DNA of 64,000 nucleotides from a virus. Both the position numbers and the translations under genes were made by a program. The DNA lies in IMG/VR virus record IMGVR_UViG_3300046557_000512, positions 1-64,000 of that record; one strand, given 5' to 3'. The notes under the pieces were generated by a model. That model saw only the letters and a program-made list of their open reading frames with translations, was not told the DNA's origin and searched no databases. Below, one piece after another: positions 1 to 64,000 of this stretch. The number at the start of each line of letters is the position of its first letter. Positions within the stretch are counted from its first letter, which is position 1.

Positions 1-427
1 CGCGGCAGGCAAGCCAGATGTTCTCATTCACCTTGTCGGCGATCGACTCCATGTTGTCCTCAACCTTGTTGAGGAAGCAGCTGATCGGCAGGCCGCGATC
101 GGTGCCGCTGTTCGACAGCACTGGGGTCGCCGGCATGAACCAAAGCTGCGAGATAGCGTCATAGATGCGCTGCGCGTGCCCGTAGGTCTTGCCGAGCTCA
201 CCAAGCACGATCTCATCGGAGTTCGAGCAGGCGACGCGGGCGAACAGATCCTGGAAGGATTCACCGGGCATCAGGTAGCGGTCGGTGAGGGTTTCTTTGC
301 CGAAAGGGGTCAGCAGACTGTCGCGTGCGTCGTCGATCGTGATGGTGACGACGCGGTTCAGCGCGGTCTCGGTGTAGGTGTAGGGACGCGTGGAGACGCC
401 CAGGGATGGCTGCGCCATCTCGGTCAT
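1..427 (-). CDS. nrdA: Ribonucleotide reductase alpha subunit, N-terminal part (runs off the window)
   Basis: Not in the ORF track. Manual translation from ATG 427 gives DSLLTPFGKETLTDRYLMPGESFQDLFARVA...HAQRIYDAISQLWFMPATPVLSNSGTDRGLPISCFLN, typical of class Ia NrdA (PATP.LSN and PISC motifs). Confidence 0.92.
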   Translation of the reverse strand, partial: MTEMAQPSLGVSTRPYTYTETALNRVVTITIDDARDSLLTPFGKETLTDRYLMPGESFQDLFARVACSNSDEIVLGELGKTYGHAQRIYDAISQLWFMPATPVLSNSGTDRGLPISCFLNKVEDNMESIADKVNENIWLACR

Positions 428-501
428 GGTAGTTCCTTTTCGGCTTTCGTTGTTGGGGTCGAACAGTCTATCTGATTGCGTGTGTGTCGTCTACTATGCA
501 C

Positions 502-1107
502 CTACGCCAAAGACAAGATCATTCCCGCTGCTTGAGCAAATTGTTCGGTCGCGATGCAGGCGGCGATCGCGGCCAGCGCATCGGCCGGGTGCTCAGCTTT
601 CTTCACCACGCATTTGCCCTTGGGGCCGTAGACGATGCCCCAATCGTTCTTCGGGCCGACAGGCCACTCCTGGTCGGGACCGGCCAGCTCCACCGCCCAG
701 CGCACAACGTCCTCTTTGTCGGCGACCTTGTTGCCGACAGACGCCATCTTCACCTCGGTGGGGCTGACCTCATACATCGGGATGGGCAGGCTCGCCATGA
801 GACCGATACAGACTCCATTGCTCAGCGCGCCTCGGGCAGACTGAGCGCCCGACGGCACTTCGCCGGTTGCGACCTTGATGCCGTATTTGGAGATCAGCGC
901 CTGCATGCCCTTGGCGGCAACGCGGGCTCGCGCGACATCCTCGGACGACTTGCGCACCTTCTTGCCTTCCTGGCCAGGCTTCGTCTCGAACAGACCGACC
1001 TTGTGGACCCGCACGATCTTGCGCGTCTCCAGGTCGACGTCGGCTACAGCGTAGCCGGTATTGCTCAGGCTCGGGTCGATGCCGAGCAGGGTGAGGGTCT
1101 TGGTCAT
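502..1107 (-). CDS. RuvC-like Holliday junction resolvase
   Basis: N-terminal LLGIDPSLSNTGYA, catalytic E in ATGEVP, SPTEVK...ADKEDV, C-terminal HPADALAA. Confidence 0.85.
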   Translation of the reverse strand: MTKTLTLLGIDPSLSNTGYAVADVDLETRKIVRVHKVGLFETKPGQEGKKVRKSSEDVARARVAAKGMQALISKYGIKVATGEVPSGAQSARGALSNGVCIGLMASLPIPMYEVSPTEVKMASVGNKVADKEDVVRWAVELAGPDQEWPVGPKNDWGIVYGPKGKCVVKKAEHPADALAAIAACIATEQFAQAAGMILSLA

Positions 1108-1212
1108 TTTTCTACCACGTTTCGGGACCGTCGAGACGGTCGTTGTATTTGGCGATCGCGAAGATAGCGATCCAGAGAGCGAGTGGCGGGCCGATTAATA
1201 CCAGCATGCCCA

Positions 1213-1767
1213 TCAGAACATGCCGGCGCCGGGGAGGGCCATCAGCTCATCGTCCTGCGCTTGGTCGCGCGCGTTGGTGAACGCCTGGGCGAAGCCGCCC
1301 ATCAGGATTCGATGCATGCCGGCGTTGGCCTTGATGATATCCTTCAGGCGGCCGTTGACGTTCGCGACGGTGATCGGCGCCAGGCGCTGGTCGACATCAT
1401 CGGCGAGGTCACCGAACGCATTGATGACGTCGTCCCACTCGAGCTCGATCCACGCCGGGTTGTCCTTGTCGGCGACCGGCTCACCCTTCGGCACGAAGCA
1501 GAACAGAAGGCCCGCCTTCTTGCCCAGGGTGATGCGCTCGACGTCGAACTTGGCCCCGGCCTTGATGGAGATCTTGCGGTAGCCGTCCTTCTCCTTGACC
1601 CAACCCTGCACCAGCTGGGGCAGGGCGACGGTGAAGGGCGCGTTGATGCCGGCGCGACCGAATGCTTTCGCAACCGCGACGAGGTCCGACATGAACGAAC
1701 TGGTCGCGGCGCGGTTGATCTGTTCCTGCGTCGGCGGGGGAGGGGGTGGAGATGAGGCTTTAGCCAT
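1213..1767 (-). CDS. Hypothetical protein
   Basis: ORF in operon orientation; ATG 1767 preceded by GAAGGA; no recognisable motif. Confidence 0.7.
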   Translation of the reverse strand: MAKASSPPPPPPTQEQINRAATSSFMSDLVAVAKAFGRAGINAPFTVALPQLVQGWVKEKDGYRKISIKAGAKFDVERITLGKKAGLLFCFVPKGEPVADKDNPAWIELEWDDVINAFGDLADDVDQRLAPITVANVNGRLKDIIKANAGMHRILMGGFAQAFTNARDQAQDDELMALPGAGMF

Positions 1768-2056
1768 CGCGTCCTTCAACTTTCTCGAATGTTAGCTTCT
1801 GAAGACGGGCAATCTTACGTTCTGCCTTGGCGATCTCATCATCGCGCCACCGGGCTGCGGCCGCGCGGGCTTCGTCTTCGGTAAGATGAGCTTGCAGGCC
1901 CAACTCCCAATCGCGGCAAGCGGCGATCTCGGTCACCGCTGTTGGCCAATCGGGATCATATTCAACCATCGCCGTTCGCAATCGATTCGTGGACAGCGCC
2001 ATGTTCACAAGGAACATCTCTCGACGCTGTAGCGGCGTTCGGACATCGCAGGTCAC
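1760..2056 (-). CDS. Hypothetical protein
   Basis: Overlaps both neighbouring genes by a few bases, consistent with translational coupling. Confidence 0.55.
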   Translation of the reverse strand: MTCDVRTPLQRREMFLVNMALSTNRLRTAMVEYDPDWPTAVTEIAACRDWELGLQAHLTEDEARAAAARWRDDEIAKAERKIARLQKLTFEKVEGRDG

Positions 2057-4014
2057 GCCGTCCGCACCTCACTGATGCCGTTCTTCTTCTCGACCACCAT
2101 CGTGTTGCGACAGTAGGCGCCGATATCGTTGTGGCTGATAACCAAGACCGTTCCGCGGTCGCGCGCCTTCTCCTCGAGCACGCCCATCAGGCGCTCGAGT
2201 CCGGCGTCATCCAGCGCGTCGTCGATCTCGTCACCGACGAACAGCGCGAGCGACTTGCTTGCGCGGCTGGCGACGAGGTCCTGGAGGGCGAGGAAGCACG
2301 CGAGGCGCACCTTGCGCTTCTCACCTCCGGACAGGTTCTTGAACGACGGCGCCGAGTTCGCTTTCTCGACCGCGATCGAGAATTTCTCCTGCAGATCCTT
2401 GCCGTTCTTGGAGAGCGTGAGCGTGGTCCAATGCGCCTCGATCAGCCCGTCGGTCAGTGACCCCAGGTAATGCGCGGTGCGTTCGTTGAGATAGGGCGTC
2501 GCCTCATCGAGACGGTGCGCACGCACGCCGGCTGGGGCGAACACATCGACCACCGCCTGGGCGTATTCTTCCTCCTCGGCACACTTGACGATAGCCTCAT
2601 TGCCGAGCCGCATCTGCTCGGCCCACTTCTTGAGCTCTTCGTCGAGCGTGGCGACCATCGCGTCGTAAGGATTCTGCTCGGACGCGATCGACTTGAAGCT
2701 ATCATTCGCCTGGATGGCGATCTGCTTCAGGCGTTCAACCTCGCGCCCCTTGGCCTGGACGATCGACAGCTCCCGCTGCAGCGCCGAAAGGCGCGCAGTC
2801 TCGGTGGACACGTCGGTCATGCTGGCGCGGTGATCAGTCAAGGTCTTGTCGGCCGCGGCGATAAGCCTGTCGACCTGGGGAAGCTTCGCCTCCGCCGCTT
2901 CGCGATCAGTTACAGTCTGGAGATATTGACTGTTGAAGGTGTCACGACGAGCTTCCGACGACGCGATCGCAGCCGCCAAGTGCCCTTGCTCGAGAGGGCG
3001 TCCGCAGTCGTTGCAGGGCTTGCCGACACCGTTCTTCGTGTCATCTACCGCTTGCGCCATGCGATCGCGATCGCTCAATGCCCTGGCTTCCGCCGCCTTC
3101 TTTATGGCAATGTTGCTCTCGACGGCCTGGCGCGTGCTGCGCGCGGTGGTCAGATCGCTCAGTAGATCACGCTCGCGGACCTGTTCGCTGGCGACCGCGG
3201 CGATCGCTGTCTCGCATGTTGTGATCGCCGCCCTGAGTTCGATCTCCTCATTGGGGTCGAGCGCGTCGAACGCCACCTTCGCCTCGGTCGCCAGAGTCAC
3301 GGCGTGCGCTCGCGCGTTGGTGATGCGCTGACCCTGGTTCGCGTTCCAGCTATCGCGGGACGTCGTCTGCTGCGTCATGTGGTCACGCGTCTGCGTGTGT
3401 CGGTCGGTTACGCGGTCGAGGTTGATTTGCACCTCAGCGCGCTTTGTAGCGGTCTCCCGCGCACGTTCGCGCGCGGTCTCATACGCTCGCGACAGCACGT
3501 CGACGCCGGCGGCCTCCTCCACGAGCAGCTTCAGCTGCTTGTCGGTCATCGACGGCAGGTCAGGCATTGCCTCCTGACCCGAATAGACCGCGGAGTTGAA
3601 CACGCTCATCGAGCAGCCGAGCATCTTCTCGACCAGCTTCTGCGTCTCGGGCGTGGTGCCCTTGGAGATGTCGGTGCCGTTGTGGAACAGCTGCAGGGCG
3701 TTCTTCAGCTTCGGATACTTCCGATGCCGGACCACCGTGTAGACGTCGCCGTTATCGTCGTGGATGTCCCAGCCGACACGCGTGCCCTTGCCGAGCGCCG
3801 TGTTGACGACGTCATCACCGGACACGCCGCGCGCAGTCTCACCCCAGAGGCACCATGACAGCGCGTCGCCGAGCGAGCTCTTGCCGGCGCCGTTCGAGTC
3901 AGCGGCCGTCTCGTCGCTGATACCGGAGATGTGGACCAGGCCCCTGCTATCGAGGTTGATCTTCGCCTTGCCGATCGTCAGGAACGCTTCGATCTCGCCG
4001 TCACCGAAGCGCAT
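2053..4014 (-). CDS. SbcC/Rad50/gp46-like SMC ATPase
   Basis: Walker A SNGAGKSS, coiled coil with CNDC zinc hook, signature LSGGEK, Walker B LFVGDE, ISH loop. Confidence 0.92.
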   Translation of the reverse strand: MRFGDGEIEAFLTIGKAKINLDSRGLVHISGISDETAADSNGAGKSSLGDALSWCLWGETARGVSGDDVVNTALGKGTRVGWDIHDDNGDVYTVVRHRKYPKLKNALQLFHNGTDISKGTTPETQKLVEKMLGCSMSVFNSAVYSGQEAMPDLPSMTDKQLKLLVEEAAGVDVLSRAYETARERARETATKRAEVQINLDRVTDRHTQTRDHMTQQTTSRDSWNANQGQRITNARAHAVTLATEAKVAFDALDPNEEIELRAAITTCETAIAAVASEQVRERDLLSDLTTARSTRQAVESNIAIKKAAEARALSDRDRMAQAVDDTKNGVGKPCNDCGRPLEQGHLAAAIASSEARRDTFNSQYLQTVTDREAAEAKLPQVDRLIAAADKTLTDHRASMTDVSTETARLSALQRELSIVQAKGREVERLKQIAIQANDSFKSIASEQNPYDAMVATLDEELKKWAEQMRLGNEAIVKCAEEEEYAQAVVDVFAPAGVRAHRLDEATPYLNERTAHYLGSLTDGLIEAHWTTLTLSKNGKDLQEKFSIAVEKANSAPSFKNLSGGEKRKVRLACFLALQDLVASRASKSLALFVGDEIDDALDDAGLERLMGVLEEKARDRGTVLVISHNDIGAYCRNTMVVEKKNGISEVRTA

Positions 4015-4180
4015 TACGGACCTCCCGTGCTTCGGTGACGATGCAGGCTAGGCTAACGCAGCCGAGAAGTAGGGCGCCACTCGCCAGGAAATATTGGTGC
4101 TTTCCGACCAAGTGGCAGACCAGACCCGCGGATGCTGCCGCGCCGATCATGCTGCAGATGATCCAGGGGATGTGTTTCAC
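4001..4180 (-). CDS. Small membrane protein (59 aa)
   Basis: Manual translation VKHIPWIICSMIGAAASAGLVCHLVGKHQYFLASGALLLGCVSLACIVTE...; two hydrophobic segments; fills the gap between the sbcD-like and sbcC-like genes. Confidence 0.55.
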   Translation of the reverse strand: MKHIPWIICSMIGAAASAGLVCHLVGKHQYFLASGALLLGCVSLACIVTEAREVRNALR

Positions 4181-5232
4181 GAGCTTGCCTCCGTCGTCGT
4201 CAACACGTCGAGCGCCATCGTGGCGATGCGGTCGCGGTCGAGCTTGGTTTCGAGATGATCGCGGGCGAAGCTGGTCACCGCAGCGGCCAGGGTCAGACCT
4301 GGCGCTACGTTGGTGACCCCGCGGATGGTCGGTCGCTTCTTGCTGGAGTGGTCGACAATGCCGAGCGCGCCGACCTGCTCACACGCTTTGCGCGTGAGCA
4401 GGATCGCCGCTTCTTCCTCGTCTTGCAGGCGCAGGCGAACGTAGCTGCCGCGGATGTTGTCGGGGATGGCCTCACCAAGCCCAATCGGTTTGTCGACATT
4501 GACGAACTTGGGCGCGTTGCTCTCGATCTGCCCGACGCCGTTGTCGTCGACCATGAGCCACCCTGCGAGCGTGCCGGGATCGCTCCAGTTCTGATGCGAG
4601 GTAGCGCCGATCGACCAGACACCGCCGCCGAAATCGATCTGGTTGTGATAGTGCCCAGCGAACACACGATCGTAGCCGAGCATCTTGAGCTCGTCGGCCT
4701 CGAGACCGTGGTCGGGGATGCCTTTGATGACGCCATTCACCGGCGCGTGGATGACTAGATCGCCGGCACGGCCGACACCCCAGGCCATCGTCTTGCGGAG
4801 CTCGTCGAGGTCCTGGATCCAGGGCACCATGAAGACGCCGCCATCGAGGACGGTCGGCTGCGTGATCGCGGTGAAGCCGGGGATCTCATCGAGGGCCTGC
4901 ATGGCATTGCCCAGCGTGTTGCTGAACACGTCCTCGAGATCGTGGTTGCCCGCGATCGCCGCGACCTTCAGCCCCATCTCGACGCAAATCCGCTTGAAGG
5001 TCGCAATCGTGGGGTTCATCACCGAAGGGGTGATCTTGCCGCGGACGTGAAAGAGGTCGCCGGCAAGCAGCATCTGCCCCCACCCGCGTGCCTTGGTCAC
5101 CTCCGCCTGACGGATCAGTTCGTCGAGGATGATCTGCAGACGGCTGTTCACGCCATCGGCGGTGATGGAGGAGAAGACGGACCAGTCGTGACAGTGATGG
5201 TCGCTCGACAACGAGTAGGGGATGAATGTCAT
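4177..5232 (-). CDS. SbcD/Mre11/gp47-like metallophosphoesterase nuclease
   Basis: SDHH, AGDLFH, GNHD and GHYH motifs; adjacent to the SbcC-like gene. Confidence 0.9.
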   Translation of the reverse strand: MTFIPYSLSSDHHCHDWSVFSSITADGVNSRLQIILDELIRQAEVTKARGWGQMLLAGDLFHVRGKITPSVMNPTIATFKRICVEMGLKVAAIAGNHDLEDVFSNTLGNAMQALDEIPGFTAITQPTVLDGGVFMVPWIQDLDELRKTMAWGVGRAGDLVIHAPVNGVIKGIPDHGLEADELKMLGYDRVFAGHYHNQIDFGGGVWSIGATSHQNWSDPGTLAGWLMVDDNGVGQIESNAPKFVNVDKPIGLGEAIPDNIRGSYVRLRLQDEEEAAILLTRKACEQVGALGIVDHSSKKRPTIRGVTNVAPGLTLAAAVTSFARDHLETKLDRDRIATMALDVLTTTEASS

Positions 5233-5366
5233 TTCATTTCCGAAAAGCGCTCGATCAGGGCGGCGACGATGATGAAGAAACACATGACGCCAAAGAGGGT
5301 CGCGATGATCGATCCTTCCAGCTGTCGCCGGTTGAACCGCGCTTGCGTCTTTGCGTCATAGTCCAT
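5229..5366 (-). CDS. Small single-TM protein (45 aa)
   Basis: MDYDAKTQARFNRRQLEGSIIATLFGVMCFFIIVAALIERFSEMK; GGAGG RBS; ATGA overlap with the sbcD-like start. Confidence 0.6.
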   Translation of the reverse strand: MDYDAKTQARFNRRQLEGSIIATLFGVMCFFIIVAALIERFSEMK

Positions 5367-5402
5367 CAGTCACCTCCCTGATTCGTTGTGCGTGTGTGTT
5401 GT

Positions 5403-5864
5403 TCACTCTGCAATATCGCGCTTGCGACGCTTCTTCAAGGGTGGCGTGATATATTTGTGCTGGAATTTCTCGTAAGGGACGATGCGCGTCGATCTGCCAC
5501 GCCAGTTCGCGCGAGTGCGGACGATCGTCTGGTCGAAGAACATGTCCATCGTCGTGAGCGAGAGGCGCTGAAGCTCCTCGACGACGATCGCCACTACGTT
5601 GATGTCGAGCTTCTGGGCTCGCTGCAAGACGACGGCGTCAACTCCGATGCCGGCGGTGCCTCGCTCAAGCGCTTCGTCGATGCTCTTGGCACCCCCGCGC
5701 CAGATATCGCGGCCCTTCATTTCGATGATCAGCAGCTTGACCCCTGGTGCTTCGGGGTCGATCGCGTTGGGGCGTGTAATTACCTTGCCGACGACACCAG
5801 GTGCTGCACGGATCTCAGCTTCACGCCGCGCATCCTTCAGCAGCGGCTTGAGCAGCCGGTTCAT
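5403..5864 (-). CDS. Hypothetical protein
   Basis: Basic ORF in operon orientation; probable start MNRLL at 5864. Confidence 0.65.
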   Translation of the reverse strand: MNRLLKPLLKDARREAEIRAAPGVVGKVITRPNAIDPEAPGVKLLIIEMKGRDIWRGGAKSIDEALERGTAGIGVDAVVLQRAQKLDINVVAIVVEELQRLSLTTMDMFFDQTIVRTRANWRGRSTRIVPYEKFQHKYITPPLKKRRKRDIAE

Positions 5865-6351
5865 GCTCGCGGAGAAGGTAGATGGCCGTGAGCTTGGTTT
5901 CCGTGTTGACGAGGCGTGGGCCATAATTCCTTCTCAGCCATTCGCAGAGCTCGCGGGCGCCGAGCTCACGCGGGCGATTGAGCATCAGGTGGTTGGCGTG
6001 CCCATGCTGGTGCAGCATGGGGCCGATGGGGCCGCCGGCGACATGGATGACGCGGGCGAAGCCGAAGATCTTCCCGGCCTTTACGTTGTAGAGGCCCACG
6101 CGATCACCAGCCCGAAGCCTTTGTTGCCAGGCCATACCCAGTCGGACGGTGTTCGAGAGATGAGAGAGACCGGTCTCCTCCTGGAAGGAGAGCGCCGCCA
6201 CCGTATCGTTGCATACCGAAGGTCGATCGATGGCGGCGCTGCACTGGTCCTGGATCGAGCAGAACTCGCAAACGCTATGCCTTGAACCACCTGACCATTG
6301 CAAGTCAGGCATTCTGCGAAGCGGTCGCGTGTTCGTGTTGATCGTGGTCAA
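5821..6351 (-). CDS. Hypothetical phage protein (possible PUA/ASCH-like fold)
   Basis: NTVRLG...LRAGDRVGL...IFGFARV pattern resembles ASCH domains; weak similarity. Confidence 0.55.
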   Translation of the reverse strand: MTTINTNTRPLRRMPDLQWSGGSRHSVCEFCSIQDQCSAAIDRPSVCNDTVAALSFQEETGLSHLSNTVRLGMAWQQRLRAGDRVGLYNVKAGKIFGFARVIHVAGGPIGPMLHQHGHANHLMLNRPRELGARELCEWLRRNYGPRLVNTETKLTAIYLLREHEPAAQAAAEGCAA

Positions 6352-6426
6352 GTGAGTCTCGTCGTCATGTGATTTTGATAGCGACGACCAATCGATTCGA
6401 CGATTGGCATATCGATCGATTCGAGC

Positions 6427-6762
6427 TCAGAGGGTAATGCCATTGCTTTGCAGGATCGCGCTGAACGCCGGCGTTAGCTCCGGGCTATATTCGCGGACGT
6501 AGGCCATCATGCCTCGCATGGACTGCTCGACCTTACGGCGGCGCTCGACCTGCTCGTTGTTGTAGCGAAGCAGTTCGCCGATGCGCTCCTGGGCCACCGT
6601 GCGATCCAAGTTCAACCGCTCACGCAGATCGCGGCCGATGCTCTTGACGAGGTAGTCGCTGTCGATGCCAAGCTCTGTCAGGACAGACGCTGCCAGGCGA
6701 ACGTCCCGTGCGCGCGGCTTGCGCTGGTAGACCAGGCGCATGATCCAGTTCTTCAACATCAT
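6427..6762 (-). CDS. Hypothetical coiled-coil protein
   Basis: ATGA overlap with the recA stop codon. Confidence 0.65.
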   Translation of the reverse strand: MMLKNWIMRLVYQRKPRARDVRLAASVLTELGIDSDYLVKSIGRDLRERLNLDRTVAQERIGELLRYNNEQVERRRKVEQSMRGMMAYVREYSPELTPAFSAILQSNGITL

Positions 6763-7856
6763 TCGGCCTCCGGGGCCAGGGCCGCGAGCGCCGCTGCTAC
6801 GTCATCCTCGTTGTCGCTGAGCTCAGGCGCGACCTGCGCACCATTCTCAGCGATGTCGAGCAAACGACCAAGCGCATCGGGCTGGGCATTCAGGATCGGC
6901 GACAGCTGCGACTGGTAGAGCTTCTTGCCTTCCCAGACGATATATGCACCGGACGTCTCCAGCTTTCCTTTTGCGCGCAGATGCGTGAGCATCGAGTCGA
7001 TCACGTCGATGTAGCCGGTGCCGTCTTCGTTGAACTTGAACTCGAACTCCGTTTTCATGAACGGGCGATAGGTCTTGTTCTTGATCGCCTCGAGGCGGAT
7101 CGTCTGCCCGGTGACCTCCTTGGTGTCCTTCTTGTTGTCCTTGTTCATCGAGCGGGCGAGATAGATCTTCACGGCGTCGTAATAGAACATCGCCTCACCA
7201 CCCGGCGTGTAGCGCGGGTCGCCATGCAGCACGCCTGGCTTCAGGCGCATCTGGTTGAGGAAGATCGCGAGGATGTTGTTCTCGACCACGAACTGGTTGA
7301 ACGCCGGCAGCTCCTGGCTGAAAGCTGTCGCGAGCGCGAGCTTGTCGCGCATGTTCAGCGCCTCGCCGGGCTTGCGCGGCTCGAGCTTAGCGGCCGGGAC
7401 CATCGCAGCCGCAGAGTCGAACACGCAGACCAACGGAGCTTCGAAGGGGATGACGTCAGCTTTGCGGATCGTGCCCATCCAATCGATGGCCTGGTCGAAC
7501 GATTCCTCAAGGCACCGCGGGCGGCGATAGGTCCAGATGCCGGGCTCGATCGAGCCACCGAAGCGTTCGAACAGCGACGGAATAAAGGTGCGCTCGTGGT
7601 CATGGAAAGCGCCAGCGCCGCCAGCGATCTGTGCTTCCTTGATGACGTGCTGCGAAAGCAGCGTCTTACCGGCCGAGGCGGGCGAGGCTATCTCGACGAT
7701 GCGCGAGGACTTGAGGCCGCCCCCGCGATACTTTCCCGACAGGGCGAAGTCGACGTTGGGGATGCCGGTCGACAGATGGAGACCGCTGTCGGCAATGACG
7801 TCGGAGGTAACCTTCCCCTTTGTCAGGGCGGCAGCGAGGGCGTTGGCGATGCTCAT
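6759..7856 (-). CDS. recA: RecA-family recombinase
   Basis: LSTGIPNVDFALSG, variant Walker A SPASAGKT, VFDS, FLNQMR, TPGGEAMFYY and KNK motifs. Confidence 0.9.
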   Translation of the reverse strand: MSIANALAAALTKGKVTSDVIADSGLHLSTGIPNVDFALSGKYRGGGLKSSRIVEIASPASAGKTLLSQHVIKEAQIAGGAGAFHDHERTFIPSLFERFGGSIEPGIWTYRRPRCLEESFDQAIDWMGTIRKADVIPFEAPLVCVFDSAAAMVPAAKLEPRKPGEALNMRDKLALATAFSQELPAFNQFVVENNILAIFLNQMRLKPGVLHGDPRYTPGGEAMFYYDAVKIYLARSMNKDNKKDTKEVTGQTIRLEAIKNKTYRPFMKTEFEFKFNEDGTGYIDVIDSMLTHLRAKGKLETSGAYIVWEGKKLYQSQLSPILNAQPDALGRLLDIAENGAQVAPELSDNEDDVAAALAALAPEAE

Positions 7857-8800
7857 GCGAATTTTTCCTGTGCTTGGATGAAAGGCTTTGCCCACACCTC
7901 GACGTTGCGGAGGATCGAACCGAACGACAGCTGAGCGCACAGCTCGCTGAAGGCTTTCAGGTCGATGTCGCCGCGGGTCGCGCGAAGATTGGTGGGCTGG
8001 GGAATGGAGGGGTGGCCGAGATCCATCAGTTCGAGCGCAAACTCGAACCGGACCTGAGCTTGGGTGTCGGCGTGGAATTTCTTCAGGCCGCTCCAGGTGC
8101 GGGGCATGACGCCGTGGTGGTGCAGCATGCGCCCCTCCACCGTCGCGATGTTGGCCTGCAGGAACTCGTGAACGTCATCGAACACGGCGAGCATGTCGAT
8201 CGCGCCCTTCTCACCGACGCCCGTCTTGGGCTTCACATTGTCGCCGTCGTCGCCCTGCAGGGCCTTCGCGTGAATGAAAGCCTTCTGGGTGCGGAACTTG
8301 GTGAACTCGTGGAAGTTGGCCGCGGTGCATTTGCGATCGATCTTGTGATCGTCCCACACGACACCGTTCTCGACGAGCTGGATCCAGTCTTTGTCGCCGG
8401 TGACCAGGATGACCTGATCGCCCATGCGCAGCGCGCGTCGCGTCATGATGGCGGCGAGATCGTCCGCTTCCATGTTGCCCGCGATCAGCTGGGGCATGCC
8501 GAGGTAATGAAGTGCGCGAACCAATAGGCTCTTTTGCGCCTTGTAGCGCTCGCGATCCGCGACCTTCTCGGGGGTGTCGTCGCGGGTGCCCTTGTAATCA
8601 GCGAAGCGCTCGTAGCGCCAGCTGCGACCGTCCCACAGGGTGACCGGCCGCGATATGGAGCTCTCGAGGATCTTGCGGATCGTCCCAAGCGCGCCATAGA
8701 TCGCGGTGGTCTCCTGTGAGCCGGCGGTGAGACGCTTACCCTTTCGGGCCGAGGCGGCGTAACCGATAGAATTGCCGTCGATGTAGGTCCGAAGGGTCAT
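7853..8800 (-). CDS. 5'-3' exonuclease / T4 RNase H-like flap nuclease
   Basis: YIDGNS, DYKGTR, EADD, TGDKDW and ALQGDDGDNV...GVGEKGA motifs. Confidence 0.9.
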   Translation of the reverse strand: MTLRTYIDGNSIGYAASARKGKRLTAGSQETTAIYGALGTIRKILESSISRPVTLWDGRSWRYERFADYKGTRDDTPEKVADRERYKAQKSLLVRALHYLGMPQLIAGNMEADDLAAIMTRRALRMGDQVILVTGDKDWIQLVENGVVWDDHKIDRKCTAANFHEFTKFRTQKAFIHAKALQGDDGDNVKPKTGVGEKGAIDMLAVFDDVHEFLQANIATVEGRMLHHHGVMPRTWSGLKKFHADTQAQVRFEFALELMDLGHPSIPQPTNLRATRGDIDLKAFSELCAQLSFGSILRNVEVWAKPFIQAQEKFA

Positions 8801-8817
8801 GTGTGTCATTCACCATG

Positions 8818-8858
8818 CAAAGGGGGCGAGGCTGGGTCGCTTAATTGACCTCGCCCCC
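8818..8858 (-). terminator. Probable intrinsic terminator after ssb
   Basis: GGGGGCGAGG...CCTCGCCCCC stem followed by TTT on the minus strand; large loop. Confidence 0.45.
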
Positions 8859-8899
8859 AACACGATCGCCGACAAGGAGCCGGCCGGCGATCGCACTAC

Positions 8900-10006
8900 T
8901 TAGCCGAGCGATGCGAGGATCGCGTCGATGTCCGAAGCGCCGCCGGTAGGAGCGGCGGGGGTTGCGGTGACATCCTGCGGCGCCGTGACGACCGCGGGGG
9001 CAGGGGTCGGCGCCGGGGTCGGCGTGACCGCGACTGCCGGGGTGGGGGCCACCTCGACGAACACCGCGTCCTGGATCACCGGCTGCTCGACAACCACGGT
9101 GGCAGGGATAACCACCTGAGCCGGGGCAACGCCGGTAGCGCCGCCACCATCGATACCCGCAACCATCGCCGCGATGTCGGCGTCAACCGCAGTGGTCACG
9201 GTCGCAGCAGCGACGGCGACTGCCGGGGTGGGGGCCACGGTTGCCGGCGCGGCGAGCGCACCAGCAGCGGCCGCCGGGGCGGCGAGCACGTCGCGGGCCG
9301 AACCAGCGCCGACGTTGACGCCCAACTTCGCGAGCACGCCCAGGGCCTTCTGGTCCTTCGCTTCGAACAGCGCGGTGACCCAGGCGTCCATGTCGATCAG
9401 CTTCTCGAGGATCTGCGGGCCGAGCGGCGCTGCCTGCGGGGTCGCCAAGAACGTATACTTGGTATCGTTCTTGCCGGTGCCTTCGCGGGTGCACTTGAAG
9501 ACGTGACCGCGAGCAAGGCTCGACAGGTCATAGGTGTCGTCCATGTCCAGATACATCCCGAACTGAGCCAGGATGAGCTCGAACTGGGTGTCGGACACTT
9601 CGACCAACTGCGGCTCGGTCGGCGCGACTTCCTTATCGTTCAGGATCAGCGCCTGGAAGACGTTGCGCGGGCCGCCCAACATTTCTTTGAAGTGATCCTT
9701 GATGTCAGGCGCGGCCGCATGCTTCATGCCCTCGAAGACCATCTCGCGAATGGGGTCTTCCTCGCCGTAGGTGAGGAACTTGTCGCCGATGACGACCAGG
9801 TCCTTGCCGTCGAACGACTTGAGGTAGAGCTGGCCGAACGTGCGCCACCACTCACCGACCTGGTCCTTGGCGGGCAGGATGCGGAACAGCGTGTCGCCGA
9901 CCTTGAACTTGTAGCATTTCTGACCGCGCTGGCGACCGGCGGCGATGTCGCCCCGCTTCGCTGCGATCTTTTCCTTCATCGATAGTGCAGACATTGGTTT
10001 CGTCAC
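8900..10006 (-). CDS. Single-stranded DNA-binding protein, T4 gp32-like
   Basis: FRILP motif, GTGKNDTKYTF, long Ala/Pro/Thr linker, acidic tail DIDAILASLG; replication-gene context. Confidence 0.75.
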   Translation of the reverse strand: MTKPMSALSMKEKIAAKRGDIAAGRQRGQKCYKFKVGDTLFRILPAKDQVGEWWRTFGQLYLKSFDGKDLVVIGDKFLTYGEEDPIREMVFEGMKHAAAPDIKDHFKEMLGGPRNVFQALILNDKEVAPTEPQLVEVSDTQFELILAQFGMYLDMDDTYDLSSLARGHVFKCTREGTGKNDTKYTFLATPQAAPLGPQILEKLIDMDAWVTALFEAKDQKALGVLAKLGVNVGAGSARDVLAAPAAAAGALAAPATVAPTPAVAVAAATVTTAVDADIAAMVAGIDGGGATGVAPAQVVIPATVVVEQPVIQDAVFVEVAPTPAVAVTPTPAPTPAPAVVTAPQDVTATPAAPTGGASDIDAILASLG

Positions 10007-10078
10007 TCCTTGTTGTGTTGTGTGCTATGCACCGGTTGAACGTCAGATACTCTTGGCTTTTGCTCGCAACGGGTGGCT

Positions 10079-10594
10079 TTACGTCGCTGCGGGTGCGTCG
10101 TCGGTGACGCCAGTCCGCGCCATGGACGCAATGCGGCGCTGCCGATAATCTTCGGCTGTCGTCCGCGCGTTCTGCACGGTCATGCTGCCCTGCATCTGCG
10201 CGCGCGTCATGTGCCCCATGTTGGTGATCATCTCGGATCGGGTGCGGAACGCGAACATCGCGGCCTTACAAACGGTCTCGATCTCCTGGGCATCGATGAG
10301 CCAGCCGGTCACCTGCCGCACCTGGGGATCGAGATCGACCAGCTCTTTCACGAGATCAGCCGTGGCCTTCTCGCCGGCGGCCGCGAGCTCGCCGCGGATC
10401 CGCTTTGCGGTTGCGGCGCGCATCGTCTTGTCGAGCAGCTTGACCTTGCCCAGCTGTTTCTCGGACCCGGCGTGCTTGATGCTGTAATAGGCGCACATCT
10501 GAGTTTGCGTGCGCATCGCCTCGTTGAGATCGTCGAGGCCACCGTCGACCTCTTGAAGGAACTTGTCGACGTCGATGAATTGGTCAAGTTGCAA
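10079..10594 (-). CDS. UvsY-like recombination mediator (putative)
   Basis: Helical 171-aa protein between the polymerase and SSB genes, near recA; size and context match UvsY-like proteins. Confidence 0.5.
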   Translation of the reverse strand: MQLDQFIDVDKFLQEVDGGLDDLNEAMRTQTQMCAYYSIKHAGSEKQLGKVKLLDKTMRAATAKRIRGELAAAGEKATADLVKELVDLDPQVRQVTGWLIDAQEIETVCKAAMFAFRTRSEMITNMGHMTRAQMQGSMTVQNARTTAEDYRQRRIASMARTGVTDDAPAAT

Positions 10595-10635
10595 TGGGGT
10601 GATTCCTTATTGTGTGTGTGTCGTATACCATGCAC

Positions 10636-13600
10636 TTAGGGAGCGCAACCCCCATCGATCAATCTTTTGACCTGATTAAACAGACCGGCGAGCGTCTCGC
10701 GCTTGCCCTCGTCATGGTAGATCTGGCTTGGGTTGAATCCGATGATGACCGTGGCGTCCAGGTCTGCCGAGAAGGCCACCTTGCCGACGTGTTCCGCCTG
10801 TCCGCCCTTCAGGTCAGGGAAGAACATGCGGGTCGATTGAGGTCCGAGCGTGAGGATCACCGGCGGTTTCAGAATGTCGATCTCGCGCTTGAGGAAGGGT
10901 AGGGCGGTCGCCATCTCGCTCGCAGGCACCTCGCGCTCACCCTTCCGCTTGGGGCGACGCGCGCACCAGGTCCAGCACGCGTGGTCGACTTGCAACCCTG
11001 CGTCGGTCAGCGCAGGGCGGATGAACTCGACGAAGCTATATGCCTTAGGCAGCGGGTCGTAGTCATTGAGCGGCGCATCAAGGATCACCATGAAGCGGGG
11101 ATCATCACCGGGGTGGCAGGGGACCGCCGCGTTGCCGAGTGCGGCGAACATGTCGCCTGCCACGTTCGCCATGGCGTCGCCCGTTGGCCCGTCGACGGCG
11201 ATCACGCGCTCGGCGACCACAGCCTGGTCCATCACGCCGGGCATGAGCTCGATCTGATCGCGCTTGCGGCGCGCATCGGTTGCCGAAAGCTGACCTGGCT
11301 CGATGAGGCTGAACGCGCCGACCTTGTCGAGGTTCTCGATACCGCGGCTGGTAAGCACCCGGCCAGGCAGTCGCGCGCGGACGTCATCGATCGACACGAA
11401 GCGACCCGGCCCCCATTGGGTTTGGATCATCTCGCGAGCCTTGCCGCGCAACCCGTTCGACTTCTCCGTAATCACCGGCTCAGGGCTCGTGCGCGCCTCG
11501 ACGATCGCCTCGGCGCACTTGGATGAGACGTGCATGACGGCCGACAGCGGCGCTGCGATGATGACGTCGTTGATCGGCTCGAACATCGCTGTCGAAACGT
11601 TGATGTTCGGCGGAATGATCGTGATGCCATCCTCGTTTGCCTGCTTGATGATCGACGGCAGCTTGTCGGGGTGACTCACCGAGAGAGCGGCGGCATAGAA
11701 CTCGATCAGATAGTGGCTCTTGAGCCAGGCCGCCTGGTAGGCGATCAGCGTGTATTCGACGGCGTGGCTGCGGTTGAACGCGTAGCCGGCGAACTTCTCG
11801 ATCGAGTCGAACAGCGCGATCGCGGCGTTGGGCTGCATGTTGCTGACGGCTTGGGCGCCCTGCACGAACTTGTCGCGCTGCTGGGCCATCATGACAGGGT
11901 CTTTCTTACCCATCGCCTTGCGCAGCACGTCAGCCTCACCGGGCGTGAAGCCGCACAGCGCCCGCGCGGTCTGCATCACCTGCTCCTGATAGCAGATGAC
12001 CCCATAGGTGGCGCGAAGGACGGGCTCGAGGATCGGATTGTCGTAGGTCACCGGCGCGATGCCAGCTCGCCGCTCGATATATGCCTCGCACAGGCCGGCG
12101 TCGAGCGGACCAGGGCGGTTGAGCGCGTTCAGCGCCACGAGATCCTCGAATGTCAGCGTGTCTGATTTTGCCATCTGCTTGAGCAGGCGGCGCACCGAAG
12201 CGCCTTCAAACTGAAAGACACCGGCAGTCTTGGCCTTGGAGAAGACGGCGAGCGTATCAGCGTCGAACAGGTCGAGGCTGTTGAGGTCGATCTTTTTGCT
12301 GTGACGCTGGAAGATCAGCTTCAAGGCATAGTCGAACACGTCGAGCGTCGCGAGGCCCAGCACGTCGAGTTTCACAAGGCCCTGGTCCTCGCTCACGCGC
12401 TTGTCCCAGTTGATGACGCGGCCGTCAGAACGACGCTCGATCACCGCACGGTTGACGATGTCCTCGCCCGCGACGACGACGCCAGCGGCGTGCTGCCCGA
12501 ACGCGCGCATCTTGCCTTCAAGCGCGACCGCCTGGCTCCAGACAAGCGGGTGCTCCTCGGCGAACATTTCCACTTCACCGACGGTCTGCTTGGCTTCCTC
12601 GAGCGTCGCCGAGATGCCGTGGGTGTCGCCGATGAACTTGGTGATCGGCGCCAGGTCGAGGCGATCGTGAATGCGGAGCACCGATCGCAGCGCGTCGCGC
12701 GCGCCCATGGTGTTGTAGTTGACGATGCCGGCGACGCGCGCCTCGCCATACTTGTCGCTCAGGTATCGAATGACCTCTTCGCGGCGGGTCGACATGAAGT
12801 CGAGATCGGCGTCGGGAAGGTCGAGGCGATCCGGGTTGATGAAACGTTCGAACAGCAGATCGAAGCGGATCGGATCTACATCGGTGATGCCCATCAGATA
12901 CGCGACAAGCGAACCGCCGACCGACCCGCGGCCTGGTCCGACCAGGATCCCCTGAGCCTTGGACCAGCGCACCAGATCGGCAACCAGCAGGAAGTATTGG
13001 CTGAAGCCAAGCCGCATCAGCGTGTCGAGCTCGAACTTGAGACGCGGCACATAGGTGTCGGCGATCTCTTGGGGCGTCGGCTGGTGACCGAACACTGGCG
13101 CGGTGAAGCGCTCGCGAATGCCCGTCTTGCACGCCTCGAGGAGCGCGGCGTCTGGGTCAGTTGCGATGACGGGAAGGCAGGGGTCCTGTTTCGCCCAGCT
13201 ATACTGACACAGGTCGACCAGGCGCGCGGTGTTCTTGATGCCGGTTACGAACGCATCGAGGCTGGCCTGTGCGCCTTGAGCACCGGCGGTGTTGTATCGA
13301 ACGGTCAGCGCGTCCGCTGCAGACTTGGCTGCCTTGACCAGCGGCTCCACGGCGAGCGGCACAAAATCGGTCGCCGGGCGCAGGTAGTCGAAATAGGGAC
13401 GGTTCTCGGCGATCGACGCGTTGATCGAATAAACCAGCGCGTTGTCGCCCTCCCAGAACATCGGCTGGATGGTGATCGGTTCGGCGCCCATCGCTTGACC
13501 GATCGTGCGGGCGCGGTGGTTCTGCCGACTGAAATAGGGTGTCGCGCTCGGCACCAGCTCATAGAACACCGCAGCAAAGCGTGCCGTCTCGTTAAGCTGC

Positions 13601-14046
13601 ATCAGGTGTCGCGCGCTGTCCTGACGCTGCACAGCGCTCTCCAGGTCACCGGTCGTCAGCACGACATGCTCGGTCGCGACCAGTTCGCGAATGTCATCCC
13701 AGGTAACGCGCGCGTTGTAGTAGAAGCGATCGGCCTCGAAGCCGCGGGAGATCAGGCGATAGATCGATTGCAGTCCAACGAGGTCGATCGGCCATAGCTT
13801 GATGAAGCTCAGCGTCGCTTCCTTCTCGGCAGCGTCGACCACGCGGATGCGCGCGCCCACAACGACCTTCTTGCCGGCCTTGGCGAACGCCTTGCTCGCG
13901 TCGATCAGCGAGGACACGGACATCGTGTCGCAGATGCCGACGACGTCGGTCTGCAGATCCTCGGCGATCTTGACGAGGTTCTTCACAGCGATCGTTGATT
14001 CGCCGAGCGAAAAGTCGGTGCGGCCGCCAAGGGCAGGGTAGATCAT
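10636..14046 (-). CDS. dnaE: DNA polymerase III alpha subunit with C-terminal UDG-like domain
   Basis: GPGRGSVGGSLVAY, LLFERFINPDR, catalytic PDADLDF, HAAGVV, KLDVLGL, YAFNRSH; C-terminal FLKREIDILKPPVILTLG is a family-4 UDG-type segment. Confidence 0.95.
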   Translation of the reverse strand: MIYPALGGRTDFSLGESTIAVKNLVKIAEDLQTDVVGICDTMSVSSLIDASKAFAKAGKKVVVGARIRVVDAAEKEATLSFIKLWPIDLVGLQSIYRLISRGFEADRFYYNARVTWDDIRELVATEHVVLTTGDLESAVQRQDSARHLMQLNETARFAAVFYELVPSATPYFSRQNHRARTIGQAMGAEPITIQPMFWEGDNALVYSINASIAENRPYFDYLRPATDFVPLAVEPLVKAAKSAADALTVRYNTAGAQGAQASLDAFVTGIKNTARLVDLCQYSWAKQDPCLPVIATDPDAALLEACKTGIRERFTAPVFGHQPTPQEIADTYVPRLKFELDTLMRLGFSQYFLLVADLVRWSKAQGILVGPGRGSVGGSLVAYLMGITDVDPIRFDLLFERFINPDRLDLPDADLDFMSTRREEVIRYLSDKYGEARVAGIVNYNTMGARDALRSVLRIHDRLDLAPITKFIGDTHGISATLEEAKQTVGEVEMFAEEHPLVWSQAVALEGKMRAFGQHAAGVVVAGEDIVNRAVIERRSDGRVINWDKRVSEDQGLVKLDVLGLATLDVFDYALKLIFQRHSKKIDLNSLDLFDADTLAVFSKAKTAGVFQFEGASVRRLLKQMAKSDTLTFEDLVALNALNRPGPLDAGLCEAYIERRAGIAPVTYDNPILEPVLRATYGVICYQEQVMQTARALCGFTPGEADVLRKAMGKKDPVMMAQQRDKFVQGAQAVSNMQPNAAIALFDSIEKFAGYAFNRSHAVEYTLIAYQAAWLKSHYLIEFYAAALSVSHPDKLPSIIKQANEDGITIIPPNINVSTAMFEPINDVIIAAPLSAVMHVSSKCAEAIVEARTSPEPVITEKSNGLRGKAREMIQTQWGPGRFVSIDDVRARLPGRVLTSRGIENLDKVGAFSLIEPGQLSATDARRKRDQIELMPGVMDQAVVAERVIAVDGPTGDAMANVAGDMFAALGNAAVPCHPGDDPRFMVILDAPLNDYDPLPKAYSFVEFIRPALTDAGLQVDHACWTWCARRPKRKGEREVPASEMATALPFLKREIDILKPPVILTLGPQSTRMFFPDLKGGQAEHVGKVAFSADLDATVIIGFNPSQIYHDEGKRETLAGLFNQVKRLIDGGCAP

Positions 14047-14585
14047 AGGAGCTCCAGGACGGGGCCGGCGTAGCGTGCGCGACCCATTGAGATGAGAAAG
14101 GAAGCCTCGCGGCGAACCGCGCGCATCGAATAGCTTTCAGTGTGTTGGCGATGCTCGCGAAGTTCCGCAGCCAGGTCGTCAAGCGTCGCGGGTGAACTTC
14201 TCAGACGACCGACGACAATGCCGAGATTGCGTGACAGCGTCGCGAGTGCGTTGCGGTCGCAGGTGCGAGGGTCAATCTTGTCGCGACCACAGCGCGCTGC
14301 TGTCGCTTCGTGCGTCGCGTCGCGGTAATCATGCGCGAGACCGACCGCGATCAATGACTCATCTCGCAGCGCACGCTTGCGCGTCGCTCGCTCGCCGCGG
14401 GTCAGCCAGGCGTGGCTCATCGGCTTGCCTTCGGCGTCGTTGAAGCGGTCAAGCAACATGATGACCTTGGGGCGCAGGTCCGCCACGCGATCTTGGCAAC
14501 CGACGCGCGCGGGACAGCCTTGGCAGGTTGGGGTCTTGTGGTCGTAGGCGATCATCGAGCCAAAACAACCGGGTGGGCTTTGCAT
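14043..14585 (-). CDS. Hypothetical protein with Cys cluster
   Basis: PGCFGS...CQGCPARVGC putative Zn site; C-terminal winged-helix-like segment. Confidence 0.65.
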   Translation of the reverse strand: MQSPPGCFGSMIAYDHKTPTCQGCPARVGCQDRVADLRPKVIMLLDRFNDAEGKPMSHAWLTRGERATRKRALRDESLIAVGLAHDYRDATHEATAARCGRDKIDPRTCDRNALATLSRNLGIVVGRLRSSPATLDDLAAELREHRQHTESYSMRAVRREASFLISMGRARYAGPVLELL

Positions 14586-14622
14586 GTGTGTCACTTACCA
14601 TGCGCGAGCATAAGAGAGAAGC

Positions 14623-14654
14623 AAAAAATGGGCGGCCCCTTTCGAGACCGCCCG
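14623..14654 (-). terminator. Intrinsic terminator after the cobS-like gene
   Basis: Minus strand GGGCGGTCTC-GAAA-GGGGCCGCCC followed by ATTTTTT. Confidence 0.7.
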
Positions 14655-14698
14655 AGGTTGAGGAGAGGGATTTCAGGGCAACCCCCAAGCCCGTCACG

Positions 14699-15973
14699 TC
14701 AGCCTCCGAACACGCGCTGCGCGACCTGGCGCACAGCTTCGGCTTCTGTCTTGTTGAGGCGATTGATAAAGTTGAGATCGAGACCGTGGCGAAACTTGCC
14801 GCCCGTCGCGACGCCCTTCTTGGCGGCGCCGAGCACCTCGCGGGGGCTGATGGGCAGGCTGATCTCGCCCGCCTCATATTGCTCACGCACGCGCTCGGCG
14901 ACCTCGCGCAGCTTGGCGGCGATGTCCTGCTTCACCCCGATCCGGTTGATGATCATCTGGATCTCAACCTCCTTGGAGGGGTAGTCGATCCTGATGGACG
15001 TACCGAAGCGCGAGTAGTTCGCGGCGTTGCCGATTTTCGTGCCGGAGTAGAGGCCCGTATCGTCGCCCGACCCATTGGTATTGCCCGTCGCGACGAACCG
15101 GAAGTTCGCGTGCGGCTTGACCAGACGCATCGATGGCGGCGCCTCTTTGATGTAGAGCGCCTTGCCCTCGAGCACCGGCTGATAGACCGCAAGGACACCA
15201 GGGTGGGCGACGTCGTATTCATCGGCGAGATAGGTCCAGCCGTTAATCATCGCCACCGCGAGAGGCCCATAGTCGAAGTGGGTTGCGCCTTCGCGCACCA
15301 CCATCTGACCTATGATATGGCTTTCTTCGGTCGTGTCCGTGTGCTGGACGCGAATCATCGGACGATTGGTGCGCGCCAGGATCTGCTCGAGGAACGACGT
15401 CTTGCCCGTGCCGTGCGGCCCGTAGGCGTAGAGGTTGTCGTTGAGCGCGAGGCTCATCAACGCGTCCTTCAGCTCGTCGACGCGGAACACATAGTCATTG
15501 TCGATCTCAGCCACCGCCTCCTGGCTTTCGGCCGAGTTGCCGACCAGCACGTCAATCTTGATGACGTCACCCTCGGCCGCACCACGGCGGGGTGCGGTGC
15601 GCGCGCTTGCATCGAGCGGCAGGCCGAACACCTGATACATCGGCTTGCGCTCGACAGTGTCAGGGCGGGCGAACGGAATAATCTTTGCTTGGGCAGCCAT
15701 CTCCTGACGAACCTCCTCACGCTTCTCTGCTAGAATGCGCGCCTCAGCGCGATCGAATGCCTGCGACGTAACCGGTGCGTCGGGATACCAGCTCTTGTAA
15801 TCGTCCAGGGTTACCCCGCGGGGCGATGCGGTGGCGGCGCGACTAGCCTGGTGGTTGGCGTCAGCGAGGTGCTTGCCGATGTGGTGCACCGCAGCCCCGC
15901 AGATCTCGCATGTGATGGGGGATTCGTCGAACTCCTCGCTCGACCCCGCCATCGCAACATTGGTCTGTGTCAT
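14699..15973 (-). CDS. CobS/MoxR-family AAA+ ATPase with N-terminal Zn finger
   Basis: Walker A GPHGTGKT, Walker B YLADEYD, FRFVATGNT, NAANYSRF, ISPRE; N-terminal CEIC...HL...H. Confidence 0.9.
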   Translation of the reverse strand: MTQTNVAMAGSSEEFDESPITCEICGAAVHHIGKHLADANHQASRAATASPRGVTLDDYKSWYPDAPVTSQAFDRAEARILAEKREEVRQEMAAQAKIIPFARPDTVERKPMYQVFGLPLDASARTAPRRGAAEGDVIKIDVLVGNSAESQEAVAEIDNDYVFRVDELKDALMSLALNDNLYAYGPHGTGKTSFLEQILARTNRPMIRVQHTDTTEESHIIGQMVVREGATHFDYGPLAVAMINGWTYLADEYDVAHPGVLAVYQPVLEGKALYIKEAPPSMRLVKPHANFRFVATGNTNGSGDDTGLYSGTKIGNAANYSRFGTSIRIDYPSKEVEIQMIINRIGVKQDIAAKLREVAERVREQYEAGEISLPISPREVLGAAKKGVATGGKFRHGLDLNFINRLNKTEAEAVRQVAQRVFGG

Positions 15974-16067
15974 TCTAAACTCCTCGTTACCGTCTCTTGC
16001 GGTGATTCTCAGGTAGCAGCTTTTTGAGCGGCTGTGAATGGGTGTTATCTACTATGCATAAAAGCCA

Positions 16068-17327
16068 TCAGCTGACGAGGAAGCGCTTAAGCGTCGCCAT
16101 CAGCTTCGCCGGCATTTCCTGGAGGTTCTGAATGACCATCGAGTTGGGATAGTAGTTCGTCACGCCGGCGTGCTGGATGCCGACCCCGACGATATCGACA
16201 CCGGCCGCGGCCACTGCCTTGACGGTCTCGGCCGCATGCGCGGGATAGCTCATCGCCCTATGTGACTTTCTCGGCCCCTGGGGTAGGCCATCCGACAGAA
16301 CGATCATCAGCTTGCGCTTGGCTCGCTGCTCGATCAGGCGGCGAGCGGCGAAGTCCACCGCGCAGCCTTCGATCGTGCTGCCCATCGCGATCGCGCCGGC
16401 GGTGTTGTAGACTGCGGCGAACCGACGCTGGATGTCGATCGTGAACGGCTCGCCGAACTCTTTGAACCGGGGGTAGGAAAGCGGCGTAAAGCGGGAGATT
16501 GGCGCGAGCGCGTCGGCATGGTCGACCTCAGCCATATATGCCGCGTCAGGCTGGAAGTGCAGCGTCGTGTAGCCGAGCACCTCGAACGGCACGCCGATGC
16601 GATGAAGCACCGATGCGATTGCATAGGCGGACTTTGTCGCCAGCGCGATCCTGGAGCTGCGGTGAGAGCCGCCATTGTAATTGTTGCCCATTGAGCCGGA
16701 GCAGTCGATCACCAGACTGACAGCCGTGTCGAGCGCGAGCGCTTCCTGCTTGCGATAGAACACGCGGTCATCGCCGCTCACGACGCGGTGAAGCGACGAG
16801 CTGTTTAGCTTTCCCTTGCGCTGCCCCGGCAACCGCACCGATTGCGTGCGGGCTGCGATCAGGCGCGTCAGTTCCTTCTGCAGCGGGCCGACGACCGAGG
16901 CGGTGTCGTTCTGCAGGAACTCGAGGGACACGCCGTGCGTGCCAATGTCGGTGAGCTCGTCCAGGTCCTTCGTGAATACGCGATAGGGCTGGTCCGTCTC
17001 GGCGATCGAGCGCTCGATGAACGCCGACAACATCTCGTCCATGTCCATCAGCTGGTCGGTGTCGATGTTGATGGGTGTGTCCTGCCCGACGTTCGTGTCG
17101 GAGCTGCCTGCGCCTCCGATGCCTTCGTCGGGGATCTCTACGCCGTCATCGTCGTCAGTCCAGGCGCCCAGCTGATCCTCGATGTCGCGCATCTCAATCA
17201 GGTGGTCAGCAAAGGCGCTGTCGCTGACCGCGAGCGCTTCCAGATCGCCCTTCAACGCGTCGGGCCAGGCCGACGAATAGGGTCCGTAGCTATCGACGAT
17301 ATCGACCGCAGAATGAAAGTCCAGCAC
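16068..17327 (-). CDS. CobT-like VWA protein (C-half) with N-terminal anti-sigma-like helical domain
   Basis: YRVFTKDLD, RKGKLNSSSL...DDRVF, MIDAS DCSGSM, EVLGYT, IVLSDG, VGVGI. Confidence 0.88.
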   Translation of the reverse strand: MLDFHSAVDIVDSYGPYSSAWPDALKGDLEALAVSDSAFADHLIEMRDIEDQLGAWTDDDDGVEIPDEGIGGAGSSDTNVGQDTPINIDTDQLMDMDEMLSAFIERSIAETDQPYRVFTKDLDELTDIGTHGVSLEFLQNDTASVVGPLQKELTRLIAARTQSVRLPGQRKGKLNSSSLHRVVSGDDRVFYRKQEALALDTAVSLVIDCSGSMGNNYNGGSHRSSRIALATKSAYAIASVLHRIGVPFEVLGYTTLHFQPDAAYMAEVDHADALAPISRFTPLSYPRFKEFGEPFTIDIQRRFAAVYNTAGAIAMGSTIEGCAVDFAARRLIEQRAKRKLMIVLSDGLPQGPRKSHRAMSYPAHAAETVKAVAAAGVDIVGVGIQHAGVTNYYPNSMVIQNLQEMPAKLMATLKRFLVS

Positions 17328-17330
17328 GCT

Positions 17331-18638
17331 CTAGCTCCTCAAAATCCGTGCGAGTTCGCGACGAGCGTCCCGCAGCATCTGTTCGACCTCCGAAACACCG
17401 ACGTTCAATTCGCCCGCAATTTCGTCGACCGACTTCTTGAGCTTCTTCTGCATGAAAAGAGCGCGTCTGAGGGTGGGATCGAGCATCGCCAGCGCATCCG
17501 TCATCGTGACGTTGCGGTCGCCATCCTCATCGCTGCCGGCAGGCTCGTCATCATCGCGGTCGCCTTGGTCATTTCCAGACCCAGACGATCCGCCGCCGCA
17601 GTTATCCTGTGGACCGTCGTCGCCATCTCCCTCATCAGCGCCGTCTTGCCCATCGTCCGTGTCGTCAGCATCATCCGATTCGGTGCCGGCGCCGTCATCA
17701 TCGCTCTGGTCATCGCCAGCTGGCTCACCGTCGTCAGGCTCACCGCCTTCATCAGACGCATCGCCTTCGTCATCATCGCCCCCTTCGCTGTCATCACCTT
17801 CGTCTTCGCCGTCAGCGCCGGGCTCAGTGCCAGGCTCGTCGTCATCGTTCGGCTGCGTGTCGTTCTCGGCATCGTCCTCGCGCTCGCCTTGGCCGTCGCC
17901 GTCGCCCTTCTGGGGCTCGTCGTCCTGTTCGGGCTCATCATCCTGATTGTCGTCACTGGGGGGCGGGGGAGGAGGGGCGGGAGGAGCCGGCGGTGGCGGG
18001 GGAGGGGGTGGAGGCGTGAGAGCCTTGTCGAGCGCGAGGACGCACGCCAGCACGTCGTCATAGGTTTCCATCGCCTGGATCTGCGTGCCGAAGCCCGGCA
18101 GGCGATCGAGCAGCGGCTTCATGTGTGGCCAATAGGCGTTGCGGTCCATCAGATCGATGAAGACCTTCTGGCCTCCTAGCGCGCGCATTGTCGGCACGAG
18201 AAGCACCGCGGCGATGTGTGACGGGTCTTTGGCCTCGATCGCCTTGTCAACGCCTGGCTGGATCAAAAGCGGGATCCAGTTCACATACATCCGCTCCAGA
18301 TTGTCTTTGGTGCCGGGCAGGTCGCGCGGCAGCATCTTCTCGAGGCGGATATCCTCGAAGATATTGGCCAGTTTGGCCCGCGAGTTGTCATTGGGGATAC
18401 GCTTGAACGGCGTATAGAAGATGTGGCCACACTCGTGATCGACATAGCCCTGGAGCGCGTCGATCAGCATCTGCGACGGCTCGTCGGGGATCTCGGGGAG
18501 ATTGAGGTGCGAGACCTTGCCCGTGCGCTTGTCGGCCGCGACGTAAGGTGTGACACCGCGGAAGGTGACCTTGACGCCCCGTCGTGTCAGCATGCTGACG
18601 GTGCGCTTTAGCGCCTCCTTCCTGATACTCGTTTGCAT
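17331..18638 (-). CDS. CobT-like N-half (HExxH domain, acidic linker) ending in a sigma-70 region-4-like HTH
   Basis: GYVDHECGH and NIFEDIRLE motifs, poly-Pro and D/E/G linker, C-terminal DALAMLDPTLRRALFM...SVDEIAGELNVGVSEVEQMLRDARRELARIL; GAGGAG RBS before ATG 18638. Confidence 0.85.
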   Translation of the reverse strand: MQTSIRKEALKRTVSMLTRRGVKVTFRGVTPYVAADKRTGKVSHLNLPEIPDEPSQMLIDALQGYVDHECGHIFYTPFKRIPNDNSRAKLANIFEDIRLEKMLPRDLPGTKDNLERMYVNWIPLLIQPGVDKAIEAKDPSHIAAVLLVPTMRALGGQKVFIDLMDRNAYWPHMKPLLDRLPGFGTQIQAMETYDDVLACVLALDKALTPPPPPPPPPAPPAPPPPPPSDDNQDDEPEQDDEPQKGDGDGQGEREDDAENDTQPNDDDEPGTEPGADGEDEGDDSEGGDDDEGDASDEGGEPDDGEPAGDDQSDDDGAGTESDDADDTDDGQDGADEGDGDDGPQDNCGGGSSGSGNDQGDRDDDEPAGSDEDGDRNVTMTDALAMLDPTLRRALFMQKKLKKSVDEIAGELNVGVSEVEQMLRDARRELARILRS

Positions 18639-18681
18639 GTCGCTCCTCGTGCGTGTGTGTTGTTCTATATGCACTCACTAG

Positions 18682-18724
18682 CACAAAGCAGCGATCGCAC
18701 AAGCTGGCGATCGCGGCTTTTGTG
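18682..18724. terminator. Hairpin, possible terminator upstream of the cobT-like operon
   Basis: CACAAAGCAGCGATCGC...GCGATCGCGGCTTTTGTG imperfect inverted repeat. Confidence 0.45.
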
Positions 18725-18728
18725 TGGG

Positions 18729-18935
18729 TCATGATCTGGGGACGACGTGGATCGCGACCGATGTGCCGTCGGGGCCTCGATACGCGATCCTATCGATGTC
18801 GAAGATTGCTATGCCACCGGCGTCGAGGAATTGCCGCCTCGTAGGATGTGCCGCCGCGTCGATCTCGGCGAACTCGTCGAAGGGCAGGGGCTCCAGCAAG
18901 AGCTGGAATGCGTAGAGCTGTTGGTCGGTCTGCAC
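18729..18935 (-). CDS. Small hypothetical protein
   Basis: AGGAGG RBS before the GTG start. Confidence 0.55.
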   Translation of the reverse strand: MQTDQQLYAFQLLLEPLPFDEFAEIDAAAHPTRRQFLDAGGIAIFDIDRIAYRGPDGTSVAIHVVPRS

Positions 18936-18991
18936 GTTGTCCTCCTTGGAGAATCAGGCGTGCAGACGCGCATCCAACATTGCAACCGCGA

Positions 18992-19588
18992 TTAGATCGC
19001 GGTCACTGCCTCTTTGAGGGCACGGCGCTGCTTGGGATCCAAGCCATTTTCGACCAGCTCGGGTCGACTTTCCCGAATGACATCCATGATGCCGAGCTCG
19101 GGGATAGTCAGCCAGCGTCGGATCGCCCGCGAGTCCGCGGCCGCTTCCTTCAGCACGCCGTAGTGGTCGCGCGACAGATTCGACAACGGGATGCCGGCGG
19201 CGGCTTGCAGGTCGTCGAAGACCATCTGTTCGTCGTCAGCCATACCCTTAGCCAGGTTCGCCTTCGAGCCCACCAGAATGCGCAGGAAGTCGATGTTGGG
19301 ATATCGCTGCTCAAGCACGGCCAGCAGGAACTCAGCCGCGTCGAGCTTGATGAGCCGAACGAAGTCCGGCACACGCTCGATCGGGATCGGGGCTCGGCCG
19401 CTCGCCATGTGGCTGATCACGACAGACGACTTGTAGCCGAGGTTCTTCGCCAGGGCTCGCTGGCTGATGCCAGAGTCCCTGTCGAGTTTCTCGACGCCGT
19501 CCTTGAACATCCTCGACGCTTTGGTGTGCGCCAGGGGATAGTCGTCGTTCTGTGCTGCGGTCGGCAGCTTGATAACACTTGCGCTCAT
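18992..19588 (-). CDS. XRE-family HTH transcriptional regulator (candidate repressor)
   Basis: ISQRALAKNLGYKSSVVISHMASGRAPIPIERV is a typical XRE HTH; located next to the replicon. Confidence 0.8.
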   Translation of the reverse strand: MSASVIKLPTAAQNDDYPLAHTKASRMFKDGVEKLDRDSGISQRALAKNLGYKSSVVISHMASGRAPIPIERVPDFVRLIKLDAAEFLLAVLEQRYPNIDFLRILVGSKANLAKGMADDEQMVFDDLQAAAGIPLSNLSRDHYGVLKEAAADSRAIRRWLTIPELGIMDVIRESRPELVENGLDPKQRRALKEAVTAI

Positions 19589-19864
19589 TTTCTTTCTTAC
19601 TCCGTCCAATGTTGTGTAGAACGGTATGCAGGTGTTTGATAGCTGCTTCACACACACCCCGCAAGGGGAGAAATGCGCAAGTCAGTCGCCGCAATTCTGC
19701 GAACGAATAGTGAACACCATGCGCGAGATCGCCGCACGGACGGAGCCCCTTCAGGGGCGGAGCTCCGTTCGGGCGGCGCGGTTAAGAGTCACTGTTTGAA
19801 TCTATTTGTTACAGAGTTAGGGTTGCAATTCGCACGTAATTACAAAGCGCTGCGATGCAACATC

Positions 19865-19995
19865 GTGTTCGATAGACGAACCTTTGTGTGCGATAGACGG
19901 CGGTCTGGTGTTCGATAGACGGGTGCCATTGTGTTCGATAGACGGGCGTGGCGACCCTTCGTGTTCGATAGACGGGCGAATGTGTTCGATAGACG
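19865..19995 (+). repeat. Iteron array 1 (6 x GTGT[T/G]CGATAGACG), probable oriV next to an AT-rich stretch
   Basis: Copies start at 19865, 19886, 19908, 19931, 19961 and 19982, mostly 21-23 bp apart; AT-rich stretch at about 19790-19850. Confidence 0.9.
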
Positions 19996-20040
19996 AATGT
20001 GTTGGCTTTTCCGGTGCGCGCGGGTGCCAATTCCGTCGAA

Positions 20041-21135
20041 TCAGGCGTCAGGGTCGAGCTTCATATTGCCTGCGAGTCGGTCCATCAGTTGCCCCAACTG
20101 CTGCGAAAGAGCGGCGCGCTCCTCGGGAGATTGCTCCTCGGCCGCTGGCGGCTCCTCCACTCGTCTATCGGACACAAGCGCCGGCGCGACTGGTCGCCTA
20201 TCGGACACAAGCACAGACTCGATCCTGCGGCCCGGCGACCGGAGAGGGGCTGGTCGTCTATCGGACACATTGAGCCGTCGCGTGAACACTGCCTTGAGCG
20301 ATCCGATGCCGCGGACCTTGCTGATATTCTGAACCGGTTCGTTCGTCGGGTCCCCGATCAGCGCGACATGGAAATGATATTCGGGCAGCTCGTCGTCAGC
20401 CACCGCCTGGGTGACGATGCGTTTGAAGTTGCGCATGTCGTCGAGCTCGTAGCCGATCTTCTCGGCGAGCCGCGAGAGGTTGATCGCGAAGCTGGTCTTG
20501 TTGCCGCAATGCTTGCGCGCCAGTTCGTAGATGCGGCGCAGCACGCCGGAGGTAAGCTGAAAATAGTCCTGGTCGATCATCAGGATCGTCCGATCGTCGG
20601 CGACCTGGCGGTAGACCCAGTCCTCGAGCTCGACCTCGACCATGCCGAGGACCCTCTTGCCGTTGGGGAGGGTGCGCTCGCTCATGCGCCCCGATTTGAT
20701 CCAGGAGAAGAACGTGCGCTCGGTCTGGCCGTTCTTTGTGGTGATGTTGGTGCGGATCGATGTCGACTGCAGCCGATCGAGCGTAAGCGCGAGATCCTCA
20801 TAGGCTCGACCACCCGAGGACCGGCCGCAGGCGACGAAGAAATCGTGCGCGTGGAACCGGACCTTGGGCGATACCTCCTGACCTTCGTTCTGCAGCCTGG
20901 TGATCTGCGAGAAGATGTAGATCAGAAGGTCCTTGTCCCAGATCGTCGCCAAGCCGCGGTGGCCGGGCTGCACCTCGATGCGGGTCGTGCCGTCGTCGTA
21001 GATGCGCGCCTCGAACGCAGGCTTCTTCGAGATGGAGAAGAAGGGGTATTCCATCAGGCTGAGGACGTCGCGGTAGCTCAGCCGATCCTGGGGATCGAGG
21101 AACAGATCTTCAACGAGCTTGACCACAGCAGCCAT
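20041..21135 (-). CDS. repA: Plasmid replication initiator RepA (RPA family)
   Basis: LMEYPFFSISK, GLATIWDKDLLIY, LDRLQSTSIRTNI, YFQLTSGVLRRIYELARKHCG and LPEY are RPA-family motifs; flanked by iterons. Confidence 0.92.
   Translation of the reverse strand: MAAVVKLVEDLFLDPQDRLSYRDVLSLMEYPFFSISKKPAFEARIYDDGTTRIEVQPGHRGLATIWDKDLLIYIFSQITRLQNEGQEVSPKVRFHAHDFFVACGRSSGGRAYEDLALTLDRLQSTSIRTNITTKNGQTERTFFSWIKSGRMSERTLPNGKRVLGMVEVELEDWVYRQVADDRTILMIDQDYFQLTSGVLRRIYELARKHCGNKTSFAINLSRLAEKIGYELDDMRNFKRIVTQAVADDELPEYHFHVALIGDPTNEPVQNISKVRGIGSLKAVFTRRLNVSDRRPAPLRSPGRRIESVLVSDRRPVAPALVSDRRVEEPPAAEEQSPEERAALSQQLGQLMDRLAGNMKLDPDA
20162..20268 (-). repeat. Three inverted iterons inside the repA 3' end
   Basis: CG[T/C]CTATCGGACAC at 20162, 20195 and 20255; they encode VSDRR repeats. 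Confidence 0.85.
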
Positions 21136-21150
21136 TCGCCACTCCCATTT

Positions 21151-21251
21151 GTGTGCGATAGACGAATCAAGGCTTAGCCGTTTTGTGTGCGATAGACGAA
21201 TCTTTTGTGTGCGATAGACGAGCAGGCGTTAGCCGATGTGTTCGATAGACG
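21151..21251 (+). repeat. Iteron array 2 (4 copies) over the repA upstream region
   Basis: GTGT[G/T]CGATAGACG at 21151, 21185, 21207 and 21238. Confidence 0.9.
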
Positions 21252-21262
21252 AGCCCACATCC

Positions 21263-21290
21263 CAGATTGATAATAGAGATTATGTTAAAT
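21263..21290 (+). other. dif-like XerC/XerD recombination site
   Basis: CAGATTGATAA-TAGAGA-TTATGTTAAAT has an 11-6-11 layout, and the right arm is identical to the canonical XerD arm. Confidence 0.75.
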
Positions 21291-21306
21291 TATCAATGGC
21301 TTAGCG

Positions 21307-21810
21307 CTAGATCAGTGTATCACGCCTACGCAGCGCAGCCAAGGCGTCGGCCGACATGGTGCAGACCAGGTTGCGACGGCCGCCGCGGTTCGCGTGGTTG
21401 GTGATCCGCCCTTCATAGTGGCGTTTCAGAAAGCCCGCGGCCTCGAGATCGGGCAGCACGCGGCTGAAATTATCCGCTCCCGATTCGCGAGCTCGCCGTT
21501 CGACCACTCGATCGACCATCTCCTGGGCCTCGAGCAAATCCGCCGGCAGTTGGTCACTGAGCTCATCGCGCACGCGCTTCGCCAGGTCGACGCGGCGGCC
21601 GACGTTCTCTGCCATCGTCGACAGCCTAGCGCCGACCCAATCGCGCAACGCGAGATCCTTGCCATTGAGTTTGACGAACGGCCCTACCTTGCCGCGGTCG
21701 TCTGCCTGCTCGCAAAGCAGGTTGAGCACCATGAACGCATAGCGCGGCCGGCTGCTCTTATGCGCGAGCGCGTCGAGGATGCTGCCGAGATCCAGGGCCT
21801 TCGTAGCCAT
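21307..21810 (-). CDS. Replicon-associated hypothetical protein (probable wHTH DNA-binding protein)
   Basis: SRPRYAFMVL...NFSRVLPDLEAAGFLKRHYEG...NHANRGGRR; directly upstream of repA. Confidence 0.7.
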   Translation of the reverse strand: MATKALDLGSILDALAHKSSRPRYAFMVLNLLCEQADDRGKVGPFVKLNGKDLALRDWVGARLSTMAENVGRRVDLAKRVRDELSDQLPADLLEAQEMVDRVVERRARESGADNFSRVLPDLEAAGFLKRHYEGRITNHANRGGRRNLVCTMSADALAALRRRDTLI

Positions 21811-21861
21811 AGCGCATCTTCACCAGCGCCCTGCCCGCCGCAAGCCCCAAATTCAACGACT

Positions 21862-21959
21862 CTGTCGCGCGTGACAGTTTGCCATTGGACCCTTCGAAAG
21901 CACATTCTTTGAGCAGATGCTTTTCGGATGCGCTGAAGGCAAACTGTCACGGGTGACGG
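21862..21959. promoter_or_regulatory. Two 16-bp near-palindromes (CTGTCACG-CGTGACAG consensus) within a 14-bp inverted repeat
   Basis: CTGTCGCGCGTGACAG at 21862-21877 and CTGTCACGGGTGACGG at 21944-21959; inverted repeat CGTGACAGTTTGCC / GGCAAACTGTCACG. Confidence 0.55.
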
Positions 21960-22430
21960 TTAGGACCTCCCGTAGCGATGCGTGCGCTTCAGGCCCGGTG
22001 TCGTGCCCCACAATCCGGCCCGCAGCAGGTGCGTGTAGCCGTAGTCGATGCAGACCGGCCGCCCATCGATCATGCCCCAGTTGGTCCACCGGACGTCGTC
22101 GAAGAACGTCGGGACCCGCTTAACCTTCTCGAGGAAGTCAGGTTCATTCTCGAACACCGTCGCCTTCTTCATGATTAGCGCTGAGCCCCAACTGTCGATG
22201 CGGACGCACGGCGCGAACCAGCGCTCCCACTTGGTGCCCTTCACCGCCTGCCATATCTCCCACTCCATCGCGTTGTGGTGGCCAGGCCCGTATTGGATCT
22301 TCAAGACATGTTCCGGCTCGTGCCTCATGTCGTAGACGCGACGATAGGATCCGTCGCCCAGGAGGTTGCCGACGAACAGCTCAAGGGCGCAGTTCTTCAG
22401 CTGCACGATCTCATCGTAGATTGTGGTCAT
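21960..22430 (-). CDS. Minimal protein-kinase-like fold protein
   Basis: LGDGSYRRVY (Gly loop), VLK, NAME (alphaC Glu), DVRWTNWG (catalytic loop), IDYG (DFG equivalent). Confidence 0.65.
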   Translation of the reverse strand: MTTIYDEIVQLKNCALELFVGNLLGDGSYRRVYDMRHEPEHVLKIQYGPGHHNAMEWEIWQAVKGTKWERWFAPCVRIDSWGSALIMKKATVFENEPDFLEKVKRVPTFFDDVRWTNWGMIDGRPVCIDYGYTHLLRAGLWGTTPGLKRTHRYGRS

Positions 22431-23509
22431 TTGTAAGGGTTCCGCACTTTGATCTTCATTGCGAGGGTTCGGGAATACGGCCGAGCGTTGGCGATCGCGT
22501 AGCGCACCACCGCCGGTTCGACTTCGTTCGGATCACAGCCTTTCGGCAGGAATGCGATGCGCACCTGGAAGCCATGCGCCGTCAGCTGCTGCGCGGCGTC
22601 GACCGCGGCCGAGAGAGCGTCCGGCGTGCCGTCCCAGATGATCGTAATGATCTTCAGGCCGGCCGCCTTCAACTTGAGCAGCGCGGTCAGCTGGTTGGGC
22701 TGTTCGCCGGTCAGCGTCAGGTTTTTGCCGAAGGATCCAACAGGAACGATCGCGCGCATCGCAGCGTCCTGGTCGAGCGCCTTCTTGGTCGCGATGACGT
22801 CGAAAGCCCCCTCCCCCATCGCAATGTGCGCCGCGCCGATCGCGTTGTGACCATTGTAGAGGAAGCGCGCGGTGCCAGGCAGCCGCGGCGGGAACAGATA
22901 CTTGCGGTCACTCTCTCGGGTGATGTCACGGCCCTGGAAGGTCACCAGCGTTCGGTCGAGATCCCACACCGGGATAATGACGCGGCCGGAGAAGACCATC
23001 GACTGAGGCGAGCCGTCTTCCTTGGCGTATTTGAACGCGCCGTCGTGGCAGTAGCGCAGCCCGAAATAGCGGGCCAGATCGTTGGTGATACCGCGCTTGT
23101 CGATGTAGGGCAGCGTGCGGCCGTCATGGGTCGGCAGTTCGATCGAGTGCGGCAGCTTGACCTCACCCTCGATCGCCGGCGCGACATCGCGCTTTAGCGC
23201 GCGCTTCTTGGGCTTCCAGCCGCCAAGTTTCGCAATCTCGTCGAACAGCTTGCCGATCGCCTTCGAATCTTCGGTGCCCAGGTGAGCCTTCGCGAACGAC
23301 CAGAGATTGAAGGGGCCGCACTTGAAGCAGTTACCGAGACCGCTCTCCACGCCGAGATAGACCTTCCAGTCCTCCGTGCTGCAGCGCGGGCAGACTTTGA
23401 CGTTGAACTGCATGCCCGATCGGCCGGACAAGGGGCCGCGATACTCGAAGCCCTCGTGCTCGAGGAAGTCCTCGGCCGTGACCTGATCGTAGCCCCTCTC
23501 CTCATTCAT
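22427..23509 (-). CDS. DNA primase (Zn ribbon + TOPRIM)
   Basis: CPRC...CFKC, FQGRD, MGEGAFD, IWDG, DPNE. Confidence 0.9.
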   Translation of the reverse strand: MNEERGYDQVTAEDFLEHEGFEYRGPLSGRSGMQFNVKVCPRCSTEDWKVYLGVESGLGNCFKCGPFNLWSFAKAHLGTEDSKAIGKLFDEIAKLGGWKPKKRALKRDVAPAIEGEVKLPHSIELPTHDGRTLPYIDKRGITNDLARYFGLRYCHDGAFKYAKEDGSPQSMVFSGRVIIPVWDLDRTLVTFQGRDITRESDRKYLFPPRLPGTARFLYNGHNAIGAAHIAMGEGAFDVIATKKALDQDAAMRAIVPVGSFGKNLTLTGEQPNQLTALLKLKAAGLKIITIIWDGTPDALSAAVDAAQQLTAHGFQVRIAFLPKGCDPNEVEPAVVRYAIANARPYSRTLAMKIKVRNPYK

Positions 23510-23663
23510 GCGTGCGCGACCCTACAGCCTTCGCCAGGCGGCGAGCAGCACTCACACGGCCGACGATGCCAGCCGGCGAACAGGCTGAAGGACCAATGCT
23601 CGCCGGTGCCGAAGCATCGGAAGCAAAGGCCCCACAGTGCGAAGAGTGCATGTGTTATGAACA

Positions 23664-25013
23664 CTACGAGTCGAGCCCGACGAAATTGGTGATGAACCGC
23701 ATGCAGTCAATCTCCTGGTTGAAACGCAGCCGCAGGCCACCCTCGGTGTTACGCATCTCGGAGAAGTAGAGGACGACCTCGCCGTTCTGCTTCTCCTCGG
23801 CGCTCGCGTTGATCGTGATCAGCGCGTCGGCCAGACGGACCTTGTCGTAATCCTCCGCGACGTCCGTGCCGTCGGTGACGTTCTTGGCCGCTTTGCGCGT
23901 GCCTTCTCGGTTGGTCTGGGTGGCGGTCAGGACCGCGGCGTTCATATCCTTCGCGAGCGCACGAAGGTCGCGAGTGATCTGGCTGAGCTCATGTCGCTTG
24001 TCGCTCTCGCGACGCTCAGGCGCCATGATGTCGATATAGTCGACGACGATCATGTCGAAGATGATGCCGTCGGACTCGTAGCGCTTCAGTAGGCGGCGGA
24101 GCTCGGAGACCTTGAGCGTGCCGGTGGGGAAGTCCTGGATCTCCAGGACACCCGCGTGCTGTGCCCATGCGTCGCCAGCAGCTTCGACCTCGACCGCGCG
24201 CTTGCGCAGCTCCTTGACCGGCACGCGCGAGATGTTCGCGTCGAGACGATCCTCGATAATTTCCTTCGAGACTTCGCAGGAGGCGTAGAAGACGTTCTTG
24301 CCGGCGCCGGCCGCGGCTTTGGCAAAGGTGACCAGGCCGGCGGTCTTACCGGACTTGGGTGGCCCCATCAGGATCGACAGTTCCTTGCGGCCCCAGCCGT
24401 GGTGAGGGAACAGATACTGGTCGAGCTGAGGGCAGCCGGTGGTGATGCCTGTTGGGATCGCTGTGCCGGCGGCGAGCGCCTGACGCTTAGCGGCGCGTTC
24501 TTTGATGCGATCCTTGAAGTTGTGGGCGCGCTCGACGTCGACCGAGCCAACGCCGAAGGCCGCGGTCATATTGGTTGCCGCCTTCTCGATCGCGCTGACC
24601 TTCTTCGCGGGATCGATCTGGTCGAGCGCGTCAGCCATATCGAGGGTCGCCCCCTCGATCGCCTTCTCGCGCGCGAACTCTGCGATCTTGTCGATGACGA
24701 ACTGGCGATCGGCCGGCGTGCAAGCGCCAGGCGCATAGAGCGCGCCGAGCAGCCGCTTCGCCTCATCCATATCCGCGACTGTGATCTGCTTCCGCGCCTG
24801 AGCGTCCTTGAACGCCTGGACGTAGGTCTGCAGCGACGGGCACGCGCGGTATTGATCCCAATACTCGCGCTGCACCCAGATCAGCTGCTGCAGCGTGTCG
24901 TTCTCGAAATATTGCGGCTGGATAAGCCCATCAACCGCATGGCAGAACGTGTCATCACGAAGGAAGAAGGAACCGACCTTCTCCTGGAAGGCGGCATCGA
25001 AGGTGTAGCTCAT
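23664..25013 (-). CDS. dnaB: Replicative DnaB-like helicase
   Basis: Walker A GPPKSGKT, IVVDYID, TATQTNR. Confidence 0.92.
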   Translation of the reverse strand: MSYTFDAAFQEKVGSFFLRDDTFCHAVDGLIQPQYFENDTLQQLIWVQREYWDQYRACPSLQTYVQAFKDAQARKQITVADMDEAKRLLGALYAPGACTPADRQFVIDKIAEFAREKAIEGATLDMADALDQIDPAKKVSAIEKAATNMTAAFGVGSVDVERAHNFKDRIKERAAKRQALAAGTAIPTGITTGCPQLDQYLFPHHGWGRKELSILMGPPKSGKTAGLVTFAKAAAGAGKNVFYASCEVSKEIIEDRLDANISRVPVKELRKRAVEVEAAGDAWAQHAGVLEIQDFPTGTLKVSELRRLLKRYESDGIIFDMIVVDYIDIMAPERRESDKRHELSQITRDLRALAKDMNAAVLTATQTNREGTRKAAKNVTDGTDVAEDYDKVRLADALITINASAEEKQNGEVVLYFSEMRNTEGGLRLRFNQEIDCMRFITNFVGLDS

Positions 25014-25080
25014 TCGTGTCCGCTGCCGTTCGTGTGAGTGTGTGTCATTGACTATGCACTAGCCCGAATCGACCAAGGGG

Positions 25081-25929
25081 TCAACCCAAGGCTTTCGCGC
25101 GTCGCATTGTGACCTCGGAGAAATGCGCGGCCGCCAGCTCCTCGGGCAGGTGCCGCTTGTGGTAGACCATCACTGCCAATGGGACCGCGGGGTCAGCCAC
25201 CACGCCGCGCTCCTCGATCTGGGCGATCAGCCACCGGCGATAGTCGTCCTGGATCTTGAGCCCGCAATAGTTCTCGATCTCGAATGCCGGATGCGCAGCC
25301 GCGCGCAGCTTGTGCTGGCACTCCGCCTGCCAAAGGTTGATTGTCTCTGCACACATCCGGTCGTTGTAGAGGTGCCACGGCTGGGGAACGCGGTCCCATT
25401 GGCGCTCGAGCGCGTTCTCGATCGCGAGCTTACAGAAGGCGTCATAGGGGATGCCGAACAGGTCGGCCGCGACCATCGCCTTGAACATGCCGACGATGTA
25501 TTGAGAGCCGCGCTCCCAAATGTCGGCCTCAACCTGCTTCGTGAAGATGGCGCCGTAGAGCTTGTTGAACGACGCGACCTCGCCGGCGGTCATGACCTTG
25601 CCGTTCTTGTCTCGCTGCGGGCCTCGTGACATCACGAAGTTGCGCGCGCCCGCCCGCATCGCCTTGAGATACTCGCGATTGAACAACATGAAGCTATGGC
25701 CTGGCGAGAGCCGGCGGTAGTCCCACCAGCGGCTCTCGTAGACCATAGCCATGTCGGCGAAGTGCTGCTTCTTGACGTGCGCCGCCAGGAGCGCCTCGAG
25801 CCTGGCCGAGGGCATGTTGATGCCCTCGAACAGACCAAAGACAGCGAGGTTCAGATCCCAGGGATCATTGGCAAGGGATGCCGAGAAAGTAGGGGGCGGC
25901 ACCGCTTCCAATGTGGTCGTCGTTGTCAT
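25081..25929 (-). CDS. Hypothetical protein upstream of the helicase
   Basis: 282-aa ORF with WWDYR motif; function not recognisable. Confidence 0.7.
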   Translation of the reverse strand: MTTTTTLEAVPPPTFSASLANDPWDLNLAVFGLFEGINMPSARLEALLAAHVKKQHFADMAMVYESRWWDYRRLSPGHSFMLFNREYLKAMRAGARNFVMSRGPQRDKNGKVMTAGEVASFNKLYGAIFTKQVEADIWERGSQYIVGMFKAMVAADLFGIPYDAFCKLAIENALERQWDRVPQPWHLYNDRMCAETINLWQAECQHKLRAAAHPAFEIENYCGLKIQDDYRRWLIAQIEERGVVADPAVPLAVMVYHKRHLPEELAAAHFSEVTMRRAKALG

Positions 25930-26665
25930 GTGGTTTCCGGGAGTTGTTGCGGTAGCGCTCGATGACCTCGCGCACGAGGCCGGAGCGGACGATGTCGTCG
26001 AGGGTGAACTCGAACACCGAGACCGACTTCACGCCGCGCATGCGGTCGATCGCGTCAGTGAACCCGTCGATGCCCTGGTATTCACCGAAGCGCTGATGGG
26101 CGTCGCCGTCGACCACGATCTTGCTGTGCTCGCCGATGCGAGTGAGAAACATCTCCATCTCGCGCGGCGTCATGTTCTGCGCCTCGTCGAGCAGCACGAA
26201 GGCGTTCTCGAAGGTGTGGCCCTGTAAGAATGGCACCGGTGCGATCTCGATACGGCCGTTGGCGATATACGCCTCGACGGTTGCGGCGCCGAGGATCTTC
26301 TCGAAGATCTTGCGCACAGGCAGGAAGTAGGGAGCGAACTTCTCCTCCATCGTGCCCTTGAGGAAACCCATCGGGGTTCCAGCCTCGACGTTCGGCCGAG
26401 TTACGATCACTTGGTCGACCACCTTATCGCGCAGCGCGAGAGCAGCCAGGCCGGCGGCACAATGGGTCTTGCCCGTGCCTGCCGGCCCCTTCAGGAATGT
26501 CAGCTGACTGGCGTTGATCGTGGCGATGCAGCGACGCTGTGCGTCGTTCTTCGGCTTGAGCTCGCCGATACCGCGCGCCCGCGGCCCAGGTGCTATTAGC
26601 GCCTCGGTGGGTAAAGCGACGGGAGAGTGACGATCGCGGCGGGTTGGTTTCGAATCACGCTTCAT
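25865..26665 (-). CDS. phoH: PhoH-like ATPase
   Basis: GPAGTGKT, TRPNVE..MGFLKG, LDEAQN, FLTRIG, GDAHQ, DIVRSGLV. Confidence 0.93.
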   Translation of the reverse strand: MKRDSKPTRRDRHSPVALPTEALIAPGPRARGIGELKPKNDAQRRCIATINASQLTFLKGPAGTGKTHCAAGLAALALRDKVVDQVIVTRPNVEAGTPMGFLKGTMEEKFAPYFLPVRKIFEKILGAATVEAYIANGRIEIAPVPFLQGHTFENAFVLLDEAQNMTPREMEMFLTRIGEHSKIVVDGDAHQRFGEYQGIDGFTDAIDRMRGVKSVSVFEFTLDDIVRSGLVREVIERYRNNSRKPHDNDDHIGSGAAPYFLGIPCQ

Positions 26666-26721
26666 GTTTGTCACTCCTTTGTGTGTGTCGTCTACCATGC
26701 ACCGCGAGCAGCGCAACCGGT

Positions 26722-27273
26722 TTATGCGGTCGCCAGCGATTCTATCAGCTTGTTGCCTTTCGACCGATTGGTTTTTTGCTTGGCGACGCGAAGATTGTTC
26801 TGGACATGGAGACCGCAGACGTTCTTGCCCTGCAGCGGCACGATATGGTCGACCTCGTAGGGCACACCTGTCTGCGCTGATAGCGCGGCGGCGGTCTCAT
26901 AGTAGAGGGTGATCGCGTCCTGATCCGCCCATTTCGGCGTCGCTTGGAGTATGCGAGCACGACGTCGCGCAGTCGCAGCGTTAGCCTTGTCTGGATTGTC
27001 GCGGATCCATTGGCGACCGTAGGCCCGCTTCTGCTCGATGTTCGCTTCATTCCAGCGATCGTTGCGGGCTCTCACTTTGTCTTTATTCTCGCGTTGCCAT
27101 GTCGCGATGTAGTCGACCTTCGTCAAGCGCACGTCCGCCTCGCAGTCGAGGCAGTTGAAGTTGCCCGTGCGACGCTTGGCGATGTGACCTTTGTTACATG
27201 GCCTGCCCGTAAAATAATGCCGCAAACCTTGGGCCTTAGCATCTTTTCGGGAGATCAGATTCACGCGAACCAT
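26722..27273 (-). CDS. HNH homing endonuclease
   Basis: YFTGRPCNKGH..CLDC N-terminus; EVDHIVPLQGKNVCGLHVQNNL..NRSKGN HNH core. Confidence 0.88.
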   Translation of the reverse strand: MVRVNLISRKDAKAQGLRHYFTGRPCNKGHIAKRRTGNFNCLDCEADVRLTKVDYIATWQRENKDKVRARNDRWNEANIEQKRAYGRQWIRDNPDKANAATARRRARILQATPKWADQDAITLYYETAAALSAQTGVPYEVDHIVPLQGKNVCGLHVQNNLRVAKQKTNRSKGNKLIESLATA

Positions 27274-28919
27274 CTACCATTCATCAGCGTTATCAAGCAA
27301 CGCTTCCCGTTCGGGTAAACGAGACAGTGCGTATGGTCCCAAGAGGACATGCCGCGATTGTAACCTTGGTCCAGGCTGCCCGAGACCCCGACCACAACCG
27401 CGCCGTCGATGATCTGCGGACTGTGGGTGTGTCCGCTGATCGACTTGGGTCCGGCGCGTGTGAATTGCTTGGGACTGCCGCGCGATCCATTGGCGCCGAG
27501 ATGCCCGTGCATGGCGCACTCAATGTCGCCGCAAATGATATATGTGTCGTCCTCACCGACAAACTCGATGTTCGCCGTGAGACCAGCTGACAGGTCGTTG
27601 AGCACATGCTCGAACACCGGTGGTGTCTGCACGCCCAGTCCCAGCTGCTGGTAATAGTAGGTCTGACACTCAAGGAAGAAGACCGCGTTCTCAGGGTCCT
27701 CCCGATAGTCGGCCGTCTTGAGCCATGTCACCAGAGCCTGGTCATGATTGGATTCGACGACCACGGAGCGACACCAAGGGCGCGAGGTGTCTACGAGGAA
27801 TTGGGCACAACCCGACAGCGCATCACGCACGTTGGCGGTGTCGTGCGCATGGGTCGCGAACCTAAAATGGTGATCTTTGATTCGGTGGTGGTTTCGAGCG
27901 GTGAAGTCGGACAGATCATGAAAGAACTGGTGACGCGGCCGGAAGCGATCGAGTAGACCGCCCTCGCCCCATGTCGTGCGCTCAACGATCGGGTCGAGCT
28001 TCTCGTGGTGGATGTCCCCATAGACCAGGGCTTCTGCCCGGTGGTCGGTGGTCACGTTGCCGCGCTCCACACGGCGATCGAGGTCGTAGAAGCTGCCGTC
28101 GTCTTCGGCCAGCAGGTGCCGGCAGAAGAACGAGCCATCAGGGTGCAACTCGACGAGCACGCAGCCGATCACATGGTGGAAGCTAGCCTTGATGCCCGCC
28201 TTCTTCTGGACGTAGTTCGGCATTGTGACGAAGCCGGTGGTCATCAGCTGCTTGGTGCGCGCCATCTTGGCCGTCGCAACCGACTGCAACTGGACCTTGG
28301 CGTGCGGGAACACGCCCCACTTATCGCGCGTGTAGGTCTCGAAGCCCGACAGGGGATTGGTGGCCGTAGGAAGCGTATTCATCTCCCCGCAGAACAGGAG
28401 ACCATCGCCTATCTCGACCTGGTCTTGGGTCCAGTATTTCATGATACGCGGGTGCCACCAGTGCTTGTCCGCGTCGTTCTTGTCGTGGCTCTCAAACAGC
28501 TGCTTGTTGTAGGTCGAGCCAGAAATCATGGTCTCGGAATCACCGAGCCACGCCGCATAGGCTTCCATGTTGTCCATGAAGCCGTGGTGGACCTCAGATC
28601 CATCTTGGCCAGCGCCGAGGAAGAAGTAGCGAACCCCCTGCCCCGGCGCGCGCGGCTTCGGTTTTATCGGATCGGTGCGCGACCACACCGGCACGGTCTT
28701 CACTTCCTCGACCGGCGCCTTCGGTCGACGCGCGCCGCGGCTGCGATCGATGAGTTCCGCGGTGTCGGCGTCGAGCTCGCGTGCCAGGGTGCGCATCTCG
28801 CCGGCGCGGTTGCGCACGGTCTTGACGCTGACACCCAGCTCGTCGGCCACGTCGTCGATCGTCGGGAACCGCGCGGTGTCGTTGTAGACAGCGGCGAAGC
28901 GACTATCGAAGGCTCGCAT
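27261..28919 (-). CDS. HTH + calcineurin-like metallophosphoesterase (T5 A1-like, tentative)
   Basis: N-terminal IDDVADELGVSVKTVRNRA HTH; GDIH, HD, SNHD, HGH and GHTH motifs; about 552 aa. Confidence 0.75.
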   Translation of the reverse strand: MRAFDSRFAAVYNDTARFPTIDDVADELGVSVKTVRNRAGEMRTLARELDADTAELIDRSRGARRPKAPVEEVKTVPVWSRTDPIKPKPRAPGQGVRYFFLGAGQDGSEVHHGFMDNMEAYAAWLGDSETMISGSTYNKQLFESHDKNDADKHWWHPRIMKYWTQDQVEIGDGLLFCGEMNTLPTATNPLSGFETYTRDKWGVFPHAKVQLQSVATAKMARTKQLMTTGFVTMPNYVQKKAGIKASFHHVIGCVLVELHPDGSFFCRHLLAEDDGSFYDLDRRVERGNVTTDHRAEALVYGDIHHEKLDPIVERTTWGEGGLLDRFRPRHQFFHDLSDFTARNHHRIKDHHFRFATHAHDTANVRDALSGCAQFLVDTSRPWCRSVVVESNHDQALVTWLKTADYREDPENAVFFLECQTYYYQQLGLGVQTPPVFEHVLNDLSAGLTANIEFVGEDDTYIICGDIECAMHGHLGANGSRGSPKQFTRAGPKSISGHTHSPQIIDGAVVVGVSGSLDQGYNRGMSSWDHTHCLVYPNGKRCLITLMNGRWFA

Positions 28920-29416
28920 CAGGCGTCTTGCCCCGTGCGCATCATCTTCTCGAGGCGATCGGCGCGTGCGCCAACCTGGCCGTCCCATTTCGAGTTCGCC
29001 ATGCCATCGGCGGCGGCGCCGTATTTCCCGGTGCGGACGAACTCGAGGGTGTTCTTGAAGCCAGTCAGGCCCTTGATGCCGTTGCCGATGCCCATGTTGA
29101 AGCACATGTTCAGCAGCACACGCTGGCGGACGTCGTCGAGCTTGCGCCACCAAGGCAGCTTGCGGTCGAGGTCGGCTTCGCTGCGCTTGATGTCGTTGAA
29201 AAAGAGATAGTCCGACTGCGCTTGCGTAATGCCGTACTTGATGATGCTGGCGACGGTGATGCCCAACACCCGAGTCTCCTCGGCCGAGATGCCGACGTCG
29301 TCGAGGTTGCGCCCCTTGCCGATCGACAACTTGCCGGCGGTGCAGCGGTAGACGCGAAGCTTGTCGCCTTCGTCACGCGCAATCTCCTGCGCCAGTTTGA
29401 GGTGGTTATAGTCCAT
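28919..29416 (-). CDS. Endolysin, T4-like lysozyme (GH24)
   Basis: DEG..LRVYRCTAGKLSIGKGRNL, LLNMCFNMG, SKWDGQVGARADRL. Confidence 0.92.
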   Translation of the reverse strand: MDYNHLKLAQEIARDEGDKLRVYRCTAGKLSIGKGRNLDDVGISAEETRVLGITVASIIKYGITQAQSDYLFFNDIKRSEADLDRKLPWWRKLDDVRQRVLLNMCFNMGIGNGIKGLTGFKNTLEFVRTGKYGAAADGMANSKWDGQVGARADRLEKMMRTGQDA

Positions 29417-29439
29417 GGAAACCTCGTGTGTGCCGGACA

Positions 29440-29535
29440 CTATGCACTACGGGCGTAGTGGTGCCGTTGGGTTTGGGGAGCGGTGCGCTCCGGGATCAGC
29501 AGCGCGAGGAGCGCCGCGAGGATTGTGCGGCGCAT
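29440..29535 (-). CDS. Possible 31-aa peptide with hydrophobic N-terminus
   Basis: MRRTILAALLALLIPERTAPQTQRHHYARSA; TGATG coupling to the holin stop codon. Confidence 0.35.
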   Translation of the reverse strand: MRRTILAALLALLIPERTAPQTQRHHYARSA

Positions 29536-29921
29536 CAATCCTTCTTCATGCCGGGCAGCGACGGAATGATGTCCTTCACGACGTTTGTAATCGTCGTCAA
29601 AGGACTCTCGGCGAACTGCTTCGACGCGTTCATGAAGCCGAGAACGATGTTCTCGGTCATCACGCCGGCGATGCCGGCCGCCGTAAGCTGCCAGGGAAGA
29701 CTGCGGCCCTCCATGATCCACCCCGCCAGCAAAGCGCCGACGCCACCGAACATGCAGCCGGCGGCGAGCTTCAGTGCCGTGCGTCGCGTCGCATCGAAGA
29801 TCGACGCGAGCAACGTGATGAGCGAACCGCCCACGAAGAACAGCGTGTGGCCGATCGCCGACGCGTAGTCGGGGCTTACGCTCGCTGCGATATTGGCCGC
29901 GGCGGCGGCGTTGTTCGACAT
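29535..29921 (-). CDS. Putative holin (about 3 TM helices)
   Basis: Three hydrophobic segments, charged C-terminus, upstream of the endolysin. Confidence 0.65.
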   Translation of the reverse strand: MSNNAAAAANIAASVSPDYASAIGHTLFFVGGSLITLLASIFDATRRTALKLAAGCMFGGVGALLAGWIMEGRSLPWQLTAAGIAGVMTENIVLGFMNASKQFAESPLTTITNVVKDIIPSLPGMKKD

Positions 29922-30271
29922 TATCGGTTGCCCCAGAGATAGACCGGCTCGAGACCGCGCGAGACGATCAGCTTGTGCTTGATGAACAGGTGTGCGGTGA
30001 AGAAGAGAATGCCCATGCCGGCATGAAGCGGCATCCACATGTTGGTGTGCGGGCCGACGTAAAAGAGGCCGTTGAGCAGTGCCCAGAACCCCAACACCGC
30101 GGTGTGTGCGATCGTGAAGATTGTCGAGCAGACCACCCAAACATAGGCGAGAGCGTTTTCACGGCCGCGCAGGATGTCTCGCGGCGTGAAGTGGAAATCG
30201 ACCCCACTCCCGATCGCCAGCAGCCCCGAAATCAGGGCCAGCAGCGAACATGCGAGTGCGAGAGCGATCAT
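29921..30271 (-). CDS. Membrane protein of the lysis cassette
   Basis: Three hydrophobic segments; TAATG overlap with the holin candidate. Confidence 0.65.
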   Translation of the reverse strand: MIALALACSLLALISGLLAIGSGVDFHFTPRDILRGRENALAYVWVVCSTIFTIAHTAVLGFWALLNGLFYVGPHTNMWMPLHAGMGILFFTAHLFIKHKLIVSRGLEPVYLWGNR

Positions 30272-30507
30272 AAGCTGAATTTCTCCATGCAGGTTATCCT
30301 ATGCATGTGTGTTGAATAGCATGCAGTCTACCACGGGTAGTGGAGCTGTGCAACGGCAACGCAACGTTTGGATTGGTGCGAGGTCATCGTGCGGGCTACC
30401 TTGAAAACCGGGTATGTGCATGGTAGATAACACAACTGCGTGTTATACTCAACAGCGGTTGCACGCCGTCAACGCGTTTCACCACCCATCGGAGTTCACC
30501 AAACAAA

Positions 30508-30945
30508 ATGCTCGAATTTAACCTTGCTGACGGCAACGCTTTGGACATCCCGGCGGCCAGTATCTCGATGTTCGAGAGCCTGACGGCCGTGAAGAACGAA
30601 GCCTACCCCGACGCCAAATCGTTCATCCGCTATTCGATCGGCGAGATGGACTACCAAGCCCTGCTGACCGACAGCTTCGACGACGTCATTCGTGTCCTCG
30701 ACATCAACGTCCGGCCTGGCCCCTGGCTCATCCTGACCAACGCCAACGGCAACAAGCTTGGCGTGATCGCCGGCAATATCCTGGCACGTAAGGGCCTGCC
30801 GTCCGGCGAGACCGAACTATCGATCGCGCTGAATCAGAACGGCCAGATCGGCGACTTCACCGTCAGCGAGACCCGCGACACCGTCAAGACGATGATGGGC
30901 GACCTCAATCGGCCGGCCGGTCTCATCGAAATACCCACCGCTTAA
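30508..30945 (+). CDS. Hypothetical protein with two tandem FlbD-like repeats
   Basis: Two similar halves (LEFNLADGNALDI...LTDSFDDVI / LILTNANGNKLGV...VSETRDTV); good codon usage; upstream TATACT box. Confidence 0.65.
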   Translation: MLEFNLADGNALDIPAASISMFESLTAVKNEAYPDAKSFIRYSIGEMDYQALLTDSFDDVIRVLDINVRPGPWLILTNANGNKLGVIAGNILARKGLPSGETELSIALNQNGQIGDFTVSETRDTVKTMMGDLNRPAGLIEIPTA

Positions 30946-30968
30946 CCCCACAAACCAGGAGAAGGACC

Positions 30969-31244
30969 TTGGATATTCCCGAAAACCCCACCCCCGAAGA
31001 ACTGGAGGAAATGCGAGCTGCCGTCGAAGCCGAAGATCAACGCATTGCCCAGGAAGCTATTGCGGCTCGCGCCGCTAAGCTTGCTCCCTTGCGTGCGATC
31101 CTCGACTCGAACGGCTTCAAGACCGTCTTGAACGGCCTGCGCGACATTCGCGACGGAGGCACCCTCTCGGAGGAGCCGAACATTGCTCCTCACCTCGATG
31201 CACTGGTGACCATCATGCCAGTGCTGGATACCAACGCGAACTAA
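30969..31244 (+). CDS. Hypothetical protein
   Basis: AGGAGAAGGA RBS before TTG; followed by a terminator. Confidence 0.65.
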   Translation: MDIPENPTPEELEEMRAAVEAEDQRIAQEAIAARAAKLAPLRAILDSNGFKTVLNGLRDIRDGGTLSEEPNIAPHLDALVTIMPVLDTNAN

Positions 31245-31248
31245 GACG

Positions 31249-31272
31249 AAGGGGGCCGGAAGGCCCCCTTTT
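31249..31272. terminator. Intrinsic terminator between convergent genes
   Basis: AAGGGGGCC-GGAA-GGCCCCCTTTT. Confidence 0.8.
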
Positions 31273-31717
31273 AGTATTCTAGCGCTGGCGGTTCGGGCCA
31301 GACGACTTCTTCTGGCGATCCAAAGTCGATCGCGATCCGATGCAGAGCGCGGATCATCACCCGCACCTGAGCCTGGCATCCCGGCGTAAGCGGGGAGCAC
31401 CCCTCATCCACAGCCCAGCGCCAGCGATCGATGCGCAGATTGCGCTCTGATCGCACATGATCCCCCATCGGTGTATCCCAAGGGTTGGCGGCAGCGCGCG
31501 CCGCGGCGTCCGCCTGTTCGGCTTCAGCAGCGATCTCGCGCTGAGTGTGAATGATGCAGCAGGCGCAATAACCCTTCTCTCCATCTTCGTCAGGCACGAT
31601 CGCGAAAGCCGGCAGACTCTTGCCACAGCCCCCGCATTCGTAACCGGCAGGGTCGAGCTTGGATGGGTCGACCCCCGCGGCGATCGCGTGATCTTCGAGA
31701 TTGATATAATCGGTCAC
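31271..31717 (-). CDS. Tail fibre assembly chaperone with N-terminal Zn finger
   Basis: CGGC...CACC; VRSERN...SPL...RAL...VVWPEPP C-terminus typical of tail assembly chaperones. Confidence 0.75.
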   Translation of the reverse strand: MTDYINLEDHAIAAGVDPSKLDPAGYECGGCGKSLPAFAIVPDEDGEKGYCACCIIHTQREIAAEAEQADAAARAAANPWDTPMGDHVRSERNLRIDRWRWAVDEGCSPLTPGCQAQVRVMIRALHRIAIDFGSPEEVVWPEPPALEY

Positions 31718-31718
31718 G

Positions 31719-32054
31719 CTATGGTCTCACAGTCACGGTGGATTTCTGGCTGGCGGGCGTGGCAGAGCGTTCACCTGACCCGGCGCCCTGTGCCTGCCAG
31801 ATGAGATGCGAGAAGGCGCTCAGAGCTGCTGCGGTGCCTGAGTAGCCGTCGATCGTGAGACCGACTGCCTGGACCCCGCTGCCCATCTGAACGACGATGT
31901 CCTCAAACCAGTTGAGCGTGGCCGTGTTTGAGCCCGTCGTGCCCTGCGACACCGAGACGTTGTCCTGCATGATTTTCTGCCAGACGCCGGCCTTCTTGGC
32001 CCAGATGCCCACGGTGACGGTGCCGTTATATTCCCACGAACCGGGGACAGACAT
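31719..32054 (-). CDS. Small beta-rich tail-fibre-associated protein
   Basis: Same frame as the fibre gene, 15 bp downstream, with an AAGGA RBS. Confidence 0.7.
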   Translation of the reverse strand: MSVPGSWEYNGTVTVGIWAKKAGVWQKIMQDNVSVSQGTTGSNTATLNWFEDIVVQMGSGVQAVGLTIDGYSGTAAALSAFSHLIWQAQGAGSGERSATPASQKSTVTVRP

Positions 32055-32069
32055 TTCAATCGTTCCTTA

Positions 32070-35000
32070 TCAGTCGGGGATGAATGACGAGTGGAGGGTG
32101 ATCGTGCCGGAGAATTGCAGCCGGTAGTTGCCGTCTGTCGCGTCGGGCGAGCTCGACTTGTCGATTTGCAGAGTTGGTCCGCTCCCTGGCGCCGTCGAGG
32201 TCGTCAGGTCGTAGTTCGACGGGCTTGCCGGCGTCAGGATACGAAGACGAGCCGTGAAGCCGGTAGAGGTCAGACTGTCGGCGTAGAGCTTGTAGGTCTC
32301 GCCAGCGGAAAGTGGCGCCAGGTTGTTCTGCTTGAAATCGAGCGCAGGCAGAGCTCCAAGATCCGTGCCGAAGCTGACGACGTCGCCATCCGAGACAAGG
32401 AAATCCTTCGACTTCAGCGCTACAGGCCAGCCTTGCCCGGAGCCGAGACGAATGAACGCGCCGGCCTGAAGACCCCCGGTAAAGACGGCGTTGCCGCCGA
32501 CCATCTGGAGCGTGAGCGTCCAGCCGGCGGTGGTCTGATTATAGAGCGAGATGTTGGACGCGCCGATCGCGACGTCCGACGTCAGAGTTCCATTGTCATC
32601 CTTTGCACGGAAGCTGATGAACGCAGCCGCGGCGCCAGCCACAACTTCCTTTTGGGCGTAGGCTTCGACCTTGCCGTTGACCGTAACAAGCGCTCCCTCG
32701 GTCGTGGTGACCCGCGACGACAGCGACGTGATGCTCGACGTAGCTGCCTGCGACGCAATCTCCTGGTCGGTCGCAGCACGGAATGATGCCCGATACCATT
32801 CGATCACCTTGGCCGCGCGCGTCAGTTGGGCCCAGTTCGACAAGGCGAACAGAACAGGCTCGGTTGCCGCTGCGTCTTGCAAGCGAACCAGTTTCGCGAA
32901 ACGATACGTGGTGCCCGCGACGCCTGCACCGACCGCGTTGCCGCTGCTGTCGGGATCAGAGAAAAAGTCGATCCGACCCACATCCACCTGATAGGAATTG
33001 CTGCTGTTGTAGCCTTGAAGCAGCATGCTCGACCCGGCCAGCGAACCGCTGATAAGCCTGACTTCTGCTTCCAGCACATACCAGCCGAGACGAAGCGTGC
33101 CTTGACCCATTGCGGTAGTGTTGTTCCAGCTCTGCTGATGTCCGCATTCTTCGGCGGCCGCCACCGTATCGCGAATGGCGAAGCCACCGCGAGGGCTGGT
33201 TACGCGGGCGCGCGTGGCTGCACCGGTGTAGGCCCAAACGCTCCAATTATCGGGCGGGTTCGACGCGTTCGCCCACGCGTTGAAGAGCGGGTTGACGTTG
33301 ATCGAGTTGGCGCCGATCGTCGCGGCCAGGTTGGCGCTCGACAGCGCGGCAGCTGCGCTGGCCGACGATGCCGCTGCGAAGCTCTGCGCATTGGTCGCGC
33401 TGGTCGATGCGTTGCCCGCTTGCGTGGAGGCCGTGACGGCCGAGCCGGCCGCGGCAGTCGCGCTGTTCGACGCGTTCGTGGCGGACGTGTTTGCGTTCGA
33501 GGCTTGGGTGCTTGCAGTGGACGCGCTGCTCGAGGCGTTGCCGGCGCTGGTGTTGGCGGCGGTGGCCGATCCGCTGGCGGCAGTTGCAGACGTCCCCGCG
33601 TTGGTCGCGCTGGTCGAGGCATTCGACGCGGACGTCGCAGCGGCGGTCGCGGATCCAGCTGCATTGAACTGATCGGTGACGTCCTCGAACTTGCACGAGG
33701 CCAGCTGATAGGTGTTGCTCGCATTGAGCGCGGCAAAGATCGGCCTGATATAAACGCCACCGGCAGCAATGACCGTATCGCCCGACACCTCAGTGACGCG
33801 CGTCACCCAGGTGTTCTGGGTCAGGATGCCACTGCCCGTGGAGATATTGGTCGCCTGATTATAGGCGTCGTTCAGGTAGGTTAGGTAGCAGGCGAACTGA
33901 GGGCTGCCGACCGGCACGTTTGTGACGCGCGCCGTCATCGTGACGCGATAGCGCCTGCCCGCCTGCGCCTTCATCACGCCGATCGACGAGTAATAGGTCG
34001 AGCCCGCACCGTCGACTTCGAACACCTTGCCGATGCCCGTAACCGTTGGGAACCGGAAGGTGGCGTTGGTCTGTATCGACACCCTGGTCGCCGGGTCTCC
34101 CGTATAGCCGGCCTGCCAGAACTTGCCCTCTTGCGTGAAGTCGCTGGGGAAGGTCGCGGCGGCGCTTTGAAGCGCGCCTGCTGCCGAGCTCGAGGCCGAG
34201 ACCTGGGAAGCCAGCGCAGCACTCGCGCTGTTCGACGCGTTGGTCGCCTGGGTGCTCGCGGTAGAGGCGCTACCAGACGCAGCCGTCGCCGAGCCAGCCG
34301 CAGCCGTTGCCGAATTGGATGCGTTGGTCGCCTGCGTGGACGCTGTGTTGGCCGAGCCGGCCGCATTCGTCGCCGAAGTGGCCGCGGTGGTTGCACTGGT
34401 CGAAGCATTGCCGGCGCTGGTCGAGGCGTTCGTGGCGCTGGTCTGTGCAGCACTCGCGCTGGTCGAGGCATTCGTGGCGCTGGTCGAAGCAGTGCTGGCC
34501 GAGCTGGCCGCTGCCGACGCACTCCCCGCAGCGGCGGATTGCTCGGTGATGTCGCGGATGTAAAGCGCGGTGACATCGACACGGGCCGCGGTTGCAAGGT
34601 TGGCCCCAGTGACATCGCGGTTGGTCAGAAGGCCCAACCGAAATACTTCCCCGGCAACCCCAGACGTCGTCGTGTCATAGGTCCAGGTGAGCGTCTGAAC
34701 GGTGCCGTCGAGGAGAACGTAGGGAGACAGAACAACGTTGCCGCTATTGGCCTTCGCCGCGTTGAAGCGCGTCAGATATGCGCCCGCGTAGTTTGCGGCC
34801 GATCCCGATACCTTCTTGATGACCGCGACAAGCTGATACTTGCGACCAGGCGCCCACACGATCTTGCTGTTGCACCAGGCGCCCCACGGATACGAAGCGG
34901 CCGCGGTGTCGAGCTGGATCGTCTTTCCGTCCGTCGACATGGTGTTAGCCGGCAGCGAACCATCGGCGTAGTTGGTGAACGCCTGCGTGAAGATCCCAGC

Positions 35001-37283
35001 CGACACGGACTGCGGGAACGTGCTGGCGAGCGACGACATCGCGTCTGAGGCGCTGTTACTGGCAACTGTGGCGCTCGAAGCCGCCGCGCTCGCTGAACCC
35101 GACGCATTCGTGGCACTGGTCGAAGCTTGACCCGCTGACGTGCTCGCATTGCCCGCCGAGGTGTTTGCAGCGGTTGCGGAGGTCTGCGCGGCAGTTGCCT
35201 GCTGACCAGCGGTTGTCGCGGACGACGCGGCATTCGAAGCCGACGTGCTCGCAGCGGTCGCGCTGGTGGCTGCATTGGTGGCGCTGGTGCCGGCGTTGGT
35301 TGCTGCCGTCGTAGCCACCCCGGCCTGCGTGGTGGCCGTCGATGCACTGCCGGTCGCACTGGTCGCGCTGTTCGACGCGTTCGTCGCATAGGTGTTGGCG
35401 TTGCTCGCCGAGGTGCTGGCGTTAGTGGCGCTGGTCGAGGCGGCCGACGCGGATGTGCCAGCGGCGGTCGCGGATCCAGCCGCGCTCGAGGCAGAGGTTG
35501 CCGCGGCGTTGGCGCTGTTGGACGCCGCCGTCTGCGCGGTGACGTCTGTGATCGTCAGGCGGCGGATTTGAACCGTCGTCGATGTCGCGCCCCCAGCGAA
35601 GGCTTGTGCATACGGGCGCAGCCACACTGAGCCGGCCGGCCAGGCGGCAATCCCAGCACTGGCAGTGTCGCTGACAGTGACCGACATGGTCTGAACGGAG
35701 CCGTTCATGACCGGCCCGTTGTTGGTCCCGGCTCCGACCGAAGCGTAGGATGCGTCGAGTCCCCGCACGTTCATTTGCACGGTAGTCGACGCGTTGCCAG
35801 TGCCGACGATCGCGGTCTGCTGGTATTCGACCTCGAACTTGTAGATCTTGCCCGGCGTCGCTGGAACGACGGCGCGTGTGGTAAAGATGAATGAGCTGCC
35901 AGAGACGACCGTCTGCTGGTAAACAGGCCCGTAGCCCGCCGCTGTCGCGTTCGACGGCAACCCAGCGCTCGAGGACGGCGAGCCTGCGATGGAACCCAGC
36001 ACGAAGTAGTCCCCAGTGCCGTCGTAGCGGTCAGGGAGCGTCTTCACGGCGTTGATATTGGCCGATACCTGCGAAGCAGCAGCAGCGGCGGCTGAGTTGC
36101 TCGAGTTGGTGGCGCCCGTGCTGGCCGTCGTGGCGGAACCGGCCGCAGCAGTCGCGCTGTTGCCGGCGTTGGTCGCGCTGGTCTGCGCTTGGGTGCGGGC
36201 CGTCTCAGCCGCGGTTTGTGCGGCGACCGATGCTGCGCGGGCGGTGTCCGAATTGGTAGCGGCTGTTTGAGCGGCGGTCTGTGCGCTCTGAGCGGCCGTC
36301 AGCGCCGTTTGAGCGGCACCCTGGGCCGCGGTGGCGTTGGTCGCCGCCGTGTTCGCGGTGTCGCGGTAGCCCTGCGCGGAGGTCGCGCTGGTGGCCGCGG
36401 CGGCAGCGCTGGCGGCGGCTGCCGCGGTGCTCCCGTAGGTCGCTTCCAGCTGATCCTGGCGCGTGGTGATGTCGTCGATGTTCTCGAGGACGGTGTCGAC
36501 GGGGATGCCGCCTACATGGTGCGTGTCGTTAGAGGTGCCCTGCCCCGTGATGACGTCGCCGTCGTGGATGAGGTTGCCGTTGCTATCCCTGATGTTGCCG
36601 GCATGGCCCATGTCGTTCCCGAGAGAGCCGCCGACGGTCGCGCCGTCTTCGGGTTTCCCAGGGCCGGTGACGCCGCCCCAGTTCGCCAGCTGGCTCGCGC
36701 GATCAGCAAGAGACGCGTCGAGATCGGCCTGCTTCGCCGCGACCGCTGCGAACGCAGTTTGGAAGTCTGCTTGAACGATGCCGGGCGTGTCGCCAGTGAA
36801 GTCGTTCCACGCGGGCTTTCCACCGGCCGACAGGGTGTTGAGGTAGACATCGAGCGCCGTCTTGGCGGCGAGCAAAGCGGAGCGCGCGCTATCCAGACCA
36901 CCAAGCTGCACTGCCTTGGCGGCCGAAGCGGCCACACTGGCCGCGATCTGGTTGTAGGTCGTGACCAGCGAGGGTTTCTCGCCGCGCGAGAGGATCCCGT
37001 CGCTCGTGATGCCAGCGAGGTCACTAATGACCTGACTGGCAGCGACGCTCATGATCGTACCGGTCACGTCGCCGGCGAAGGCGACGTTTGCCAGCGGCTG
37101 ATAATGCGCGCTCTTGGCGCCGATCAGGTTGCTGTAAATTGCCCCGCCCGCGGCGATGTCAGCATCGACCCGGCGGTAGGCGCGAACCTGGAAGGTGTAG
37201 AACCGATCGGCGGCCACGCCGGGGAGGATGATCGAGCGCTTGTTGGGCTGGACGAACACACTGGTGGCTGCGGGGGTCGGCAT
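32070..37283 (-). CDS. Long tail fibre / receptor-binding protein
   Basis: Stf-like A/S/T/N heptad stretches alternating with four globular modules of about 160-180 aa. Confidence 0.88.
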   Translation of the reverse strand: MPTPAATSVFVQPNKRSIILPGVAADRFYTFQVRAYRRVDADIAAGGAIYSNLIGAKSAHYQPLANVAFAGDVTGTIMSVAASQVISDLAGITSDGILSRGEKPSLVTTYNQIAASVAASAAKAVQLGGLDSARSALLAAKTALDVYLNTLSAGGKPAWNDFTGDTPGIVQADFQTAFAAVAAKQADLDASLADRASQLANWGGVTGPGKPEDGATVGGSLGNDMGHAGNIRDSNGNLIHDGDVITGQGTSNDTHHVGGIPVDTVLENIDDITTRQDQLEATYGSTAAAAASAAAAATSATSAQGYRDTANTAATNATAAQGAAQTALTAAQSAQTAAQTAATNSDTARAASVAAQTAAETARTQAQTSATNAGNSATAAAGSATTASTGATNSSNSAAAAAASQVSANINAVKTLPDRYDGTGDYFVLGSIAGSPSSSAGLPSNATAAGYGPVYQQTVVSGSSFIFTTRAVVPATPGKIYKFEVEYQQTAIVGTGNASTTVQMNVRGLDASYASVGAGTNNGPVMNGSVQTMSVTVSDTASAGIAAWPAGSVWLRPYAQAFAGGATSTTVQIRRLTITDVTAQTAASNSANAAATSASSAAGSATAAGTSASAASTSATNASTSASNANTYATNASNSATSATGSASTATTQAGVATTAATNAGTSATNAATSATAASTSASNAASSATTAGQQATAAQTSATAANTSAGNASTSAGQASTSATNASGSASAAASSATVASNSASDAMSSLASTFPQSVSAGIFTQAFTNYADGSLPANTMSTDGKTIQLDTAAASYPWGAWCNSKIVWAPGRKYQLVAVIKKVSGSAANYAGAYLTRFNAAKANSGNVVLSPYVLLDGTVQTLTWTYDTTTSGVAGEVFRLGLLTNRDVTGANLATAARVDVTALYIRDITEQSAAAGSASAAASSASTASTSATNASTSASAAQTSATNASTSAGNASTSATTAATSATNAAGSANTASTQATNASNSATAAAGSATAASGSASTASTQATNASNSASAALASQVSASSSAAGALQSAAATFPSDFTQEGKFWQAGYTGDPATRVSIQTNATFRFPTVTGIGKVFEVDGAGSTYYSSIGVMKAQAGRRYRVTMTARVTNVPVGSPQFACYLTYLNDAYNQATNISTGSGILTQNTWVTRVTEVSGDTVIAAGGVYIRPIFAALNASNTYQLASCKFEDVTDQFNAAGSATAAATSASNASTSATNAGTSATAASGSATAANTSAGNASSSASTASTQASNANTSATNASNSATAAAGSAVTASTQAGNASTSATNAQSFAAASSASAAAALSSANLAATIGANSINVNPLFNAWANASNPPDNWSVWAYTGAATRARVTSPRGGFAIRDTVAAAEECGHQQSWNNTTAMGQGTLRLGWYVLEAEVRLISGSLAGSSMLLQGYNSSNSYQVDVGRIDFFSDPDSSGNAVGAGVAGTTYRFAKLVRLQDAAATEPVLFALSNWAQLTRAAKVIEWYRASFRAATDQEIASQAATSSITSLSSRVTTTEGALVTVNGKVEAYAQKEVVAGAAAAFISFRAKDDNGTLTSDVAIGASNISLYNQTTAGWTLTLQMVGGNAVFTGGLQAGAFIRLGSGQGWPVALKSKDFLVSDGDVVSFGTDLGALPALDFKQNNLAPLSAGETYKLYADSLTSTGFTARLRILTPASPSNYDLTTSTAPGSGPTLQIDKSSSPDATDGNYRLQFSGTITLHSSFIPD

Positions 37284-37329
37284 CCCCGCATTATAGGTTA
37301 TTGCATGTGTGTTGTCACCTATGCACTAG
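37284..37329 (-). promoter_or_regulatory. Sigma70-type promoter with overlapping operator motif; leaderless start
   Basis: GTGACA (37318-37313), 17 bp, TATAAT (37295-37290), 6 nt, ATG; repeated motif at 37308-37326. Confidence 0.75.
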
Positions 37330-40300
37330 CTACGTTGCGGAGCTGGTCACCATCACCTCAAATCCATCGATTGAAGCCTCGTCGCCAGTCCAGCCCCACT
37401 CAAAGCTGATGTCGGCCGAGCCGTCCGTGTTGACAGTGTGATCGACGTCTGTGCCGACCTCAGTTGTAGGCGCCGGGATCGCGGCGCCGTTGCGGTTATT
37501 CTGCGACAGGAAGTCGGCCATGATCGACCCAGGGGCGATCGCGATATCGAACGACTTTTGGACCCAGGGCGACTCCGACGTTTCGCTGACCGAGCGCACC
37601 TGCGCGACCCAGCCGCCCGTTTCGAGGCCGGTGATCGTCACGAGCAGTGAGCTGTGAACGCCAAGGCTGCTCCAGTCGGCCGCGGTCGACTTGCGATACT
37701 GCACCTCATATCCGGTGACGCCGGTCGCGTCGGCCGGCGGCGAGATGACGACGTCCGCTGTGCCGTCGACCTGGAAGTTCTTCGGTACGACCGCGATCTC
37801 TTCGGGCGGATCGAGGTCGGAATAGGTCACAGAGATGGTGCCGCGGACACCAGGGGCCGTCGGCAACGGGGCGCGATCGCCATGCTTGTTGTAGGCGCAC
37901 ACGCGAAACTCCACCACGTCGCCGGGGTTCGCGGTCACCATGTATTCAGCGACGTTCACGGCCGAGCCGATCGGACGAAGCGGCCCTCCATTCACGCCCA
38001 TATAGACGTCCGCACCCGCGTAGTTGCGGATGCCGGCGGCGCTCCAATGGACGCGGGCGCTGATGGACTTGCGGTTGGCCTCGACCAGACGCTCATAGTC
38101 GAACAGCACCGTCTGGACATGACCGACCGCTCGATCTGACAGCGAAGTCACCGGCGTCGGGATCTCGACCTCGGGAGGCCCATACACCAGCTCGTTATAT
38201 TCACCGAACGAGAGCTTGCGCTTCTCGATACCAGTGCCTTCGATGCCGATCAGGGTGTAGATCCGCGGCGTATCGGTGACCTCGCCGAAGATGAAATTGC
38301 GTAGAGCGTCAGGCGCCCCCGGCAACGGCGTCGACACATCGACAAAGGTCTGCGTCACCTCGGCGGCGGGCGCCACGACTGGGCACTCGATCACTGCGTC
38401 GGTATCCCAAAACGCAACCTGGGCGCCGACCGTGAAGCCAACGGTGCTGTCGAGCAGGATGGTATCATAGGTCCCGCCCTTCACGAGATCCACAACCTCG
38501 GCGTCCGCGGTGCCGCATGTCACGCGCATCGGCGGCGCAGCCGTCGACAGCGAAGCATTCGTCGGCAGGAGAATGCGATTGCCGACGACGTTCGAGATAA
38601 CCGCCGTGCCGGCGGCCGTGGTGTCAAAATGGACCATCAAGGCATATTGCTTGCCTGGGATCAGGTTGACCTCTTGATCGAGCTGAACACGGGTCGTCGT
38701 CGAGCCAAAAGCCGTGCGGCCACTCTGGCTCCACTCCATCATCGGATGACTGATGAGCGCGTTCTCGCCGATCGTCAGGTTGATCGACTCGAGGCCGGTT
38801 TCGAAATCGATGGAGCGGATCAGGACCCGGTTGGCATAGATGAAACGCCACAGCTGTGCAGTTGCCTGCGCGATGTTGTCGACGCCGGGCAGTTCCAAAG
38901 CCGCCGTGCGCTTGGCTTCGTTGAACAGCACCGCCTTCGGATCGACGTATCGAATCGTCTTCTCTTTGTTGCGGTCGTTCTTGTCATAGAAGGACAGCTC
39001 GAACTCATTCGCGCGATCCGTCATACCCATATAGGTCACCTGGAAGGTGCCCTTGTGGATGTTGCCGGCGCCGAACATCGTTACCGGGTCGCGCGGTCGG
39101 TCGATTGCGACGCTCAAGCGGCGGCCGAGCGGAACAGGGGCCGCATAAGCCACGCGCAAGACGGTCGCCAGCGCGTCGCCCACGTTGCTGGATTCGGCGA
39201 AAACACCGTTGAAAGTGATGCCTTTGTCGACGCAGTATTGAGCGAAATCGACCCACGCCGGCCAGTCGATCTGATCCAACGGGAAGCCGCAACCGCGCTG
39301 CTCGCCGCAAAGGATGTCGAGACAGATCCAAGCGGGGTTGGCTGACCAACGCTTGACCGTCTTGTTACCCTCGACGTCATATTCCTGAAGGATGCAGCCG
39401 CGCGTGCGGGCTGTCACCGTCGGGATTTGGTTGAGCTGTTCGCTCAGCTTGATGCGCAGGCTCAGGTTGGCCGTGCCGCGCAGGGCAACTTGCTCGGTCT
39501 GGATCTCCGCGACGTCGGTGAGATAGACCTCGTCAACCTTGTATTGGTCGGTAGAGGTCGCGGTGGTCCGCCTAATCCGCACCTCGTGATAGGCCAGATT
39601 AAGAGGGCCGCTTTCGAACGACTTTCGAATCGCACGCGTGCGGCTGTCCTGGACCGTGATCTGTCCGGTCTGGTTGTGCGGGTAAACCACGACCTGCGTG
39701 ATCGTCGCCCCAGGGATGTCGATGTTGACGTCCCCGCCGCCGGGGTTCTGGATCTCGTAATAGTCGCCGCCGACCGGAGAAATATCGGTCTGCCCCACGA
39801 CAGACCCGTCACCTGACGGGTCGAAATTATAACCGTATGCGCCAGGATCAGCGATCGTCGGCGACATGGAAATCCATTCGCCACCGTCGATGCGATAGCG
39901 TGCCTCAGCACCCGTCTCCAGTGCGGCGCTCTGCTGGTAGCCCTTGCTGGCCCACACCTTCATCAAGAGCCCGTTGATGAGCGGATTGTTGAACCAATTG
40001 CTATTCTGGTAATTGCTCGGATTGCCGCTCGCGCCCGTCCAACCCGAGACCGGCTGCTTGGTGACAGGGTCGAGCTCGCGGTATTCCATCACGAAGGTGA
40101 CGCTTCGTGTGCTGTAGGTGCCCTTCTTCTTATCGACGTTGACCAGACCCGTCGTGAAGGAGACGTCAAAGCGCACATGATCGACGGGCGTCGTGGTCTG
40201 GTGGATGACGTCAGCCGTGTCGATCTTGACGCTCTTGTTCACCTGGCGCAGCGAACGCCCGAACCAAGGGTTGACGTCCTCGGTCAGCGTCCCCTTCTTG

Positions 40301-40986
40301 AGGATCGTTTGAACGTCGGTGAAGTTGCTGATCGGCTGCTCATTGAGCTCGAGGTCATAGACGCCCTCAATCTCCCCATCGTTGAGCACAGCTCGCAGAT
40401 AGAGATACTGATCGTCGCCGACGTTCTCCGTATACGTGTCGGCAAAGTTTCCGCCGGTGCGGAACTCGCCATAAACCACTTGATACGGGATGTTCTCGGT
40501 CGCGCTATTCTTCGCGCCGTCGATACCATAGGAATTATTGTTCTGGTCTGCCGGCGTTTTCGGCTTCGGCGTCAGGAGCAGAGCGTTGATGACCCCGGCG
40601 ACCGCCATTCCGACGGCCAACGCGCCGGGGATGCCGATGATCGGGGCGAGAAAGACGAGTGAGGCCACGACGGCCGCGATCGTCACAACCATGCGAAGGA
40701 TCGACTTCAGGCCGTCGCCTCCCTGCGGGACCAGCAGCAAACCAATGACGTCACCGGCGTCGATCGCCACCGTCTTGGCGTCAGCGAGGTCGACCTCACG
40801 CCCATTGACGAAAACCATCCACTCGCACTCGGCCGGCAAGCCATCGAGATATGTCGCCAGCGGCTGACCCGTTTGATGGACCAGCTCGTGGATCTCGACT
40901 GTCGACGGCGCGAAGACGTCGTAGAGCAGGCGCAGCTCGACCTCATCGGCCGCGCAGGTCGACGCAGGAGCGAGAATTTCCCTCAT
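37330..40986 (-). CDS. Tail tip / central fibre protein (lambda I+J-like)
   Basis: N-terminal ubiquitin-like I domain (PQGG), PYQVVYGEFRTGGN, WSANPAW, FN3 repeats. Confidence 0.9.
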   Translation of the reverse strand: MREILAPASTCAADEVELRLLYDVFAPSTVEIHELVHQTGQPLATYLDGLPAECEWMVFVNGREVDLADAKTVAIDAGDVIGLLLVPQGGDGLKSILRMVVTIAAVVASLVFLAPIIGIPGALAVGMAVAGVINALLLTPKPKTPADQNNNSYGIDGAKNSATENIPYQVVYGEFRTGGNFADTYTENVGDDQYLYLRAVLNDGEIEGVYDLELNEQPISNFTDVQTILKKGTLTEDVNPWFGRSLRQVNKSVKIDTADVIHQTTTPVDHVRFDVSFTTGLVNVDKKKGTYSTRSVTFVMEYRELDPVTKQPVSGWTGASGNPSNYQNSNWFNNPLINGLLMKVWASKGYQQSAALETGAEARYRIDGGEWISMSPTIADPGAYGYNFDPSGDGSVVGQTDISPVGGDYYEIQNPGGGDVNIDIPGATITQVVVYPHNQTGQITVQDSRTRAIRKSFESGPLNLAYHEVRIRRTTATSTDQYKVDEVYLTDVAEIQTEQVALRGTANLSLRIKLSEQLNQIPTVTARTRGCILQEYDVEGNKTVKRWSANPAWICLDILCGEQRGCGFPLDQIDWPAWVDFAQYCVDKGITFNGVFAESSNVGDALATVLRVAYAAPVPLGRRLSVAIDRPRDPVTMFGAGNIHKGTFQVTYMGMTDRANEFELSFYDKNDRNKEKTIRYVDPKAVLFNEAKRTAALELPGVDNIAQATAQLWRFIYANRVLIRSIDFETGLESINLTIGENALISHPMMEWSQSGRTAFGSTTTRVQLDQEVNLIPGKQYALMVHFDTTAAGTAVISNVVGNRILLPTNASLSTAAPPMRVTCGTADAEVVDLVKGGTYDTILLDSTVGFTVGAQVAFWDTDAVIECPVVAPAAEVTQTFVDVSTPLPGAPDALRNFIFGEVTDTPRIYTLIGIEGTGIEKRKLSFGEYNELVYGPPEVEIPTPVTSLSDRAVGHVQTVLFDYERLVEANRKSISARVHWSAAGIRNYAGADVYMGVNGGPLRPIGSAVNVAEYMVTANPGDVVEFRVCAYNKHGDRAPLPTAPGVRGTISVTYSDLDPPEEIAVVPKNFQVDGTADVVISPPADATGVTGYEVQYRKSTAADWSSLGVHSSLLVTITGLETGGWVAQVRSVSETSESPWVQKSFDIAIAPGSIMADFLSQNNRNGAAIPAPTTEVGTDVDHTVNTDGSADISFEWGWTGDEASIDGFEVMVTSSAT

Positions 40987-41360
40987 TGGGGCACGCCGTA
41001 TGTGTAAGCGGCCAAGGGCGTGAACGGCCCCGAGAGGAGCCGCGGCGCGGTTACCCCGCCTTCGATCGCGTGAATGAAGCGGTCAGAGCCGAGGCAGACA
41101 CCGACATGGGCGCCAACACCCTCGAGCCGGAACGTCACCAACGACATCGGCGTGCCCATCGGCACACGCTGCCAACGCGCTTCATTGGCGCTGATCAATG
41201 CAGCCACCTCTTCGTTCGTGCCAGGCGACGTGAAGTCCGGCACGACGATCCCGGCACGACGGAACATCTCGATCGCCAGGCCGTAGCAATCATAGCTGTT
41301 CGGGCCGCGCGCGCCACGCTCAAACGGCTTGCCGAGAAGGTCGATATAGGGCGGGATCAT
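40983..41360 (-). CDS. NlpC/P60 tail tip protein (lambda K-like)
   Basis: GARGPNSYDCYGL, HVGV, FIHA. Confidence 0.88.
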   Translation of the reverse strand: MIPPYIDLLGKPFERGARGPNSYDCYGLAIEMFRRAGIVVPDFTSPGTNEEVAALISANEARWQRVPMGTPMSLVTFRLEGVGAHVGVCLGSDRFIHAIEGGVTAPRLLSGPFTPLAAYTYGVPQ

Positions 41361-41399
41361 CGCGCAATCATAACACGCATGCGTGTTGTTTGCCATGCG

Positions 41400-42023
41400 C
41401 TAGATATTCATCGGCACAAGGCCGGGCAGCCCGCGGAAGTTGAGGCTGTTGTTCTTCGCCTTGCAGCCGCCGGCGCCCTCCAGGACATAAGTGCAGGTGG
41501 TTTCGGCGCCGGCGTATCCGCAGCCAAAACCCTTGAACCGCCACGCGCAGCGCTCGCGCGACTGACGATACTTGGGGAACTGGATCTGCAGCGGGTTCTC
41601 GGCGCCCAGGGTTGCGGTGATGACGAAGTCCTTGGCCGACGAGCCGAGCACAGAGAAGCGCTCGCGGATCTCGGCGGGGAAGTCGAGGCGGGCAGCGTTG
41701 ACGACCGTGAGAACGACCTCAGAGAAAACGCCGCCGGCGTAAGCCTCGAGCCTCGACTGGATCATCAGGCTGGGATCACGCGCGGTCAACGTGACGTCGG
41801 GAGCCGAACCCTGTTTCTGCACCACGTTGAGGTCGAAGTTGGCCGCGTAATAGATGTTGCCCTCGAACTCGACGTTCTCGGTGTTCGTGACGATGCGGAC
41901 CACCTCCTCCACCACGCGAGTGTTCGGGTTGGTGATGTTGAGGTCGAGCAGAATCAGAAACGCGGTAGCCGACGACAGCTTATTCTTTTCGATGACCGTC
42001 GCGACGGACAGATGGCGAGCCAT
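41400..42023 (-). CDS. Tail tip protein (lambda L-like)
   Basis: C-terminal CAW..GCGY..TC..GC..NFRGLPG Fe-S cysteines. Confidence 0.85.
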   Translation of the reverse strand: MARHLSVATVIEKNKLSSATAFLILLDLNITNPNTRVVEEVVRIVTNTENVEFEGNIYYAANFDLNVVQKQGSAPDVTLTARDPSLMIQSRLEAYAGGVFSEVVLTVVNAARLDFPAEIRERFSVLGSSAKDFVITATLGAENPLQIQFPKYRQSRERCAWRFKGFGCGYAGAETTCTYVLEGAGGCKAKNNSLNFRGLPGLVPMNI

Positions 42024-42397
42024 CAGACCTCCTTCATTTGGAATGTGGGTGACCAGCGCCGGGTCGTGCCGATCGCGCTTGGGTTCCAGTCGGGCTCTTT
42101 CTCGAAGCGGACCTGGCGATCGATACCGACCATGTAGTCGTGATAGATAAACGCGACGGTCGTAGTGTGATCGAGCCAGAACTGGTTGAGCATGTTGAAG
42201 TCGGCCTGGGTGAGGCCGATGAAGCCCGTTGTCACCTGGTCGCGGCCGCGGCGCGTGAACCGCGGACGGCGAGCCTCGTAGCCACCTTCTGCGTCCGCGC
42301 GGATATCCGCAACCTCATTCTTGATGTCGTATTTCGAGGGGCTCTCACCCAGCGAAAGCCCCGCGATCTTGGTGGGGAATGTCGTCGCGACCGTCAC
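42023..42397 (-). CDS. Distal tail protein (lambda M-like)
   Basis: Follows the tape measure gene; RPRFTR motif; ends MKEV. Confidence 0.75.
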   Translation of the reverse strand: MTVATTFPTKIAGLSLGESPSKYDIKNEVADIRADAEGGYEARRPRFTRRGRDQVTTGFIGLTQADFNMLNQFWLDHTTTVAFIYHDYMVGIDRQVRFEKEPDWNPSAIGTTRRWSPTFQMKEV

Positions 42398-45300
42398 TTT
42401 CCTGCCTTCCTCATATTGGCGAAAAGGTCGCGCAGCGGCCCCTGCTTGGTGGCTGCTTCAGTGACGACACCGATCACCCAATCTTTCCCGTTGAAATTGG
42501 CATCGCCCACGGTGGCGTCGGCGGGCACGCCGGTGTTGTTGATGAACTCGATCTTGACGTTCGGTGCTGCGCCACCCGCGCCGGCGAGCCGGCGACCCAA
42601 GAGATCCTGCTGATCCTCGGTAAGCATCAGCTCCTTTTCCTTGGCGATGATCGGGACCTCACCAGGCATCAGCGGGCGACCGCCGATCTCACCGCCGGTG
42701 TGATACTTGCGGGCGTTCGCGAACACGGCCGGGTCGACCGCACCCCAAGCGGTGGCGGCGCCACCGATCAGGCCGCCAGTGTGGAAGCCGTCGACACTGA
42801 CCGACCCGGTCTGGCCGCCCGAGCCGCCCGATGGGATCACTGCATTGCTCTTGCCACCGAACGCCGCGCCGAGCTGGTCCGTCATGAACGACCCGAGCGA
42901 CATTGTCCCACCGCCGGCACCAGCCGTCGGGGCCATGCCGAGCGCGGACAAGATCGCGTAAGCGATCACAGCCTTCAAAATGACCTTGAGTAGCGCCTTG
43001 ATCGTGTCGGTGACGAACTTCCCGATATTCAGATTGCCCTCGGCCAGGCCGTCGACCAGGGTCGAGATAGAGTCGGCCATCACCTGCTGGATGTTGTGGC
43101 CGAGCTGCGCCCACTGACGCATCATCTTCGTGGTCTCGGTCTCGTTGTCGCGAGAGACCTTGGCGCCCTCCGCCTTCTTCCAGGCGTTGAACGCGGCTTC
43201 CATGCGCTTGCGTTCTTCGGTGCCGGCCGCAGTCAGCGAGATCAGCTTGCGTTGGCGATCGACCTCATCCTCGAAGTTCTTCTGACGCGCGGCATCCTCG
43301 TCGAGCAGACCGTTCATGATCTGCCGAGTGGATTCTTCCCAACCGTTGGTGATGTCGGCGGCGTCTGCCGCGTTCATCGCCTTGACGATGTCGTCGACCT
43401 TGCCCTGGACGCGCGTGAGATCGTCGCCCTTCAGACCATCAGTCAGGCCCGCAAAGCGGCTGGTGACCTGCGCGAGACGCTTGTCGGCCTCATAGGTCCC
43501 GGCATTCAGCGAGCTCCACAGCTCCTTGGACTTCGTGGTCGCCTTGGAGAGCTCGTCGTCGAGCTTGTCGTCGACTCCCTTGACGTCCTTCTGGTGCTGA
43601 AGGTTGTCGAGGAGCTTCATGTATTCCCGCATCTGGTCGATGCGGCCTTGGGTGATGCCCTTATATTTGCCCGCGGCGAGCTCGGCGTTGAACCTCTCCA
43701 GGTTGCCCTTGCCGCCAATCAGCTCATCGGAAAGCTGCGCGATTTTACCGGCCGTGGTCGCCAGCGCCTTGTCGAACGCCTTGTTCGGGTCGACCTTGCC
43801 CATCTCGGACTTGGACTGCTGAAGCGCGTCCTTCAGCGCCATCTGACCGCGGTAGGCGTCCTTCTGCGCGTCGGTCCAGCCGGCGTATTTCGACGATCCG
43901 GCCGCGACCTCGGCGTTGAACTGCGCAAGGTTACCCTTGCCGCCGGCCAGCTGGTCGCGCAGCTTTGCCGCGTTGCCGGCGGCCGTGGCCATCGCATTGT
44001 TGAAGTCGGCGCCCTTGCCGCCTTTGCCTAGCTTTCCAGCGGCATCGTCGGCGGAGTCACCAACCCCGTTGATGTCACCCCGCAGCTGGCGCAGCGCAGC
44101 GCGGCGCGCGTCGCCCTCCATGCCGCCGCCCGACGTAGGGGTGATTTTGGCGAGGTCATCAATGCGCTTGTTGCGATAGTTGCTGGAGGTCGCGTCATAC
44201 CACTTGCGCAGATTCTCCTTGCCGGTCTTATCGTCCGACTTGAGCAGGCTCTTTTTGCGCGCGTATTGGGCCGACAACCGATCGAGGAAGTTGTCGTTGT
44301 CGGAAGTGATGCTCTCATACCACTGGCGCTGGCGGCTACGGAAATCAGCACGAGCGCCCTCCACCTGCGCATTGTTCAGGTCTGCCAGATCCTGATTGAG
44401 CGCAGCCTTCTTCTTCGCACGCTCAGCCGGGCTCAGCGACATCACGCCAAGCTGCTGCATCGCGATGTCGTCGCTGGTCGAACCACTGTAGTTGGCGGTG
44501 TTGCTGGGATCGTCGAGCTGCTTGATCTCCTGGGCGATGCCGGCCTTGCGAGCCATGACGATCGCCGCGTCGCCCGCTTCCTTGAAGCCGGCAGCCATGC
44601 GGCGCGCGGCCGCCGTTGCCTTGTCGGCCTGGGACTCGAACACGCCGCAAGCGGATGCCGCCTGGTAGAGCAGCATCGCGATGATGCCGACCGGCCCCAG
44701 GGCAACACTGACGGCGGCGCCCAACACTTCCGCAGCGACAGCGCCGGCCGCCATTGCCGTGGTCCAGAAACCAGTGGCGACCGTGTCAGCGGCAATCGCG
44801 GCCGTCTCGATCTCGATCGCGGCCGTGGCCGTGGTGGTCGCCACAGTCGCGGCCTCTTGCGCCGTCGCCGAACGCAACGCGGCTTCTGCTGCGATCGCCT
44901 CCGCTTCGGCCACCGCGATGTCTGCCTTCGACAGCATGTTGCGCGCGATCGTCAGACGATTGGTGGCGCGCTCATACGCTGCGAGCGCTTCTGCCCGGCT
45001 GGCGAATTGCCCAGTTTCGGTGCGCCCGGTTTGCAGCACGTTGAGAGCCGCCAGCTGCTCGGCTTCGAGCGTGGCGACCAAGTTCATGCGGGCGACCTGC
45101 TGACCCCTCAGACCCGCGAGCGTGTCTTCGGCGGCCTGCGCGGCGATGCTGGCGCGACGCGCGATCTGGATCGCGGTAGCCTCTTCGGCGACCGCGGTGT
45201 TGGCCATCGCCGTCGCATATTCGGCCTGCGCGGCCGACATGAGCTGGAGCTCACCGCGACCTGCTGCCACGGCGGCATTGTAATTGATCTGCTCCAGCGT

Positions 45301-46467
45301 CGACTGAGAGATGCCGATCGTCGCCAAGCTGAAGTTTCGGAACGCGGCGATCGCGTCGACGACCAGGCCCTTCAGGCGGGCGAACCCAGAGAGCACCGTG
45401 TTGGCTGCCCACATGGTTGCCAGCGCCTGCGCAACAAACAGGATTTCGCCCCGGAAACGGACGACCCATTCGATCACGCTCATCAGCGCGGACGCTACGT
45501 TGGAGACGCCCTGGCCAACCGACTGAAGAAACGCGCGCGCTTCATCGGAACGCATCGCGGCGTTCATTTCCTTGAGCTTGTCGACTACCGTCTTGAAGAA
45601 GCCACCGCCTGGGGTGTCCATGCCGGTGAAGTCGGCCGCGAGCTGGGCGAAGTTCGTCCTGATCTGCGCCATCTGACCGAACAACGTGTCCGCCAGTCGC
45701 TTACCGGAGCCGCGATAGACACGCTCCATTTCCGCGAACATCGCGGCGAGCGCGGGCTTGGCGGCCACGGTGCCCTTGGAGATCTGCTTGACGAGCTCAG
45801 GGATAGATTGCCCCAAGGCATCAGCCATGAGCTGGATCGCCGACGGCACGGCTTCACCGAGCTGCTGGCGAAGTTCCTCCATCGAGACGACGCCCTTACC
45901 GGCCATCTGTTGGATCGCGATCGAGGCGCGGTGCAAAGTTTCGCTGTTGCCGCCAAAGGCCGCCACGGCGTCGACCAGGCCGTGCAGCGAGCCGTTAAGC
46001 GGGTCGATGCCGCCCGACTTGATCTTGACGAACGAGTCCGTCAGTTCCTGGACAGCGAAACCCGACTGACGCGCGATCTTGTAGAGTGCGCTCAGGTTGT
46101 TCGCCGCGTCCTGCTGCTTGCCGAGCTTGGTGGTCGCGTTCGACAGACCTTCCATGAGCACGGTCAGGCGCTCAAGGTCGCCCGCCTGCTTAAAGATCGC
46201 GCCCAGCCACCCGACCGAGACGTCCTTGAGCGTGAGGAACGCGGAACGCGCCTGGCCGAGAATGACGACCAGGTCGCGGAAGCGCTGCATCGGCGTCTGC
46301 ATCGACGAACCGACGCGACCCATCTGACCAGCGAAGCGATCGGCTTCGGCGCCGGCGGAGCGGATGACGCCGCCAAACGACTTAACCTCGCCTGATGCCG
46401 ACGTAAGCTTGCCGGACCAGCGCGAGGTATCGAGGTCGAGGACGACGCTAAGCTTCCGTTCTGTCAT
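42394..46467 (-). CDS. Tape measure protein
   Basis: 1357 aa, Ala-rich; tape-measure motif AIQQMAGKGVVSMEELRQQLGE; C-terminal FHTGG/YHTGG. Confidence 0.95.
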   Translation of the reverse strand: MTERKLSVVLDLDTSRWSGKLTSASGEVKSFGGVIRSAGAEADRFAGQMGRVGSSMQTPMQRFRDLVVILGQARSAFLTLKDVSVGWLGAIFKQAGDLERLTVLMEGLSNATTKLGKQQDAANNLSALYKIARQSGFAVQELTDSFVKIKSGGIDPLNGSLHGLVDAVAAFGGNSETLHRASIAIQQMAGKGVVSMEELRQQLGEAVPSAIQLMADALGQSIPELVKQISKGTVAAKPALAAMFAEMERVYRGSGKRLADTLFGQMAQIRTNFAQLAADFTGMDTPGGGFFKTVVDKLKEMNAAMRSDEARAFLQSVGQGVSNVASALMSVIEWVVRFRGEILFVAQALATMWAANTVLSGFARLKGLVVDAIAAFRNFSLATIGISQSTLEQINYNAAVAAGRGELQLMSAAQAEYATAMANTAVAEEATAIQIARRASIAAQAAEDTLAGLRGQQVARMNLVATLEAEQLAALNVLQTGRTETGQFASRAEALAAYERATNRLTIARNMLSKADIAVAEAEAIAAEAALRSATAQEAATVATTTATAAIEIETAAIAADTVATGFWTTAMAAGAVAAEVLGAAVSVALGPVGIIAMLLYQAASACGVFESQADKATAAARRMAAGFKEAGDAAIVMARKAGIAQEIKQLDDPSNTANYSGSTSDDIAMQQLGVMSLSPAERAKKKAALNQDLADLNNAQVEGARADFRSRQRQWYESITSDNDNFLDRLSAQYARKKSLLKSDDKTGKENLRKWYDATSSNYRNKRIDDLAKITPTSGGGMEGDARRAALRQLRGDINGVGDSADDAAGKLGKGGKGADFNNAMATAAGNAAKLRDQLAGGKGNLAQFNAEVAAGSSKYAGWTDAQKDAYRGQMALKDALQQSKSEMGKVDPNKAFDKALATTAGKIAQLSDELIGGKGNLERFNAELAAGKYKGITQGRIDQMREYMKLLDNLQHQKDVKGVDDKLDDELSKATTKSKELWSSLNAGTYEADKRLAQVTSRFAGLTDGLKGDDLTRVQGKVDDIVKAMNAADAADITNGWEESTRQIMNGLLDEDAARQKNFEDEVDRQRKLISLTAAGTEERKRMEAAFNAWKKAEGAKVSRDNETETTKMMRQWAQLGHNIQQVMADSISTLVDGLAEGNLNIGKFVTDTIKALLKVILKAVIAYAILSALGMAPTAGAGGGTMSLGSFMTDQLGAAFGGKSNAVIPSGGSGGQTGSVSVDGFHTGGLIGGAATAWGAVDPAVFANARKYHTGGEIGGRPLMPGEVPIIAKEKELMLTEDQQDLLGRRLAGAGGAAPNVKIEFINNTGVPADATVGDANFNGKDWVIGVVTEAATKQGPLRDLFANMRKAGK

Positions 46468-46471
46468 CGCG

Positions 46472-46819
46472 CTATGCCGGGGCCGGCTGATCCTTCGGGG
46501 TTGGGTTGAGTTTTCGCTGGAGCTCCAGGAACTTCGCTTCGTCGAAGCCCTTGATGACGACCGCCGGGGAGCCGACCTGCAGCTTCAGGGCTGCGAACAG
46601 TTCCTTGGCGCCCTCTCCGCTCTGGCCGGCGATTCCGACCTGGAGATTCATCTGGGCTTGCTCTGCCTGGAGCCGGTCGATCTGCTTGTTGGCGGACCAG
46701 AACATCACCAGGGGCATCTGCATGACTTGTATGTGTGTTAGTCCGTATGCACCGGCGACGCGCCAGAAGAAGAACGGGAGATCTAGCTCTGCGAGCTGGT
46801 CTCCCCCAGCACGTTTCCC
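46472..46819 (-). CDS. Tail assembly chaperone GT, C-terminal frame reached by -1 frameshift
   Basis: The -1 frame is open from GGGAAAC (46819-46813) to 46472: KRAGGDQLAELDLPFFFWRVAGAYGLTHIQVMQMPLVMFW... Confidence 0.85.
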   Translation of the reverse strand, partial: GKRAGGDQLAELDLPFFFWRVAGAYGLTHIQVMQMPLVMFWSANKQIDRLQAEQAQMNLQVGIAGQSGEGAKELFAALKLQVGSPAVVIKGFDEAKFLELQRKLNPTPKDQPAPA

Positions 46820-47202
46820 TCACTCGTCTCCTCGGGTGCGTATTTCTGGTTGATCTGCTGCGACACGTCGTTCAGCCAGCCGAACACCGCGAACATCTTG
46901 GTGACCGGCATCTGGTCGACCGGAAGAGACGGGAAGAACGCGACCACTGCATCGCGGACCACTTCGACCACCTTGCGCTGGACGTCCTCGATCTCTTCGT
47001 CGGTCGCGCCGGTCGCCCCCAACTTGAGCTTCTGCTCGGCCAGGGCCTGGTGTTCCGCGGCGCGGTTCTGCTGATCGATAAAGCCTTCCACCGTCAGCTG
47101 GACCATCGTGTGGTCGACGCCTTCGTGCCGAATGGTAAGCATCGACGCAGGCGTCGGCAGCTCGTCAAGATTCAGAATGCGCGGGGACTGGGATTGGGTC
47201 AC
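46783..47202 (-). CDS. Tail assembly chaperone G
   Basis: Between the major tail and tape measure genes; in-frame G-GGA-AAC near the 3' end. Confidence 0.85.
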   Translation of the reverse strand: MTQSQSPRILNLDELPTPASMLTIRHEGVDHTMVQLTVEGFIDQQNRAAEHQALAEQKLKLGATGATDEEIEDVQRKVVEVVRDAVVAFFPSLPVDQMPVTKMFAVFGWLNDVSQQINQKYAPEETSEGNVLGETSSQS

Positions 47203-47266
47203 AAACTACCGTGGATTTGGAGGAAAGTGTGGCGGCCGGCCTGGGGAGGAGCCGGCCGCCAAGGGC

Positions 47267-47803
47267 TTACGAGGACGCCAGGGCCGGGTCGCCGAAGACG
47301 GCGAGCGTGCCCGTGGTCAGATCCACGTAACCGGTGAACTCGACCGTGTAGACGCGCTGGTCGTCGACCTTGTAGGAGAACTGGATGTCCCCCTTGGCGT
47401 TCGCCAGCGGCAGCACGAAGTCCTTCGACTTGTCGCCTTCGGCCATCGCGATCGGGTGAAGAACCAGCGGACCCGCGCCAGCGCGCAGCGAGACGCCGAC
47501 GCCCGAGGACAAGGTCAGCTTCTTCTTGCCGAGGTCGGCGCCGGTGCCGGTGACGAGCACCGAACCCGGAATGACAGTGACGAGCTTGGCGAGATCACGC
47601 TCGGCCATCGGGACCTTAACGGTCACCTTGCGGCCCTTGATGATCTCGTCGATCGCGGTATCGCCGAACTGGTCGGCGGTGATCAGCGTGCTCTCGGTGG
47701 CGATCTGGACCTCGCAGCCACCCTTGGTCAGGCCAAGGTCGGCTGCTTTGAAGAAGGCCGTGCAGGGACCCATCTCCAAGTTATCGAATGCGGTGCCGGA
47801 CAT
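47267..47803 (-). CDS. Major tail protein
   Basis: DLGLTKGGCEV...DQFGDT..D...GR; position in the tail block. Confidence 0.85.
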   Translation of the reverse strand: MSGTAFDNLEMGPCTAFFKAADLGLTKGGCEVQIATESTLITADQFGDTAIDEIIKGRKVTVKVPMAERDLAKLVTVIPGSVLVTGTGADLGKKKLTLSSGVGVSLRAGAGPLVLHPIAMAEGDKSKDFVLPLANAKGDIQFSYKVDDQRVYTVEFTGYVDLTTGTLAVFGDPALASS

Positions 47804-47873
47804 TTATCAGCTCTCCTGGGAAAATATGCAGCCAGCATCATAGCACGCATGTGTGTTATTTGCCATGCACTAT

Positions 47874-48260
47874 TTACGCACCCTCACCCCACGCGATCTC
47901 GAACGGGATGCCCCACTCTATGGTGCCGGCCCCCGACCGCGGATAGGGGATCGGTTTGGTCCGAGGGTAGACCTGGGTATAAAAGACGTTGTCGATCGTC
48001 CGGCGATAGAATGTCAGCAATTCGGAGATCTGCTGGCACTTTGCCTCGGCAATCTCGACGTCGTCATGGCGGACGATGATCAGGAACTCGCTCTTGTAAA
48101 AGCCGGGCTGCTCGCAGTCGATCGCGTCGCCGGTAAGCGGCGGGCGGATCATCACGCCATCCTGGACGTCCGCCGGCATGGTCAGCAAATACAGGTCCAC
48201 GCCAATCTTCGCGATGCCGGCCGCGTCGATCAAGTCTTGCATAGCTCGAAGGTGGATCAC
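47874..48260 (-). CDS. Tail terminator
   Basis: Size and position upstream of the major tail gene. Confidence 0.7.
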   Translation of the reverse strand: MIHLRAMQDLIDAAGIAKIGVDLYLLTMPADVQDGVMIRPPLTGDAIDCEQPGFYKSEFLIIVRHDDVEIAEAKCQQISELLTFYRRTIDNVFYTQVYPRTKPIPYPRSGAGTIEWGIPFEIAWGEGA

Positions 48261-48685
48261 AGCAGGTCTCCCATAATCACGTCGATAAGGTCGTCGGGCA
48301 GTTCTTCGTCATATTTGTCGAAGGCGCGCTCGAGGAAGTGCGCACCGACTTGCGGCCCCTTGGCCAACGACCGAGCTCCCAGTTTCTCGAATGCGCCCTC
48401 CTCGATGAGATAAGCGTATTCGTCGACGTCCGACCGAGTGATCCCTTGGTTGCCCACCTGGACGGTCACGACCAGCCGACGGTTCGACGACGTCTCTTCG
48501 ATAATCTCGTGCGCAGCCTCAATATCGCCCCTCAAGATTGGCGCGTTGTGCACCGACTCGGCTTTCACCTTGTCCGCGATCTTGCGCATGAAGCGCAGCG
48601 CGCGCGGCGTCGTCACTTGTCCGATACGCTCAAAGGTCGCCCCGACGTCAGTCGCGCTTTCCCCAGGCTTGAAGGTGAAGGTCAC
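48257..48685 (-). CDS. HK97 gp10-like tail completion protein
   Basis: API.RGDI, YAYLIEEG, HFLERAF. Confidence 0.75.
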   Translation of the reverse strand: MTFTFKPGESATDVGATFERIGQVTTPRALRFMRKIADKVKAESVHNAPILRGDIEAAHEIIEETSSNRRLVVTVQVGNQGITRSDVDEYAYLIEEGAFEKLGARSLAKGPQVGAHFLERAFDKYDEELPDDLIDVIMGDLL

Positions 48686-49038
48686 GACGGCTGCTCGGCA
48701 ATCGCCGCACCCACCTCGATATGATCGAGAGAGCCGGTGACCGCATGAAAGCGCTGGTGGGTCATCGTGATACGGAGACGCACATTGGCGACGACCACGA
48801 TGTCATCGATCGCGATCTTGACGTTCGGCGGGAACAGCAGGTTGGCTGCCGCCTCCTCTTGCTCCGCGGCGCCGCGTGACGCCGAGCTGTCGGCCCGCAC
48901 GGAACTGGCGACGGACGATACCTCAAGCTTCACGACTGAACACGGCGTTTTGACCGGCGTGTAATAGACGGCCTTGCCATAACGATCGCGGCGGTTCGAC
49001 TTGCGCGACAGCATGCAGAATTTGTTTGGACGGAACAC
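48682..49038 (-). CDS. Head closure protein
   Basis: DRYGK motif, SVRADSSASRG; position in the neck block. Confidence 0.7.
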   Translation of the reverse strand: MFRPNKFCMLSRKSNRRDRYGKAVYYTPVKTPCSVVKLEVSSVASSVRADSSASRGAAEQEEAAANLLFPPNVKIAIDDIVVVANVRLRITMTHQRFHAVTGSLDHIEVGAAIAEQPS

Positions 49039-49785
49039 TTATTCCTCCACCATGACCAGGCGTGAATCGGATGACGGGTGAAACACCTCGTCGCGGATGT
49101 CGTAGTAGGACGGCAGCTTGCCCTGCCCCGCTTCAGTCGAGACGATCGTGCCGTCCCACTTATTTTGTGGGTTCGGGTTGCTGATCTCGACCCGGTCGAT
49201 GCCGGCCTCGGACATCGCAAACAGGAAACCGTCGTTGATCGTCATCAGCAGATGCAAGCGATATTGGTCACGAACGTGCTTCGACGAGCTGTAAGAGCGC
49301 CCTGCGCGGTCTACGAAGCGAAAGTCGAGCGTTGGTGCGTCGAGCATCAGGTTTGCGATCGCGTCGACCTGACGAGCCCCTGAGCGCTGCGCCATGTCGG
49401 CCCGAATCCCAATCGCCGCAATGGCGCGCTTCATCGCCGAGATGTCGCGAGACGCTTGGGCCGCCAGGATCTCCACCAGATAGTCGCCGGTGTTGCCGAA
49501 GTGATCCTGCAGCTCAGTTGGCGCTTCTCCCAAAGGAACCTTCGCTGATTGAAGGCCCTCCTGATACGAGTGATCGCCCATCCCGTAGGTGTCGATACGG
49601 ATGACATCGGCCTCGGACGCCAACCAATCCTTCGCGAACTCCGTGGCGGCGTCGCCGGCTTCCAAGCGGGTGGATCCGTGCGTCGGGTCGTTCCTCAGCG
49701 CGATCTCATATTGTGCGCGCAGTTGGTCAAGAAAACGCTGATAGCGCGCGGTCGCATCGAACGCGCGCTGGGTGATCGGGTTCAT
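49039..49785 (-). CDS. Minor head / head morphogenesis-like protein
   Basis: FVDRAGRSY...FHPSS C-terminal pattern resembles minor capsid proteins. Confidence 0.55.
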   Translation of the reverse strand: MNPITQRAFDATARYQRFLDQLRAQYEIALRNDPTHGSTRLEAGDAATEFAKDWLASEADVIRIDTYGMGDHSYQEGLQSAKVPLGEAPTELQDHFGNTGDYLVEILAAQASRDISAMKRAIAAIGIRADMAQRSGARQVDAIANLMLDAPTLDFRFVDRAGRSYSSSKHVRDQYRLHLLMTINDGFLFAMSEAGIDRVEISNPNPQNKWDGTIVSTEAGQGKLPSYYDIRDEVFHPSSDSRLVMVEE

Positions 49786-50588
49786 CCTCGCGCGATCTCG
49801 ATTCGACGATAGACGTATGCGCCGACCTCGCGATACGCGGCCTTGCAGACGGGGCGATCGAGCGCTGGTCGCGAGTTGAACATCATCGAGCTCTCGCCCG
49901 TCGTCTCAGACAGCACCCCATCCTGGCGCCGTGCGCCGATGACATCACCGCCAAGGATGTTGTCGGCTTCGAGGATCTGTGCCCGAGCGAGCGCCTCGCG
50001 GAAATTCGACGGGAGACCCAGAAAATCCTGAGTGGGCATGCTGGCGATGTCGACGACGATCCACGCCGGCGAGCAGCCAATGTCGTCGTCTTCGAACGAC
50101 GCATAGTTCCGCGGATCCTGGGCAGCGACACGATAAGCCATGCGCGCCAGCTTGGTGAAGGCACCCTCCATCGCGGATGAGCGATCGCGCGCAGTCGCCA
50201 TATCCCAGCCCTGCAGCATGCCGCCGATACTTTCGCGCCGCACCAGACTCTGTCCGTAGGTCTGGAAGCTGTTCAGCAGCAGCGTCAGCGTGTCGGCCTT
50301 GCTGATGATATAGTGGGTGTCGACCGTGATCGTCCCACTGGCCGCCGTGAACGCAACACGCAGGCAGCGCGCGCCCCGAATTGCCGAGATCACGTTGAAT
50401 GCGCCGGCGATGGTCACATCCAGTTCGACGGCGCTGTCGTCGATCGACGAGATCGTATCGCTTGCGATCTGCGCCTCGTTCTCGTCGAGCAACGTCCACG
50501 CGGCCGCCGTCGGCACGAACGGCGTGCCGTTTTCATCCTCGAACGGGACGGCGAGCTTGACCTCGGTTCCGGCGGTGACGCGCAACAT
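49782..50588 (-). CDS. Head-tail adaptor with N-terminal Ig-like domain
   Basis: NSFQTY...ARAQILEA...GVLSETTGESS. Confidence 0.7.
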   Translation of the reverse strand: MLRVTAGTEVKLAVPFEDENGTPFVPTAAAWTLLDENEAQIASDTISSIDDSAVELDVTIAGAFNVISAIRGARCLRVAFTAASGTITVDTHYIISKADTLTLLLNSFQTYGQSLVRRESIGGMLQGWDMATARDRSSAMEGAFTKLARMAYRVAAQDPRNYASFEDDDIGCSPAWIVVDIASMPTQDFLGLPSNFREALARAQILEADNILGGDVIGARRQDGVLSETTGESSMMFNSRPALDRPVCKAAYREVGAYVYRRIEIARG

Positions 50589-51133
50589 TACGACGCCAGC
50601 TGCTCGGTCTGCTTCTTCAGGATCGCCGCGACCAGCTCGGTGATGGAGCGACCCTTGGCGTTGATCTTATCGCCGATCTCGCGCAGGCCGGGGATGCCGT
50701 CATTCGCGCCGATCGCCTCGAGCTCATCGCGGGTATAGACGACCGGCACTTCAGCCTCCGCCTTGCTGCGCGCTTCCTGGAGCGCCGTTGCCTGCTTCTC
50801 GGCCGCTTCCTTGGCGGCGAGTGCCTCGGCTTCGCGGGCGGCGTCGGCCGCATCGGCGTCGGCCTGAAGTCGGATGGCCGACTGCGTCCCGGTCTCGATT
50901 TCGGGCTTCACCGGCATGCCGTCGCCGCGGTAGTTCACCATCATCGATGAGGCGCCGACCTGTTCGCCGTTCGAGCCGTCCTCCAGGACCTCGACCAGGT
51001 GGACGATGCAGCCAATACGCATCATCGCACGGTGACTGACCTCACCCACGGATACGCCGTCCTCGAACATGGTTCCGGTGCCGAGGGGACCGGTGAAAGT
51101 CTCCCAGCCTGGGGAGACGATACGAACCTTCAT
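50588..51133 (-). CDS. Virion-associated hypothetical protein
   Basis: Directly after the capsid gene; C-terminal small helical domain (YTRDELEAI..GIPGLREIG). Confidence 0.65.
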   Translation of the reverse strand: MKVRIVSPGWETFTGPLGTGTMFEDGVSVGEVSHRAMMRIGCIVHLVEVLEDGSNGEQVGASSMMVNYRGDGMPVKPEIETGTQSAIRLQADADAADAAREAEALAAKEAAEKQATALQEARSKAEAEVPVVYTRDELEAIGANDGIPGLREIGDKINAKGRSITELVAAILKKQTEQLAS

Positions 51134-51150
51134 CAGGAATCCTTCAAAAC

Positions 51151-51182
51151 AGAAAAGGGGCGATCCCTTTCGAGACCGCCCC
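51151..51182 (-). terminator. Intrinsic terminator after the major capsid gene
   Basis: GGGGCGGTCTC-GAAA-GGGATCGCCCC-TTTTCT. Confidence 0.75.
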
Positions 51183-51226
51183 TCATTCTAGCAAACTGCA
51201 TGCGTGGCGTCTACCACGCACACCGA

Positions 51227-52147
51227 TTACAGGTTGGTGACACCACCCAGGCGGGCCAGCGACTTGGTCGACTTGAGCGCCAGGCCGGTATACCACTTGA
51301 CGCGGTAGCGCTCGGCGTCCTTGTTCTGGACCGGGCCGACCGAGCTCACGCGCACGCCGGCGGTCGGGCCGCCATAGATGCCGTGGAGGCCATCGGCCTC
51401 GTTGAAGCGCGCGGCGTAGATCGAGCAGGTGTTGTTGACGCTGGTGCCACGGGTTTCGTCGCCCGCCAGGAAGTCGTTCACCAGGATCGGAACCGAGCGA
51501 TACGACGGCACCGAGATGGTGCGATCGCCACCCAGCGAGATCGTGACGTGCTCGGGGTTCGTGCCGCCGAGCTGACGCAGCATCGCCGCGATCGCGTCGG
51601 TCGTGCCGCCGCGCATGATCAGCGCGTCCGCGCCGTTCGGGATCATGCGGAGCAGACGATCGAGGTTCTCGAAGGTCAGCGCGCCGCCGTTGGCGCCGGC
51701 ACCGGCGTAGAAGGTCTGGCTCGGATCGACCAGACGCGCAATGCCGTCGAACTCCTTGGCGCGCGCCGAGTTGTCGCCCTGGGCCACCGTGCGGTGGAAT
51801 TTGCGCGACATACCCTTGACCTTGGCCGCGATCTGGATCGCGGTCTGGTCGTTGGTGTCCGACATCGTCTCGTCGAGGAAGTTGTCGACGTCGACGTCGC
51901 CGATCAGGATGCGCAGCTTGGCCACGACTTCCTCGAAGGTCGCAGCCTCCTCGTTGATCGTGTCGTTCGGATCGAGGAAGTCACCTTCGCTCAGGGTGCT
52001 CTCGCGGTCATAGACATACGCCTTGCCCACGATGCGCATGAACGGCAGCAACGCGAACATCGCGTCGTTGTCGATGATCTCCTCGACAACGCCCTGTTCG
52101 AGGGCGTTGTTCGACAGCTTTTCGGCTTCAACGCGAAGCAAAGGCAT
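51227..52147 (-). CDS. Major capsid protein
   Basis: MPLLRVEAEKLSNN..QGVVEE, IGDVDVDNF, KEFDGI, RYRVKWYTGLALKS. Confidence 0.92.
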   Translation of the reverse strand: MPLLRVEAEKLSNNALEQGVVEEIIDNDAMFALLPFMRIVGKAYVYDRESTLSEGDFLDPNDTINEEAATFEEVVAKLRILIGDVDVDNFLDETMSDTNDQTAIQIAAKVKGMSRKFHRTVAQGDNSARAKEFDGIARLVDPSQTFYAGAGANGGALTFENLDRLLRMIPNGADALIMRGGTTDAIAAMLRQLGGTNPEHVTISLGGDRTISVPSYRSVPILVNDFLAGDETRGTSVNNTCSIYAARFNEADGLHGIYGGPTAGVRVSSVGPVQNKDAERYRVKWYTGLALKSTKSLARLGGVTNL

Positions 52148-52252
52148 CGGACTCTCCTAAAAATTTTGTCGAAATTTGTTATCGAGGCATCATCCTACAC
52201 GAAGCTGCATGTGTTGTAAATACCACACACAGCCCGTGCAGAAATGTCACAC

Positions 52253-53122
52253 TTACTTCTTGAGGCTAGCAAGCCCCTCAGCCATGCGTTGATGACGCGA
52301 TTTGTTCAGGTCAGCCTGGCCGCGCTGGTCGCTGCGCGAACCGCCGCCCGGCTTCACCTCGGAGGCAAGCAGCTTGTCCTTGTCGGGGTCCGACGTGATG
52401 ACCTTCTCGATCGCCGCGTTGAACTCCATCGGCTGGCCCTTGGCGTCGACGATCTTGGTGCGACCCTGCTCGCCGCGCGGCTTGGTGTAGACCACGGGCA
52501 CGCCATTCTCGACGTCGACATGCGCACCATACAGCTGGCGAACCTTGCCAATCGGCAGCGTCACCTTTTCGGAGATGAACTTCGACTCGCCGAAAGCGCG
52601 ATCGGCGGTCAGGGTGTCGGCGCGCTGCTCCGCGGCCGTCTTGCCCGATCGTTCCGCGTCACGCTCGCTGATAAGCCGCTGTTTTTCGGCCTCGTGTTCC
52701 TGGACCATGAGCTCGCGCACACGCTCCCAGTTGCCGTCGGCTTCCGCCTTGGCACGCTCGGCGTCGCGTTGGGCAGCTTCGTTGGCGGCTTTGGCTGCGA
52801 TAGCGGCCTTTGCCTCCGCCGGGTCGAGACCCTCGAAGGTCGCGAGCGATGCGTCCCGACGCGCAAGCTCGGCGCGCAGACGCTCGATCTCGGCGGCGTC
52901 CTCATTACCAGCTGCGGCAGCAGCAGCAGCAGCGGCAGCCGCCTCGGCCTCGCGGGCACGGGCAGCTTCGGCTTCACGAGCCGCAGCCGCCGCGGCTGCC
53001 TCCTCGTGACCGGTTTCGTCGCGCATCGGGCGACGCGTCATCCCCGCAACCAAACCCTTGCGGGGCGCAGCGAGGCTCATCGAAGTGCCGGCCATCAGCC
53101 GGCTGCGGGTGTGAATGGTCAT
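52253..53122 (-). CDS. Capsid scaffolding protein
   Basis: Coiled-coil protein between the portal and capsid genes; KPGGGS near the C-terminus. Confidence 0.8.
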   Translation of the reverse strand: MTIHTRSRLMAGTSMSLAAPRKGLVAGMTRRPMRDETGHEEAAAAAAAREAEAARAREAEAAAAAAAAAAAGNEDAAEIERLRAELARRDASLATFEGLDPAEAKAAIAAKAANEAAQRDAERAKAEADGNWERVRELMVQEHEAEKQRLISERDAERSGKTAAEQRADTLTADRAFGESKFISEKVTLPIGKVRQLYGAHVDVENGVPVVYTKPRGEQGRTKIVDAKGQPMEFNAAIEKVITSDPDKDKLLASEVKPGGGSRSDQRGQADLNKSRHQRMAEGLASLKK

Positions 53123-53191
53123 GCAACCTTTACTCTAAATTGTGTAGGTGCATGGATAATGCCACACATGCGGCATTTTTGCAACAGCGGC

Positions 53192-54808
53192 TTATGCGCC
53201 GGGCGGCTTCTCGTTGCCTGCGCCCTTGTTGTTCTCGCCCTGCTTACCCTTCTTGCCAGGGATTCCGCCGGCCGGCGCCGGGACACCAGGGCGGCCTGGG
53301 AGAAGCGTGGCTGGATCGGGCTCGACGAGCCAATCATTCTCGATGTCGTCCGCGACCTTCTTCGCCTCCTCGGCCGTGATCTGCGGATACATCTTCTTGG
53401 CCATGCGCGTCATCTGGAGCTTGCGCAGTTCCTTCGGTGCATTCATCACCGCCAGGCGCTGGGCGTTATCCATCTCGTCGGCGAGATTGCGCACATCGAA
53501 GGTCTGAGGATAGCTCACGCAGTCCTCGAAGTCCTCGAGCTCCTGGAGCGCGCCATGCCAACCTTCGACCAGGCGCGCGATGTTCTGCTCTGCGCCCGCC
53601 AGCGCCATCGCCTTGGCAACTAGCATCGCATTCAAGCGCTCGAAATCGTATGCCTTGGCGACACCGGAGCTATTGTCGATACCGACTGAATTGTCCTGCT
53701 TGGTCCGCTCGCCGGCCATGCCGATCGAGTGATAGATCTCGTCGATGATCTTGCTGACCACGGTGACGATGATGCCGGCCTGGCGCGGATCCGGCGACAG
53801 AAATTCAGGCGCTGAACCACCCTCGGCGTTGTAGGCGAACACACGTTTGGTGCCCATCTCATACATCTGCCGCTGGGTGCCAACCTTGCCGCTGTCGTCG
53901 TTGTCGGTCTCGAGCAGCCCCTGGTAGGGGATCGCGAGCTGACTGAAGGTCTGATCCTGGATGATCGCGTCGAGATTCGACAGGTAATTCGCGGCCGCGC
54001 GGTCGAGATACGCGGTATCCTCGATCAGCGCCGGCGAGCTGTAGAGCTCCTCGGACGGATTGTGATCGACCACAACGACGGGCACGGCGCCGAGCTGGTG
54101 CTCGCGGCTGTCCTCGGCCACGATCTGAGCGATGCGATCGCCATTACTCGCCTTGACGATCTCGATCACCGCGGTGAACTCTGGCGTCCAGAGACGGAAG
54201 CGCGGCGTTGATGCACCGCTCGACAGGGGGCTGGAATCGTCGCGCTTGGTTTCGAGCATCAAGAACCAGCTGAGCTCGCCGTCCTCGTCATACGCGAAAT
54301 CGAGCGCGTCGATCGGCGAGATGACGAAGGCGTAAACGCGCCCCTTGGACTTCTTCTCGTCTTCCTTGGTGACGATGTTCTCGGGGAAGTTGTTGTCGAC
54401 GACCACATAGCAGCGGCCGAAGGTCGACGACTTGCGCGAGATGGTGTCGATCAACGCATCGATCGGACGCTTCATCAGCGTCGAGTTCTTCCAGAAGCGC
54501 TTGAGGTTTTCGGAAGCGTCTTCCTTGCGGGCGATGTCGCCCTTCAGGACATACTTGTTGACCAGGTTCACGACTTCGCGGGTGTGCGGGAATCGGTAGG
54601 CGCGCTTCTTGCGCGCGTTGAACTCTTTGGTCCCCTCCTTGTGGTAGCGCCACAGGTTCGTGTCGAACCACGACCGGCCGCCCTGGTAGGTCGCGTCAAG
54701 GAAGCGCCAGTGGTCGATCTTCTCCGCGTAGTCGGGGTGACGTCGATCGACCAAGGAGAGCAGCTCCTCGGGCTTAGCGGCCTTCAGTTGATCGAGAGTC
54801 AGGGACAT
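53192..54808 (-). CDS. Portal protein
   Basis: RHPDY...YQGG, LGAVPVV, SSGVAKAYDF, YPQTFD; follows terL. Confidence 0.9.
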   Translation of the reverse strand: MSLTLDQLKAAKPEELLSLVDRRHPDYAEKIDHWRFLDATYQGGRSWFDTNLWRYHKEGTKEFNARKKRAYRFPHTREVVNLVNKYVLKGDIARKEDASENLKRFWKNSTLMKRPIDALIDTISRKSSTFGRCYVVVDNNFPENIVTKEDEKKSKGRVYAFVISPIDALDFAYDEDGELSWFLMLETKRDDSSPLSSGASTPRFRLWTPEFTAVIEIVKASNGDRIAQIVAEDSREHQLGAVPVVVVDHNPSEELYSSPALIEDTAYLDRAAANYLSNLDAIIQDQTFSQLAIPYQGLLETDNDDSGKVGTQRQMYEMGTKRVFAYNAEGGSAPEFLSPDPRQAGIIVTVVSKIIDEIYHSIGMAGERTKQDNSVGIDNSSGVAKAYDFERLNAMLVAKAMALAGAEQNIARLVEGWHGALQELEDFEDCVSYPQTFDVRNLADEMDNAQRLAVMNAPKELRKLQMTRMAKKMYPQITAEEAKKVADDIENDWLVEPDPATLLPGRPGVPAPAGGIPGKKGKQGENNKGAGNEKPPGA

Positions 54809-54854
54809 GCGGCCAGTTTAGCACAATGCATGCGTGTTGGCTACCATGCACCAA

Positions 54855-56108
54855 TTACAGGTTGATACCGATCGGCAAACGATAGCGGCGCCCGTAGAGG
54901 TAATGGATCGGATACCCGACGGCGTCCATCATGTGCTCGACCCCCATCGCCTTGTCGACGACCGGTTGGCCGGACTTGTAGATCGTCTGCTCGGCGGACT
55001 CGATGACGTGGCTGCAGGTCCTGTTGACCCGCATGCGGATGGTGCCGTCGGCCGATCGGAACATGGCGTTGACCGCGGCGACACGATCGCTGACGAGCGG
55101 GTGCTTCTTCGGGAAGATGAGCTTGCGATAGCCCTTCTCCCTGAAGATATCCAAGTCGCTTTCGCCGCGGCTGGAGCTCCTGTTCGAGCCGGCGGGGTCG
55201 GGATAGATCGTGATCGCCGACTTGTTGCGGAAATACCGCCTGTCGAGTTCGTCAGCGACCTCCATCGCGTTCGAGTTCGGGAAGTGGATCTCGTCAACGA
55301 TCCATACCTCACCGCTCTCCTGGATCTGCATGATCGCTGCCGACATCGGGTCGACGTTGAAGTCCTGGCCGACGATGATCGGCAACTTGGGATTGTAGAG
55401 ATAATCGCCGACATGCTCGCGCCGGTCGAACTGGTAGTAGACGCGGCCCGACATGCTCTCGAAGGAAGCTTCAAACTCCTGGCGAAAGCTCTTGGGATCC
55501 ATCGAGTTCCGCGCCGTCTCGATTTCCGAGGGCGGGAAGAACGGGCTCATGATCGTCGGAATCTGCCAGCTCATGTATTCCAGCTTGCGCTGGTTTTTCC
55601 TGATCTGGCCGAGACGATACATCTCGTAGAAGTGGTTGAACGACTTGGGGGTGCCGATGATCAGCGCGCGGCCACGGGTCGTCGTCAGCGTCGGGAACAG
55701 GACCTCCTGCCACACACCGGGACGGAAATCCTGGTATTCGTCCAGGATGAGGAAGTGGAGCGCGCGGCCGCGCAACGTGTCGGGTCGATCGGCGCCCTTG
55801 AGCTGAATGACGACGCCGTTGATGAGACGGATCTCGAGCCGCGTTTCGTGGGTCTTCTTGATCCACGAGGCCGGGATGTTGGCCAGCAGTTCGTCCCACA
55901 TGAGGTCGCGGGCCATCGTGAAGGTCGGCGCCACATACCAAATTATCTTGGGGCCGCGGCCGCGCGCTGCACGAATGATCTCGGCCCGCGCCAGCGTCGT
56001 CTTTCCGAAACGACGGCCGGCGACCAGCGTGCGGAAGCGCGCCGGATGCCTGAACACATCAGCCTGCCCCTTGTGGAGCTTGATGTGCAGCTTGGGCACG
56101 TCGAACAT
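54855..56108 (-). CDS. terL: Terminase large subunit
   Basis: AGRRFGKT, LRG...LILDE, IGTP, GQDFN, DPAG, HMMDA. Confidence 0.95.
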   Translation of the reverse strand: MFDVPKLHIKLHKGQADVFRHPARFRTLVAGRRFGKTTLARAEIIRAARGRGPKIIWYVAPTFTMARDLMWDELLANIPASWIKKTHETRLEIRLINGVVIQLKGADRPDTLRGRALHFLILDEYQDFRPGVWQEVLFPTLTTTRGRALIIGTPKSFNHFYEMYRLGQIRKNQRKLEYMSWQIPTIMSPFFPPSEIETARNSMDPKSFRQEFEASFESMSGRVYYQFDRREHVGDYLYNPKLPIIVGQDFNVDPMSAAIMQIQESGEVWIVDEIHFPNSNAMEVADELDRRYFRNKSAITIYPDPAGSNRSSSRGESDLDIFREKGYRKLIFPKKHPLVSDRVAAVNAMFRSADGTIRMRVNRTCSHVIESAEQTIYKSGQPVVDKAMGVEHMMDAVGYPIHYLYGRRYRLPIGINL

Positions 56109-56113
56109 AGCGA

Positions 56114-56677
56114 TCAGACCGAAGTGTCGTCGTCTTCGTCGTCTTCGAGGCCAGCCTGCCAGGCGGCCTCGTTAGCGTCCCTGACGGCCTCGATCTCATC
56201 CTCGGTGTATTCGCCGATGTTCAGGTCGGGCAGCTCGTCTTCGCTCGCTTCGAGCGACGGAATATCCAGGATGGTCCAGCTTTCCTCGCGCGCTTTGGCC
56301 ACGACCTTGATCGCGTTGCCAAGGACGATGAGATCGGCGTTGATGCCGGCGAGCGCCCCGTTCTTCTCTGCGTCGGCAACCTTCCTCATGGTCATCCGCG
56401 TCAGCGCGTTCATGTAGCTGGCGTAGTCCGCCTTGAGCTTGTTGGCCTCGGCGACGCGACGAGCGAGCTCCTCTCGAGCCTTATCATCGACGTCGTTCCG
56501 CACCTCGTCGAGGCGCGAGTTCTTCTCGATGCCGCGCTCCTTCAGGCCCTTCTCGATCGCCTGGCGCGAAACACCGAAGCGCTCACCAAGCTGGCGCGTG
56601 TTCGCCTCGCCGCGCTCGTAGAGCACGACGATCGTGGCCCATTCGGCGGGCGTCAGGTTGCCGGTGCGGGTCGTCAA
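56114..56677 (-). CDS. terS: Terminase small subunit (HTH)
   Basis: N-terminal HTH TRQLGERFGVSRQAI; immediately upstream of terL. Confidence 0.75.
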   Translation of the reverse strand: MTTRTGNLTPAEWATIVVLYERGEANTRQLGERFGVSRQAIEKGLKERGIEKNSRLDEVRNDVDDKAREELARRVAEANKLKADYASYMNALTRMTMRKVADAEKNGALAGINADLIVLGNAIKVVAKAREESWTILDIPSLEASEDELPDLNIGEYTEDEIEAVRDANEAAWQAGLEDDEDDDTSV

Positions 56678-56967
56678 AGGATCGCCCCTACAGCCTGCAG
56701 ATCAACGGAGTTCGCGGAGTGCATGTTAGTAATATACCACACACACCGCGGAAATGGAACTTGCTCGCGCTGCGAGCGATCACCGGGGAGTGTTCGATCA
56801 CCCCTCGCGCATATACGCGTGCGTTGCGCTAGGCGTGCGTGCATGCGCGTATACGCGTGAAAGAGATTCCTAGAATCTAAGAATCTAGAATCAGTATTAT
56901 ATTCACTTCGTTCATATAATGATGACGAGGTCATTTTTTTATCAATTTGGACAGTCATGTTGACCTA

Positions 56968-57255
56968 TTAGATTGTCGGCCTGAAAATCGCATATCCCGC
57001 GGTGGTCGCACTGTAGGTGCGCAAAGAGCGCTTCCGGCGAGTCACGAGCTTGTCCTCGCGAACCAGGCCATGCGCGGCGAGATGCCGAAGGCTGCAGAGC
57101 ATGGCTCCTCGGGTGGTGTTCGGCGCGACGAGGTCGATCAGCTGCATCACGTCGAGCAGGGTGCCGTCGGGGTTTCGCCGGATCAGCGTCTGCATGATCG
57201 CGGTCTGCTTCGGCGTCATCTTGGGCGGCAGGCGCTTGGCGTCCAGCTGCATCAT
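56968..57255 (-). CDS. Winged-helix DNA-binding protein
   Basis: TPKQTAIM..NPDG..LDVMQL...TRGAMLCSLRHLAAHGLV...YSAT..G. Confidence 0.7.
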   Translation of the reverse strand: MMQLDAKRLPPKMTPKQTAIMQTLIRRNPDGTLLDVMQLIDLVAPNTTRGAMLCSLRHLAAHGLVREDKLVTRRKRSLRTYSATTAGYAIFRPTI

Positions 57256-58181
57256 GGCAGCACCAGGGGCTTGGTCGGATCCTGCGCGTCGAAGGCGCGA
57301 AGCGGCAGCACCGCCGGCAGCGACCGGCCGGTCTCAGGGTTCTGCCAGACGCCGTAGAGCGGGCTCGCAAGCGTCATTTGCTGCAGCTGCCCCAGGCAGT
57401 CGCGCATCGACATGTTCGCGACGCGCCGCTCCCCTACTCCGCCCAGTGATTTGCCGGTCTTTTCGAGGCTCGAGTTCTTGTAATAGAAATCCTTGGTCAG
57501 GCGCTCGATCACCGCGCGCTCGCCCTCGGGCAGCTCCATCCATTCAGCCAGGATCGCTTCAAGATCGGCGGGATCGGCCTTGAACGTCGATCGGAAGAAG
57601 CGGATGCCGACGTCGTACTTGTTCGAGCGCATCGGCTTGACGAACTGGAAGCCTGCGCGGTGCGCGAACTGGTTGTATTTCGACATCGAGGATTGGATCT
57701 CGATGTAGCGTTTGCCCTCCATCCGTGCGGCCAGATTGGTGAAGCGGTATGCGAGACCAGCGCCGCGATACATCGTGTCGACCACGACGCGCGCGACCAC
57801 CGACATGTTCGCGTTGATCCACTTCATCCGATATTGATTGGTGATCTTATTGTCCTGGCCGGTGGGCTTCAGCTTCGGAAACAGGACATGGCGTTCCTTC
57901 AGAAGAAGCTTGGGGCTCGCCATCACCAACACGCCGACGAGCTCGTCGCCGAGCTTCAACGTGAAGTGGTGGCTTCCCGCCGGCAGCGTGCCGTGCTGCT
58001 TGTAGTGGAGGCCCTCGAGCACGCGCCAATCCTCGATCGTGCCGCGCTGGACGGTCATGTCGTCGAGCAACGAGAGCTTGGGGCGCGCGATGCCGCGCTC
58101 GAACACCCAAGGTGCTTCGAGCCTTGCAGATTCGGGGTTGTCAGCGATCTGCTTGATCGCTAGATGTGTGTCATTGACCAT
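57252..58181 (-). CDS. GNAT-fold acyltransferase
   Basis: LHY, VARVVVDTMYRGAGLA acetyl-CoA motif, MSKYNQFAHRAGF. Confidence 0.85.
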   Translation of the reverse strand: MVNDTHLAIKQIADNPESARLEAPWVFERGIARPKLSLLDDMTVQRGTIEDWRVLEGLHYKQHGTLPAGSHHFTLKLGDELVGVLVMASPKLLLKERHVLFPKLKPTGQDNKITNQYRMKWINANMSVVARVVVDTMYRGAGLAYRFTNLAARMEGKRYIEIQSSMSKYNQFAHRAGFQFVKPMRSNKYDVGIRFFRSTFKADPADLEAILAEWMELPEGERAVIERLTKDFYYKNSSLEKTGKSLGGVGERRVANMSMRDCLGQLQQMTLASPLYGVWQNPETGRSLPAVLPLRAFDAQDPTKPLVLP

Positions 58182-58818
58182 GCACACGCTCGATAACAAT
58201 CCGCTCGTGAAAGCGCTTCGTGATTTTGAGGCTCGGTGCGAGCTCATCGACGAGGTCACTGTGCGTGGTCGCGACGATGAGGGTCTTTCCATTTGCACGC
58301 GCCGCCTTGGCGAGGTTCCAGGCGACAATCTTCGCCGTCGTGCGATCCAGGACCGCACCAAACTCGTCAGCGACCCAGACATCAGCGCCGCATTCGATCA
58401 GCTTGGCGAGGCGGTATCGATATTTCTGCCCGTCGCTGAGCTCTTGGGGCTTGCGAATATAGAGATACGCGTCGGAGAGCCCGGCGATCGAGAGCAGCCG
58501 GATCGCTTCAGCCATGTTATCGGGACACAGCTGGTCTATGATCGCAACGTCGTTGCACAGCTCGACTTCGTCTATGTTCGCAACCTTCTGGCCAGCAGCC
58601 TCGAGGGCTGCGCTCGTCTCGCGAAGGAGCACAGATTTGCCGGCGCCCGACTGTCCGTTGATGTAGACGACCTCACCAGGCTCAACATCAAACTCCACAC
58701 CATCGAGCACGACAAACTCGCGGTCCTCGAGGCCGAGTCCAAACGCTTCCGCTACCTTGATGACCCGGTCGCTGCGCGTCACGCGGGTCTGGAATGACTT
58801 GTTCAAAGTGATCTTCAT
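58171..58818 (-). CDS. Stand-alone ABC ATPase
   Basis: GQSGAGKS, LSDGQ, VADE, ATTH; no permease nearby. Confidence 0.88.
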   Translation of the reverse strand: MKITLNKSFQTRVTRSDRVIKVAEAFGLGLEDREFVVLDGVEFDVEPGEVVYINGQSGAGKSVLLRETSAALEAAGQKVANIDEVELCNDVAIIDQLCPDNMAEAIRLLSIAGLSDAYLYIRKPQELSDGQKYRYRLAKLIECGADVWVADEFGAVLDRTTAKIVAWNLAKAARANGKTLIVATTHSDLVDELAPSLKITKRFHERIVIERVHGQ

Positions 58819-59252
58819 TCGGCGCCCTCATCGATGAGGCTGTCGTAGCCCATCGCCTTGTCCTGGATGTGGGTTTTGAGCAGGTCACAGCCGCCGAGGA
58901 ACATCGCCAAGTGCTCCTCCAGGCCCGGCGAGAAGATCGTCTCGACATACCCCATGAAGCGCTCGTTGCTTTCGGCGCCCGCGACGATCGCGACGTGCCG
59001 TATCTCGCCCGATCGCGCGCGGTCGGCGAGCGTCTCGAGCACTTGCGCAGTCATCTCGCGTGCTTCGCGGCGCTCCTCCTCGCCGGTCATGACCGGGCCG
59101 CCGTAGATCGGCAGCACGTTGCTCTCGAGCGGCTCCTCATCGGGTTCAGCGTCGACCAACATGATGACGACCTTTTGCCCAGGGGCAGGCTGAAGAATAT
59201 CCGCGGCGAGCTCGCGCAGCGCCTCGAGATCGTGCAGTTCAGGCATGCGCAT
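58815..59252 (-). CDS. Hypothetical acidic protein
   Basis: Overlaps both neighbouring genes. Confidence 0.65.
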   Translation of the reverse strand: MRMPELHDLEALRELAADILQPAPGQKVVIMLVDAEPDEEPLESNVLPIYGGPVMTGEEERREAREMTAQVLETLADRARSGEIRHVAIVAGAESNERFMGYVETIFSPGLEEHLAMFLGGCDLLKTHIQDKAMGYDSLIDEGAE

Positions 59253-59922
59253 TGAGCCATCCTTCGAATGCGTCGAGGCCAGTCTTGCCCGTCTGATCCT
59301 CGATCTTGGCGATGAAGCGCTTGAACAACGGCTCCATCCTGACCGGCACCGCCTTGAAGCCGAATACCTTGGAGATCGGCGTCATCGCGTCATCGACCGC
59401 GGCGACCTTGCCGGCAGTCTCGGCATCTTGCGCATCGATCTCGGCATCGAGATCGCCGGCGAGTCCGCCCATGTTCATTGCCCCCAGGTCCTCGGTCAGG
59501 AATCCAAGTTCATGATCATCGAGGCCCAGGGACGCGAGATCGACGTCGTCGGCGTTCGCCAGGCGCTCAAGTTCCTCGGCGAGAAAGCCGCTGTCGTATT
59601 CGGTGCCTTGGGTCTTGTTGTCGGCGATACGCGCGGCGTCAGCCTGGTTCTTGCTGAGGTGCTTCGCCCATTTCACCGGGAACTCGACGTGACCCATCTT
59701 CAGCAGGCACTGGAAGCGCTTGTGCCCGGCGATGATGATCCCGTCGATGTCTACGATGATCGGGTTGAACAGACCATATTCGCGGATCGACTTGATCGTC
59801 GCCTCGACGTCTGCACTGGAGTGGATCTTGTTGTTCTTGGCGTAGGGGTGAATGCGGTCGGCCGTCCACATCTCGGTGGGCAGCAACTGCAGGCCGTAGG
59901 GGTCATGTGTGGCGATCACCAT
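59239..59922 (-). CDS. ParB/Srx N-terminal domain protein
   Basis: IHPYAKNNKIH...SIREYG..NPIIVD..IIAGHKR. Confidence 0.85.
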   Translation of the reverse strand: MVIATHDPYGLQLLPTEMWTADRIHPYAKNNKIHSSADVEATIKSIREYGLFNPIIVDIDGIIIAGHKRFQCLLKMGHVEFPVKWAKHLSKNQADAARIADNKTQGTEYDSGFLAEELERLANADDVDLASLGLDDHELGFLTEDLGAMNMGGLAGDLDAEIDAQDAETAGKVAAVDDAMTPISKVFGFKAVPVRMEPLFKRFIAKIEDQTGKTGLDAFEGWLNAHA

Positions 59923-59926
59923 GCAC

Positions 59927-60070
59927 TCAATACCTCATCAGGTCGTCAACGCCGGCTGGCTCGACCTCTTCGAAAAACTCGCCTGCATCGCAGCCGTTAC
60001 AGGGACGAACCTTGCCGGCGAACACGCAGTCCGAGCACTCATCGAACTTCAGTTCGATATCCTCATCCAT
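59927..60070 (-). CDS. Small Cys4 protein (47 aa)
   Basis: Manual translation MDEDIELKFDECSDCVFAGKVRPCNGCDAGEFFEEVEPAGVDDLMRY; GGAGG RBS. Confidence 0.65.
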   Translation of the reverse strand: MDEDIELKFDECSDCVFAGKVRPCNGCDAGEFFEEVEPAGVDDLMRY

Positions 60071-60722
60071 CGTCCACCTCCTTACTCAGAATGTGCATGA
60101 GCGCGTCGCCGGCGTTGGTGAGCTCGTCGGCTTGGGTGAACCCCTGGGCCTTCATGACACCGCCGATCAGCGCGCGGGCGCGAGCAGCATCAGCCAGCGT
60201 CAGCTTGAAGCGGAGAATCTCGTGCGTCTTGGGGTCCTTGGTCGGCGCGTCCGTCACCGTGTCCATGTCGCCCGCCTCCATTGGGGCGTCGTCCAGGTCC
60301 AAGCCAGAGATGTCGACGCTCAGCGAAGCGGTGAAGGCCGCGACATCGTGGTCGCTCCAGGGCATCACCGCGGTGATGTCGATATCGTCGAGGTCCTCGA
60401 GCAACGAGGCCATCTTGAGCGCATCGTCGTGACCGTAGCGCGCGTTATCGAGCAGGCCGATCTCCATCGCACGGGCGTCGTCGATCTTGCCGAGGTTCCA
60501 GATCGGCACCTCGCTGAAATCGAGATGAACCGCCTGCTCGACACGGTGCCAGCCACCGATCGACTGCACCGATCCGTCATCGAGTTCGCGCACCAGGACG
60601 GGTCGAAAGAACCCGTGGCGCCGAAGCGATTCACGGATCTTCAGCTCCGCCTCATGGCTGACCACGTTGGTGTTCCAGGGATTGGGGCGAATTTCCCTGG
60701 GGTCTATTGTGTCATTACGCAT
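60063..60722 (-). CDS. Second ParB/Srx-like (IbrB-like) protein
   Basis: IRPNPWNTN...SLRRHGFFRPVLVR...IGGWHR. Confidence 0.85.
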   Translation of the reverse strand: MRNDTIDPREIRPNPWNTNVVSHEAELKIRESLRRHGFFRPVLVRELDDGSVQSIGGWHRVEQAVHLDFSEVPIWNLGKIDDARAMEIGLLDNARYGHDDALKMASLLEDLDDIDITAVMPWSDHDVAAFTASLSVDISGLDLDDAPMEAGDMDTVTDAPTKDPKTHEILRFKLTLADAARARALIGGVMKAQGFTQADELTNAGDALMHILSKEVDDG

Positions 60723-60874
60723 GCACTAGCGCCGGTGAGGTTTTCATGCCCGCCAGTATAGGCGATCTGCCTACGGAAATCCAGCGTTCTTTACCGAAAT
60801 CATCTACACAAAACGCAGGGTAGATGACACACGCACAGTTGCAAACCTACACGCTTTTTGGTAGAGTATTACCG

Positions 60875-62440
60875 ATGAGGCCAGTCGCTCAGTTACTCGC
60901 AAACCCAGTCGTCGCCCAAGTTCGCGGCGTCGACGATGCCGTGCGTCTGCAGCTGTCCGAGGCGATGAGCTACATCATCGAGGGACACGAGCACATGGGT
61001 GCGCCCGGCTGGGATGGTCGCTCGACGCTCTACGACTGGAACACCAACAAATTCCCCGCCGGCTTCCAGGCAACGGCCGAGGCCGTGCTCAAAGCCGCTG
61101 GTTACGACGTTCAGATCCTCAAGCATCCCCTGCCCGCCCCGCTGGGGCCGATGCCCACGCAAGAGAATAGTCTCGTCGACGATTTCGGGCCGAACCCGAG
61201 CTACGACTATCAGTTCCTCGCCCCGCTGATCCTTGAGCGCCACGGCACGATGATTGCGCGCTGCGCGACCGGCGCCGGCAAGAGCCGCATTGCGAAGCTG
61301 TGCATCAAGCGCATCGGCCGCAAGACGCTGTTCATGACCACGCGCCAGGTGCTCCTCTACCAGATGGGGGAAGCGCTCGAGGCGGCCGGCTTCAAGGTCA
61401 GCTATGTCGGCGATGGCTCGTGGGACACCTCCGGCGACGTCGTGCTCGGCATGGTGCAGACGCTTGTCGATCGCCTGACCGAGCAGCCCAAAGGCATCAG
61501 CATGTCGATGTCGCCCACGCAGATCAGCCAGGCGACGGACAAGTGGCGCGCGCGGCGCGATGAGTGCGTCGATTTCCTCCAGGAGATCGAGTTTGTCATC
61601 GGCGAGGAAGCGCACGAGGCCGGCGGCAACAGCTACTTCACCGTCCTCAAGAATTGCCGCAAGGCCGCGTATCGACTGGCTTTAACCGGCACGCCGATGA
61701 TGCGCGACGGCGAAAGCAACGCGCGTTTGATCGCCATGTTCGGCCCGATCCGAATGGAAGTGACCGAGGAGATGCTGATCCAGCGCGGCATTCTCGCGCG
61801 ACCGATCTTCAAGATCCTCGATTCGGAAGCGCCACCCACCCTGCGCCGCGGCTCCGCGTGGCAGAAAGCCGAGCAGATCGGCATCGTAGACAACATGTGG
61901 CGCAACAAGCGCATTTGCGCTGAAGCGATCCGCGCAAGCCGGTTCGGTCTGTCGACGATGATCCTGGTCAAGCGCAAGGTCCACGGCGAGATCCTGAAAA
62001 ACATCCTCGCCGGCGCGGGCATGCGCGTAGAATACATCTACGGCGACAGCAACAAGACGAAGCGCGACAAGGCGCTGAAAGACATGCGCGACGGCAAGTT
62101 GGATGTGCTGATCGGCTCGACGATCCTTGACGTGGGTGTCGACGTGCCGGCGATCGGCATGTTGATCCTGGCTGGCGGCGGCAAAGCAGAGGTTGCGATC
62201 CGCCAGCGCATCGGTCGCGGGCTCCGCGCGAAGAAGCGCGGCCCCAACGTCTGCTACGTGCTCGATTTCCGCGACAAGATGAACAAGCACCTGGCGGGCC
62301 ACAGCGCCCAGCGGCTCGAGATCCTGAAGCAGACCCCAGGCTTCGCTGAGAACATCCTGCCCAAGGGCAAGGACTTCGACTTCATTGGCGACGGGTTCGT
62401 TGCCGCGAACGACAACACCAGACAGGCAGCTGCAGCGTGA
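60875..62440 (+). CDS. SF2 DEAD/H-type helicase
   Basis: ATGAGKS, EEAH, LTGTP, LDVGVDVP, QRIGRGLR; promoter TTGCAA-17-TAGAGT ends 7 nt before ATG 60875. Confidence 0.92.
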   Translation: MRPVAQLLANPVVAQVRGVDDAVRLQLSEAMSYIIEGHEHMGAPGWDGRSTLYDWNTNKFPAGFQATAEAVLKAAGYDVQILKHPLPAPLGPMPTQENSLVDDFGPNPSYDYQFLAPLILERHGTMIARCATGAGKSRIAKLCIKRIGRKTLFMTTRQVLLYQMGEALEAAGFKVSYVGDGSWDTSGDVVLGMVQTLVDRLTEQPKGISMSMSPTQISQATDKWRARRDECVDFLQEIEFVIGEEAHEAGGNSYFTVLKNCRKAAYRLALTGTPMMRDGESNARLIAMFGPIRMEVTEEMLIQRGILARPIFKILDSEAPPTLRRGSAWQKAEQIGIVDNMWRNKRICAEAIRASRFGLSTMILVKRKVHGEILKNILAGAGMRVEYIYGDSNKTKRDKALKDMRDGKLDVLIGSTILDVGVDVPAIGMLILAGGGKAEVAIRQRIGRGLRAKKRGPNVCYVLDFRDKMNKHLAGHSAQRLEILKQTPGFAENILPKGKDFDFIGDGFVAANDNTRQAAAA

Positions 62441-62715
62441 TCGCGCCGACCGATATCATCATCAAAGCCGTCAACATCAAGCTCGCGAAGGGGGCGCACA
62501 CGCGCGCCAAGGACATAGCTCGCCGCAACCGGCTCAAGCTCCAAGATGTATTCTCCGGGATGCTCTTGCGTCTTCCCGAAGAGGACATCGTTCGCGCGGC
62601 ACGCGAGCATGCGGCCGCCGAGGAGTCGATGCCCAAGGCTGTCCGTGGCGTCGTCGAAAACGCCCACCTCCTCACCGACGCTGACAAGAAGGCGATCATC
62701 GATGCTCTCTCGTAA
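62437..62715 (+). CDS. Hypothetical protein (possible ribbon-helix-helix)
   Basis: GTGA overlap with the helicase stop; KAVNIKL strand followed by helices. Confidence 0.6.
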   Translation: MIAPTDIIIKAVNIKLAKGAHTRAKDIARRNRLKLQDVFSGMLLRLPEEDIVRAAREHAAAEESMPKAVRGVVENAHLLTDADKKAIIDALS

Positions 62716-63292
62716 CCTGATCGGCTTCGTCGGTCAGCCAGGCCACGGCAAGTCTACCGCGATACGCGTGGCTCAGCGCCTGTTTGGTGCCGTCGCGTTC
62801 GACACCGGCGCCCCGCTGCGCCGCGGCTGCATGGATCGTTACGGTCTTTCATGGAACGATGTCTTTACCCAAGAGGGCAAGCTGCGCATGGTCCGTCGTC
62901 CGGAGCGTGGCGACGTCGTGACTGTTCGGCAGGCGCTGGGCGACTTCGGCAAGGAGATCGAAGCGACGAGCCCCGACAAGAACATTTGGACCACGATCGC
63001 GGTCGATGATGCGCTGCAGACCTTGTTTCCGCTCATCGTGTTCGACAGCGTTCGCATGGGTCAAGGCGAGGTCATCCAGCGCGCCGGCGGCTTCGTTATC
63101 GAGATTGTCGATCCGCGCAAGCCGAGCAGCTCACACGATTTCGATCAGTACGATCCGCGGTTCGTCAACTGCCGCGTCACGAATAATGGCTCGATCGAAA
63201 AGTTCGAGCAGGATGTCGAGATCGCTTTGCTCTGGGCGATGCTCACCGACGCGCAGCGCGCGGCGTGGGAAGCGTCAGCGAAGGCCGCTTGA
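62702..63292 (+). CDS. Deoxynucleoside monophosphate kinase
   Basis: IGFVGQPGHGKST, TVRQALGDFG, IW, VFDSVR. Confidence 0.8.
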   Translation: MLSRNLIGFVGQPGHGKSTAIRVAQRLFGAVAFDTGAPLRRGCMDRYGLSWNDVFTQEGKLRMVRRPERGDVVTVRQALGDFGKEIEATSPDKNIWTTIAVDDALQTLFPLIVFDSVRMGQGEVIQRAGGFVIEIVDPRKPSSSHDFDQYDPRFVNCRVTNNGSIEKFEQDVEIALLWAMLTDAQRAAWEASAKAA

Positions 63293-63350
63293 CCCGATAA
63301 ATCGACAAGCCTAACGATCGGTCAATCGATTCGTTGGCAGGTGGATTTGC

Positions 63351-63986
63351 ATGCTGGTCATCAGTTTCATCAGTCAGAAGGGCGGCGTGGGCAAATCGGT
63401 GCTCGCGCGATTGCTCGCCACTGAGCTCACCGGCGCAGGCTACACCACTCGCATCGCGGACCTGGATGTCCAGCAGGCGACCTCGACCCGCTGGGCCGGG
63501 CTACGGCTGGAGAATGGCCACTCGCCGGCGGTGGACGCGCGCTTCTATAAGTCGGTCGGCCAGGCAATCCGGGAAGCCGAGGGCACCGACGTTCTGATCT
63601 TCGACGGCAAGCCTATCGCGGATGCACAGGCCACCGAGGCCGCGCGCAAATCGAACCTGATCGTTCTTCCCACTGGGGCTAGTCTCGATGACCTGCAGCC
63701 CGCGGCGCAGCTGGTCCACGCTCTGCTGAAAGAGGGCGTGCCGGCGAAGCGTATCCTTATCATGCTGGTCGGCCAGATGACCGAATTGACGGAAGCGGAC
63801 GCTCGCACTGTGCTGACCAATGCCGGCATGCGCGTCGCCGTAAGCAAGCTGCGCAAGCTCCCCAGCTATGAGGCTGCATTGGGCCAGGGGCTATCACCAA
63901 CCGAGACATGGGGAAAGCCGGGGCTGCGCGCCGAAGCGGCGGCGGTGGCCGAGGAGATCGTCGACGTGTTGAAGGAGGCCAAGTGA
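63351..63986 (+). CDS. parA: ParA partition ATPase (short, type Ib-like)
   Basis: QKGGVGKS deviant Walker A, DLDVQQ, LIFDG; no N-terminal HTH; next gene starts at a TGATG overlap at the window end. Confidence 0.92.
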   Translation: MLVISFISQKGGVGKSVLARLLATELTGAGYTTRIADLDVQQATSTRWAGLRLENGHSPAVDARFYKSVGQAIREAEGTDVLIFDGKPIADAQATEAARKSNLIVLPTGASLDDLQPAAQLVHALLKEGVPAKRILIMLVGQMTELTEADARTVLTNAGMRVAVSKLRKLPSYEAALGQGLSPTETWGKPGLRAEAAAVAEEIVDVLKEAK

Positions 63987-64000
63987 TGACGAAGAAAGAT

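Follow-up and report, generated by a model that had tools for sequence, protein, structure and literature searches.

A 24-bp element repeated at gene junctions of a phage-plasmid, and a candidate XRE-type protein that may bind it

Short boxes recur between the genes of a temperate, SSU5-like phage-plasmid from soil, whose host is an alphaproteobacterium. The initial annotation of the 64,000-nucleotide stretch that we analyzed (the window) listed about 25 such boxes, of the form TGYRT-N8-AYRCA, and proposed that one protein of the element uses them to silence the whole lytic genome. Are the boxes a single family, which protein might bind them, and is silencing the best explanation for them?

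Definition and placement of the element

The loose pattern TGYRT-N8-AYRCA has 15 matches in the window, as compared to 0.72 expected and a maximum of 3 among 100 shuffles. We derived a position matrix from these 15 matches and used it to scan the 80.3-kb replicon (80,301 bp). This gave a quasi-palindromic but asymmetric 24-bp element, TGCATRGTAGAYRACACACAYGCA, with 24 copies in the window and 29 in the replicon; 10 first-order Markov random genomes had 0 sites. Because the 24 matrix sites in the window are joined by further weaker copies (19607-19630, 52206-52229, and 56720-56743), the estimate of about 25 was correct. The boxes form one family, and the case for them is stronger than first stated.

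The information content extends over 24 contiguous positions and none beyond, so the element is longer than first described. Its half-sites are about 14 bp apart and are unlike each other (TGCATG and CACACA). The difference is systematic: TGCATR in one half versus TGTGTG, the reverse complement of the other half. We also considered a hairpin family and rejected it, as pairing was at the column-shuffled expectation in two registers and three genomes. The single exception is the copy past the capsid gene (51197..51220), where positions 7 and 14 covary across relatives.

Besides the 29 copies in this replicon, we found 50 and 47 copies in two other genomes. These three genomes are about 90% coding, and about 95% of the sites are at gene junctions (28/29, 47/50, and 45/47). 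At most sites (21/29, 42/50, and 43/47), the genes on either side both run in the direction of the motif; in this replicon, both run opposite to it at just 2 of the 29. The boxes are at gene junctions and follow transcription, as had been claimed, and the flips to the plus strand near 30411 and 60808 and the exception near 53143 are all as first reported. In contrast, the box at 46734 had been placed inside coding sequence, and by the present gene calls it is at a gene junction. The sole copy deep in coding sequence is at 67278, beyond the window.

The sites occur in three contexts (Table 1): over the -35 element of sigma70-type late promoters, many of which are leaderless; immediately before the ribosome binding site (RBS) within operons; and on start codons. 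Most copies are 6-45 nt upstream of a start codon, and some contain the stop codon of the upstream gene. All of the -35/-10 pairs with 17-bp spacing that had been listed are present (TAGACG/TAGACT, GTGACA/TATAAT, TGGCAA/TATGAT twice, TAGACG/TAGAAT, and TAGCCA/TAAACT). A -10-like hexamer (at least 4/6 matches, TAnnnT) lies 3-9 nt past the core at 7/29 sites, versus 12/525 control windows. Four boxes had been described as sitting on start codons. For three of these (58161, 59902, and 60702), the ATG is at motif positions 4-6, so the motif itself is translated; at 8796, the ATG is at positions 20-22. The copy at 14581 also has an ATG at positions 20-22, and this is the true start of the gene, as the peptide GCFGS is conserved in genomes G001 and G004. 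The order of terminator and then motif at this site is kept in three genomes. Several relatives also have antisense copies past the portal gene, and some of these copies come with a hairpin and a T-run.

Genes for replication, lysis, packaging, and structural proteins all carry copies, which agrees with the claim that the boxes cover early, lysis, and structural genes. The motif is found within 90 nt upstream of 22/82 genes in the lytic part and of 1/24 genes in the accessory part (p = 0.02). It is rare in the accessory region, and the repA-iteron-XRE island has no strong copy. One copy lies just past the pair formed by parA and a small gene (64256), and ParB-N genes have copies on their starts.

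Table 1. Copies of the 24-bp element in the window, and the gene for the candidate regulator.
Position	Strand	Context
477..500	-	Over the -35 of TAGACG-17 bp-TAGACT; leadered gene starting at 427
5389..5412	-	Immediately 5' of RBS and ATG of SbcD-like gene; stop of upstream gene within motif
8796..8819	-	Adjoins terminator-like hairpin 8822-8858; two in-frame ATGs of exonuclease gene within motif
10008..10031	-	Weaker copy 5' of RBS of gp32-like SSB gene; junction in motif-free G007 has no spacer
10611..10634	-	1 nt past PolIII-alpha stop; upstream of gene 10079-10594
14581..14604	-	25 nt past strong terminator 14630-14653
16035..16058	-	61 nt upstream of CobS-like gene
18650..18673	-	14 nt past hairpin 18688-18717 (end of XRE unit); immediately 5' of RBS of CobT-N gene
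18992-19588	-	XRE-type HTH gene, 198 aa; candidate motif-binding repressor with predicted lambda-cI-like N-terminal domain and helical C-terminal dimerization domain
19607..19630	-	Weak variant about 6 nt past promoter-like TTGCGG-16-CTATCA (19637-19664), upstream of XRE gene; identical layout in G001
25035..25058	-	5' of DnaB RBS; junction in G007 is 21 nt without such an element
26678..26701	-	AAGGAG and ATG immediately 3' of motif
29423..29446	-	3' end of motif overlaps RBS of lysozyme gene
30302..30325	-	Divergent lysis-region promoters; -10-like TAGGAT/TAACCT downstream
30417..30440	+	Flipped along with plus-strand unit; followed by TATACT
37302..37325	-	Over the -35 of GTGACA-17-TATAAT; leaderless fibre gene, ATG 6 nt past -10
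41376..41399	-	Over TGGCAA-17-TATGAT; leaderless, ATG 6 nt past -10
46728..46751	-	4 nt upstream of ATG of gene 46472-46723
47846..47869	-	Over TGGCAA-17-TATGAT; major tail gene, leadered
51197..51220	-	Atypical, more palindromic; between stop of capsid gene and terminator 51155-51184
52206..52229	-	Variant with left half TGTGTG; followed by TAGGAT; upstream of major capsid gene
53149..53172	+	Antisense to the genes around it
54827..54850	-	Over TAGCCA-17-TAAACT; leaderless portal gene, ATG 6 nt past -10
56720..56743	-	Degenerate, without ACACA; upstream of terS
58161..58184	-	In gene overlap; ATG of ATPase gene at positions 4-6 (MVNDTH), upstream TGA at positions 12-14; conserved in G001 and L007
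59902..59925	-	Start codon at positions 4-6 (MVIATH); RBS upstream of motif; conserved in G001 and L015
60702..60725	-	Early leftward promoter (TATACT, within 60748-60764), at about +10 to +33; motif holds the end of a leaderless mini-ORF of 10 codons (60715-60747) and, at positions 4-6, the start of the ParB-like gene
60814..60837	+	Ends 1 nt upstream of -35 of TTGCAA-17-TAGAGT (60839-60867), leaderless promoter of helicase-parA operon

Element specificity and the candidate regulator

Related elements are present in three genomes of Sphingomonadaceae, and 65 of the 66 strict matches to the motif in these genomes are within the element. (The reversed strict pattern gave 0 matches.) Specifically, all 13 matches in a Novosphingobium genome (3.3 Mb) are within one 101-kb stretch, and all 8 in Sphingomonas NFR04 (4.8 Mb) are within one 30-kb stretch. 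In a Sphingomonas MAG, 44 of 45 matches are on contig C8, which is the element, and contig C126, which is probably the missing part of the element. The motif is specific to the element rather than being shared with host DNA.

Three proteins had been put forward as the regulator. Only the XRE-type protein has both a predicted DNA-binding fold and the phyletic distribution of the motif. The wHTH protein (56968-57255) also occurs in G007, which lacks the motif, and the protein at 62437-62715 has no detectable DNA-binding similarity.

Full-length orthologues of the XRE protein are found in all of the motif-bearing genomes for which the region is available (G001, G003, G004, G006/G014, and G013). 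Also, all 12 of the loci in IMG/VR that match the protein's profile carry 3-13 co-oriented copies of the motif. Among genomes without the motif, we found no orthologue in G007, G010, or G012, and G008, G009, and G011 have only weak, HTH-only matches. The terminase of G007 is 70% identical, which is as close as those of G004 and G006, and this genome has only 3 copies of ACACACA in 103 kb. The phyletic contrast leans mainly on this one close genome. The remaining negatives are less closely related, and all of the positives belong to a single clade. The link is not exclusive to the XRE protein either, as two more small proteins (62437-62715 and a 70-aa protein beyond the window) have a motif-like phyletic pattern. 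Neither ParA nor RepA follows the distribution of the motif. We found no homologue of ParA (63351-63986) or of the adjacent 81-aa gene in motif-bearing G006 or on the truncated contig of G004, and RepA is absent from both G004 and G006.

The XRE protein models as a lambda-cI-like HTH domain plus a helical dimerization domain. Its Pfam matches are below the cut-offs (HTH_31, 21.8 bits with a cut-off of 27; HTH_3, 16.5 bits with a cut-off of 23). It is similar to the phrog_8 transcriptional regulators (E = 6.6e-4), and the best hit from a profile search of PDB sequences is at E = 0.095 only. The predicted structure (pLDDT 86.8) has an all-helical C-terminal half. The best Foldseek hits for this model are complexes of lambda repressor with its operator, via the N-terminal domain of cI (TM-score to target 0.65-0.70, E = 4.6e-3). 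The HTH includes residues that are invariant across 49 homologues. The predicted homodimer scores 0.74, as compared to 0.00 for the best control; the mark for this score is reached by 20/30 solved homodimers and by 1/23 single chains. At least 84% of contacts agree across runs, the pLDDT of the partner is at least 81, and the predicted interface is formed by the C-terminal domain. That domain had no match of its own, and Pfam shows nothing in the protein beyond the HTH. An S24 peptidase domain is absent, so RecA-driven self-cleavage is not expected.

Silencing and its alternatives

We favor, with moderate confidence, the explanation that the 24-bp element is a stoperator-like dispersed operator network for the XRE protein, which would silence the lytic genome. 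A single silencing protein seems most likely because the roughly 29 copies are at gene starts, are not found in related host chromosomes, and always occur with the XRE gene. The motif family, its placement, its element specificity, and its co-occurrence with XRE are observed, while we infer the binding, the repression, and the autoregulation.

A dimer of the XRE protein would bind the 24-bp sites, so that the lytic genome would be silent during plasmid maintenance or, in relatives, as an integrated prophage. At about a quarter of the sites, the motif covers the -35 and spacer of promoters of the host's sigma70 type (for tail, fibre, portal, capsid, and lysis genes), and the bound protein would block the binding of RNA polymerase. 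At the leftward early promoter, the site is just past the transcription start point. Most of the sites are at junctions within operons, where they cover the start codon or immediately precede the RBS; a protein bound at these sites would be an orientation-dependent roadblock to elongation, on the model of the stoperators of mycobacteriophage L5. The repA-iteron-XRE island could stay expressed and insulated, as no strong site lies within it and its end is marked by a hairpin and a motif copy. The weak variant at 19607..19630 is a candidate autoregulatory operator for the XRE gene.

The comparison with G007 suggests that the motif is not needed for transcription. Orthologous late junctions in G007 have ordinary sigma70 promoters (TTGCCA-17-TATATT, TTGCCA-17-TATTAT, TTGACA-17-TATAAC, and, at the portal gene, TTGGCT-17-TATACT) without the motif, and several of its early junctions are tight and lack a promoter. 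So, the motif looks as if it was added onto promoters and operon junctions.

A possible but unlikely alternative is that the motif acts positively, either as a promoter specific to the phage or as a site for an activator (an XRE-like dimer or another protein) that recruits the host's RNA polymerase to lytic genes. It could stand in for the -35, like the MotA boxes in the middle promoters of T4, or sit beside it, like lambda CII sites. At the 7 of 29 sites with good -10s, the motif spans about -42 to -19 and its center is exactly 17 bp from the -10. The center also has a direction and looks like a -35 hexamer. Contacts with RNA polymerase may therefore account for part of the conservation, which counts against repression. 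The short distances to start codons resemble those of promoters with short leaders, and hairpins follow some of the copies in G004. At the helicase-parA promoter, the site abuts the -35 without overlapping it, a geometry that is typical of activation and counts against a repressor. Furthermore, we found no sigma70-type promoters for most of the 30-kb replication block; this too counts against repression and favors the activator or promoter reading. In three genomes, a strong terminator is followed by the motif, as one would expect of a motif that is itself the promoter. However, in G007 too, a gene that lacks a visible promoter comes after a terminator, which weakens that argument.

Several other observations argue against a positive element. 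Family scans of about 65 proteins found no gene for an RNA polymerase or a sigma factor, and the sole sigma-4-like domain is the C-terminus of CobT-N, which is shared with motif-free G007. At most sites, the RBS is directly 3' of the motif, which leaves no room for a -10 and a start point. Several of the promoters that are embedded in the motif are near consensus on their own (e.g., GTGACA-17-TATAAT), and the late junctions of G007 do without it. Finally, the motif cannot be only a promoter, as at three conserved sites (58161, 59902, and 60702) the start codon is in its 5' part and the motif is translated.

It is improbable that the motif acts in RNA, as a 5' site for a translational repressor or a processing nuclease or as a CA-rich enhancer that recruits ribosomes. 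The element is strand-specific, most of its copies overlap a start codon or immediately precede the RBS, and it includes an invariant ACACACA tract that is unstructured and CA-rich, all of which would suit such a role. But at leaderless promoters, transcription starts past the motif, and those messages lack it. Also, antisense copies are conserved, base-pair covariation is absent, and no RNA-binding protein was identified. Quasi-palindromes of this kind are typical targets of DNA-binding proteins that act as dimers, and the element co-occurs with an HTH protein.

Very improbable is a structural DNA signal (N15-like centromeres, hot-spots for packaging or recombination, or Chi-like orientation signals): the orientation does flip with two replichore-like blocks of genes, and copies are found next to parA and on ParB-N starts, but exceptions in orientation obey the local direction of genes (near 30411), signals of the Chi or KOPS type are short and mostly intragenic whereas the 24-bp element is linked to gene starts and largely absent from coding sequence, and the distribution of ParA, its small partner, and RepA described above speaks against the centromeres that had been offered as an alternative.

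Comparison with known systems

If the motif is a network of operators, as we favor, how does it compare to known systems? In the MotA boxes of T4 middle promoters, an element centered near -30 replaces the -35 upstream of a normal -10. Here, a correctly spaced -10 accompanies only about a quarter of the copies, the motif-free relative has normal -35 elements at those junctions, and family scans found no relatives of MotA or AsiA. Our candidate resembles the lambda cI and 434 repressors in its predicted cI-like N-terminal domain and its separate, predicted C-terminal dimerization domain, and one of the sites is directly next to a -35, like OR2 at PRM. On the other hand, the candidate lacks the S24 peptidase, and there are tens of sites across the genome rather than two clustered tripartite operators.

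The C1 operators of P1, which is also a plasmid prophage, are many, dispersed, and asymmetric; one repressor binds them, and several overlap promoters. The late structural genes of P1 are controlled indirectly, via the activator Lpa, and its operators are at promoters and not at junctions within operons. Here, promoters of structural genes bear the site directly, and there is no evident sequence relation to the C1 operators.

The start-associated sequences (SAS) of Cluster K mycobacteriophages and the repeats of Cluster O mycobacteriophages are also repeated, phage-specific, intergenic motifs. SAS include the RBS itself, whereas here the RBS follows the motif. SAS are tied to translation starts (PMC4351075). 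The Cluster O repeats are 17-bp palindromes with dyad symmetry and over 30 copies; they are symmetric, have no orientation relative to transcription, and lie within genes in about one third of cases (PMC4351075).

The stoperators of Cluster A mycobacteriophages, which are bound by gp71 in L5, are similar in several ways. They too are asymmetric sites with tens of copies across the genome and one predominant orientation relative to transcription, and they occupy short gaps between genes or overlap start or stop codons, besides lying at promoters. Several of the features by which stoperators are recognized are found here: over 20 dispersed copies (29, 50, and 47) that are absent from the host (65/66 within the element), asymmetry and orientation, and placement in intergenic regions and at starts and stops along with a site at a lytic promoter. 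There are differences as well. L5 gp71 binds as a monomer, whereas our candidate is a predicted dimer with a lambda-cI-like domain, and the stoperators are 13 bp instead of a 24-bp quasi-palindrome. Also, this is an SSU5-like phage of an alphaproteobacterial host, and about a quarter of its sites are merged with the -35 of a late promoter. Some members of Cluster A are extrachromosomal prophages with parABS (PMC6550527; PMC4351075). Related phages of Cluster A differ in their motif variants and, in step with these, in their repressor (PMC6550527). The motif variants that we found also differ among genomes, with XRE proteins that are 44-54% identical, which is the same behavior as that of the Cluster A stoperators (PMC6550527).

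The element and its relatives

The replicon is a single 80,301-bp contig with 62% G+C, of which the window covers the first 64 kb. The window holds a siphovirus-type structural module, and the element encodes a replication set (PolIII-alpha, DnaB, primase, gp32-like SSB, RecA, RuvC, SbcCD, and CobS/CobT-like proteins) as well as a plasmid replicon, with ParA and with a RepA of the RPA family flanked by iterons. SSU5-like phage-plasmids are a large group and carry resistance genes in enterobacteria; the terminase is ~55% identical to theirs and to that of Rhizobium phage RHEph10. Closer relatives (70–88%) come from IMG/VR and from Sphingomonas and Novosphingobium genomes, in each case as contigs. 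Using megablast with 14 kb, we found no close DNA relatives among deposited phages.

The 14-bp iteron (CGTCTATCGMACAC) has ten copies on both sides of the repA gene, and this cluster is likely the plasmid origin. The iteron's 3' end, ACAC, resembles part of the dispersed motif. RepA is absent from two of the motif-bearing relatives (G004 and G006). Related elements lie mid-way in a 580-kb host contig (L065; G013:C2 252–354 kb) and inside an 855-kb host contig (L064; G014:C16 ~65–135 kb), so not all members of the clade appear to be free plasmids: some seem to be integrated or to belong to large replicons. Also, a possible packaging site is a 290-bp A+T-rich non-coding stretch before terS, with short GATTCT-type repeats (GATTCTAGATTCT) and tracts in which CGCGTATA and CGCATGCA alternate.

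Positions of features in the replicon, with strand where assigned
Feature	Position	Strand	Remark
Main block of genes	~60.7 kb to 1		leftward
Second block of genes	60.9–74.4 kb		rightward
Accessory region	74.8–80.3 kb		leftward
CobT-N-like protein	17331–18638	-
XRE protein	18992–19588	-	198 aa
Iterons	19865–19995 and 21151–21251
Truncated motif-like sequence	23647–23666	-	past DnaB stop
Leaderless candidate, fibre	37281–37297
Leaderless candidate, gene 40983–41396	41358–41374
Leaderless candidate, portal	54806–54822
Leaderless candidate, helicase	60839–60877
Motif-like hairpin, TAGAAT, and terminator	51155–51220	-	past capsid gene stop
Non-coding stretch	56678–56967		before terS
wHTH protein	56968–57255
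Motif on start codon	58161		translated as MVNDTH
Motif on start codon	59902		translated as MVIATH
Motif on start codon	60702		translated as MRNDTI
Mini-ORF	60715–60747	-	MKTSPALVHA
Third candidate regulator	62437–62715
A-GCGG-U leader hairpins (locus L068)	75673–80024

The motif and where it occurs

The loose pattern TGYRT-N8-AYRCA, from which the initial annotation had proposed a family of operator-like boxes, has 15 matches versus 0.72 expected. Aligning these matches gave a longer element, TGCATRGTAGAYRACACACAYGCA. Information content is restricted to 24 contiguous positions, and the least variable blocks are TGCAT and ACACACA. The two halves have dyad symmetry (TGYRTG, eight bases, CAYRCA), yet they are systematically unlike, with TGCATR on the left and CACACA on the right, and the centre of the motif is directional. 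With a position matrix, we found 29 copies in the replicon (24 of these in the window) and no copy in ten random genomes of matching composition; the copy numbers in two complete relatives are 50 and 47. The sequence TAGTGTTCATAACACATGCA, which resembles a truncated motif and is below the matrix threshold, is just past the DnaB stop codon in a 154-bp spacer before the primase gene.

We scanned host genomes with a strict pattern (the reversed-pattern control had 0 matches). All 13 strict matches in a Novosphingobium genome (3.3 Mb) are within one 101-kb stretch, and all 8 in Sphingomonas sp. NFR04 (4.8 Mb) are within one 30-kb stretch. In a Sphingomonas MAG (3.7 Mb), 44 of 45 strict matches are on two contigs: C8, which is the element, and C126, which is probably the missing part of it. 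The motif is confined to elements bar one match; equal frequency in host DNA, which the initial annotation had named as refuting its reading, is not seen. The motif is a clean marker for delimiting such elements in host genomes, and per-phage variants of the motif could predict immunity groups.

With coding sequence making up 91% of the genome, the sites fall at gene junctions and point the same way as the flanking genes. The claims of the initial annotation on junctions and orientation hold, and all of its -35/-10 pairs are found in the sequence. A good -10 hexamer starts 3–9 nt past the core at 7 of the 29 sites, versus 12 of 525 control windows. At these sites, the central hexamer of the motif (TAGACG, GTGACA, TGGCAA, or TAGCCA) is exactly 17 bp upstream of the -10. 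At most sites, an RBS and ATG follow straight after the motif, with no space for a -10. Stop codons of upstream genes are often inside the motif. In the ParB-ParB-ATPase operon, where boxes on start codons had been reported, each gene's own ATG is at motif positions 4–6, so the motif is translated (see table); the same is true in relatives. The gene after the CobS terminator starts with the ATG at motif positions 20–22, since the peptide GCFGS, encoded ahead of the next ATG, is conserved.

Four genes (fibre, 40983–41396, portal, and helicase) have an ATG 6–7 nt past a good -10 and no RBS, so their messages would be leaderless. For the first three of these, the distance is 6 nt. This arrangement is also found in relatives, including the close motif-free relative G007. 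In the divergent early region, the leftward promoter has TATACT and a leaderless 10-codon mini-ORF, with the motif at about +10 to +33, while the rightward helicase-parA promoter (TTGCAA-17-TAGAGT) would be leaderless and a motif copy ends 1 nt before its -35. The mini-ORF lies between the leftward promoter and the first ParB-like gene, and it ends in the motif, overlapping that gene's start.

Past the capsid gene, a palindromic motif-like hairpin is followed by a -10-like TAGAAT and then by a strong terminator. A transcript from this TAGAAT would begin within the stem of this terminator and might not be terminated. The hairpin and the terminator are present in relatives, and the -10 is not.

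The accessory region has its own -10 elements and leader hairpins, and just 1 of its 24 genes has a motif copy, versus 22 of 82 elsewhere (p = 0.02). Here and in G004 (C8 30451, 38711, 42647, and 50585), accessory genes have leader hairpins with an A-GCGG-U loop 5' of their RBS; several of those in G004 are directly 3' of a motif copy.

The candidate regulator

The initial annotation named three candidate regulators. The XRE protein tracks the motif and is retained; the wHTH protein is also in G007, and the third protein has no DNA-binding similarity. PDB sequence searches with the latter two found nothing.

We compared the proteome with four complete relatives. G007 is as close to this element as G004 and G006 are (terminase 70%, capsid 69%), and it has only 3 ACACACA heptamers in 103 kb, versus 27–83 in the other relatives compared. 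Nearly all of the core genes are common to G007, but the XRE gene is not. In the motif-bearing G001, G004, and G006, the XRE gene is in the same place, between primase and CobT-N (44–54% identity), and full-length orthologues are also present in G003, G013, and G014. All 12 of the IMG/VR loci that we found with a profile of the XRE protein have 3–13 co-oriented motif copies within 10 kb. In five more distant motif-free relatives, the orthologue is absent or there is a weak match to the HTH only. The family has 74 clusters, nearly all of them environmental, and its HTH is almost invariant.

In the structural model of the XRE protein (pLDDT 86.8), the best matches of the N-terminal domain are lambda repressor-operator complexes, with weak E-values and TM-scores to the target of 0.65–0.70. 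The C-terminal half is all-helical, with no structural match and no peptidase domain. The predicted homodimer pairs via this half and scores 0.74 (best control, 0.00); 20 of 30 solved homodimers reached this mark, as did 1 of 23 single chains. Runs agreed in at least 84% of contacts, with partner pLDDT of at least 81. The modeling supports a dimer, which fits the quasi-palindromic site.

Residues 360–433 of the neighboring CobT-N-like protein match models of ECF sigma region 4 and "positive control sigma-like factor," below their cut-offs. This C-terminus is conserved in G001, G004, G006, and G007. In the distant motif-free relative G008, the CobT gene is unsplit (a 790-aa frame) and the sigma-like match ends at residue 375. 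We rejected CobT-N as the motif binder because it is conserved to its last residues in G007 and so does not track the motif.

A probable operator role, alternatives, and known systems

Where this element has its motif-embedded late promoters, the matching junctions of G007 carry sigma70 promoters of the ordinary kind, each with a good -35: TTGGCT-17-TATACT, TTGCCA-17-TATATT, TTGCCA-17-TATTAT, and TTGACA-17-TATAAC. Two early junctions that have a motif before the RBS here are tight in G007, without a promoter. This implies that the lineage transcribes these genes by host polymerase alone. So, judging from the sequences, the motif in the XRE-bearing clade appears to be laid over promoters and operon junctions, as an operator would be. 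We found nothing comparable to the motif in G007, only ~ten loose upstream elements containing GCGAATC. These precede a -10 at about ten gene starts (loci L092–L097; for instance 76388, 79023, 16264, and 20426).

Members of the clade are proviruses or lie inside large host contigs, and this element carries a plasmid replicon; in G007, direct terminal repeats are present and RepA and XRE are lacking. No strong site is found in the repA-iteron-XRE island, at whose end there is a hairpin and then a motif copy. The XRE gene has a conserved promoter-like sequence upstream, closely followed by a weak variant site. A silencing role fits the provirus or plasmid lifestyle, the nearly site-free island, and the sparse accessory copies.

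A mixed role, as repressor and activator, is possible. That the motif is instead an activator site or confers promoter specificity seems unlikely to us, although no promoters are seen for most of the replication block and the helicase-parA site is in an activator-like position. The order of terminator and then motif is conserved across three genomes and might also indicate a promoter, but G007 too has a terminator before a gene without a visible promoter, which weakens this point. Rather improbable, in our view, is a dual-purpose module in which the cI-like dimer is a silencer and also drives transcription at some sites. In the prophage, late promoters with an embedded -35 would be occluded and operons would be roadblocked, while the helicase-parA operon would be activated from the site that abuts its -35, much like lambda cI at PRM. 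In its furthest form, the motif would replace -35 recognition at the replication genes, where no sigma70 promoter is seen. If true, an alphaproteobacterial phage-plasmid would have a sigma-appropriation-like system based on an XRE protein.

The motif is unlikely to be a promoter for a phage polymerase or sigma factor, as family scans found no such gene in the element and sites on start codons cannot act as promoters of the genes that they overlap. A 552-aa ORF with no Pfam match belongs to a PHROG annotated as "DNA transfer protein"; G001, G004, and G006 do not have it. A role in RNA does not fit with the copies upstream of leaderless start points. A family of hairpins is excluded: in three genomes, the pairing seen in either register is no more than shuffling predicts, and there is no covariation. 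The one exception is the more palindromic copy that separates the capsid gene from its terminator. Partition centromeres are rejected on phyletic grounds: the motif-bearing G006 lacks ParA and its partner, and neither was found on the G004 contig, which is truncated. Finally, a sigma70 promoter with its -10 at motif positions 8–13 has upstream -35-like hexamers at inconsistent spacings (11–27 nt) and nothing conserved upstream, and sigma54, ECF, and CtrA-type sites do not fit, as compared by eye.

For the operator network that we favor, full-text literature searches found no paper that links stoperators with phage-plasmids outside Cluster A, no paper on Sphingomonas SSU5-like prophages, and nothing on silencing of lytic genes in SSU5-like phage-plasmids. 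Our results provide a concrete, testable candidate regulon for the soil (Sphingomonadaceae) branch of this group, with ~30–50 sites per genome and one named candidate protein.

In behavior, the closest analogue would be the stoperator network of the Cluster A mycobacteriophages. These phages have tens of asymmetric sites, which follow the direction of transcription and are located at junctions as well as at the lytic promoter; the motif variants co-vary with the repressor, and some members are extrachromosomal prophages (PMC6550527; PMC4351075). In contrast to Cluster A, the site here is a quasi-palindrome of 24 bp, a dimer with a cI-like domain is predicted for the candidate repressor, late promoters bear the site directly, and the host of this SSU5-like phage is an alphaproteobacterium. 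Stoperator-style genome-wide silencing has so far been characterised in actinobacteriophages, and our observations suggest an independent origin in phages of Gram-negative hosts, which would rest on a dimeric cI-like protein and a longer site.

Follow-up and report, generated by a model that had tools for sequence, protein, structure and literature searches.

What are the two ends of a sigma/anti-sigma pair doing at the break of an unrelated protein that has been split in two? This question is raised by a locus on the 64,000-nucleotide stretch of viral DNA analysed here (positions 1 to 64,000 of IMG/VR record IMGVR_UViG_3300046557_000512; hereafter the window), in which two neighboring genes encode a CobT-like protein. 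An earlier note on this DNA had proposed that a captured sigma/anti-sigma junction serves as a non-covalent clasp that re-joins the halves. We put the probability of this reading at about 0.65, and the evidence for it and for the competing explanations is set out below.

The split architecture was found as the note had described it, both in its coordinates and in its content (Table 1). On the 729 positions of phrog_1576 the N-half covers 11-412 and the C-half 406-728, and this complementary coverage identifies the two as pieces of a normally single protein. The N-domain scored 23.2 bits with the Pfam CobT model, below the cut-off of 26.1, and PF06213 is listed for most homologues in a precomputed table. 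In the homologue alignment its invariant columns are D-H-E-x-G-H and E-D-x-x-x-E; the AF2 model of the domain reaches a pLDDT of about 90, with minigluzincins and ZMPSTE24 as weak structural matches. The proline run of the N-half begins at residue 221, and the linker was modelled with pLDDT below 50. Residues 189-417 of the C-half are CobT_C/VWA (PF11775, E 1.9e-22, with PF00092 just at its cut-off). They are preceded by acidic linker that resumes after the anti-sigma-like module, as previously noted, and runs up to a conserved DMDEML motif common to unsplit relatives. Homologues number about 30 N-halves of 380-467 aa and about 30 C-halves of 436-489 aa, the latter at 97-100% coverage. At the DNA level, a search with the locus gave a single 127-nt match among plasmids and none among phages.

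Table 1. Positions of the features of the split CobT-like locus in the window.
Feature	Position	Strand	Remarks
N-half gene, split CobT-like adaptor	17331..18674	-	447 aa from GTG 18674; 435 aa from ATG 18638
N-terminal helical HExxH domain, CobT-N-like	18015..18620	-	HECGH at 18423-18437
Linker part 1, N-half; Pro-rich, then acidic, disordered	17514..18014	-	167 aa, 41% D/E
ECF-type sigma region 4 module, C-terminus of N-half	17334..17513	-	Sigma70_r4_2 and fold
Shine-Dalgarno GAGGAG for C-half	17335..17340	-	within last N-half codons, 7 nt before GTG
Junction	17328..17333	-	TAG stop 17333-17331, one in-frame codon AGC 17330-17328, then GTG 17327
C-half gene, split CobT-like adaptor	16068..17327	-	419 aa, GTG start at 17327
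Anti-sigma-domain-like three-helix module (helices 1-3 only), N-terminus of C-half	17154..17327	-	
Linker part 2, C-half; acidic again after anti-sigma-like module	17046..17153	-	reaches conserved DMDEML motif
CobT_C / VWA domain with MIDAS	16077..16763	-	DCSGS at 16692-16706
CobS-like MoxR-class AAA+ ATPase gene, next downstream	14699..15973	-	AAA_5 and phrog_249 matches

The neighboring ATPase (AAA_5, E 1.6e-17; phrog_249, E 2.6e-83) adjoins the CobT-like gene, split or unsplit, in the related loci whose sequence extends that far, and is presumed to be the motor partner of the split adaptor. The operon lies in a phage-plasmid replication module near an HTH gene, repA and DnaE. Like the aerobic cobaltochelatase CobS/CobT, the system combines a helical N-domain, a long flexible acidic linker and a C-terminal VWA domain with MIDAS, next to a CobS-like AAA_5 gene. 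It differs from CobS/CobT in being made as two polypeptides, in its conserved HExxH, its sub-threshold CobT Pfam match, its place beside DnaE in a phage-plasmid replication module and its sigma-4/anti-sigma cassette; moreover, CobN-Mg_chel had no match in the 80-kb record (75% complete). The protein is best called CobT-related, not CobT. Homology over both halves extends to unsplit CobT-related proteins of phages and phage-plasmids (phrog_1576; P0009 at locus L015; the Klebsiella 'cobaltochelatase CobT-related protein' on contigs of about 110 kb), which in contrast to the split form are single ORFs of 700-780 aa, none of them with either module. L015, the closest unsplit locus, has the same gene order of HTH - CobT - CobS - orf183 - DnaE, and distant unsplit loci keep at least CobT - CobS - DnaE.

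In CobST the N-domain binds the periphery of the CobS ring and the VWA domain enters the pore, and the two are joined by the flexible linker alone, which is a tether (bioRxiv 10.64898/2026.10.09.757910). The acidic linker would therefore be a tolerant place for a cut.

The break might be an artefact or lesion, the TAG stemming from an error in sequencing or from a recent pseudogenising mutation, or it might be a site of programmed read-through to a fused protein; the arrangement in the window, where both ORFs share one frame with a stop and a single codon between them, would fit such accounts. However, a stop and restart was conserved in all 12 related junctions that were read, in the form of ATGA, TAATG, GTGA or a stop followed by one codon and a start, each with a purine-rich ribosome-binding site just upstream of the C-half start. 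The C-half is in the frame of the N-half in four of these junctions and shifted by one base in the rest; read-through cannot fuse the halves where, as in most junctions, the genes overlap in different frames. Separate proteins of both kinds were also called in dozens of independent assemblies. The stop at 17331-17333 is thus conserved across the clade, as opposed to an isolate-specific lesion, and error, pseudogene and read-through are effectively ruled out by the 12 junctions. Among the DNA sequencing runs, one contained the whole locus and probably represents the sample from which the record came. Another run, from rhizosphere, gave a 185-nt contig over 17328-17512 with four differences, which is too short and too near its own end to inform on the stop. 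No RNA runs carrying the locus were listed.

Comparison with unsplit homologues placed both the split and the insertion. Short homologues comprised 29 N-type and 32 C-type proteins, down to about 35% identity, and a pattern seen again in some 30 independent homologues for either half is not due to chance. Of 31 short N-types, 29 end in the sigma-4 module, versus none of 76 long forms; of 43 short C-types, 32 begin with the anti-sigma-like module (the remaining 11 being fragments or a different kind of split), a module that no long form has. The N-halves of split genes all end in Sigma70_r4_2, and the complete split C-halves of the clade all open with the three-helix module of about 58 aa. Both modules and the split always co-occur. 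In the N-domain tree there is one split clade, with the unsplit P0009 basal to it and the unsplit P0028 nested within it; the latter lacks the whole cassette, which accordingly behaves as a unit. Alignment with the unsplit forms located the insertion point about 36 residues ahead of the shared DMDxML motif.

The end of the N-half had been matched to ECF sigma region 4, and this assignment was confirmed by profile and by fold. Sigma70_r4_2 (gathering score 25.7) matched residues 392-441 with 27.2 bits in the whole protein and with 32.6-32.7 bits in the excised 60-aa piece, and each of the 12 split homologues compared gave a match as well, the best with E 2e-11. The AF2 model of residues 375-435 (pLDDT above 90) has the four-helix sigma-4 fold with its HTH and superposes on region 4 of SigL and sigmaE with an rmsd of 0.5-1.1 Å over 55-57 residues. 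In the VIA structural search the top 20 matches were all sigma-4 domains (Z 8-10), and the best natural PDB sequence match was the SigL sigma-4 domain in 3hug. Three of the 12 modules also gave weak PhyR_sigma-like Pfam matches. Region 2 (Sigma70_r2) had no match in the N-half, whereas the real ECF sigmas compared with it do carry this region. The N-half therefore cannot work as a sigma factor; it carries a sigma-4 domain but is not one.

With a profile of the CobT sigma-4 modules, the best match genome-wide was the sigma directly upstream of an anti-sigma of the small-protein family described below in 18 of 21 Paraburkholderia genomes, which are not independent because all are of one genus, and in 10 of 24 alphaproteobacterial genomes. 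In a further 10 of these 24 the cognate sigma was not among the matches listed, and FecI-like, EcfG-like or PhyR proteins scored best. The recognition helix has an unusual signature, S-x-[ED]-x-[AV]-x-x-L-L-x-x-[AG]-R-R-x-L, in the module and in the cognate ECF sigmas alike. Judged from sequence, the module resembles the cognate ECF sigmas, which are enriched among its best matches, but not exclusively so; a unique derivation from the cognate group is not claimable, as other proteins also score best. A loss of DNA binding, suggested by the acidic start of the helix (E/D for the usual GTVKSR), was considered and dropped, since bona fide cognate ECF sigmas share this feature.

The start of the C-half had been likened to the N-terminus of anti-sigma factors. 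The likeness was upheld by family homology and by fold; the curated profiles gave no match. Pfam had no family for the first 76 aa of the C-half or for the 12 homologous modules. A search with the module profile found 186 proteins, and besides the CobT C-halves nearly all of these were 50-200 aa long and carried the module in residues 1-60. They make up a large family of single-pass proteins of 140-190 aa, with a TM-like stretch in 88 of the 121 proteins of at least 110 aa, and in the reciprocal search its profile matched the window with E 3.6e-9. The D.YG.....WP motif given in the earlier note proved to be real. In Paraburkholderia and Alphaproteobacteria the genes of the family that were examined come straight after an ECF sigma gene, as a rule overlapping it by ATGA; this context was seen in 14 loci, so that the order of sigma gene followed by anti-sigma gene on which the note had relied was seen for these homologues. 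A Metal_resist gene follows at +2 in at least 8 of 12 loci. Operons of an ECF sigma, a small TM anti-sigma and Metal_resist in these bacteria have a context like that of ECF281/ECF290 (PMC7826278), which is a likeness by context and not a formal ECF-group assignment. The family was present in 70 of 301 sampled Alphaproteobacteria, and in only 2 of 41 genomes sampled from the order of genome G004.

The module was modelled by AF2 with a pLDDT of 90.5 and helices at 4-14, 23-35 and 37-55. In the exhaustive VIA structural search of 48,161 chains, the anti-sigma domains of RsiW (Z 6.0, rmsd 2.6 Å over 64 residues) and MucA (Z 5.3, rmsd 2.8 Å over 53 residues) ranked first and second, with Z-scores that are modest for a small helical domain; RslA, RskA, PupR and RseA were also within the match list. 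Foldseek against the PDB returned nothing for this model, and the PDB sequence search with the module profile gave chance matches only, such as ribosomal protein L17 with 'YG..ARWPA'. Neither the module nor the small-protein family was matched above threshold by any curated anti-sigma model of Pfam or NCBIfam; the small-protein family had sub-threshold matches to DUF3379, NF052375 'antisigma' and PRK13920. The fourth helix, which binds sigma region 2 in class I anti-sigma domains (ASDI), is absent from the module, and acidic, poorly structured linker resumes after helix 3; this absence is consistent with a partner without sigma-2. A conserved Cys/His zinc motif was not found in the homologue alignment, which makes a Zn-dependent (ZAS) redox switch unlikely. 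Together, these comparisons showed homology of both modules to real sigma/anti-sigma pairs, each to the end that it corresponds to.

Known pairs of an ECF sigma and a class I anti-sigma (RpoE-RseA, 1OR7; SigW-RsiW, 5WUQ; AlgU-MucA, 8Z6G; SigL sigma-4-RslA, 3HUG) are like the cassette in the fold of sigma-4 and its Pfam family, in the bundle of three anti-sigma helices, in the sigma end placed directly before the anti-sigma start, often by ATGA, and, by prediction, in the contact of a helix-1 Asp with an Arg of the last helix. By contrast, the cassette has no sigma region 2, anti-sigma helix 4, membrane anchor or sensor. With both parts set into the linker of a protein unrelated to either, the pair cannot serve as a sigma factor and its inhibitor.

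Binding between the termini, which the clasp reading implies, was favored by complex prediction. For the sigma-4 module with the anti-sigma-like module ipSAE values of 0.77, 0.77 and 0.75 were obtained, compared with 0.02 for the best control; the runs agreed in at least 72% of contacts, and partner pLDDT was at least 80. In calibration, 58 of 80 solved complexes attained the ipSAE mark, versus 2 of 110 mismatched pairs, a scale that is only rough here because 12-row alignments of our own were supplied; the score may also partly echo known structures, as sigma-4/anti-sigma complexes have already been solved. In the predicted interface, helix 1 (residues 9 and 12-15) and helix 3 (45-57) of the module lie against sigma-4 residues 44-58, and invariant columns are used on both sides (L47 and R51 of sigma-4; D12, G15, L53 and W56 of the module). 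Under the ASDI rule helices 1 and 3 bind the last sigma-4 helix, as RseA D11 does with RpoE R149/R178, and helix 4 binds sigma-2 (PMC7406223); the predicted contact mirrors that of RseA D11 with RpoE R178.

The cassette might nevertheless be a vestigial passenger that caused the split and whose modules no longer bind, with the halves assembling only via separate contacts to the CobS ring. N-domain and VWA domain do contact CobS independently of each other in real CobST, and other short C-halves, without the module, exist (P0099, P0102, P0106, P0108 and P0118), so that a split without the cassette seems viable. However, no split member has lost either module, even at an overall identity of about 35%, both fold confidently in AF2 models, and the invariant residues concentrate at the predicted interface; a useless insert of 115 aa would presumably decay in a linker that is disordered. 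We regard this as very unlikely. Even so, the clasp might not be strictly needed, as both halves may bind CobS on their own.

The same interface bears on the idea, also raised in the earlier note, of a regulated switch, in which the module pair would make adaptor assembly conditional, or the sigma-4 module, freed when the C-half is absent, would bind DNA at a -35-like site or the beta-flap of RNA polymerase and so couple the motor to the control of transcription or replication. Such a role would suit an HTH that is complete and confidently folded, a recognition helix resembling those of functional ECF sigmas of the cognate group, and an operon placed in a replication module beside an HTH gene and repA. 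Without sigma-2, however, the N-half cannot act as a sigma factor. An anti-sigma-like module that has neither zinc motif nor helix 4, membrane or sensor part offers no visible signal input. The invariant sigma-4 residues are those at the predicted protein interface, and the tight translational coupling argues for production of the halves in step. We regard a switch as improbable.

A third possibility, likewise named in the note, is directed at the host: the sigma-4 module would bind a host anti-sigma of this family, or the anti-sigma-like module a host ECF sigma, and the host protein would be sequestered or brought to the HExxH/AAA+ machine for host takeover. The real pair to which the modules are homologous is widespread, as the 70 of 301 Alphaproteobacteria attest, and the conserved HExxH of the N-half has its weak metallopeptidase-like structural matches. 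There is also precedent in PhyR for sigma-like domains evolving into decoys: its sigma-derived domain has lost the transcription function and is only a binding surface for the anti-sigma NepR. PhyR, however, has retained a sigma-2-like part next to its sigma-4-like one and is still a regulator of a sigma factor, whereas here sigma-4 stands alone in a presumed structural role. Against a decoy, the CobT C-half was the only clear full-length match to the family profile in Sphingomonas G001 and Ca. Sphingomonas G003, two of the three examined host genomes with the split gene, which is a small sample; in Novosphingobium G002 one further partial match was found (positions 26-113). Moreover, the modules always come as a pair at the break, and no unsplit protein has one of them by itself, which fits self-pairing better. 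A decoy is quite unlikely. We think it just as doubtful that the cassette, beyond a passive clasp, is a competitive interface with host ECF signalling, at which host anti-sigmas of the family, or their sigmas, would displace a module. The state of envelope or metal stress in the host would then decide whether the HExxH/VWA/AAA+ machine assembles, comes apart or is directed against a sigma or anti-sigma of the host.

The explanation that we favor is therefore the clasp. The junction of an ECF sigma/anti-sigma operon would have been captured once into the acidic linker, leaving in this order sigma region 4 without region 2, a stop and restart, and anti-sigma helices 1-3 without helix 4 or an anchor. 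The two modules would bind each other as their ancestors did, probably with the Asp of helix 1, together with helix 3, in contact with the final sigma-4 helix, and the two polypeptides would in this way be re-tethered non-covalently into a functional adaptor working with the CobS-like ATPase. Translational coupling would deliver both halves together. With the predicted interaction of the termini in its favor, the clasp interpretation of the earlier note remained supported: the refutation checks named in that note were run, and none spoke against it.

Other naturally split proteins are re-joined by docking elements, among them split inteins such as DnaE and the docking domains of NRPS/PKS. The cassette is like these in placing complementary terminal modules on two polypeptides at the break of a formerly single protein. 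Unlike split inteins it has no intein motifs and no splicing, and its docking pair would have been recruited from transcription regulation. Neither a split CobT nor a clasp made from a sigma/anti-sigma pair turned up in literature searches, in line with the note, which knew of no such system.

If the modules bind, an interface of transcription regulators, between sigma region 4 and the sigma-4-binding half of an anti-sigma domain, has found a second use in nature as the clasp by which a split protein of unrelated function heterodimerises. The naturally minimised pair of about 55 aa and 58 aa, which lacks sigma-2, helix 4 and any membrane part, would be the smallest self-sufficient sigma-4/anti-sigma unit, which could be of use as an orthogonal docking pair. 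The work also uncovered a widespread anti-sigma family with no curated model covering it, and it draws attention to a CobS/CobT-like motor conserved beside DnaE across a family of phages and phage-plasmids. The clasp, if true, would mean that an operon junction captured in a disordered linker can cause gene fission and repair it in one step.

The CobT-like VWA adaptor is encoded in the window by two adjacent ORFs, the N-half and the C-half, with one in-frame codon (AGC) between the TAG of the former and the GTG of the latter. The ribosome-binding site of the C-half, GAGGAG, is 7 nt upstream of this GTG, within the last codons of the N-half ORF. On the 729 positions of phrog_1576 the N-half covers 11-412 and the C-half 406-728; because these parts are complementary, the two are halves of a normally single protein, and the two-ORF reading of the earlier note agrees with both this coverage and the coordinates. 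The N-half consists of a helical domain, a proline run, a linker of 167 aa (41% Asp + Glu) and a Sigma70_r4_2 match at its end. The C-half starts with 58 residues without Pfam match, followed by 36 residues of acidic linker and a CobT_C/VWA domain with the MIDAS motif DCSGS.

Positions of the split gene and of neighbouring features in the window
Feature	Position	Strand	Remarks
N-half ORF	17331..18674	minus	447 aa from GTG, 435 aa from ATG at 18638; ends in TAG
C-half ORF	16068..17327	minus	419 aa; GTG start at 17327
N-domain	18015-18620	minus	invariant D-H-E-x-G-H; invariant E-D-x-x-x-E about 25 residues further
Codons of the N-half C-terminal tail	17334-17345
Genes from HTH protein to DnaE-type polymerase	10636-19657	minus	HTH protein, CobT(-like), CobS-like, orf183, DnaE-type polymerase
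DnaE-type polymerase	10636-14046	minus

With the N-half as query, about 30 proteins of 380-467 aa were found, with identities down to about 35% and in most cases a precomputed region-4 domain; single-chain relatives of 700-780 aa were more remote. The C-half likewise retrieved about 30 proteins of 436-489 aa at a query coverage of 97-100%, so the split is conserved among homologues of both halves. From genomes and viral contigs 20 loci were taken, and the junction sequence was examined in 12, including the window. The junctions were ATGA (3), TAATG (3), GTGA (1), TTGA (1) or a stop, one codon and a start (4, among them the window), and all 12 had a purine-rich ribosome-binding site within the last codons of the N-half. 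C-half and N-half differ in frame by one base at most of these junctions, and a read-through product therefore cannot be the conserved outcome. The earlier note had allowed that the stop at 17331-17333 might be an error or an isolate-specific lesion; a stop and restart is present in 12/12 junctions. Sequencing error, isolate-specific lesion and programmed read-through are thus all excluded by the conserved stop/restart, the frame shifts and the ribosome-binding sites, and the split is an old, real two-gene arrangement. In the window and the other junctions, the Shine-Dalgarno sequence of the C-half provides the codons of the conserved C-terminal tails of the N-half (…GG, …KGAR[AN], …RS); what is conserved there is probably the nucleotide sequence, for ribosome binding, and not a protein feature.

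The module at the end of the N-half matched Sigma70_r4_2 in 12/12 modules (best E 2e-11), and the match of the window's own N-half exceeds the Pfam gathering score. Among natural PDB sequences it is closest to that of the sigma-4 domain of SigL from M. tuberculosis, in a crystal with the anti-sigma factor RslA. When the whole N-half was modelled with AF2, its final 60 residues had a pLDDT > 90, and the modelled module superposed on region 4 of SigL and sigmaE at 0.5-1.1 A; the top 20 matches of an exhaustive structural search were all sigma-4 domains (Z 8-10). Profile and model together identify the end of the N-half as an ECF-type sigma region 4, as the earlier note had proposed. No region 2 was found in the N-half by Pfam, and since this region is absent the N-half is not a sigma factor.

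None of the curated Pfam models recognised the three-helix module at the start of the C-half in any of 12 modules. A profile of the module, run against 1.84 billion representative proteins, gave 186 matches; CobT C-halves aside, almost all were small, 50-200 aa, and carried the module at residues 1-60. In those that were aligned, the module is followed by an RWW motif, then a hydrophobic helix and finally a short tail. Reciprocally, a profile of 20 small proteins matched the module of the window (E 3.6e-9), and the alignment of the module with the N-termini of this small anti-sigma family is almost gapless, with an invariant G...WP common to both. In two Paraburkholderia and ten alphaproteobacterial loci an ECF sigma gene of canonical type, with regions 2 and 4, lies immediately 5' of the gene for the small protein, and the two usually share an ATGA; in at least 8 of the 12 a periplasmic Metal_resist protein (PF13801) is found at +2. 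In gene arrangement these loci resemble the heavy-metal-related groups ECF281 and ECF290 (PMC7826278). Members of the family occurred in 70/301 sampled alphaproteobacterial and 21/26 Paraburkholderia genomes. Those encoded between the ECF sigma and Metal_resist (PF13801) genes at loci L022, L026 and L037-L046 are single-pass proteins of 140-190 aa with an N-terminal ...[DA]-x-[YF]-G-x-x-x-x-x-W-P, RWW with the TM helix, and a tail F-T-P-T-x-D-E-E; the curated models of Pfam and NCBIfam all stay below threshold on the family. A soluble 99-aa protein (L033:5058-5357, G112 contig 2) has an anti-sigma-like N-terminal module without a TM helix; its gene adjoins flagellin-like genes, and about 3.5 kb upstream of it is an ECF sigma with a high CobT sigma-4 profile score in region 4. 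The protein may represent a cytoplasmic variant of this family.

AF2 modelled the module as a three-helix bundle (pLDDT 90.5). Foldseek found nothing with this model. When an exhaustive aligner was run on 48,161 chains, the two top-ranking matches were anti-sigma domains, that of RsiW (Z 6.0, rmsd 2.6 A, 64 residues) followed by that of MucA (Z 5.3, rmsd 2.8 A, 53 residues), with RslA, RskA, PupR and RseA lower in the same ranking; for so small a helical domain these Z values are modest, and the weight lies in the enrichment for one protein class. Judged by homology and modelled fold, the module is the part of an anti-sigma domain that binds sigma-4. The anti-sigma N-terminus that the earlier note saw here thus stands on a homologous family encoded after ECF sigma genes and on the RsiW/MucA fold; the curated profile match did not materialise.

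HMMs of both modules were built from the 12 junction-flanking sequences (alignments A4 and A3) and run on 150 proteins from the two half searches. The sigma-4 module was found at the very C-terminus of 29/31 short N-types, the three-helix module at the very N-terminus of 32/43 short C-types, and neither in any of 76 long, unsplit forms. The 11 short C-types lacking the module are fragments or another, shorter kind of C-half. Five VWA-only proteins of 324-354 aa (P0099, P0102, P0106, P0108 and P0118) begin just upstream of a Y-x-V-[FY]-[ST]-x-[DE]-[FW]-D motif and have no anti-sigma-like module and little of the linker; from their sequences, CobT-like genes may here have been split independently, without the clasp that we propose. 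Relative to unsplit proteins, the two modules flanking the break (the cassette) are inserted in the acidic linker, and a DMDxML motif common to split and unsplit forms follows about 36 residues further on. In a maximum-likelihood tree of the N-domain 28/29 split forms fell into one well-supported clade, with the unsplit P0009 at its base and the long-branch split P0051 just outside. The unsplit P0028 (731 aa), which has neither module, is nested in this clade with starred support, which suggests that the entire cassette was secondarily and cleanly lost (re-fusion) or that recombination took place. The simplest reading of the cassette's history is a single gain and then one such loss or recombination, the behaviour expected of a self-contained linker insert.

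In class I anti-sigma domains helices 1-3 form a bundle, according to co-evolution and crystal data; helices 1 and 3 bind the last sigma-4 helix (RseA D11 with RpoE R149 and R178), and helix 4 binds sigma-2 (PMC7406223). In the CobT cassette the matching halves are retained: sigma-4 and helices 1-3 are present, sigma-2 and helix 4 absent. Complex prediction of the two termini, with their own alignments, gave ipSAE values of 0.77, 0.77 and 0.75, compared with 0.02 for the best of three controls, so that the interaction suggested by the earlier note was indeed predicted; because related complexes have already been solved, these values speak for likeness and compatibility and not for binding of this copy. 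The ipSAE mark is attained by 58/80 solved complexes and 2/110 mismatched pairs. Contacts agreed between runs to at least 72%, with a partner pLDDT of at least 80. The predicted interface joins sigma-4 residues 44-58 to module residues 9, 12-15 and 45-57 and includes the invariant columns L47 and R51 of sigma-4 and D12, G15, L53 and W56 of the module. A vestigial cassette is unlikely, given this conservation of interface residues.

The CobT modules and the sigmas encoded beside the small anti-sigma genes have an unusual recognition helix in common, S-x-[ED]-x-[AV]-x-x-L-L-x-x-[AG]-R-R-x-L. In the Paraburkholderia genome G004 the two best matches of the CobT sigma-4 profile were two ECF sigmas directly upstream of small anti-sigma genes. 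Across 21 Paraburkholderia genomes, which represent one genus and hence are not independent, the cognate sigma was the best match in 18 and the second in 3. Among 24 Alphaproteobacteria it ranked best in 10, second in 2 and third to fifth in 2; in the remaining 10 it was not listed, and FecI-like, EcfG-like or PhyR proteins outscored it. Three features argue that the cassette is a captured junction of a sigma/anti-sigma operon, with a probability of roughly 85%: the order of its modules, its stop/restart geometry, which is the same, and a similarity to cognate sigmas that is preferential but not exclusive. That two independent acquisitions met at the same break is the correspondingly less probable alternative.

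The record is an IMG/VR virus contig of 80.3 kb, in which genes for RepA (RPA family) and a DnaE-type polymerase lie near the split CobT genes and a CobS-like AAA_5 ATPase gene comes next after the C-half. Among loci L001-L020 the order CobT - CobS - DnaE is kept in split and unsplit elements alike, including distant unsplit loci; the longer order from the HTH protein to the polymerase is common to the split loci and the closest unsplit one, L015. Pfam gave no match for orf183. As the CobT - CobS - DnaE order is conserved and CobN is absent from the 80.3-kb record, a role of the CobS/CobT-like pair in the replication module of this phage/phage-plasmid family is more likely than one in cobalamin synthesis. 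The polymerase carries a C-terminal domain of the UDG superfamily (PF03167, E 1.1e-5, residues 983-1116). The N-domain, which carries an HExxH motif, is weakly similar in structure to ZMPSTE24 (Z 5.8) and to two minigluzincins, selecase and proabylysin (Foldseek prob 0.63-0.75), and is possibly a small metallopeptidase.

In bona fide CobST the N-domain of CobT binds the periphery of the CobS ring, and the VWA domain, joined only via a long flexible linker, enters the pore on ATP binding (bioRxiv 10.64898/2026.10.09.757910). Since the linker alone connects the VWA domain, a cut in it needs only a tether to be harmless. We propose that the cassette would act as a constitutive non-covalent clasp re-joining N-half and C-half, that translational coupling would supply the two together, and that the assembly may be functionally equivalent to the unsplit protein. 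A switch, with regulated assembly or with the sigma-4 module binding DNA or RNAP, is possible, but the modules contain no sensor, zinc motif or membrane part. It is also possible that the cassette serves as a decoy for host sigma or anti-sigma factors; against this, the CobT C-half was the only clear full-length match to the family in two of three host genomes, and the third held one further, partial match. In the literature we searched, no description of a sigma-4/anti-sigma clasp in a split CobT was found, and one homologue is labelled at NCBI merely 'Sigma-70, region 4'. The components are of known kinds; what would be new is their combination, a sigma-4/anti-sigma pair that clasps together a split, non-transcriptional protein.

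Follow-up and report, generated by a model that had tools for sequence, protein, structure and literature searches.

The locus studied here raises the question of how a fibre is held on a phage tail when the border between the tail-tip gene and the fibre gene falls inside a single FN3-like domain. The window analysed was a stretch of 64,000 nt (positions 1 to 64,000 of IMG/VR record IMGVR_UViG_3300046557_000512) from an uncultured, Sphingomonas-type phage. Coordinates are those of the window, and all features of the junction were on the minus strand.

J-like gene and fibre gene

The J-like gene (P0001, 37330..40986) encoded a tail-tip and central-fibre hub protein of 1218 aa. It matched the PHROG family phrog_31 'central tail fiber J' (E 9e-96), and the Pfam domains FNIII-A_GpJ (PF24801), Phage-tail_3 (PF13550) and DUF7359 were identified in it. 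Genes for a tape measure, a DUF1833 minor tail protein and an NlpC/P60 protein were located upstream, so that both the hub domains and the tail-tip gene order were those of a lambda-type tip attachment protein J. The protein ended with ...IDGFEVMVTSSAT, followed by a TAG stop. The tail-fibre gene (P0002, 32070..37283) encoded 1737 aa starting with MPTPAATSVFVQPNKRSIILPGVAADRFYTFQVRAYR, and matched 15 PHROG families, of which 11 were annotated as tail fiber protein. Its first ~226 aa showed 50-59% identity to the fibres of three relatives while the remainder was mosaic. The ORF coordinates confirmed that the two genes were separated by a gap of 46 nt (37284..37329) and lay in different frames, as given in the preliminary description, with the fibre at +1 relative to J.

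A DUF7359 domain divided between two genes

The end of J and the start of the fibre had been read by eye as the first and the last strands of one FN3-like domain, and profile searches agreed with this reading. With the Pfam profile DUF7359 (PF24058; 123 positions, gathering cut-off 27.5 bits), J residues 1159-1217 matched profile positions 2-64 (E 3.6e-11, 43.3 bits) and fibre residues 9-51 matched positions 81-123 (E 6e-10, 39.4 bits), both half-domains scoring above the cut-off. No single polypeptide of this phage contained the whole 123-position domain. In the six-frame translation the two matches adjoined each other (positions 2-65 with 47.7 bits and 64-123 with 47.8 bits), and the fibre-side match began at 37310, upstream of the fibre ATG. 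The first half (37333..37512) comprised an N-terminal linker and strands A, B and C in the last ~60 residues of J and kept the conserved columns NNR..P..DH.N.DGSADISFEW..IDGFEV. The second half (37131..37283) comprised strands C', E, F and G in fibre residues 1-51. When aligned with intact domains, the 46-nt cassette was an insertion at the C-C' loop.

Contiguous homologues

The ancestral J-fibre fusion proposed in the preliminary description was supported by contiguous homologues. A total of 56 intact DUF7359 copies were found. The J orthologue P0031 carried the whole domain at the same place followed by ~1240 further residues, while P0049 and P0050 contained the J tail and the first 226 fibre residues in one chain. 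Fused forms predominated in this J family; each of the other 21 J-homologue loci extended 417-1550 aa past the homologous region, and fused J-fibre single chains (P0031, P0037, P0027-29, L007, L015 and L017) were 1425-2865 aa long. L005/L017, L004 and L007 were discarded as contiguous examples of the domain, being J-fibre fusions without DUF7359. A search of the family to which Sphingomonas sp. NFR04 belongs (201 genomes) found DUF7359 in two, once split and once intact. As these copies were too few, the intact-domain alignment was made with 35 copies from viral contigs.

Predicted structure and proposed joint

The joined halves were modelled with AlphaFold (AF2) for the relative L008, to whose half-domains those of the window were 52-59% identical. 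The construct was a single-chain read-through containing an artificial linker, and intact domains dominated its alignment. The L008 model (pTM 0.74) showed a seven-strand FN3 sandwich to which J contributed three strands and the fibre four, with pLDDT >90 in both halves and 42-46 in the 25-residue intergenic linker, and the intergenic stretch looped out at the C-C' position. Among the Foldseek matches listed, all were FN3 or FN3-containing chains with a probability of 0.99-1.00, and the insulin and IGF-1 receptors were among them. With seven strands and matches to solved FN3 domains, the joined halves of L008 were assigned to the FN3 fold. When the J C-terminus was predicted alone, the orphan half had a pLDDT of 42-79 compared with 85-97 for the whole adjacent FN3 in the same job. 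The observations named beforehand as speaking against a shared domain, an absence of contiguous homologues and termini that fold independently, were therefore not made: intact homologues existed, the orphan J half was poorly predicted, and the linked halves of L008 folded as one FN3.

As the domain is encoded half in J and half in the fibre gene, the fibre most likely attaches by rebuilding it from two proteins, and complementation between the two chains is the most likely relation of the halves. Both FN3 sheets mix strands from either side of the C-C' loop, so neither piece should fold alone. We consider it probable that J and the fibre arose by gene fission within a domain, that their halves rebuild one FN3 as the fibre joint, and that a promoter-like cassette occupies the cut. 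A lambda-J-type tail-tip protein would once have continued into a long central fibre. A cut at the C-C' loop of a single FN3-like domain (DUF7359) would then have left J ending with A-B-C and the fibre beginning with C'-E-F-G. At the tail tip, three J chains would meet three fibre chains, each pair rebuilding one FN3, and the rebuilt FN3 would act as a non-covalent plug-and-socket joint that holds the fibre on the tail. The 3:3 stoichiometry and the order of the evolutionary steps are what we infer from this arrangement.

The same split in related phages

An identical break was found in three related (pro)phage lineages (L003/L013, L006 and L008/L018) with J proteins 52-59% identical. The gap was 44 nt in L003, 66 nt in L006 and 60 nt in L008, and the frame offset of the fibre from J was -1 in L003 and 0 in L006 and L008. 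In databases, 6 further J proteins ended and 5 further fibres (1423-2665 aa) started at the same residue, with the junctions of P0003-P0009 and P0042-P0046 taken from protein ends only. A blastn search of the junction against deposited phages gave no match. On a tree of the J body the split state changed at least three times, which indicates that the history of the split involves recombination; a single origin as one clade was not supported by this tree. The fibres of the four lineages shared their first 225-275 residues and were mosaic only beyond them. The fibre, described earlier as exchangeable, was accordingly so only in part, with exchange in the distal region and not at the junction.

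Intergenic cassette

Three TAG stops, one per frame, were located at 37319..37332 (J frame 37332-30, fibre frame 37328-26, third frame 37321-19), which rules out a simple frameshift or the read-through of a single stop. A copy of a 25-nt motif was identified at 37302..37326 (GTGCATAGGTGACAACACACATGCA, consensus GTGCATGGTAGAYRACACACAYGCA). The 80.3-kb genome contained ~26 copies of this motif at up to 7 mismatches and 11 copies at up to 3 mismatches compared with 0 for the reversed control, and the relative G004 contained 21 copies with 0 for the reversed controls. The motif overlapped the -35-like hexamer of a sigma-70-like promoter consensus at 37290..37318, with GTGACA at 37318-37313, a spacer of 17 nt, inside the 16-18 nt range of sigma-70-type hexamers, and TATAAT at 37295-37290. 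This site matched the consensus at 11 of 12 positions and was the sole promoter-like site in 2 kb, where 0.4 were expected. The motif count and the promoter score thus verified that the repeated motif and GTGACA-17-TATAAT are present in the gap. The -10 TATAAT ended 6 nt before the fibre ATG and no Shine-Dalgarno sequence was present; with the motif over the -35-like hexamer, this layout suggests that the fibre is probably expressed from its own regulated promoter and that its mRNA has no leader or nearly none. Activity of the promoter and translation without a leader are presumed here from that layout. The cassette would then combine TAG stops in all frames, the phage's own 25-nt regulatory motif over a -35-like hexamer, and TATAAT. 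Two other genes of this genome (41376 and 54827) were preceded by the same arrangement, with the motif followed by a -10 hexamer that ended 6 nt before the ATG.

An alternative is a cassette without promoter function. Its 25-nt motif would then be an operator or 'stoperator', an RNA-processing signal or a gene-boundary signal, and the fibre would be translated from the late tail transcript by Shine-Dalgarno-independent internal initiation, which the AU-rich patch before the ATG would help; docking through the split domain would hold equally. Several motif copies without a -10 hexamer at the right distance stood directly before a Shine-Dalgarno sequence and ATG (e.g. 26678, 18650 and 70095), for which reason the motif itself may belong to no promoter and be an operator or another signal instead. 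In addition, every motif copy was co-oriented with its gene and many began 0-8 nt past an upstream stop codon. In Cluster A mycobacteriophages, stoperators are many asymmetric sites that are co-oriented with transcription and bound by the phage repressor, and the number and orientation of the motif copies, known here from sequence, fit this pattern. In L008 a terminator-like hairpin directly followed the J stop. The junctions of L006 and L008 were not called by the promoter scanner because their -35 hexamers had only 3 of 6 matches, while the L003 junction scored 9 of 12. However, a -10-like hexamer (TATAAT, TATTAT, TATAAT or TATACT, at least 5 of 6 matches to TATAAT) was present 6-7 nt before the ATG without a Shine-Dalgarno sequence in all four lineages, each of which also kept a spacer of 17 nt between it and a TTG- or TAGA-type hexamer. 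The DNA around the -10 was otherwise unconserved with 62-66% G+C, and the chance estimate for the hexamer was ~2.5e-3 per lineage. A cassette without promoter function is therefore rather unlikely, but has more in its favour than the explanations treated below.

A promoter-like cassette in the cut of the domain remains the preferred reading. The preliminary description further proposed that the cassette had split the fusion. The association stood, as the split came with a promoter-like gap in three related lineages as well; the cassette may have caused the fission or may have settled in the cut later. Only tentatively can the conserved two-gene split FN3 fibre mount be proposed to have arisen when a promoter formed inside the domain loop. 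In such a sequence of events, the loop codons for Tyr-Asn/Thr (TAT AAT or TAT ACT) would already have matched a -10 box, replacement of Thr by Met (ACG to ATG) six bases further downstream would have produced a leaderless start, and a piece of ~37 nt with the regulatory motif of the phage would have brought the stops and the -35/operator. The fibre would thereby have become a module with its own regulation and dosage, mounted on the tail tip by folding. In the window the -10 TATAAT corresponded to the codons Tyr-Asn in the fibre frame, and the non-coding stretch at 37284..37310, read in this frame as ..THAITYNAG-M, aligned with Y-T/N-x-G-T, the residues of this loop in intact domains; it may possibly be a relic of ancestral coding sequence. 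The loop Tyr was in frame in the window and L008 and not in L003 or L006 (two of four lineages), for which reason the -10 box as a relic of Tyr-Thr/Asn codons is kept as speculation.

Decay, recoding and artefact

The fission could also represent decay, with the half-domains as relics and the fibre attached by other contacts, or with a downstream ORF that is not mounted on J at all. That fused forms prevail in this J family would agree with decay. However, 43 columns were at least 80% conserved among intact copies, and the split copies of the four lineages, with J only 52-60% identical, retained 30-36 of these, located to either side of the break. The downstream fibre ORFs of the split lineages were intact (1005 to >2638 aa), and the same loop residue was broken in every case. 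Decay is thus very unlikely.

Recoding that yields some fused J-fibre protein is less likely still. It would proceed by a bypass as in T4 gene 60, from ACG to ACA (37310) or ACC (37298), or by stop read-through in L006 and L008, where the halves were in frame. The stop directly follows the possible take-off codon (Thr ACG), Thr codons occur downstream in the fibre frame, and landing on ACC would restore the consensus loop almost exactly. However, the take-off and landing codons differed, RNA folding of the gap gave nothing distinctive (z -1.5), no matching path was present in L003, and the gaps of L006 and L008 contained two TGA stops and one TAA, respectively. Moreover, the same motif was found at ~25 ordinary gene borders of the genome, and in each lineage the fibre had an ATG of its own at this position, preceded by a -10-like hexamer. 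A T4 gene 60-type bypass has identical take-off and landing codons, a stop after take-off, a take-off hairpin and conservation in relatives. Here the codons were not the same, the fold was unremarkable and L003 and L006 offered no common path, leaving the stop after the take-off codon as the sole feature of such a bypass. The idea of an RNA hairpin in the gap was dropped on the same z value. Finally, an assembly or sequencing artefact of the metagenomic contig has a negligible probability: although the stretch was found in only one DNA run, which is probably the source itself, and in no RNA run, the same architecture recurred in independent records, among them a further viral contig and two bacterial genomes, namely a Candidatus Sphingomonas MAG and the cultured strain Sphingomonas sp. 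NFR04, in which it belongs to the sister prophage.

Significance and comparison with known systems

A literature search retrieved no papers on 'DUF7359', none that combined strand complementation with phage tail fiber, and no publication on a split-FN3 joint or description of docking by co-folding for phage fibres. If the proposed joint is true, two virion proteins would be joined by co-folding one small domain, and Pfam DUF7359 would gain a fold (FN3) and a likely role. The locus shows that a loop within a domain of 120 residues can become a gene border with its regulatory signal, and that such a border can persist long afterwards. For phage engineering, the last ~60 residues of J and the first ~55 of the fibre could provide a compact socket and plug for swapping receptor-binding fibres, and the split-FN3 pair could serve as a protein connector.

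The J-like protein resembled lambda gpJ and the fused proteins of its family in its gpI-like N-terminus, FNIII-A_GpJ and Phage-tail_3 domains, and in the gene order of tape measure, minor tail, NlpC/P60 and J. Unlike the fused J-fibre proteins, which are single chains, the distal 1737 aa were here a separate gene. In chaperone-usher pili, an incomplete Ig-like sandwich is completed by a strand from another chain, which joins the fibre subunits. Pili donate one strand to a six-strand subunit, whereas the split here was 3+4 at a single joint and no chaperone was identified.

In the insulin and IGF-1 receptors, the insert domain lies in the C-C' loop of FnIII-2 and the alpha and beta chains are also disulphide-linked. 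The long insert domain of their FnIII-2 is cut by furin to give the alpha and beta chains (PMC7039211). The FN3 is likewise made from two polypeptides and a break at C-C' is tolerated; in the receptors a precursor is cut after folding, whereas here the pieces come from two genes and have to meet.

Phage genes in pieces include nrdA of Aeromonas phage Aeh1, which is split by a homing-endonuclease gene, and the split gene 43 DNA polymerases of T4-like phages. In these, inserted DNA interrupts a phage gene and the two products reassemble into a functional protein, as J and the fibre would at their FN3. The inserts in nrdA and gene 43 are whole mobile genes and the proteins are enzymes, whereas the insert here was a 46-nt regulatory cassette in a structural FN3.

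The closest arrangement at a tail tip is that of phage T5, in which the C-terminus of the baseplate hub pb3 is joined to the N-terminus of the central fibre pb4 (PMC10038345). Both systems have a hub and a separate central fibre, FNIII domains continue in one string from hub to fibre although the two chains are not covalently linked, and both would be trimers, as we infer for the present phage. In T5 the break lies between complete FNIII domains (PMC10038345), whereas here it lies inside one domain, after strand C. Judged from sequence, a break within a structural FN3 domain at the fibre joint thus appears new relative to pb3-pb4 and to phage genes in pieces, and the joint would be made by folding and not by surface contact as in T5.

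Junction of the J and fibre genes

The source record was an IMG/VR virus of 80.3 kb from a rhizosphere metagenome with an estimated completeness of 75%, and the minus strand carried every gene in the J/fibre part of the window. The J-like ORF (P0001, 37330-40986, minus) encoded 1218 aa ending in ...IDGFEVMVTSSAT followed by TAG, while the fibre ORF (P0002, 32070-37283, minus) encoded 1737 aa with the N-terminus MPTPAATSVFVQPNKRSIILPGVAADRFYTFQVRAYR. The gap between them was 46 nt and the preliminary description had correctly placed the two ORFs in different frames, the fibre frame being +1 relative to J. TAG was present in each of the three frames within 37319-37332, so the ORFs cannot be joined by a simple frameshift or read-through of a single stop.

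The surrounding genes form a lambda-like tail-tip module. Upstream of J lay genes for the tape measure (PF20155), a minor tail protein (DUF1833) and an NlpC/P60 protein. J matched phrog_31 'central tail fiber J' (E 9e-96); of the fifteen PHROG families matched by the fibre, eleven carried the annotation tail fiber protein. J residues 54-181 (window 40440-40830) matched phrog_32 'tail assembly protein' (gpI-like), so that a gpI-like part seems to be fused to J in this J family. Within the fibre gene (33370-36420), four blocks of Ala/Ser/Thr-rich stretches with 21-nt (7-residue) periodicity (repeat families D1-D4) alternated with mutually similar globular modules of ~150-200 aa; the fibre reads as beads-on-a-string with internal duplications. 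Two genes downstream of the fibre, a small ORF (31271-31717, minus) had a weak hit with PF16778 (phage tail assembly chaperone), below the cut-off (E 0.005), and is a possible fibre chaperone.

Split DUF7359 domain

The Pfam domain DUF7359 (123 profile positions) was found in two halves, with profile 2-64 matched by J residues 1159-1217 (E 3.6e-11) and profile 81-123 by fibre residues 9-51 (E 6e-10). These were the only DUF7359 matches in the genome. On six-frame reading the two matches met: the J frame gave 2-65 and the fibre frame 64-123, the latter match starting 27 nt upstream of the ATG. The observation that an FN3-like domain is cut between J and fibre was thereby confirmed.

The search for contiguous homologues proposed earlier produced 56 intact copies in database proteins, in which the J tail and fibre head aligned to one continuous stretch. 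The split site corresponded to a loop of the intact copies, and the commonest number of missing residues was six. P0031 (2508 aa), a J orthologue with 38.6% identity over J residues 443-1212, had a whole DUF7359 at the position of J's half followed by ~1240 more residues, and in P0049 and P0050 a single chain covered the J tail plus fibre residues 1-226. All other J-homologue loci (21/21) extended 417-1550 residues past the region of homology, indicating that long single-chain J-fibre proteins are the common state.

The same loop was broken in three related lineages: L003/L013, a 109-kb viral contig (J 59% identical, gap 44 nt, frame offset -1); L006, a prophage in a Candidatus Sphingomonas excrementigallinarum MAG (gap 66 nt, offset 0, two TGA stops in the gap); and L008/L018, a prophage of Sphingomonas sp. 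NFR04 (gap 60 nt, offset 0, one TAA in the gap). Six more J proteins (1205-1236 aa) had their C-terminus, and five more fibres (1423-2665 aa) their N-terminus, at the split residue.

Intergenic cassette

As described previously, the gap contained a repeated motif and GTGACA-17-TATAAT (37318-37290, 11/12), which ended 6 nt 5' of the fibre ATG and was the only site called by the promoter scanner in 2 kb, against 0.4 expected. No Shine-Dalgarno sequence preceded the fibre ATG. The 25-nt motif is a copy of GTGCATGGTAGAYRACACACAYGCA, which occurred ~26 times in the genome at ≤7 mismatches and 11 times at ≤3 (reversed control 0), for example at 477-501, 10611-10635, 26678-26702, 41376-41400, 47846-47870, 51197-51221 and 54827-54851 in the window. 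All copies pointed the same way as their genes, many started 0-8 nt past the upstream gene's stop, and a TA or stop often lay within the extended form. The 109-kb relative had 21 copies, one at its J-fibre junction, while the L006 and L008 gaps had other repeats of GTGTG/CACAC type. Where the tail module meets plus-strand genes, two copies faced apart (30302-30326, minus; 30416-30440, plus) and look like a divergent control region.

All four split-lineage gaps had a TATAAT-like hexamer (TATAAT, TATTAT, TATAAT and TATACT) ending 6-7 nt before the ATG and preceded, at a distance of 17 nt, by a hexamer of TTG or TAGA type, and all four lacked a Shine-Dalgarno sequence. The window and L003 junctions were called by the promoter scanner; those of L006 and L008, with -35 hexamers of 3/6, were not. 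In L008 the J stop was immediately followed by a hairpin resembling a terminator, with a weak run of T (11591-11608), ahead of the -10-like hexamer; this junction may combine terminator and promoter. Motif, -10 hexamer (TAnnnT), 6 nt and ATG without Shine-Dalgarno also occurred at 41376-41400 and 54827-54851 (minus), in front of the NlpC/P60 tail gene and an ORF of 539 aa, and this phage may use leaderless starts regularly. Other copies lacked a -10 hexamer and stood directly before a Shine-Dalgarno and ATG, so the motif may be an operator and not a core promoter element. We read the cassette as a regulated promoter that would produce a leaderless or near-leaderless fibre mRNA, though it may instead not be a promoter, with the fibre translated from a long late tail transcript.

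Recoding, in which a bypass from ACG to ACA or ACC would join J and fibre, is unlikely: the take-off and landing codons differ, the gap RNA fold was unremarkable (z -1.5), no path was common to the relatives and the motif marks ~25 ordinary gene borders.

Conservation and predicted fold

Among 35 intact DUF7359 copies, 43 columns were ≥80% conserved; the split copies retained 30-36 of these, and the intact copies 39.6 on average. The retained columns fell on both sides of the break, which indicates domain-specific constraint on both halves since fission. Half-domains as relics of a decayed gene are unlikely given this conservation and the intact long fibre ORFs, and an artefact of the record is excluded by the same architecture in independent records.

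The L008 in-frame read-through (TAA read as Gly, 35-row alignment) was folded with AF2 to a mean pLDDT of 82.8 and pTM of 0.74. The J and fibre halves each exceeded pLDDT 90, and the 25-residue gap-encoded stretch looped out (42-46). All matches listed by Foldseek were FN3 or FN3-containing chains (probability 0.99-1.00). J supplied strands 30-34, 39-45 and 57-66 and the fibre 95-100, 105-112, 115-126 and 136-138, a layout that places the break in the C-C' loop. FN3 domains consist of sheets A-B-E and C-C'-F-G, and with the break in this loop both sheets would mix strands of the two chains. When the last 176 residues of J were folded alone, the complete FN3 reached pLDDT 85-97 and the orphan half 42-79 with two short strands only; this suggests, though not decisively given an alignment of only 9 rows, that the orphan half folds poorly by itself. 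Overall, the proposal that a regulatory cassette split a J-fibre fusion whose chains may re-assemble by strand complementation was supported, with docking and promoter activity still inferred.

Evolution of the split

When 35 J bodies were placed in a tree, the nine split forms were confined to the sphingomonad clade and fused forms with intact DUF7359 (P0031, P0037) fell outside it. Three or more changes of state are needed on this tree, which means that the distal part was exchanged by recombination. In the J-family tree, close J bodies (46-50% identical) had quite different distal parts, either split with a DUF7359 fibre or fused with a fibre without DUF7359 (P0027-29, L007, L015-17). A putative recombination hot zone around J residues 1100-1195 is implied. 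The first 225-275 fibre residues were common (50-59% identity) and the fibres were mosaic further on. The suggested exchangeability of the fibre is thus supported only in part, as the receptor-binding exchange point lies inside the fibre and not at the split.

Non-coding bases before the ATG read ..TYNAG-M in the fibre frame, which lines up with Y-T/N-x-G-T in the loop of intact domains, and removal of 37 nt (37332-37296) would formally give one frame again. Origin of the -10 box from Tyr-Asn/Thr codons and of the ATG from a Thr codon stays speculation because the loop Tyr is in frame in only 2/4 lineages.

Comparison with known systems

A literature search on DUF7359 or a split FN3 fibre joint found no paper. 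Phage 'genes in pieces' and pilus donor-strand complementation are conceptual relatives of the split. In the insulin receptor, the FnIII-2 insert sits in the C-C' loop. This domain is an example of an FN3 made up of two chains, although there furin cleaves after folding (PMC7039211). The closest virion parallel is T5 pb3-pb4, where five FNIII domains form a string across the chain break; there the break lies between whole domains with loop-to-loop contact (PMC10038345), whereas in J-fibre it lies within one domain.
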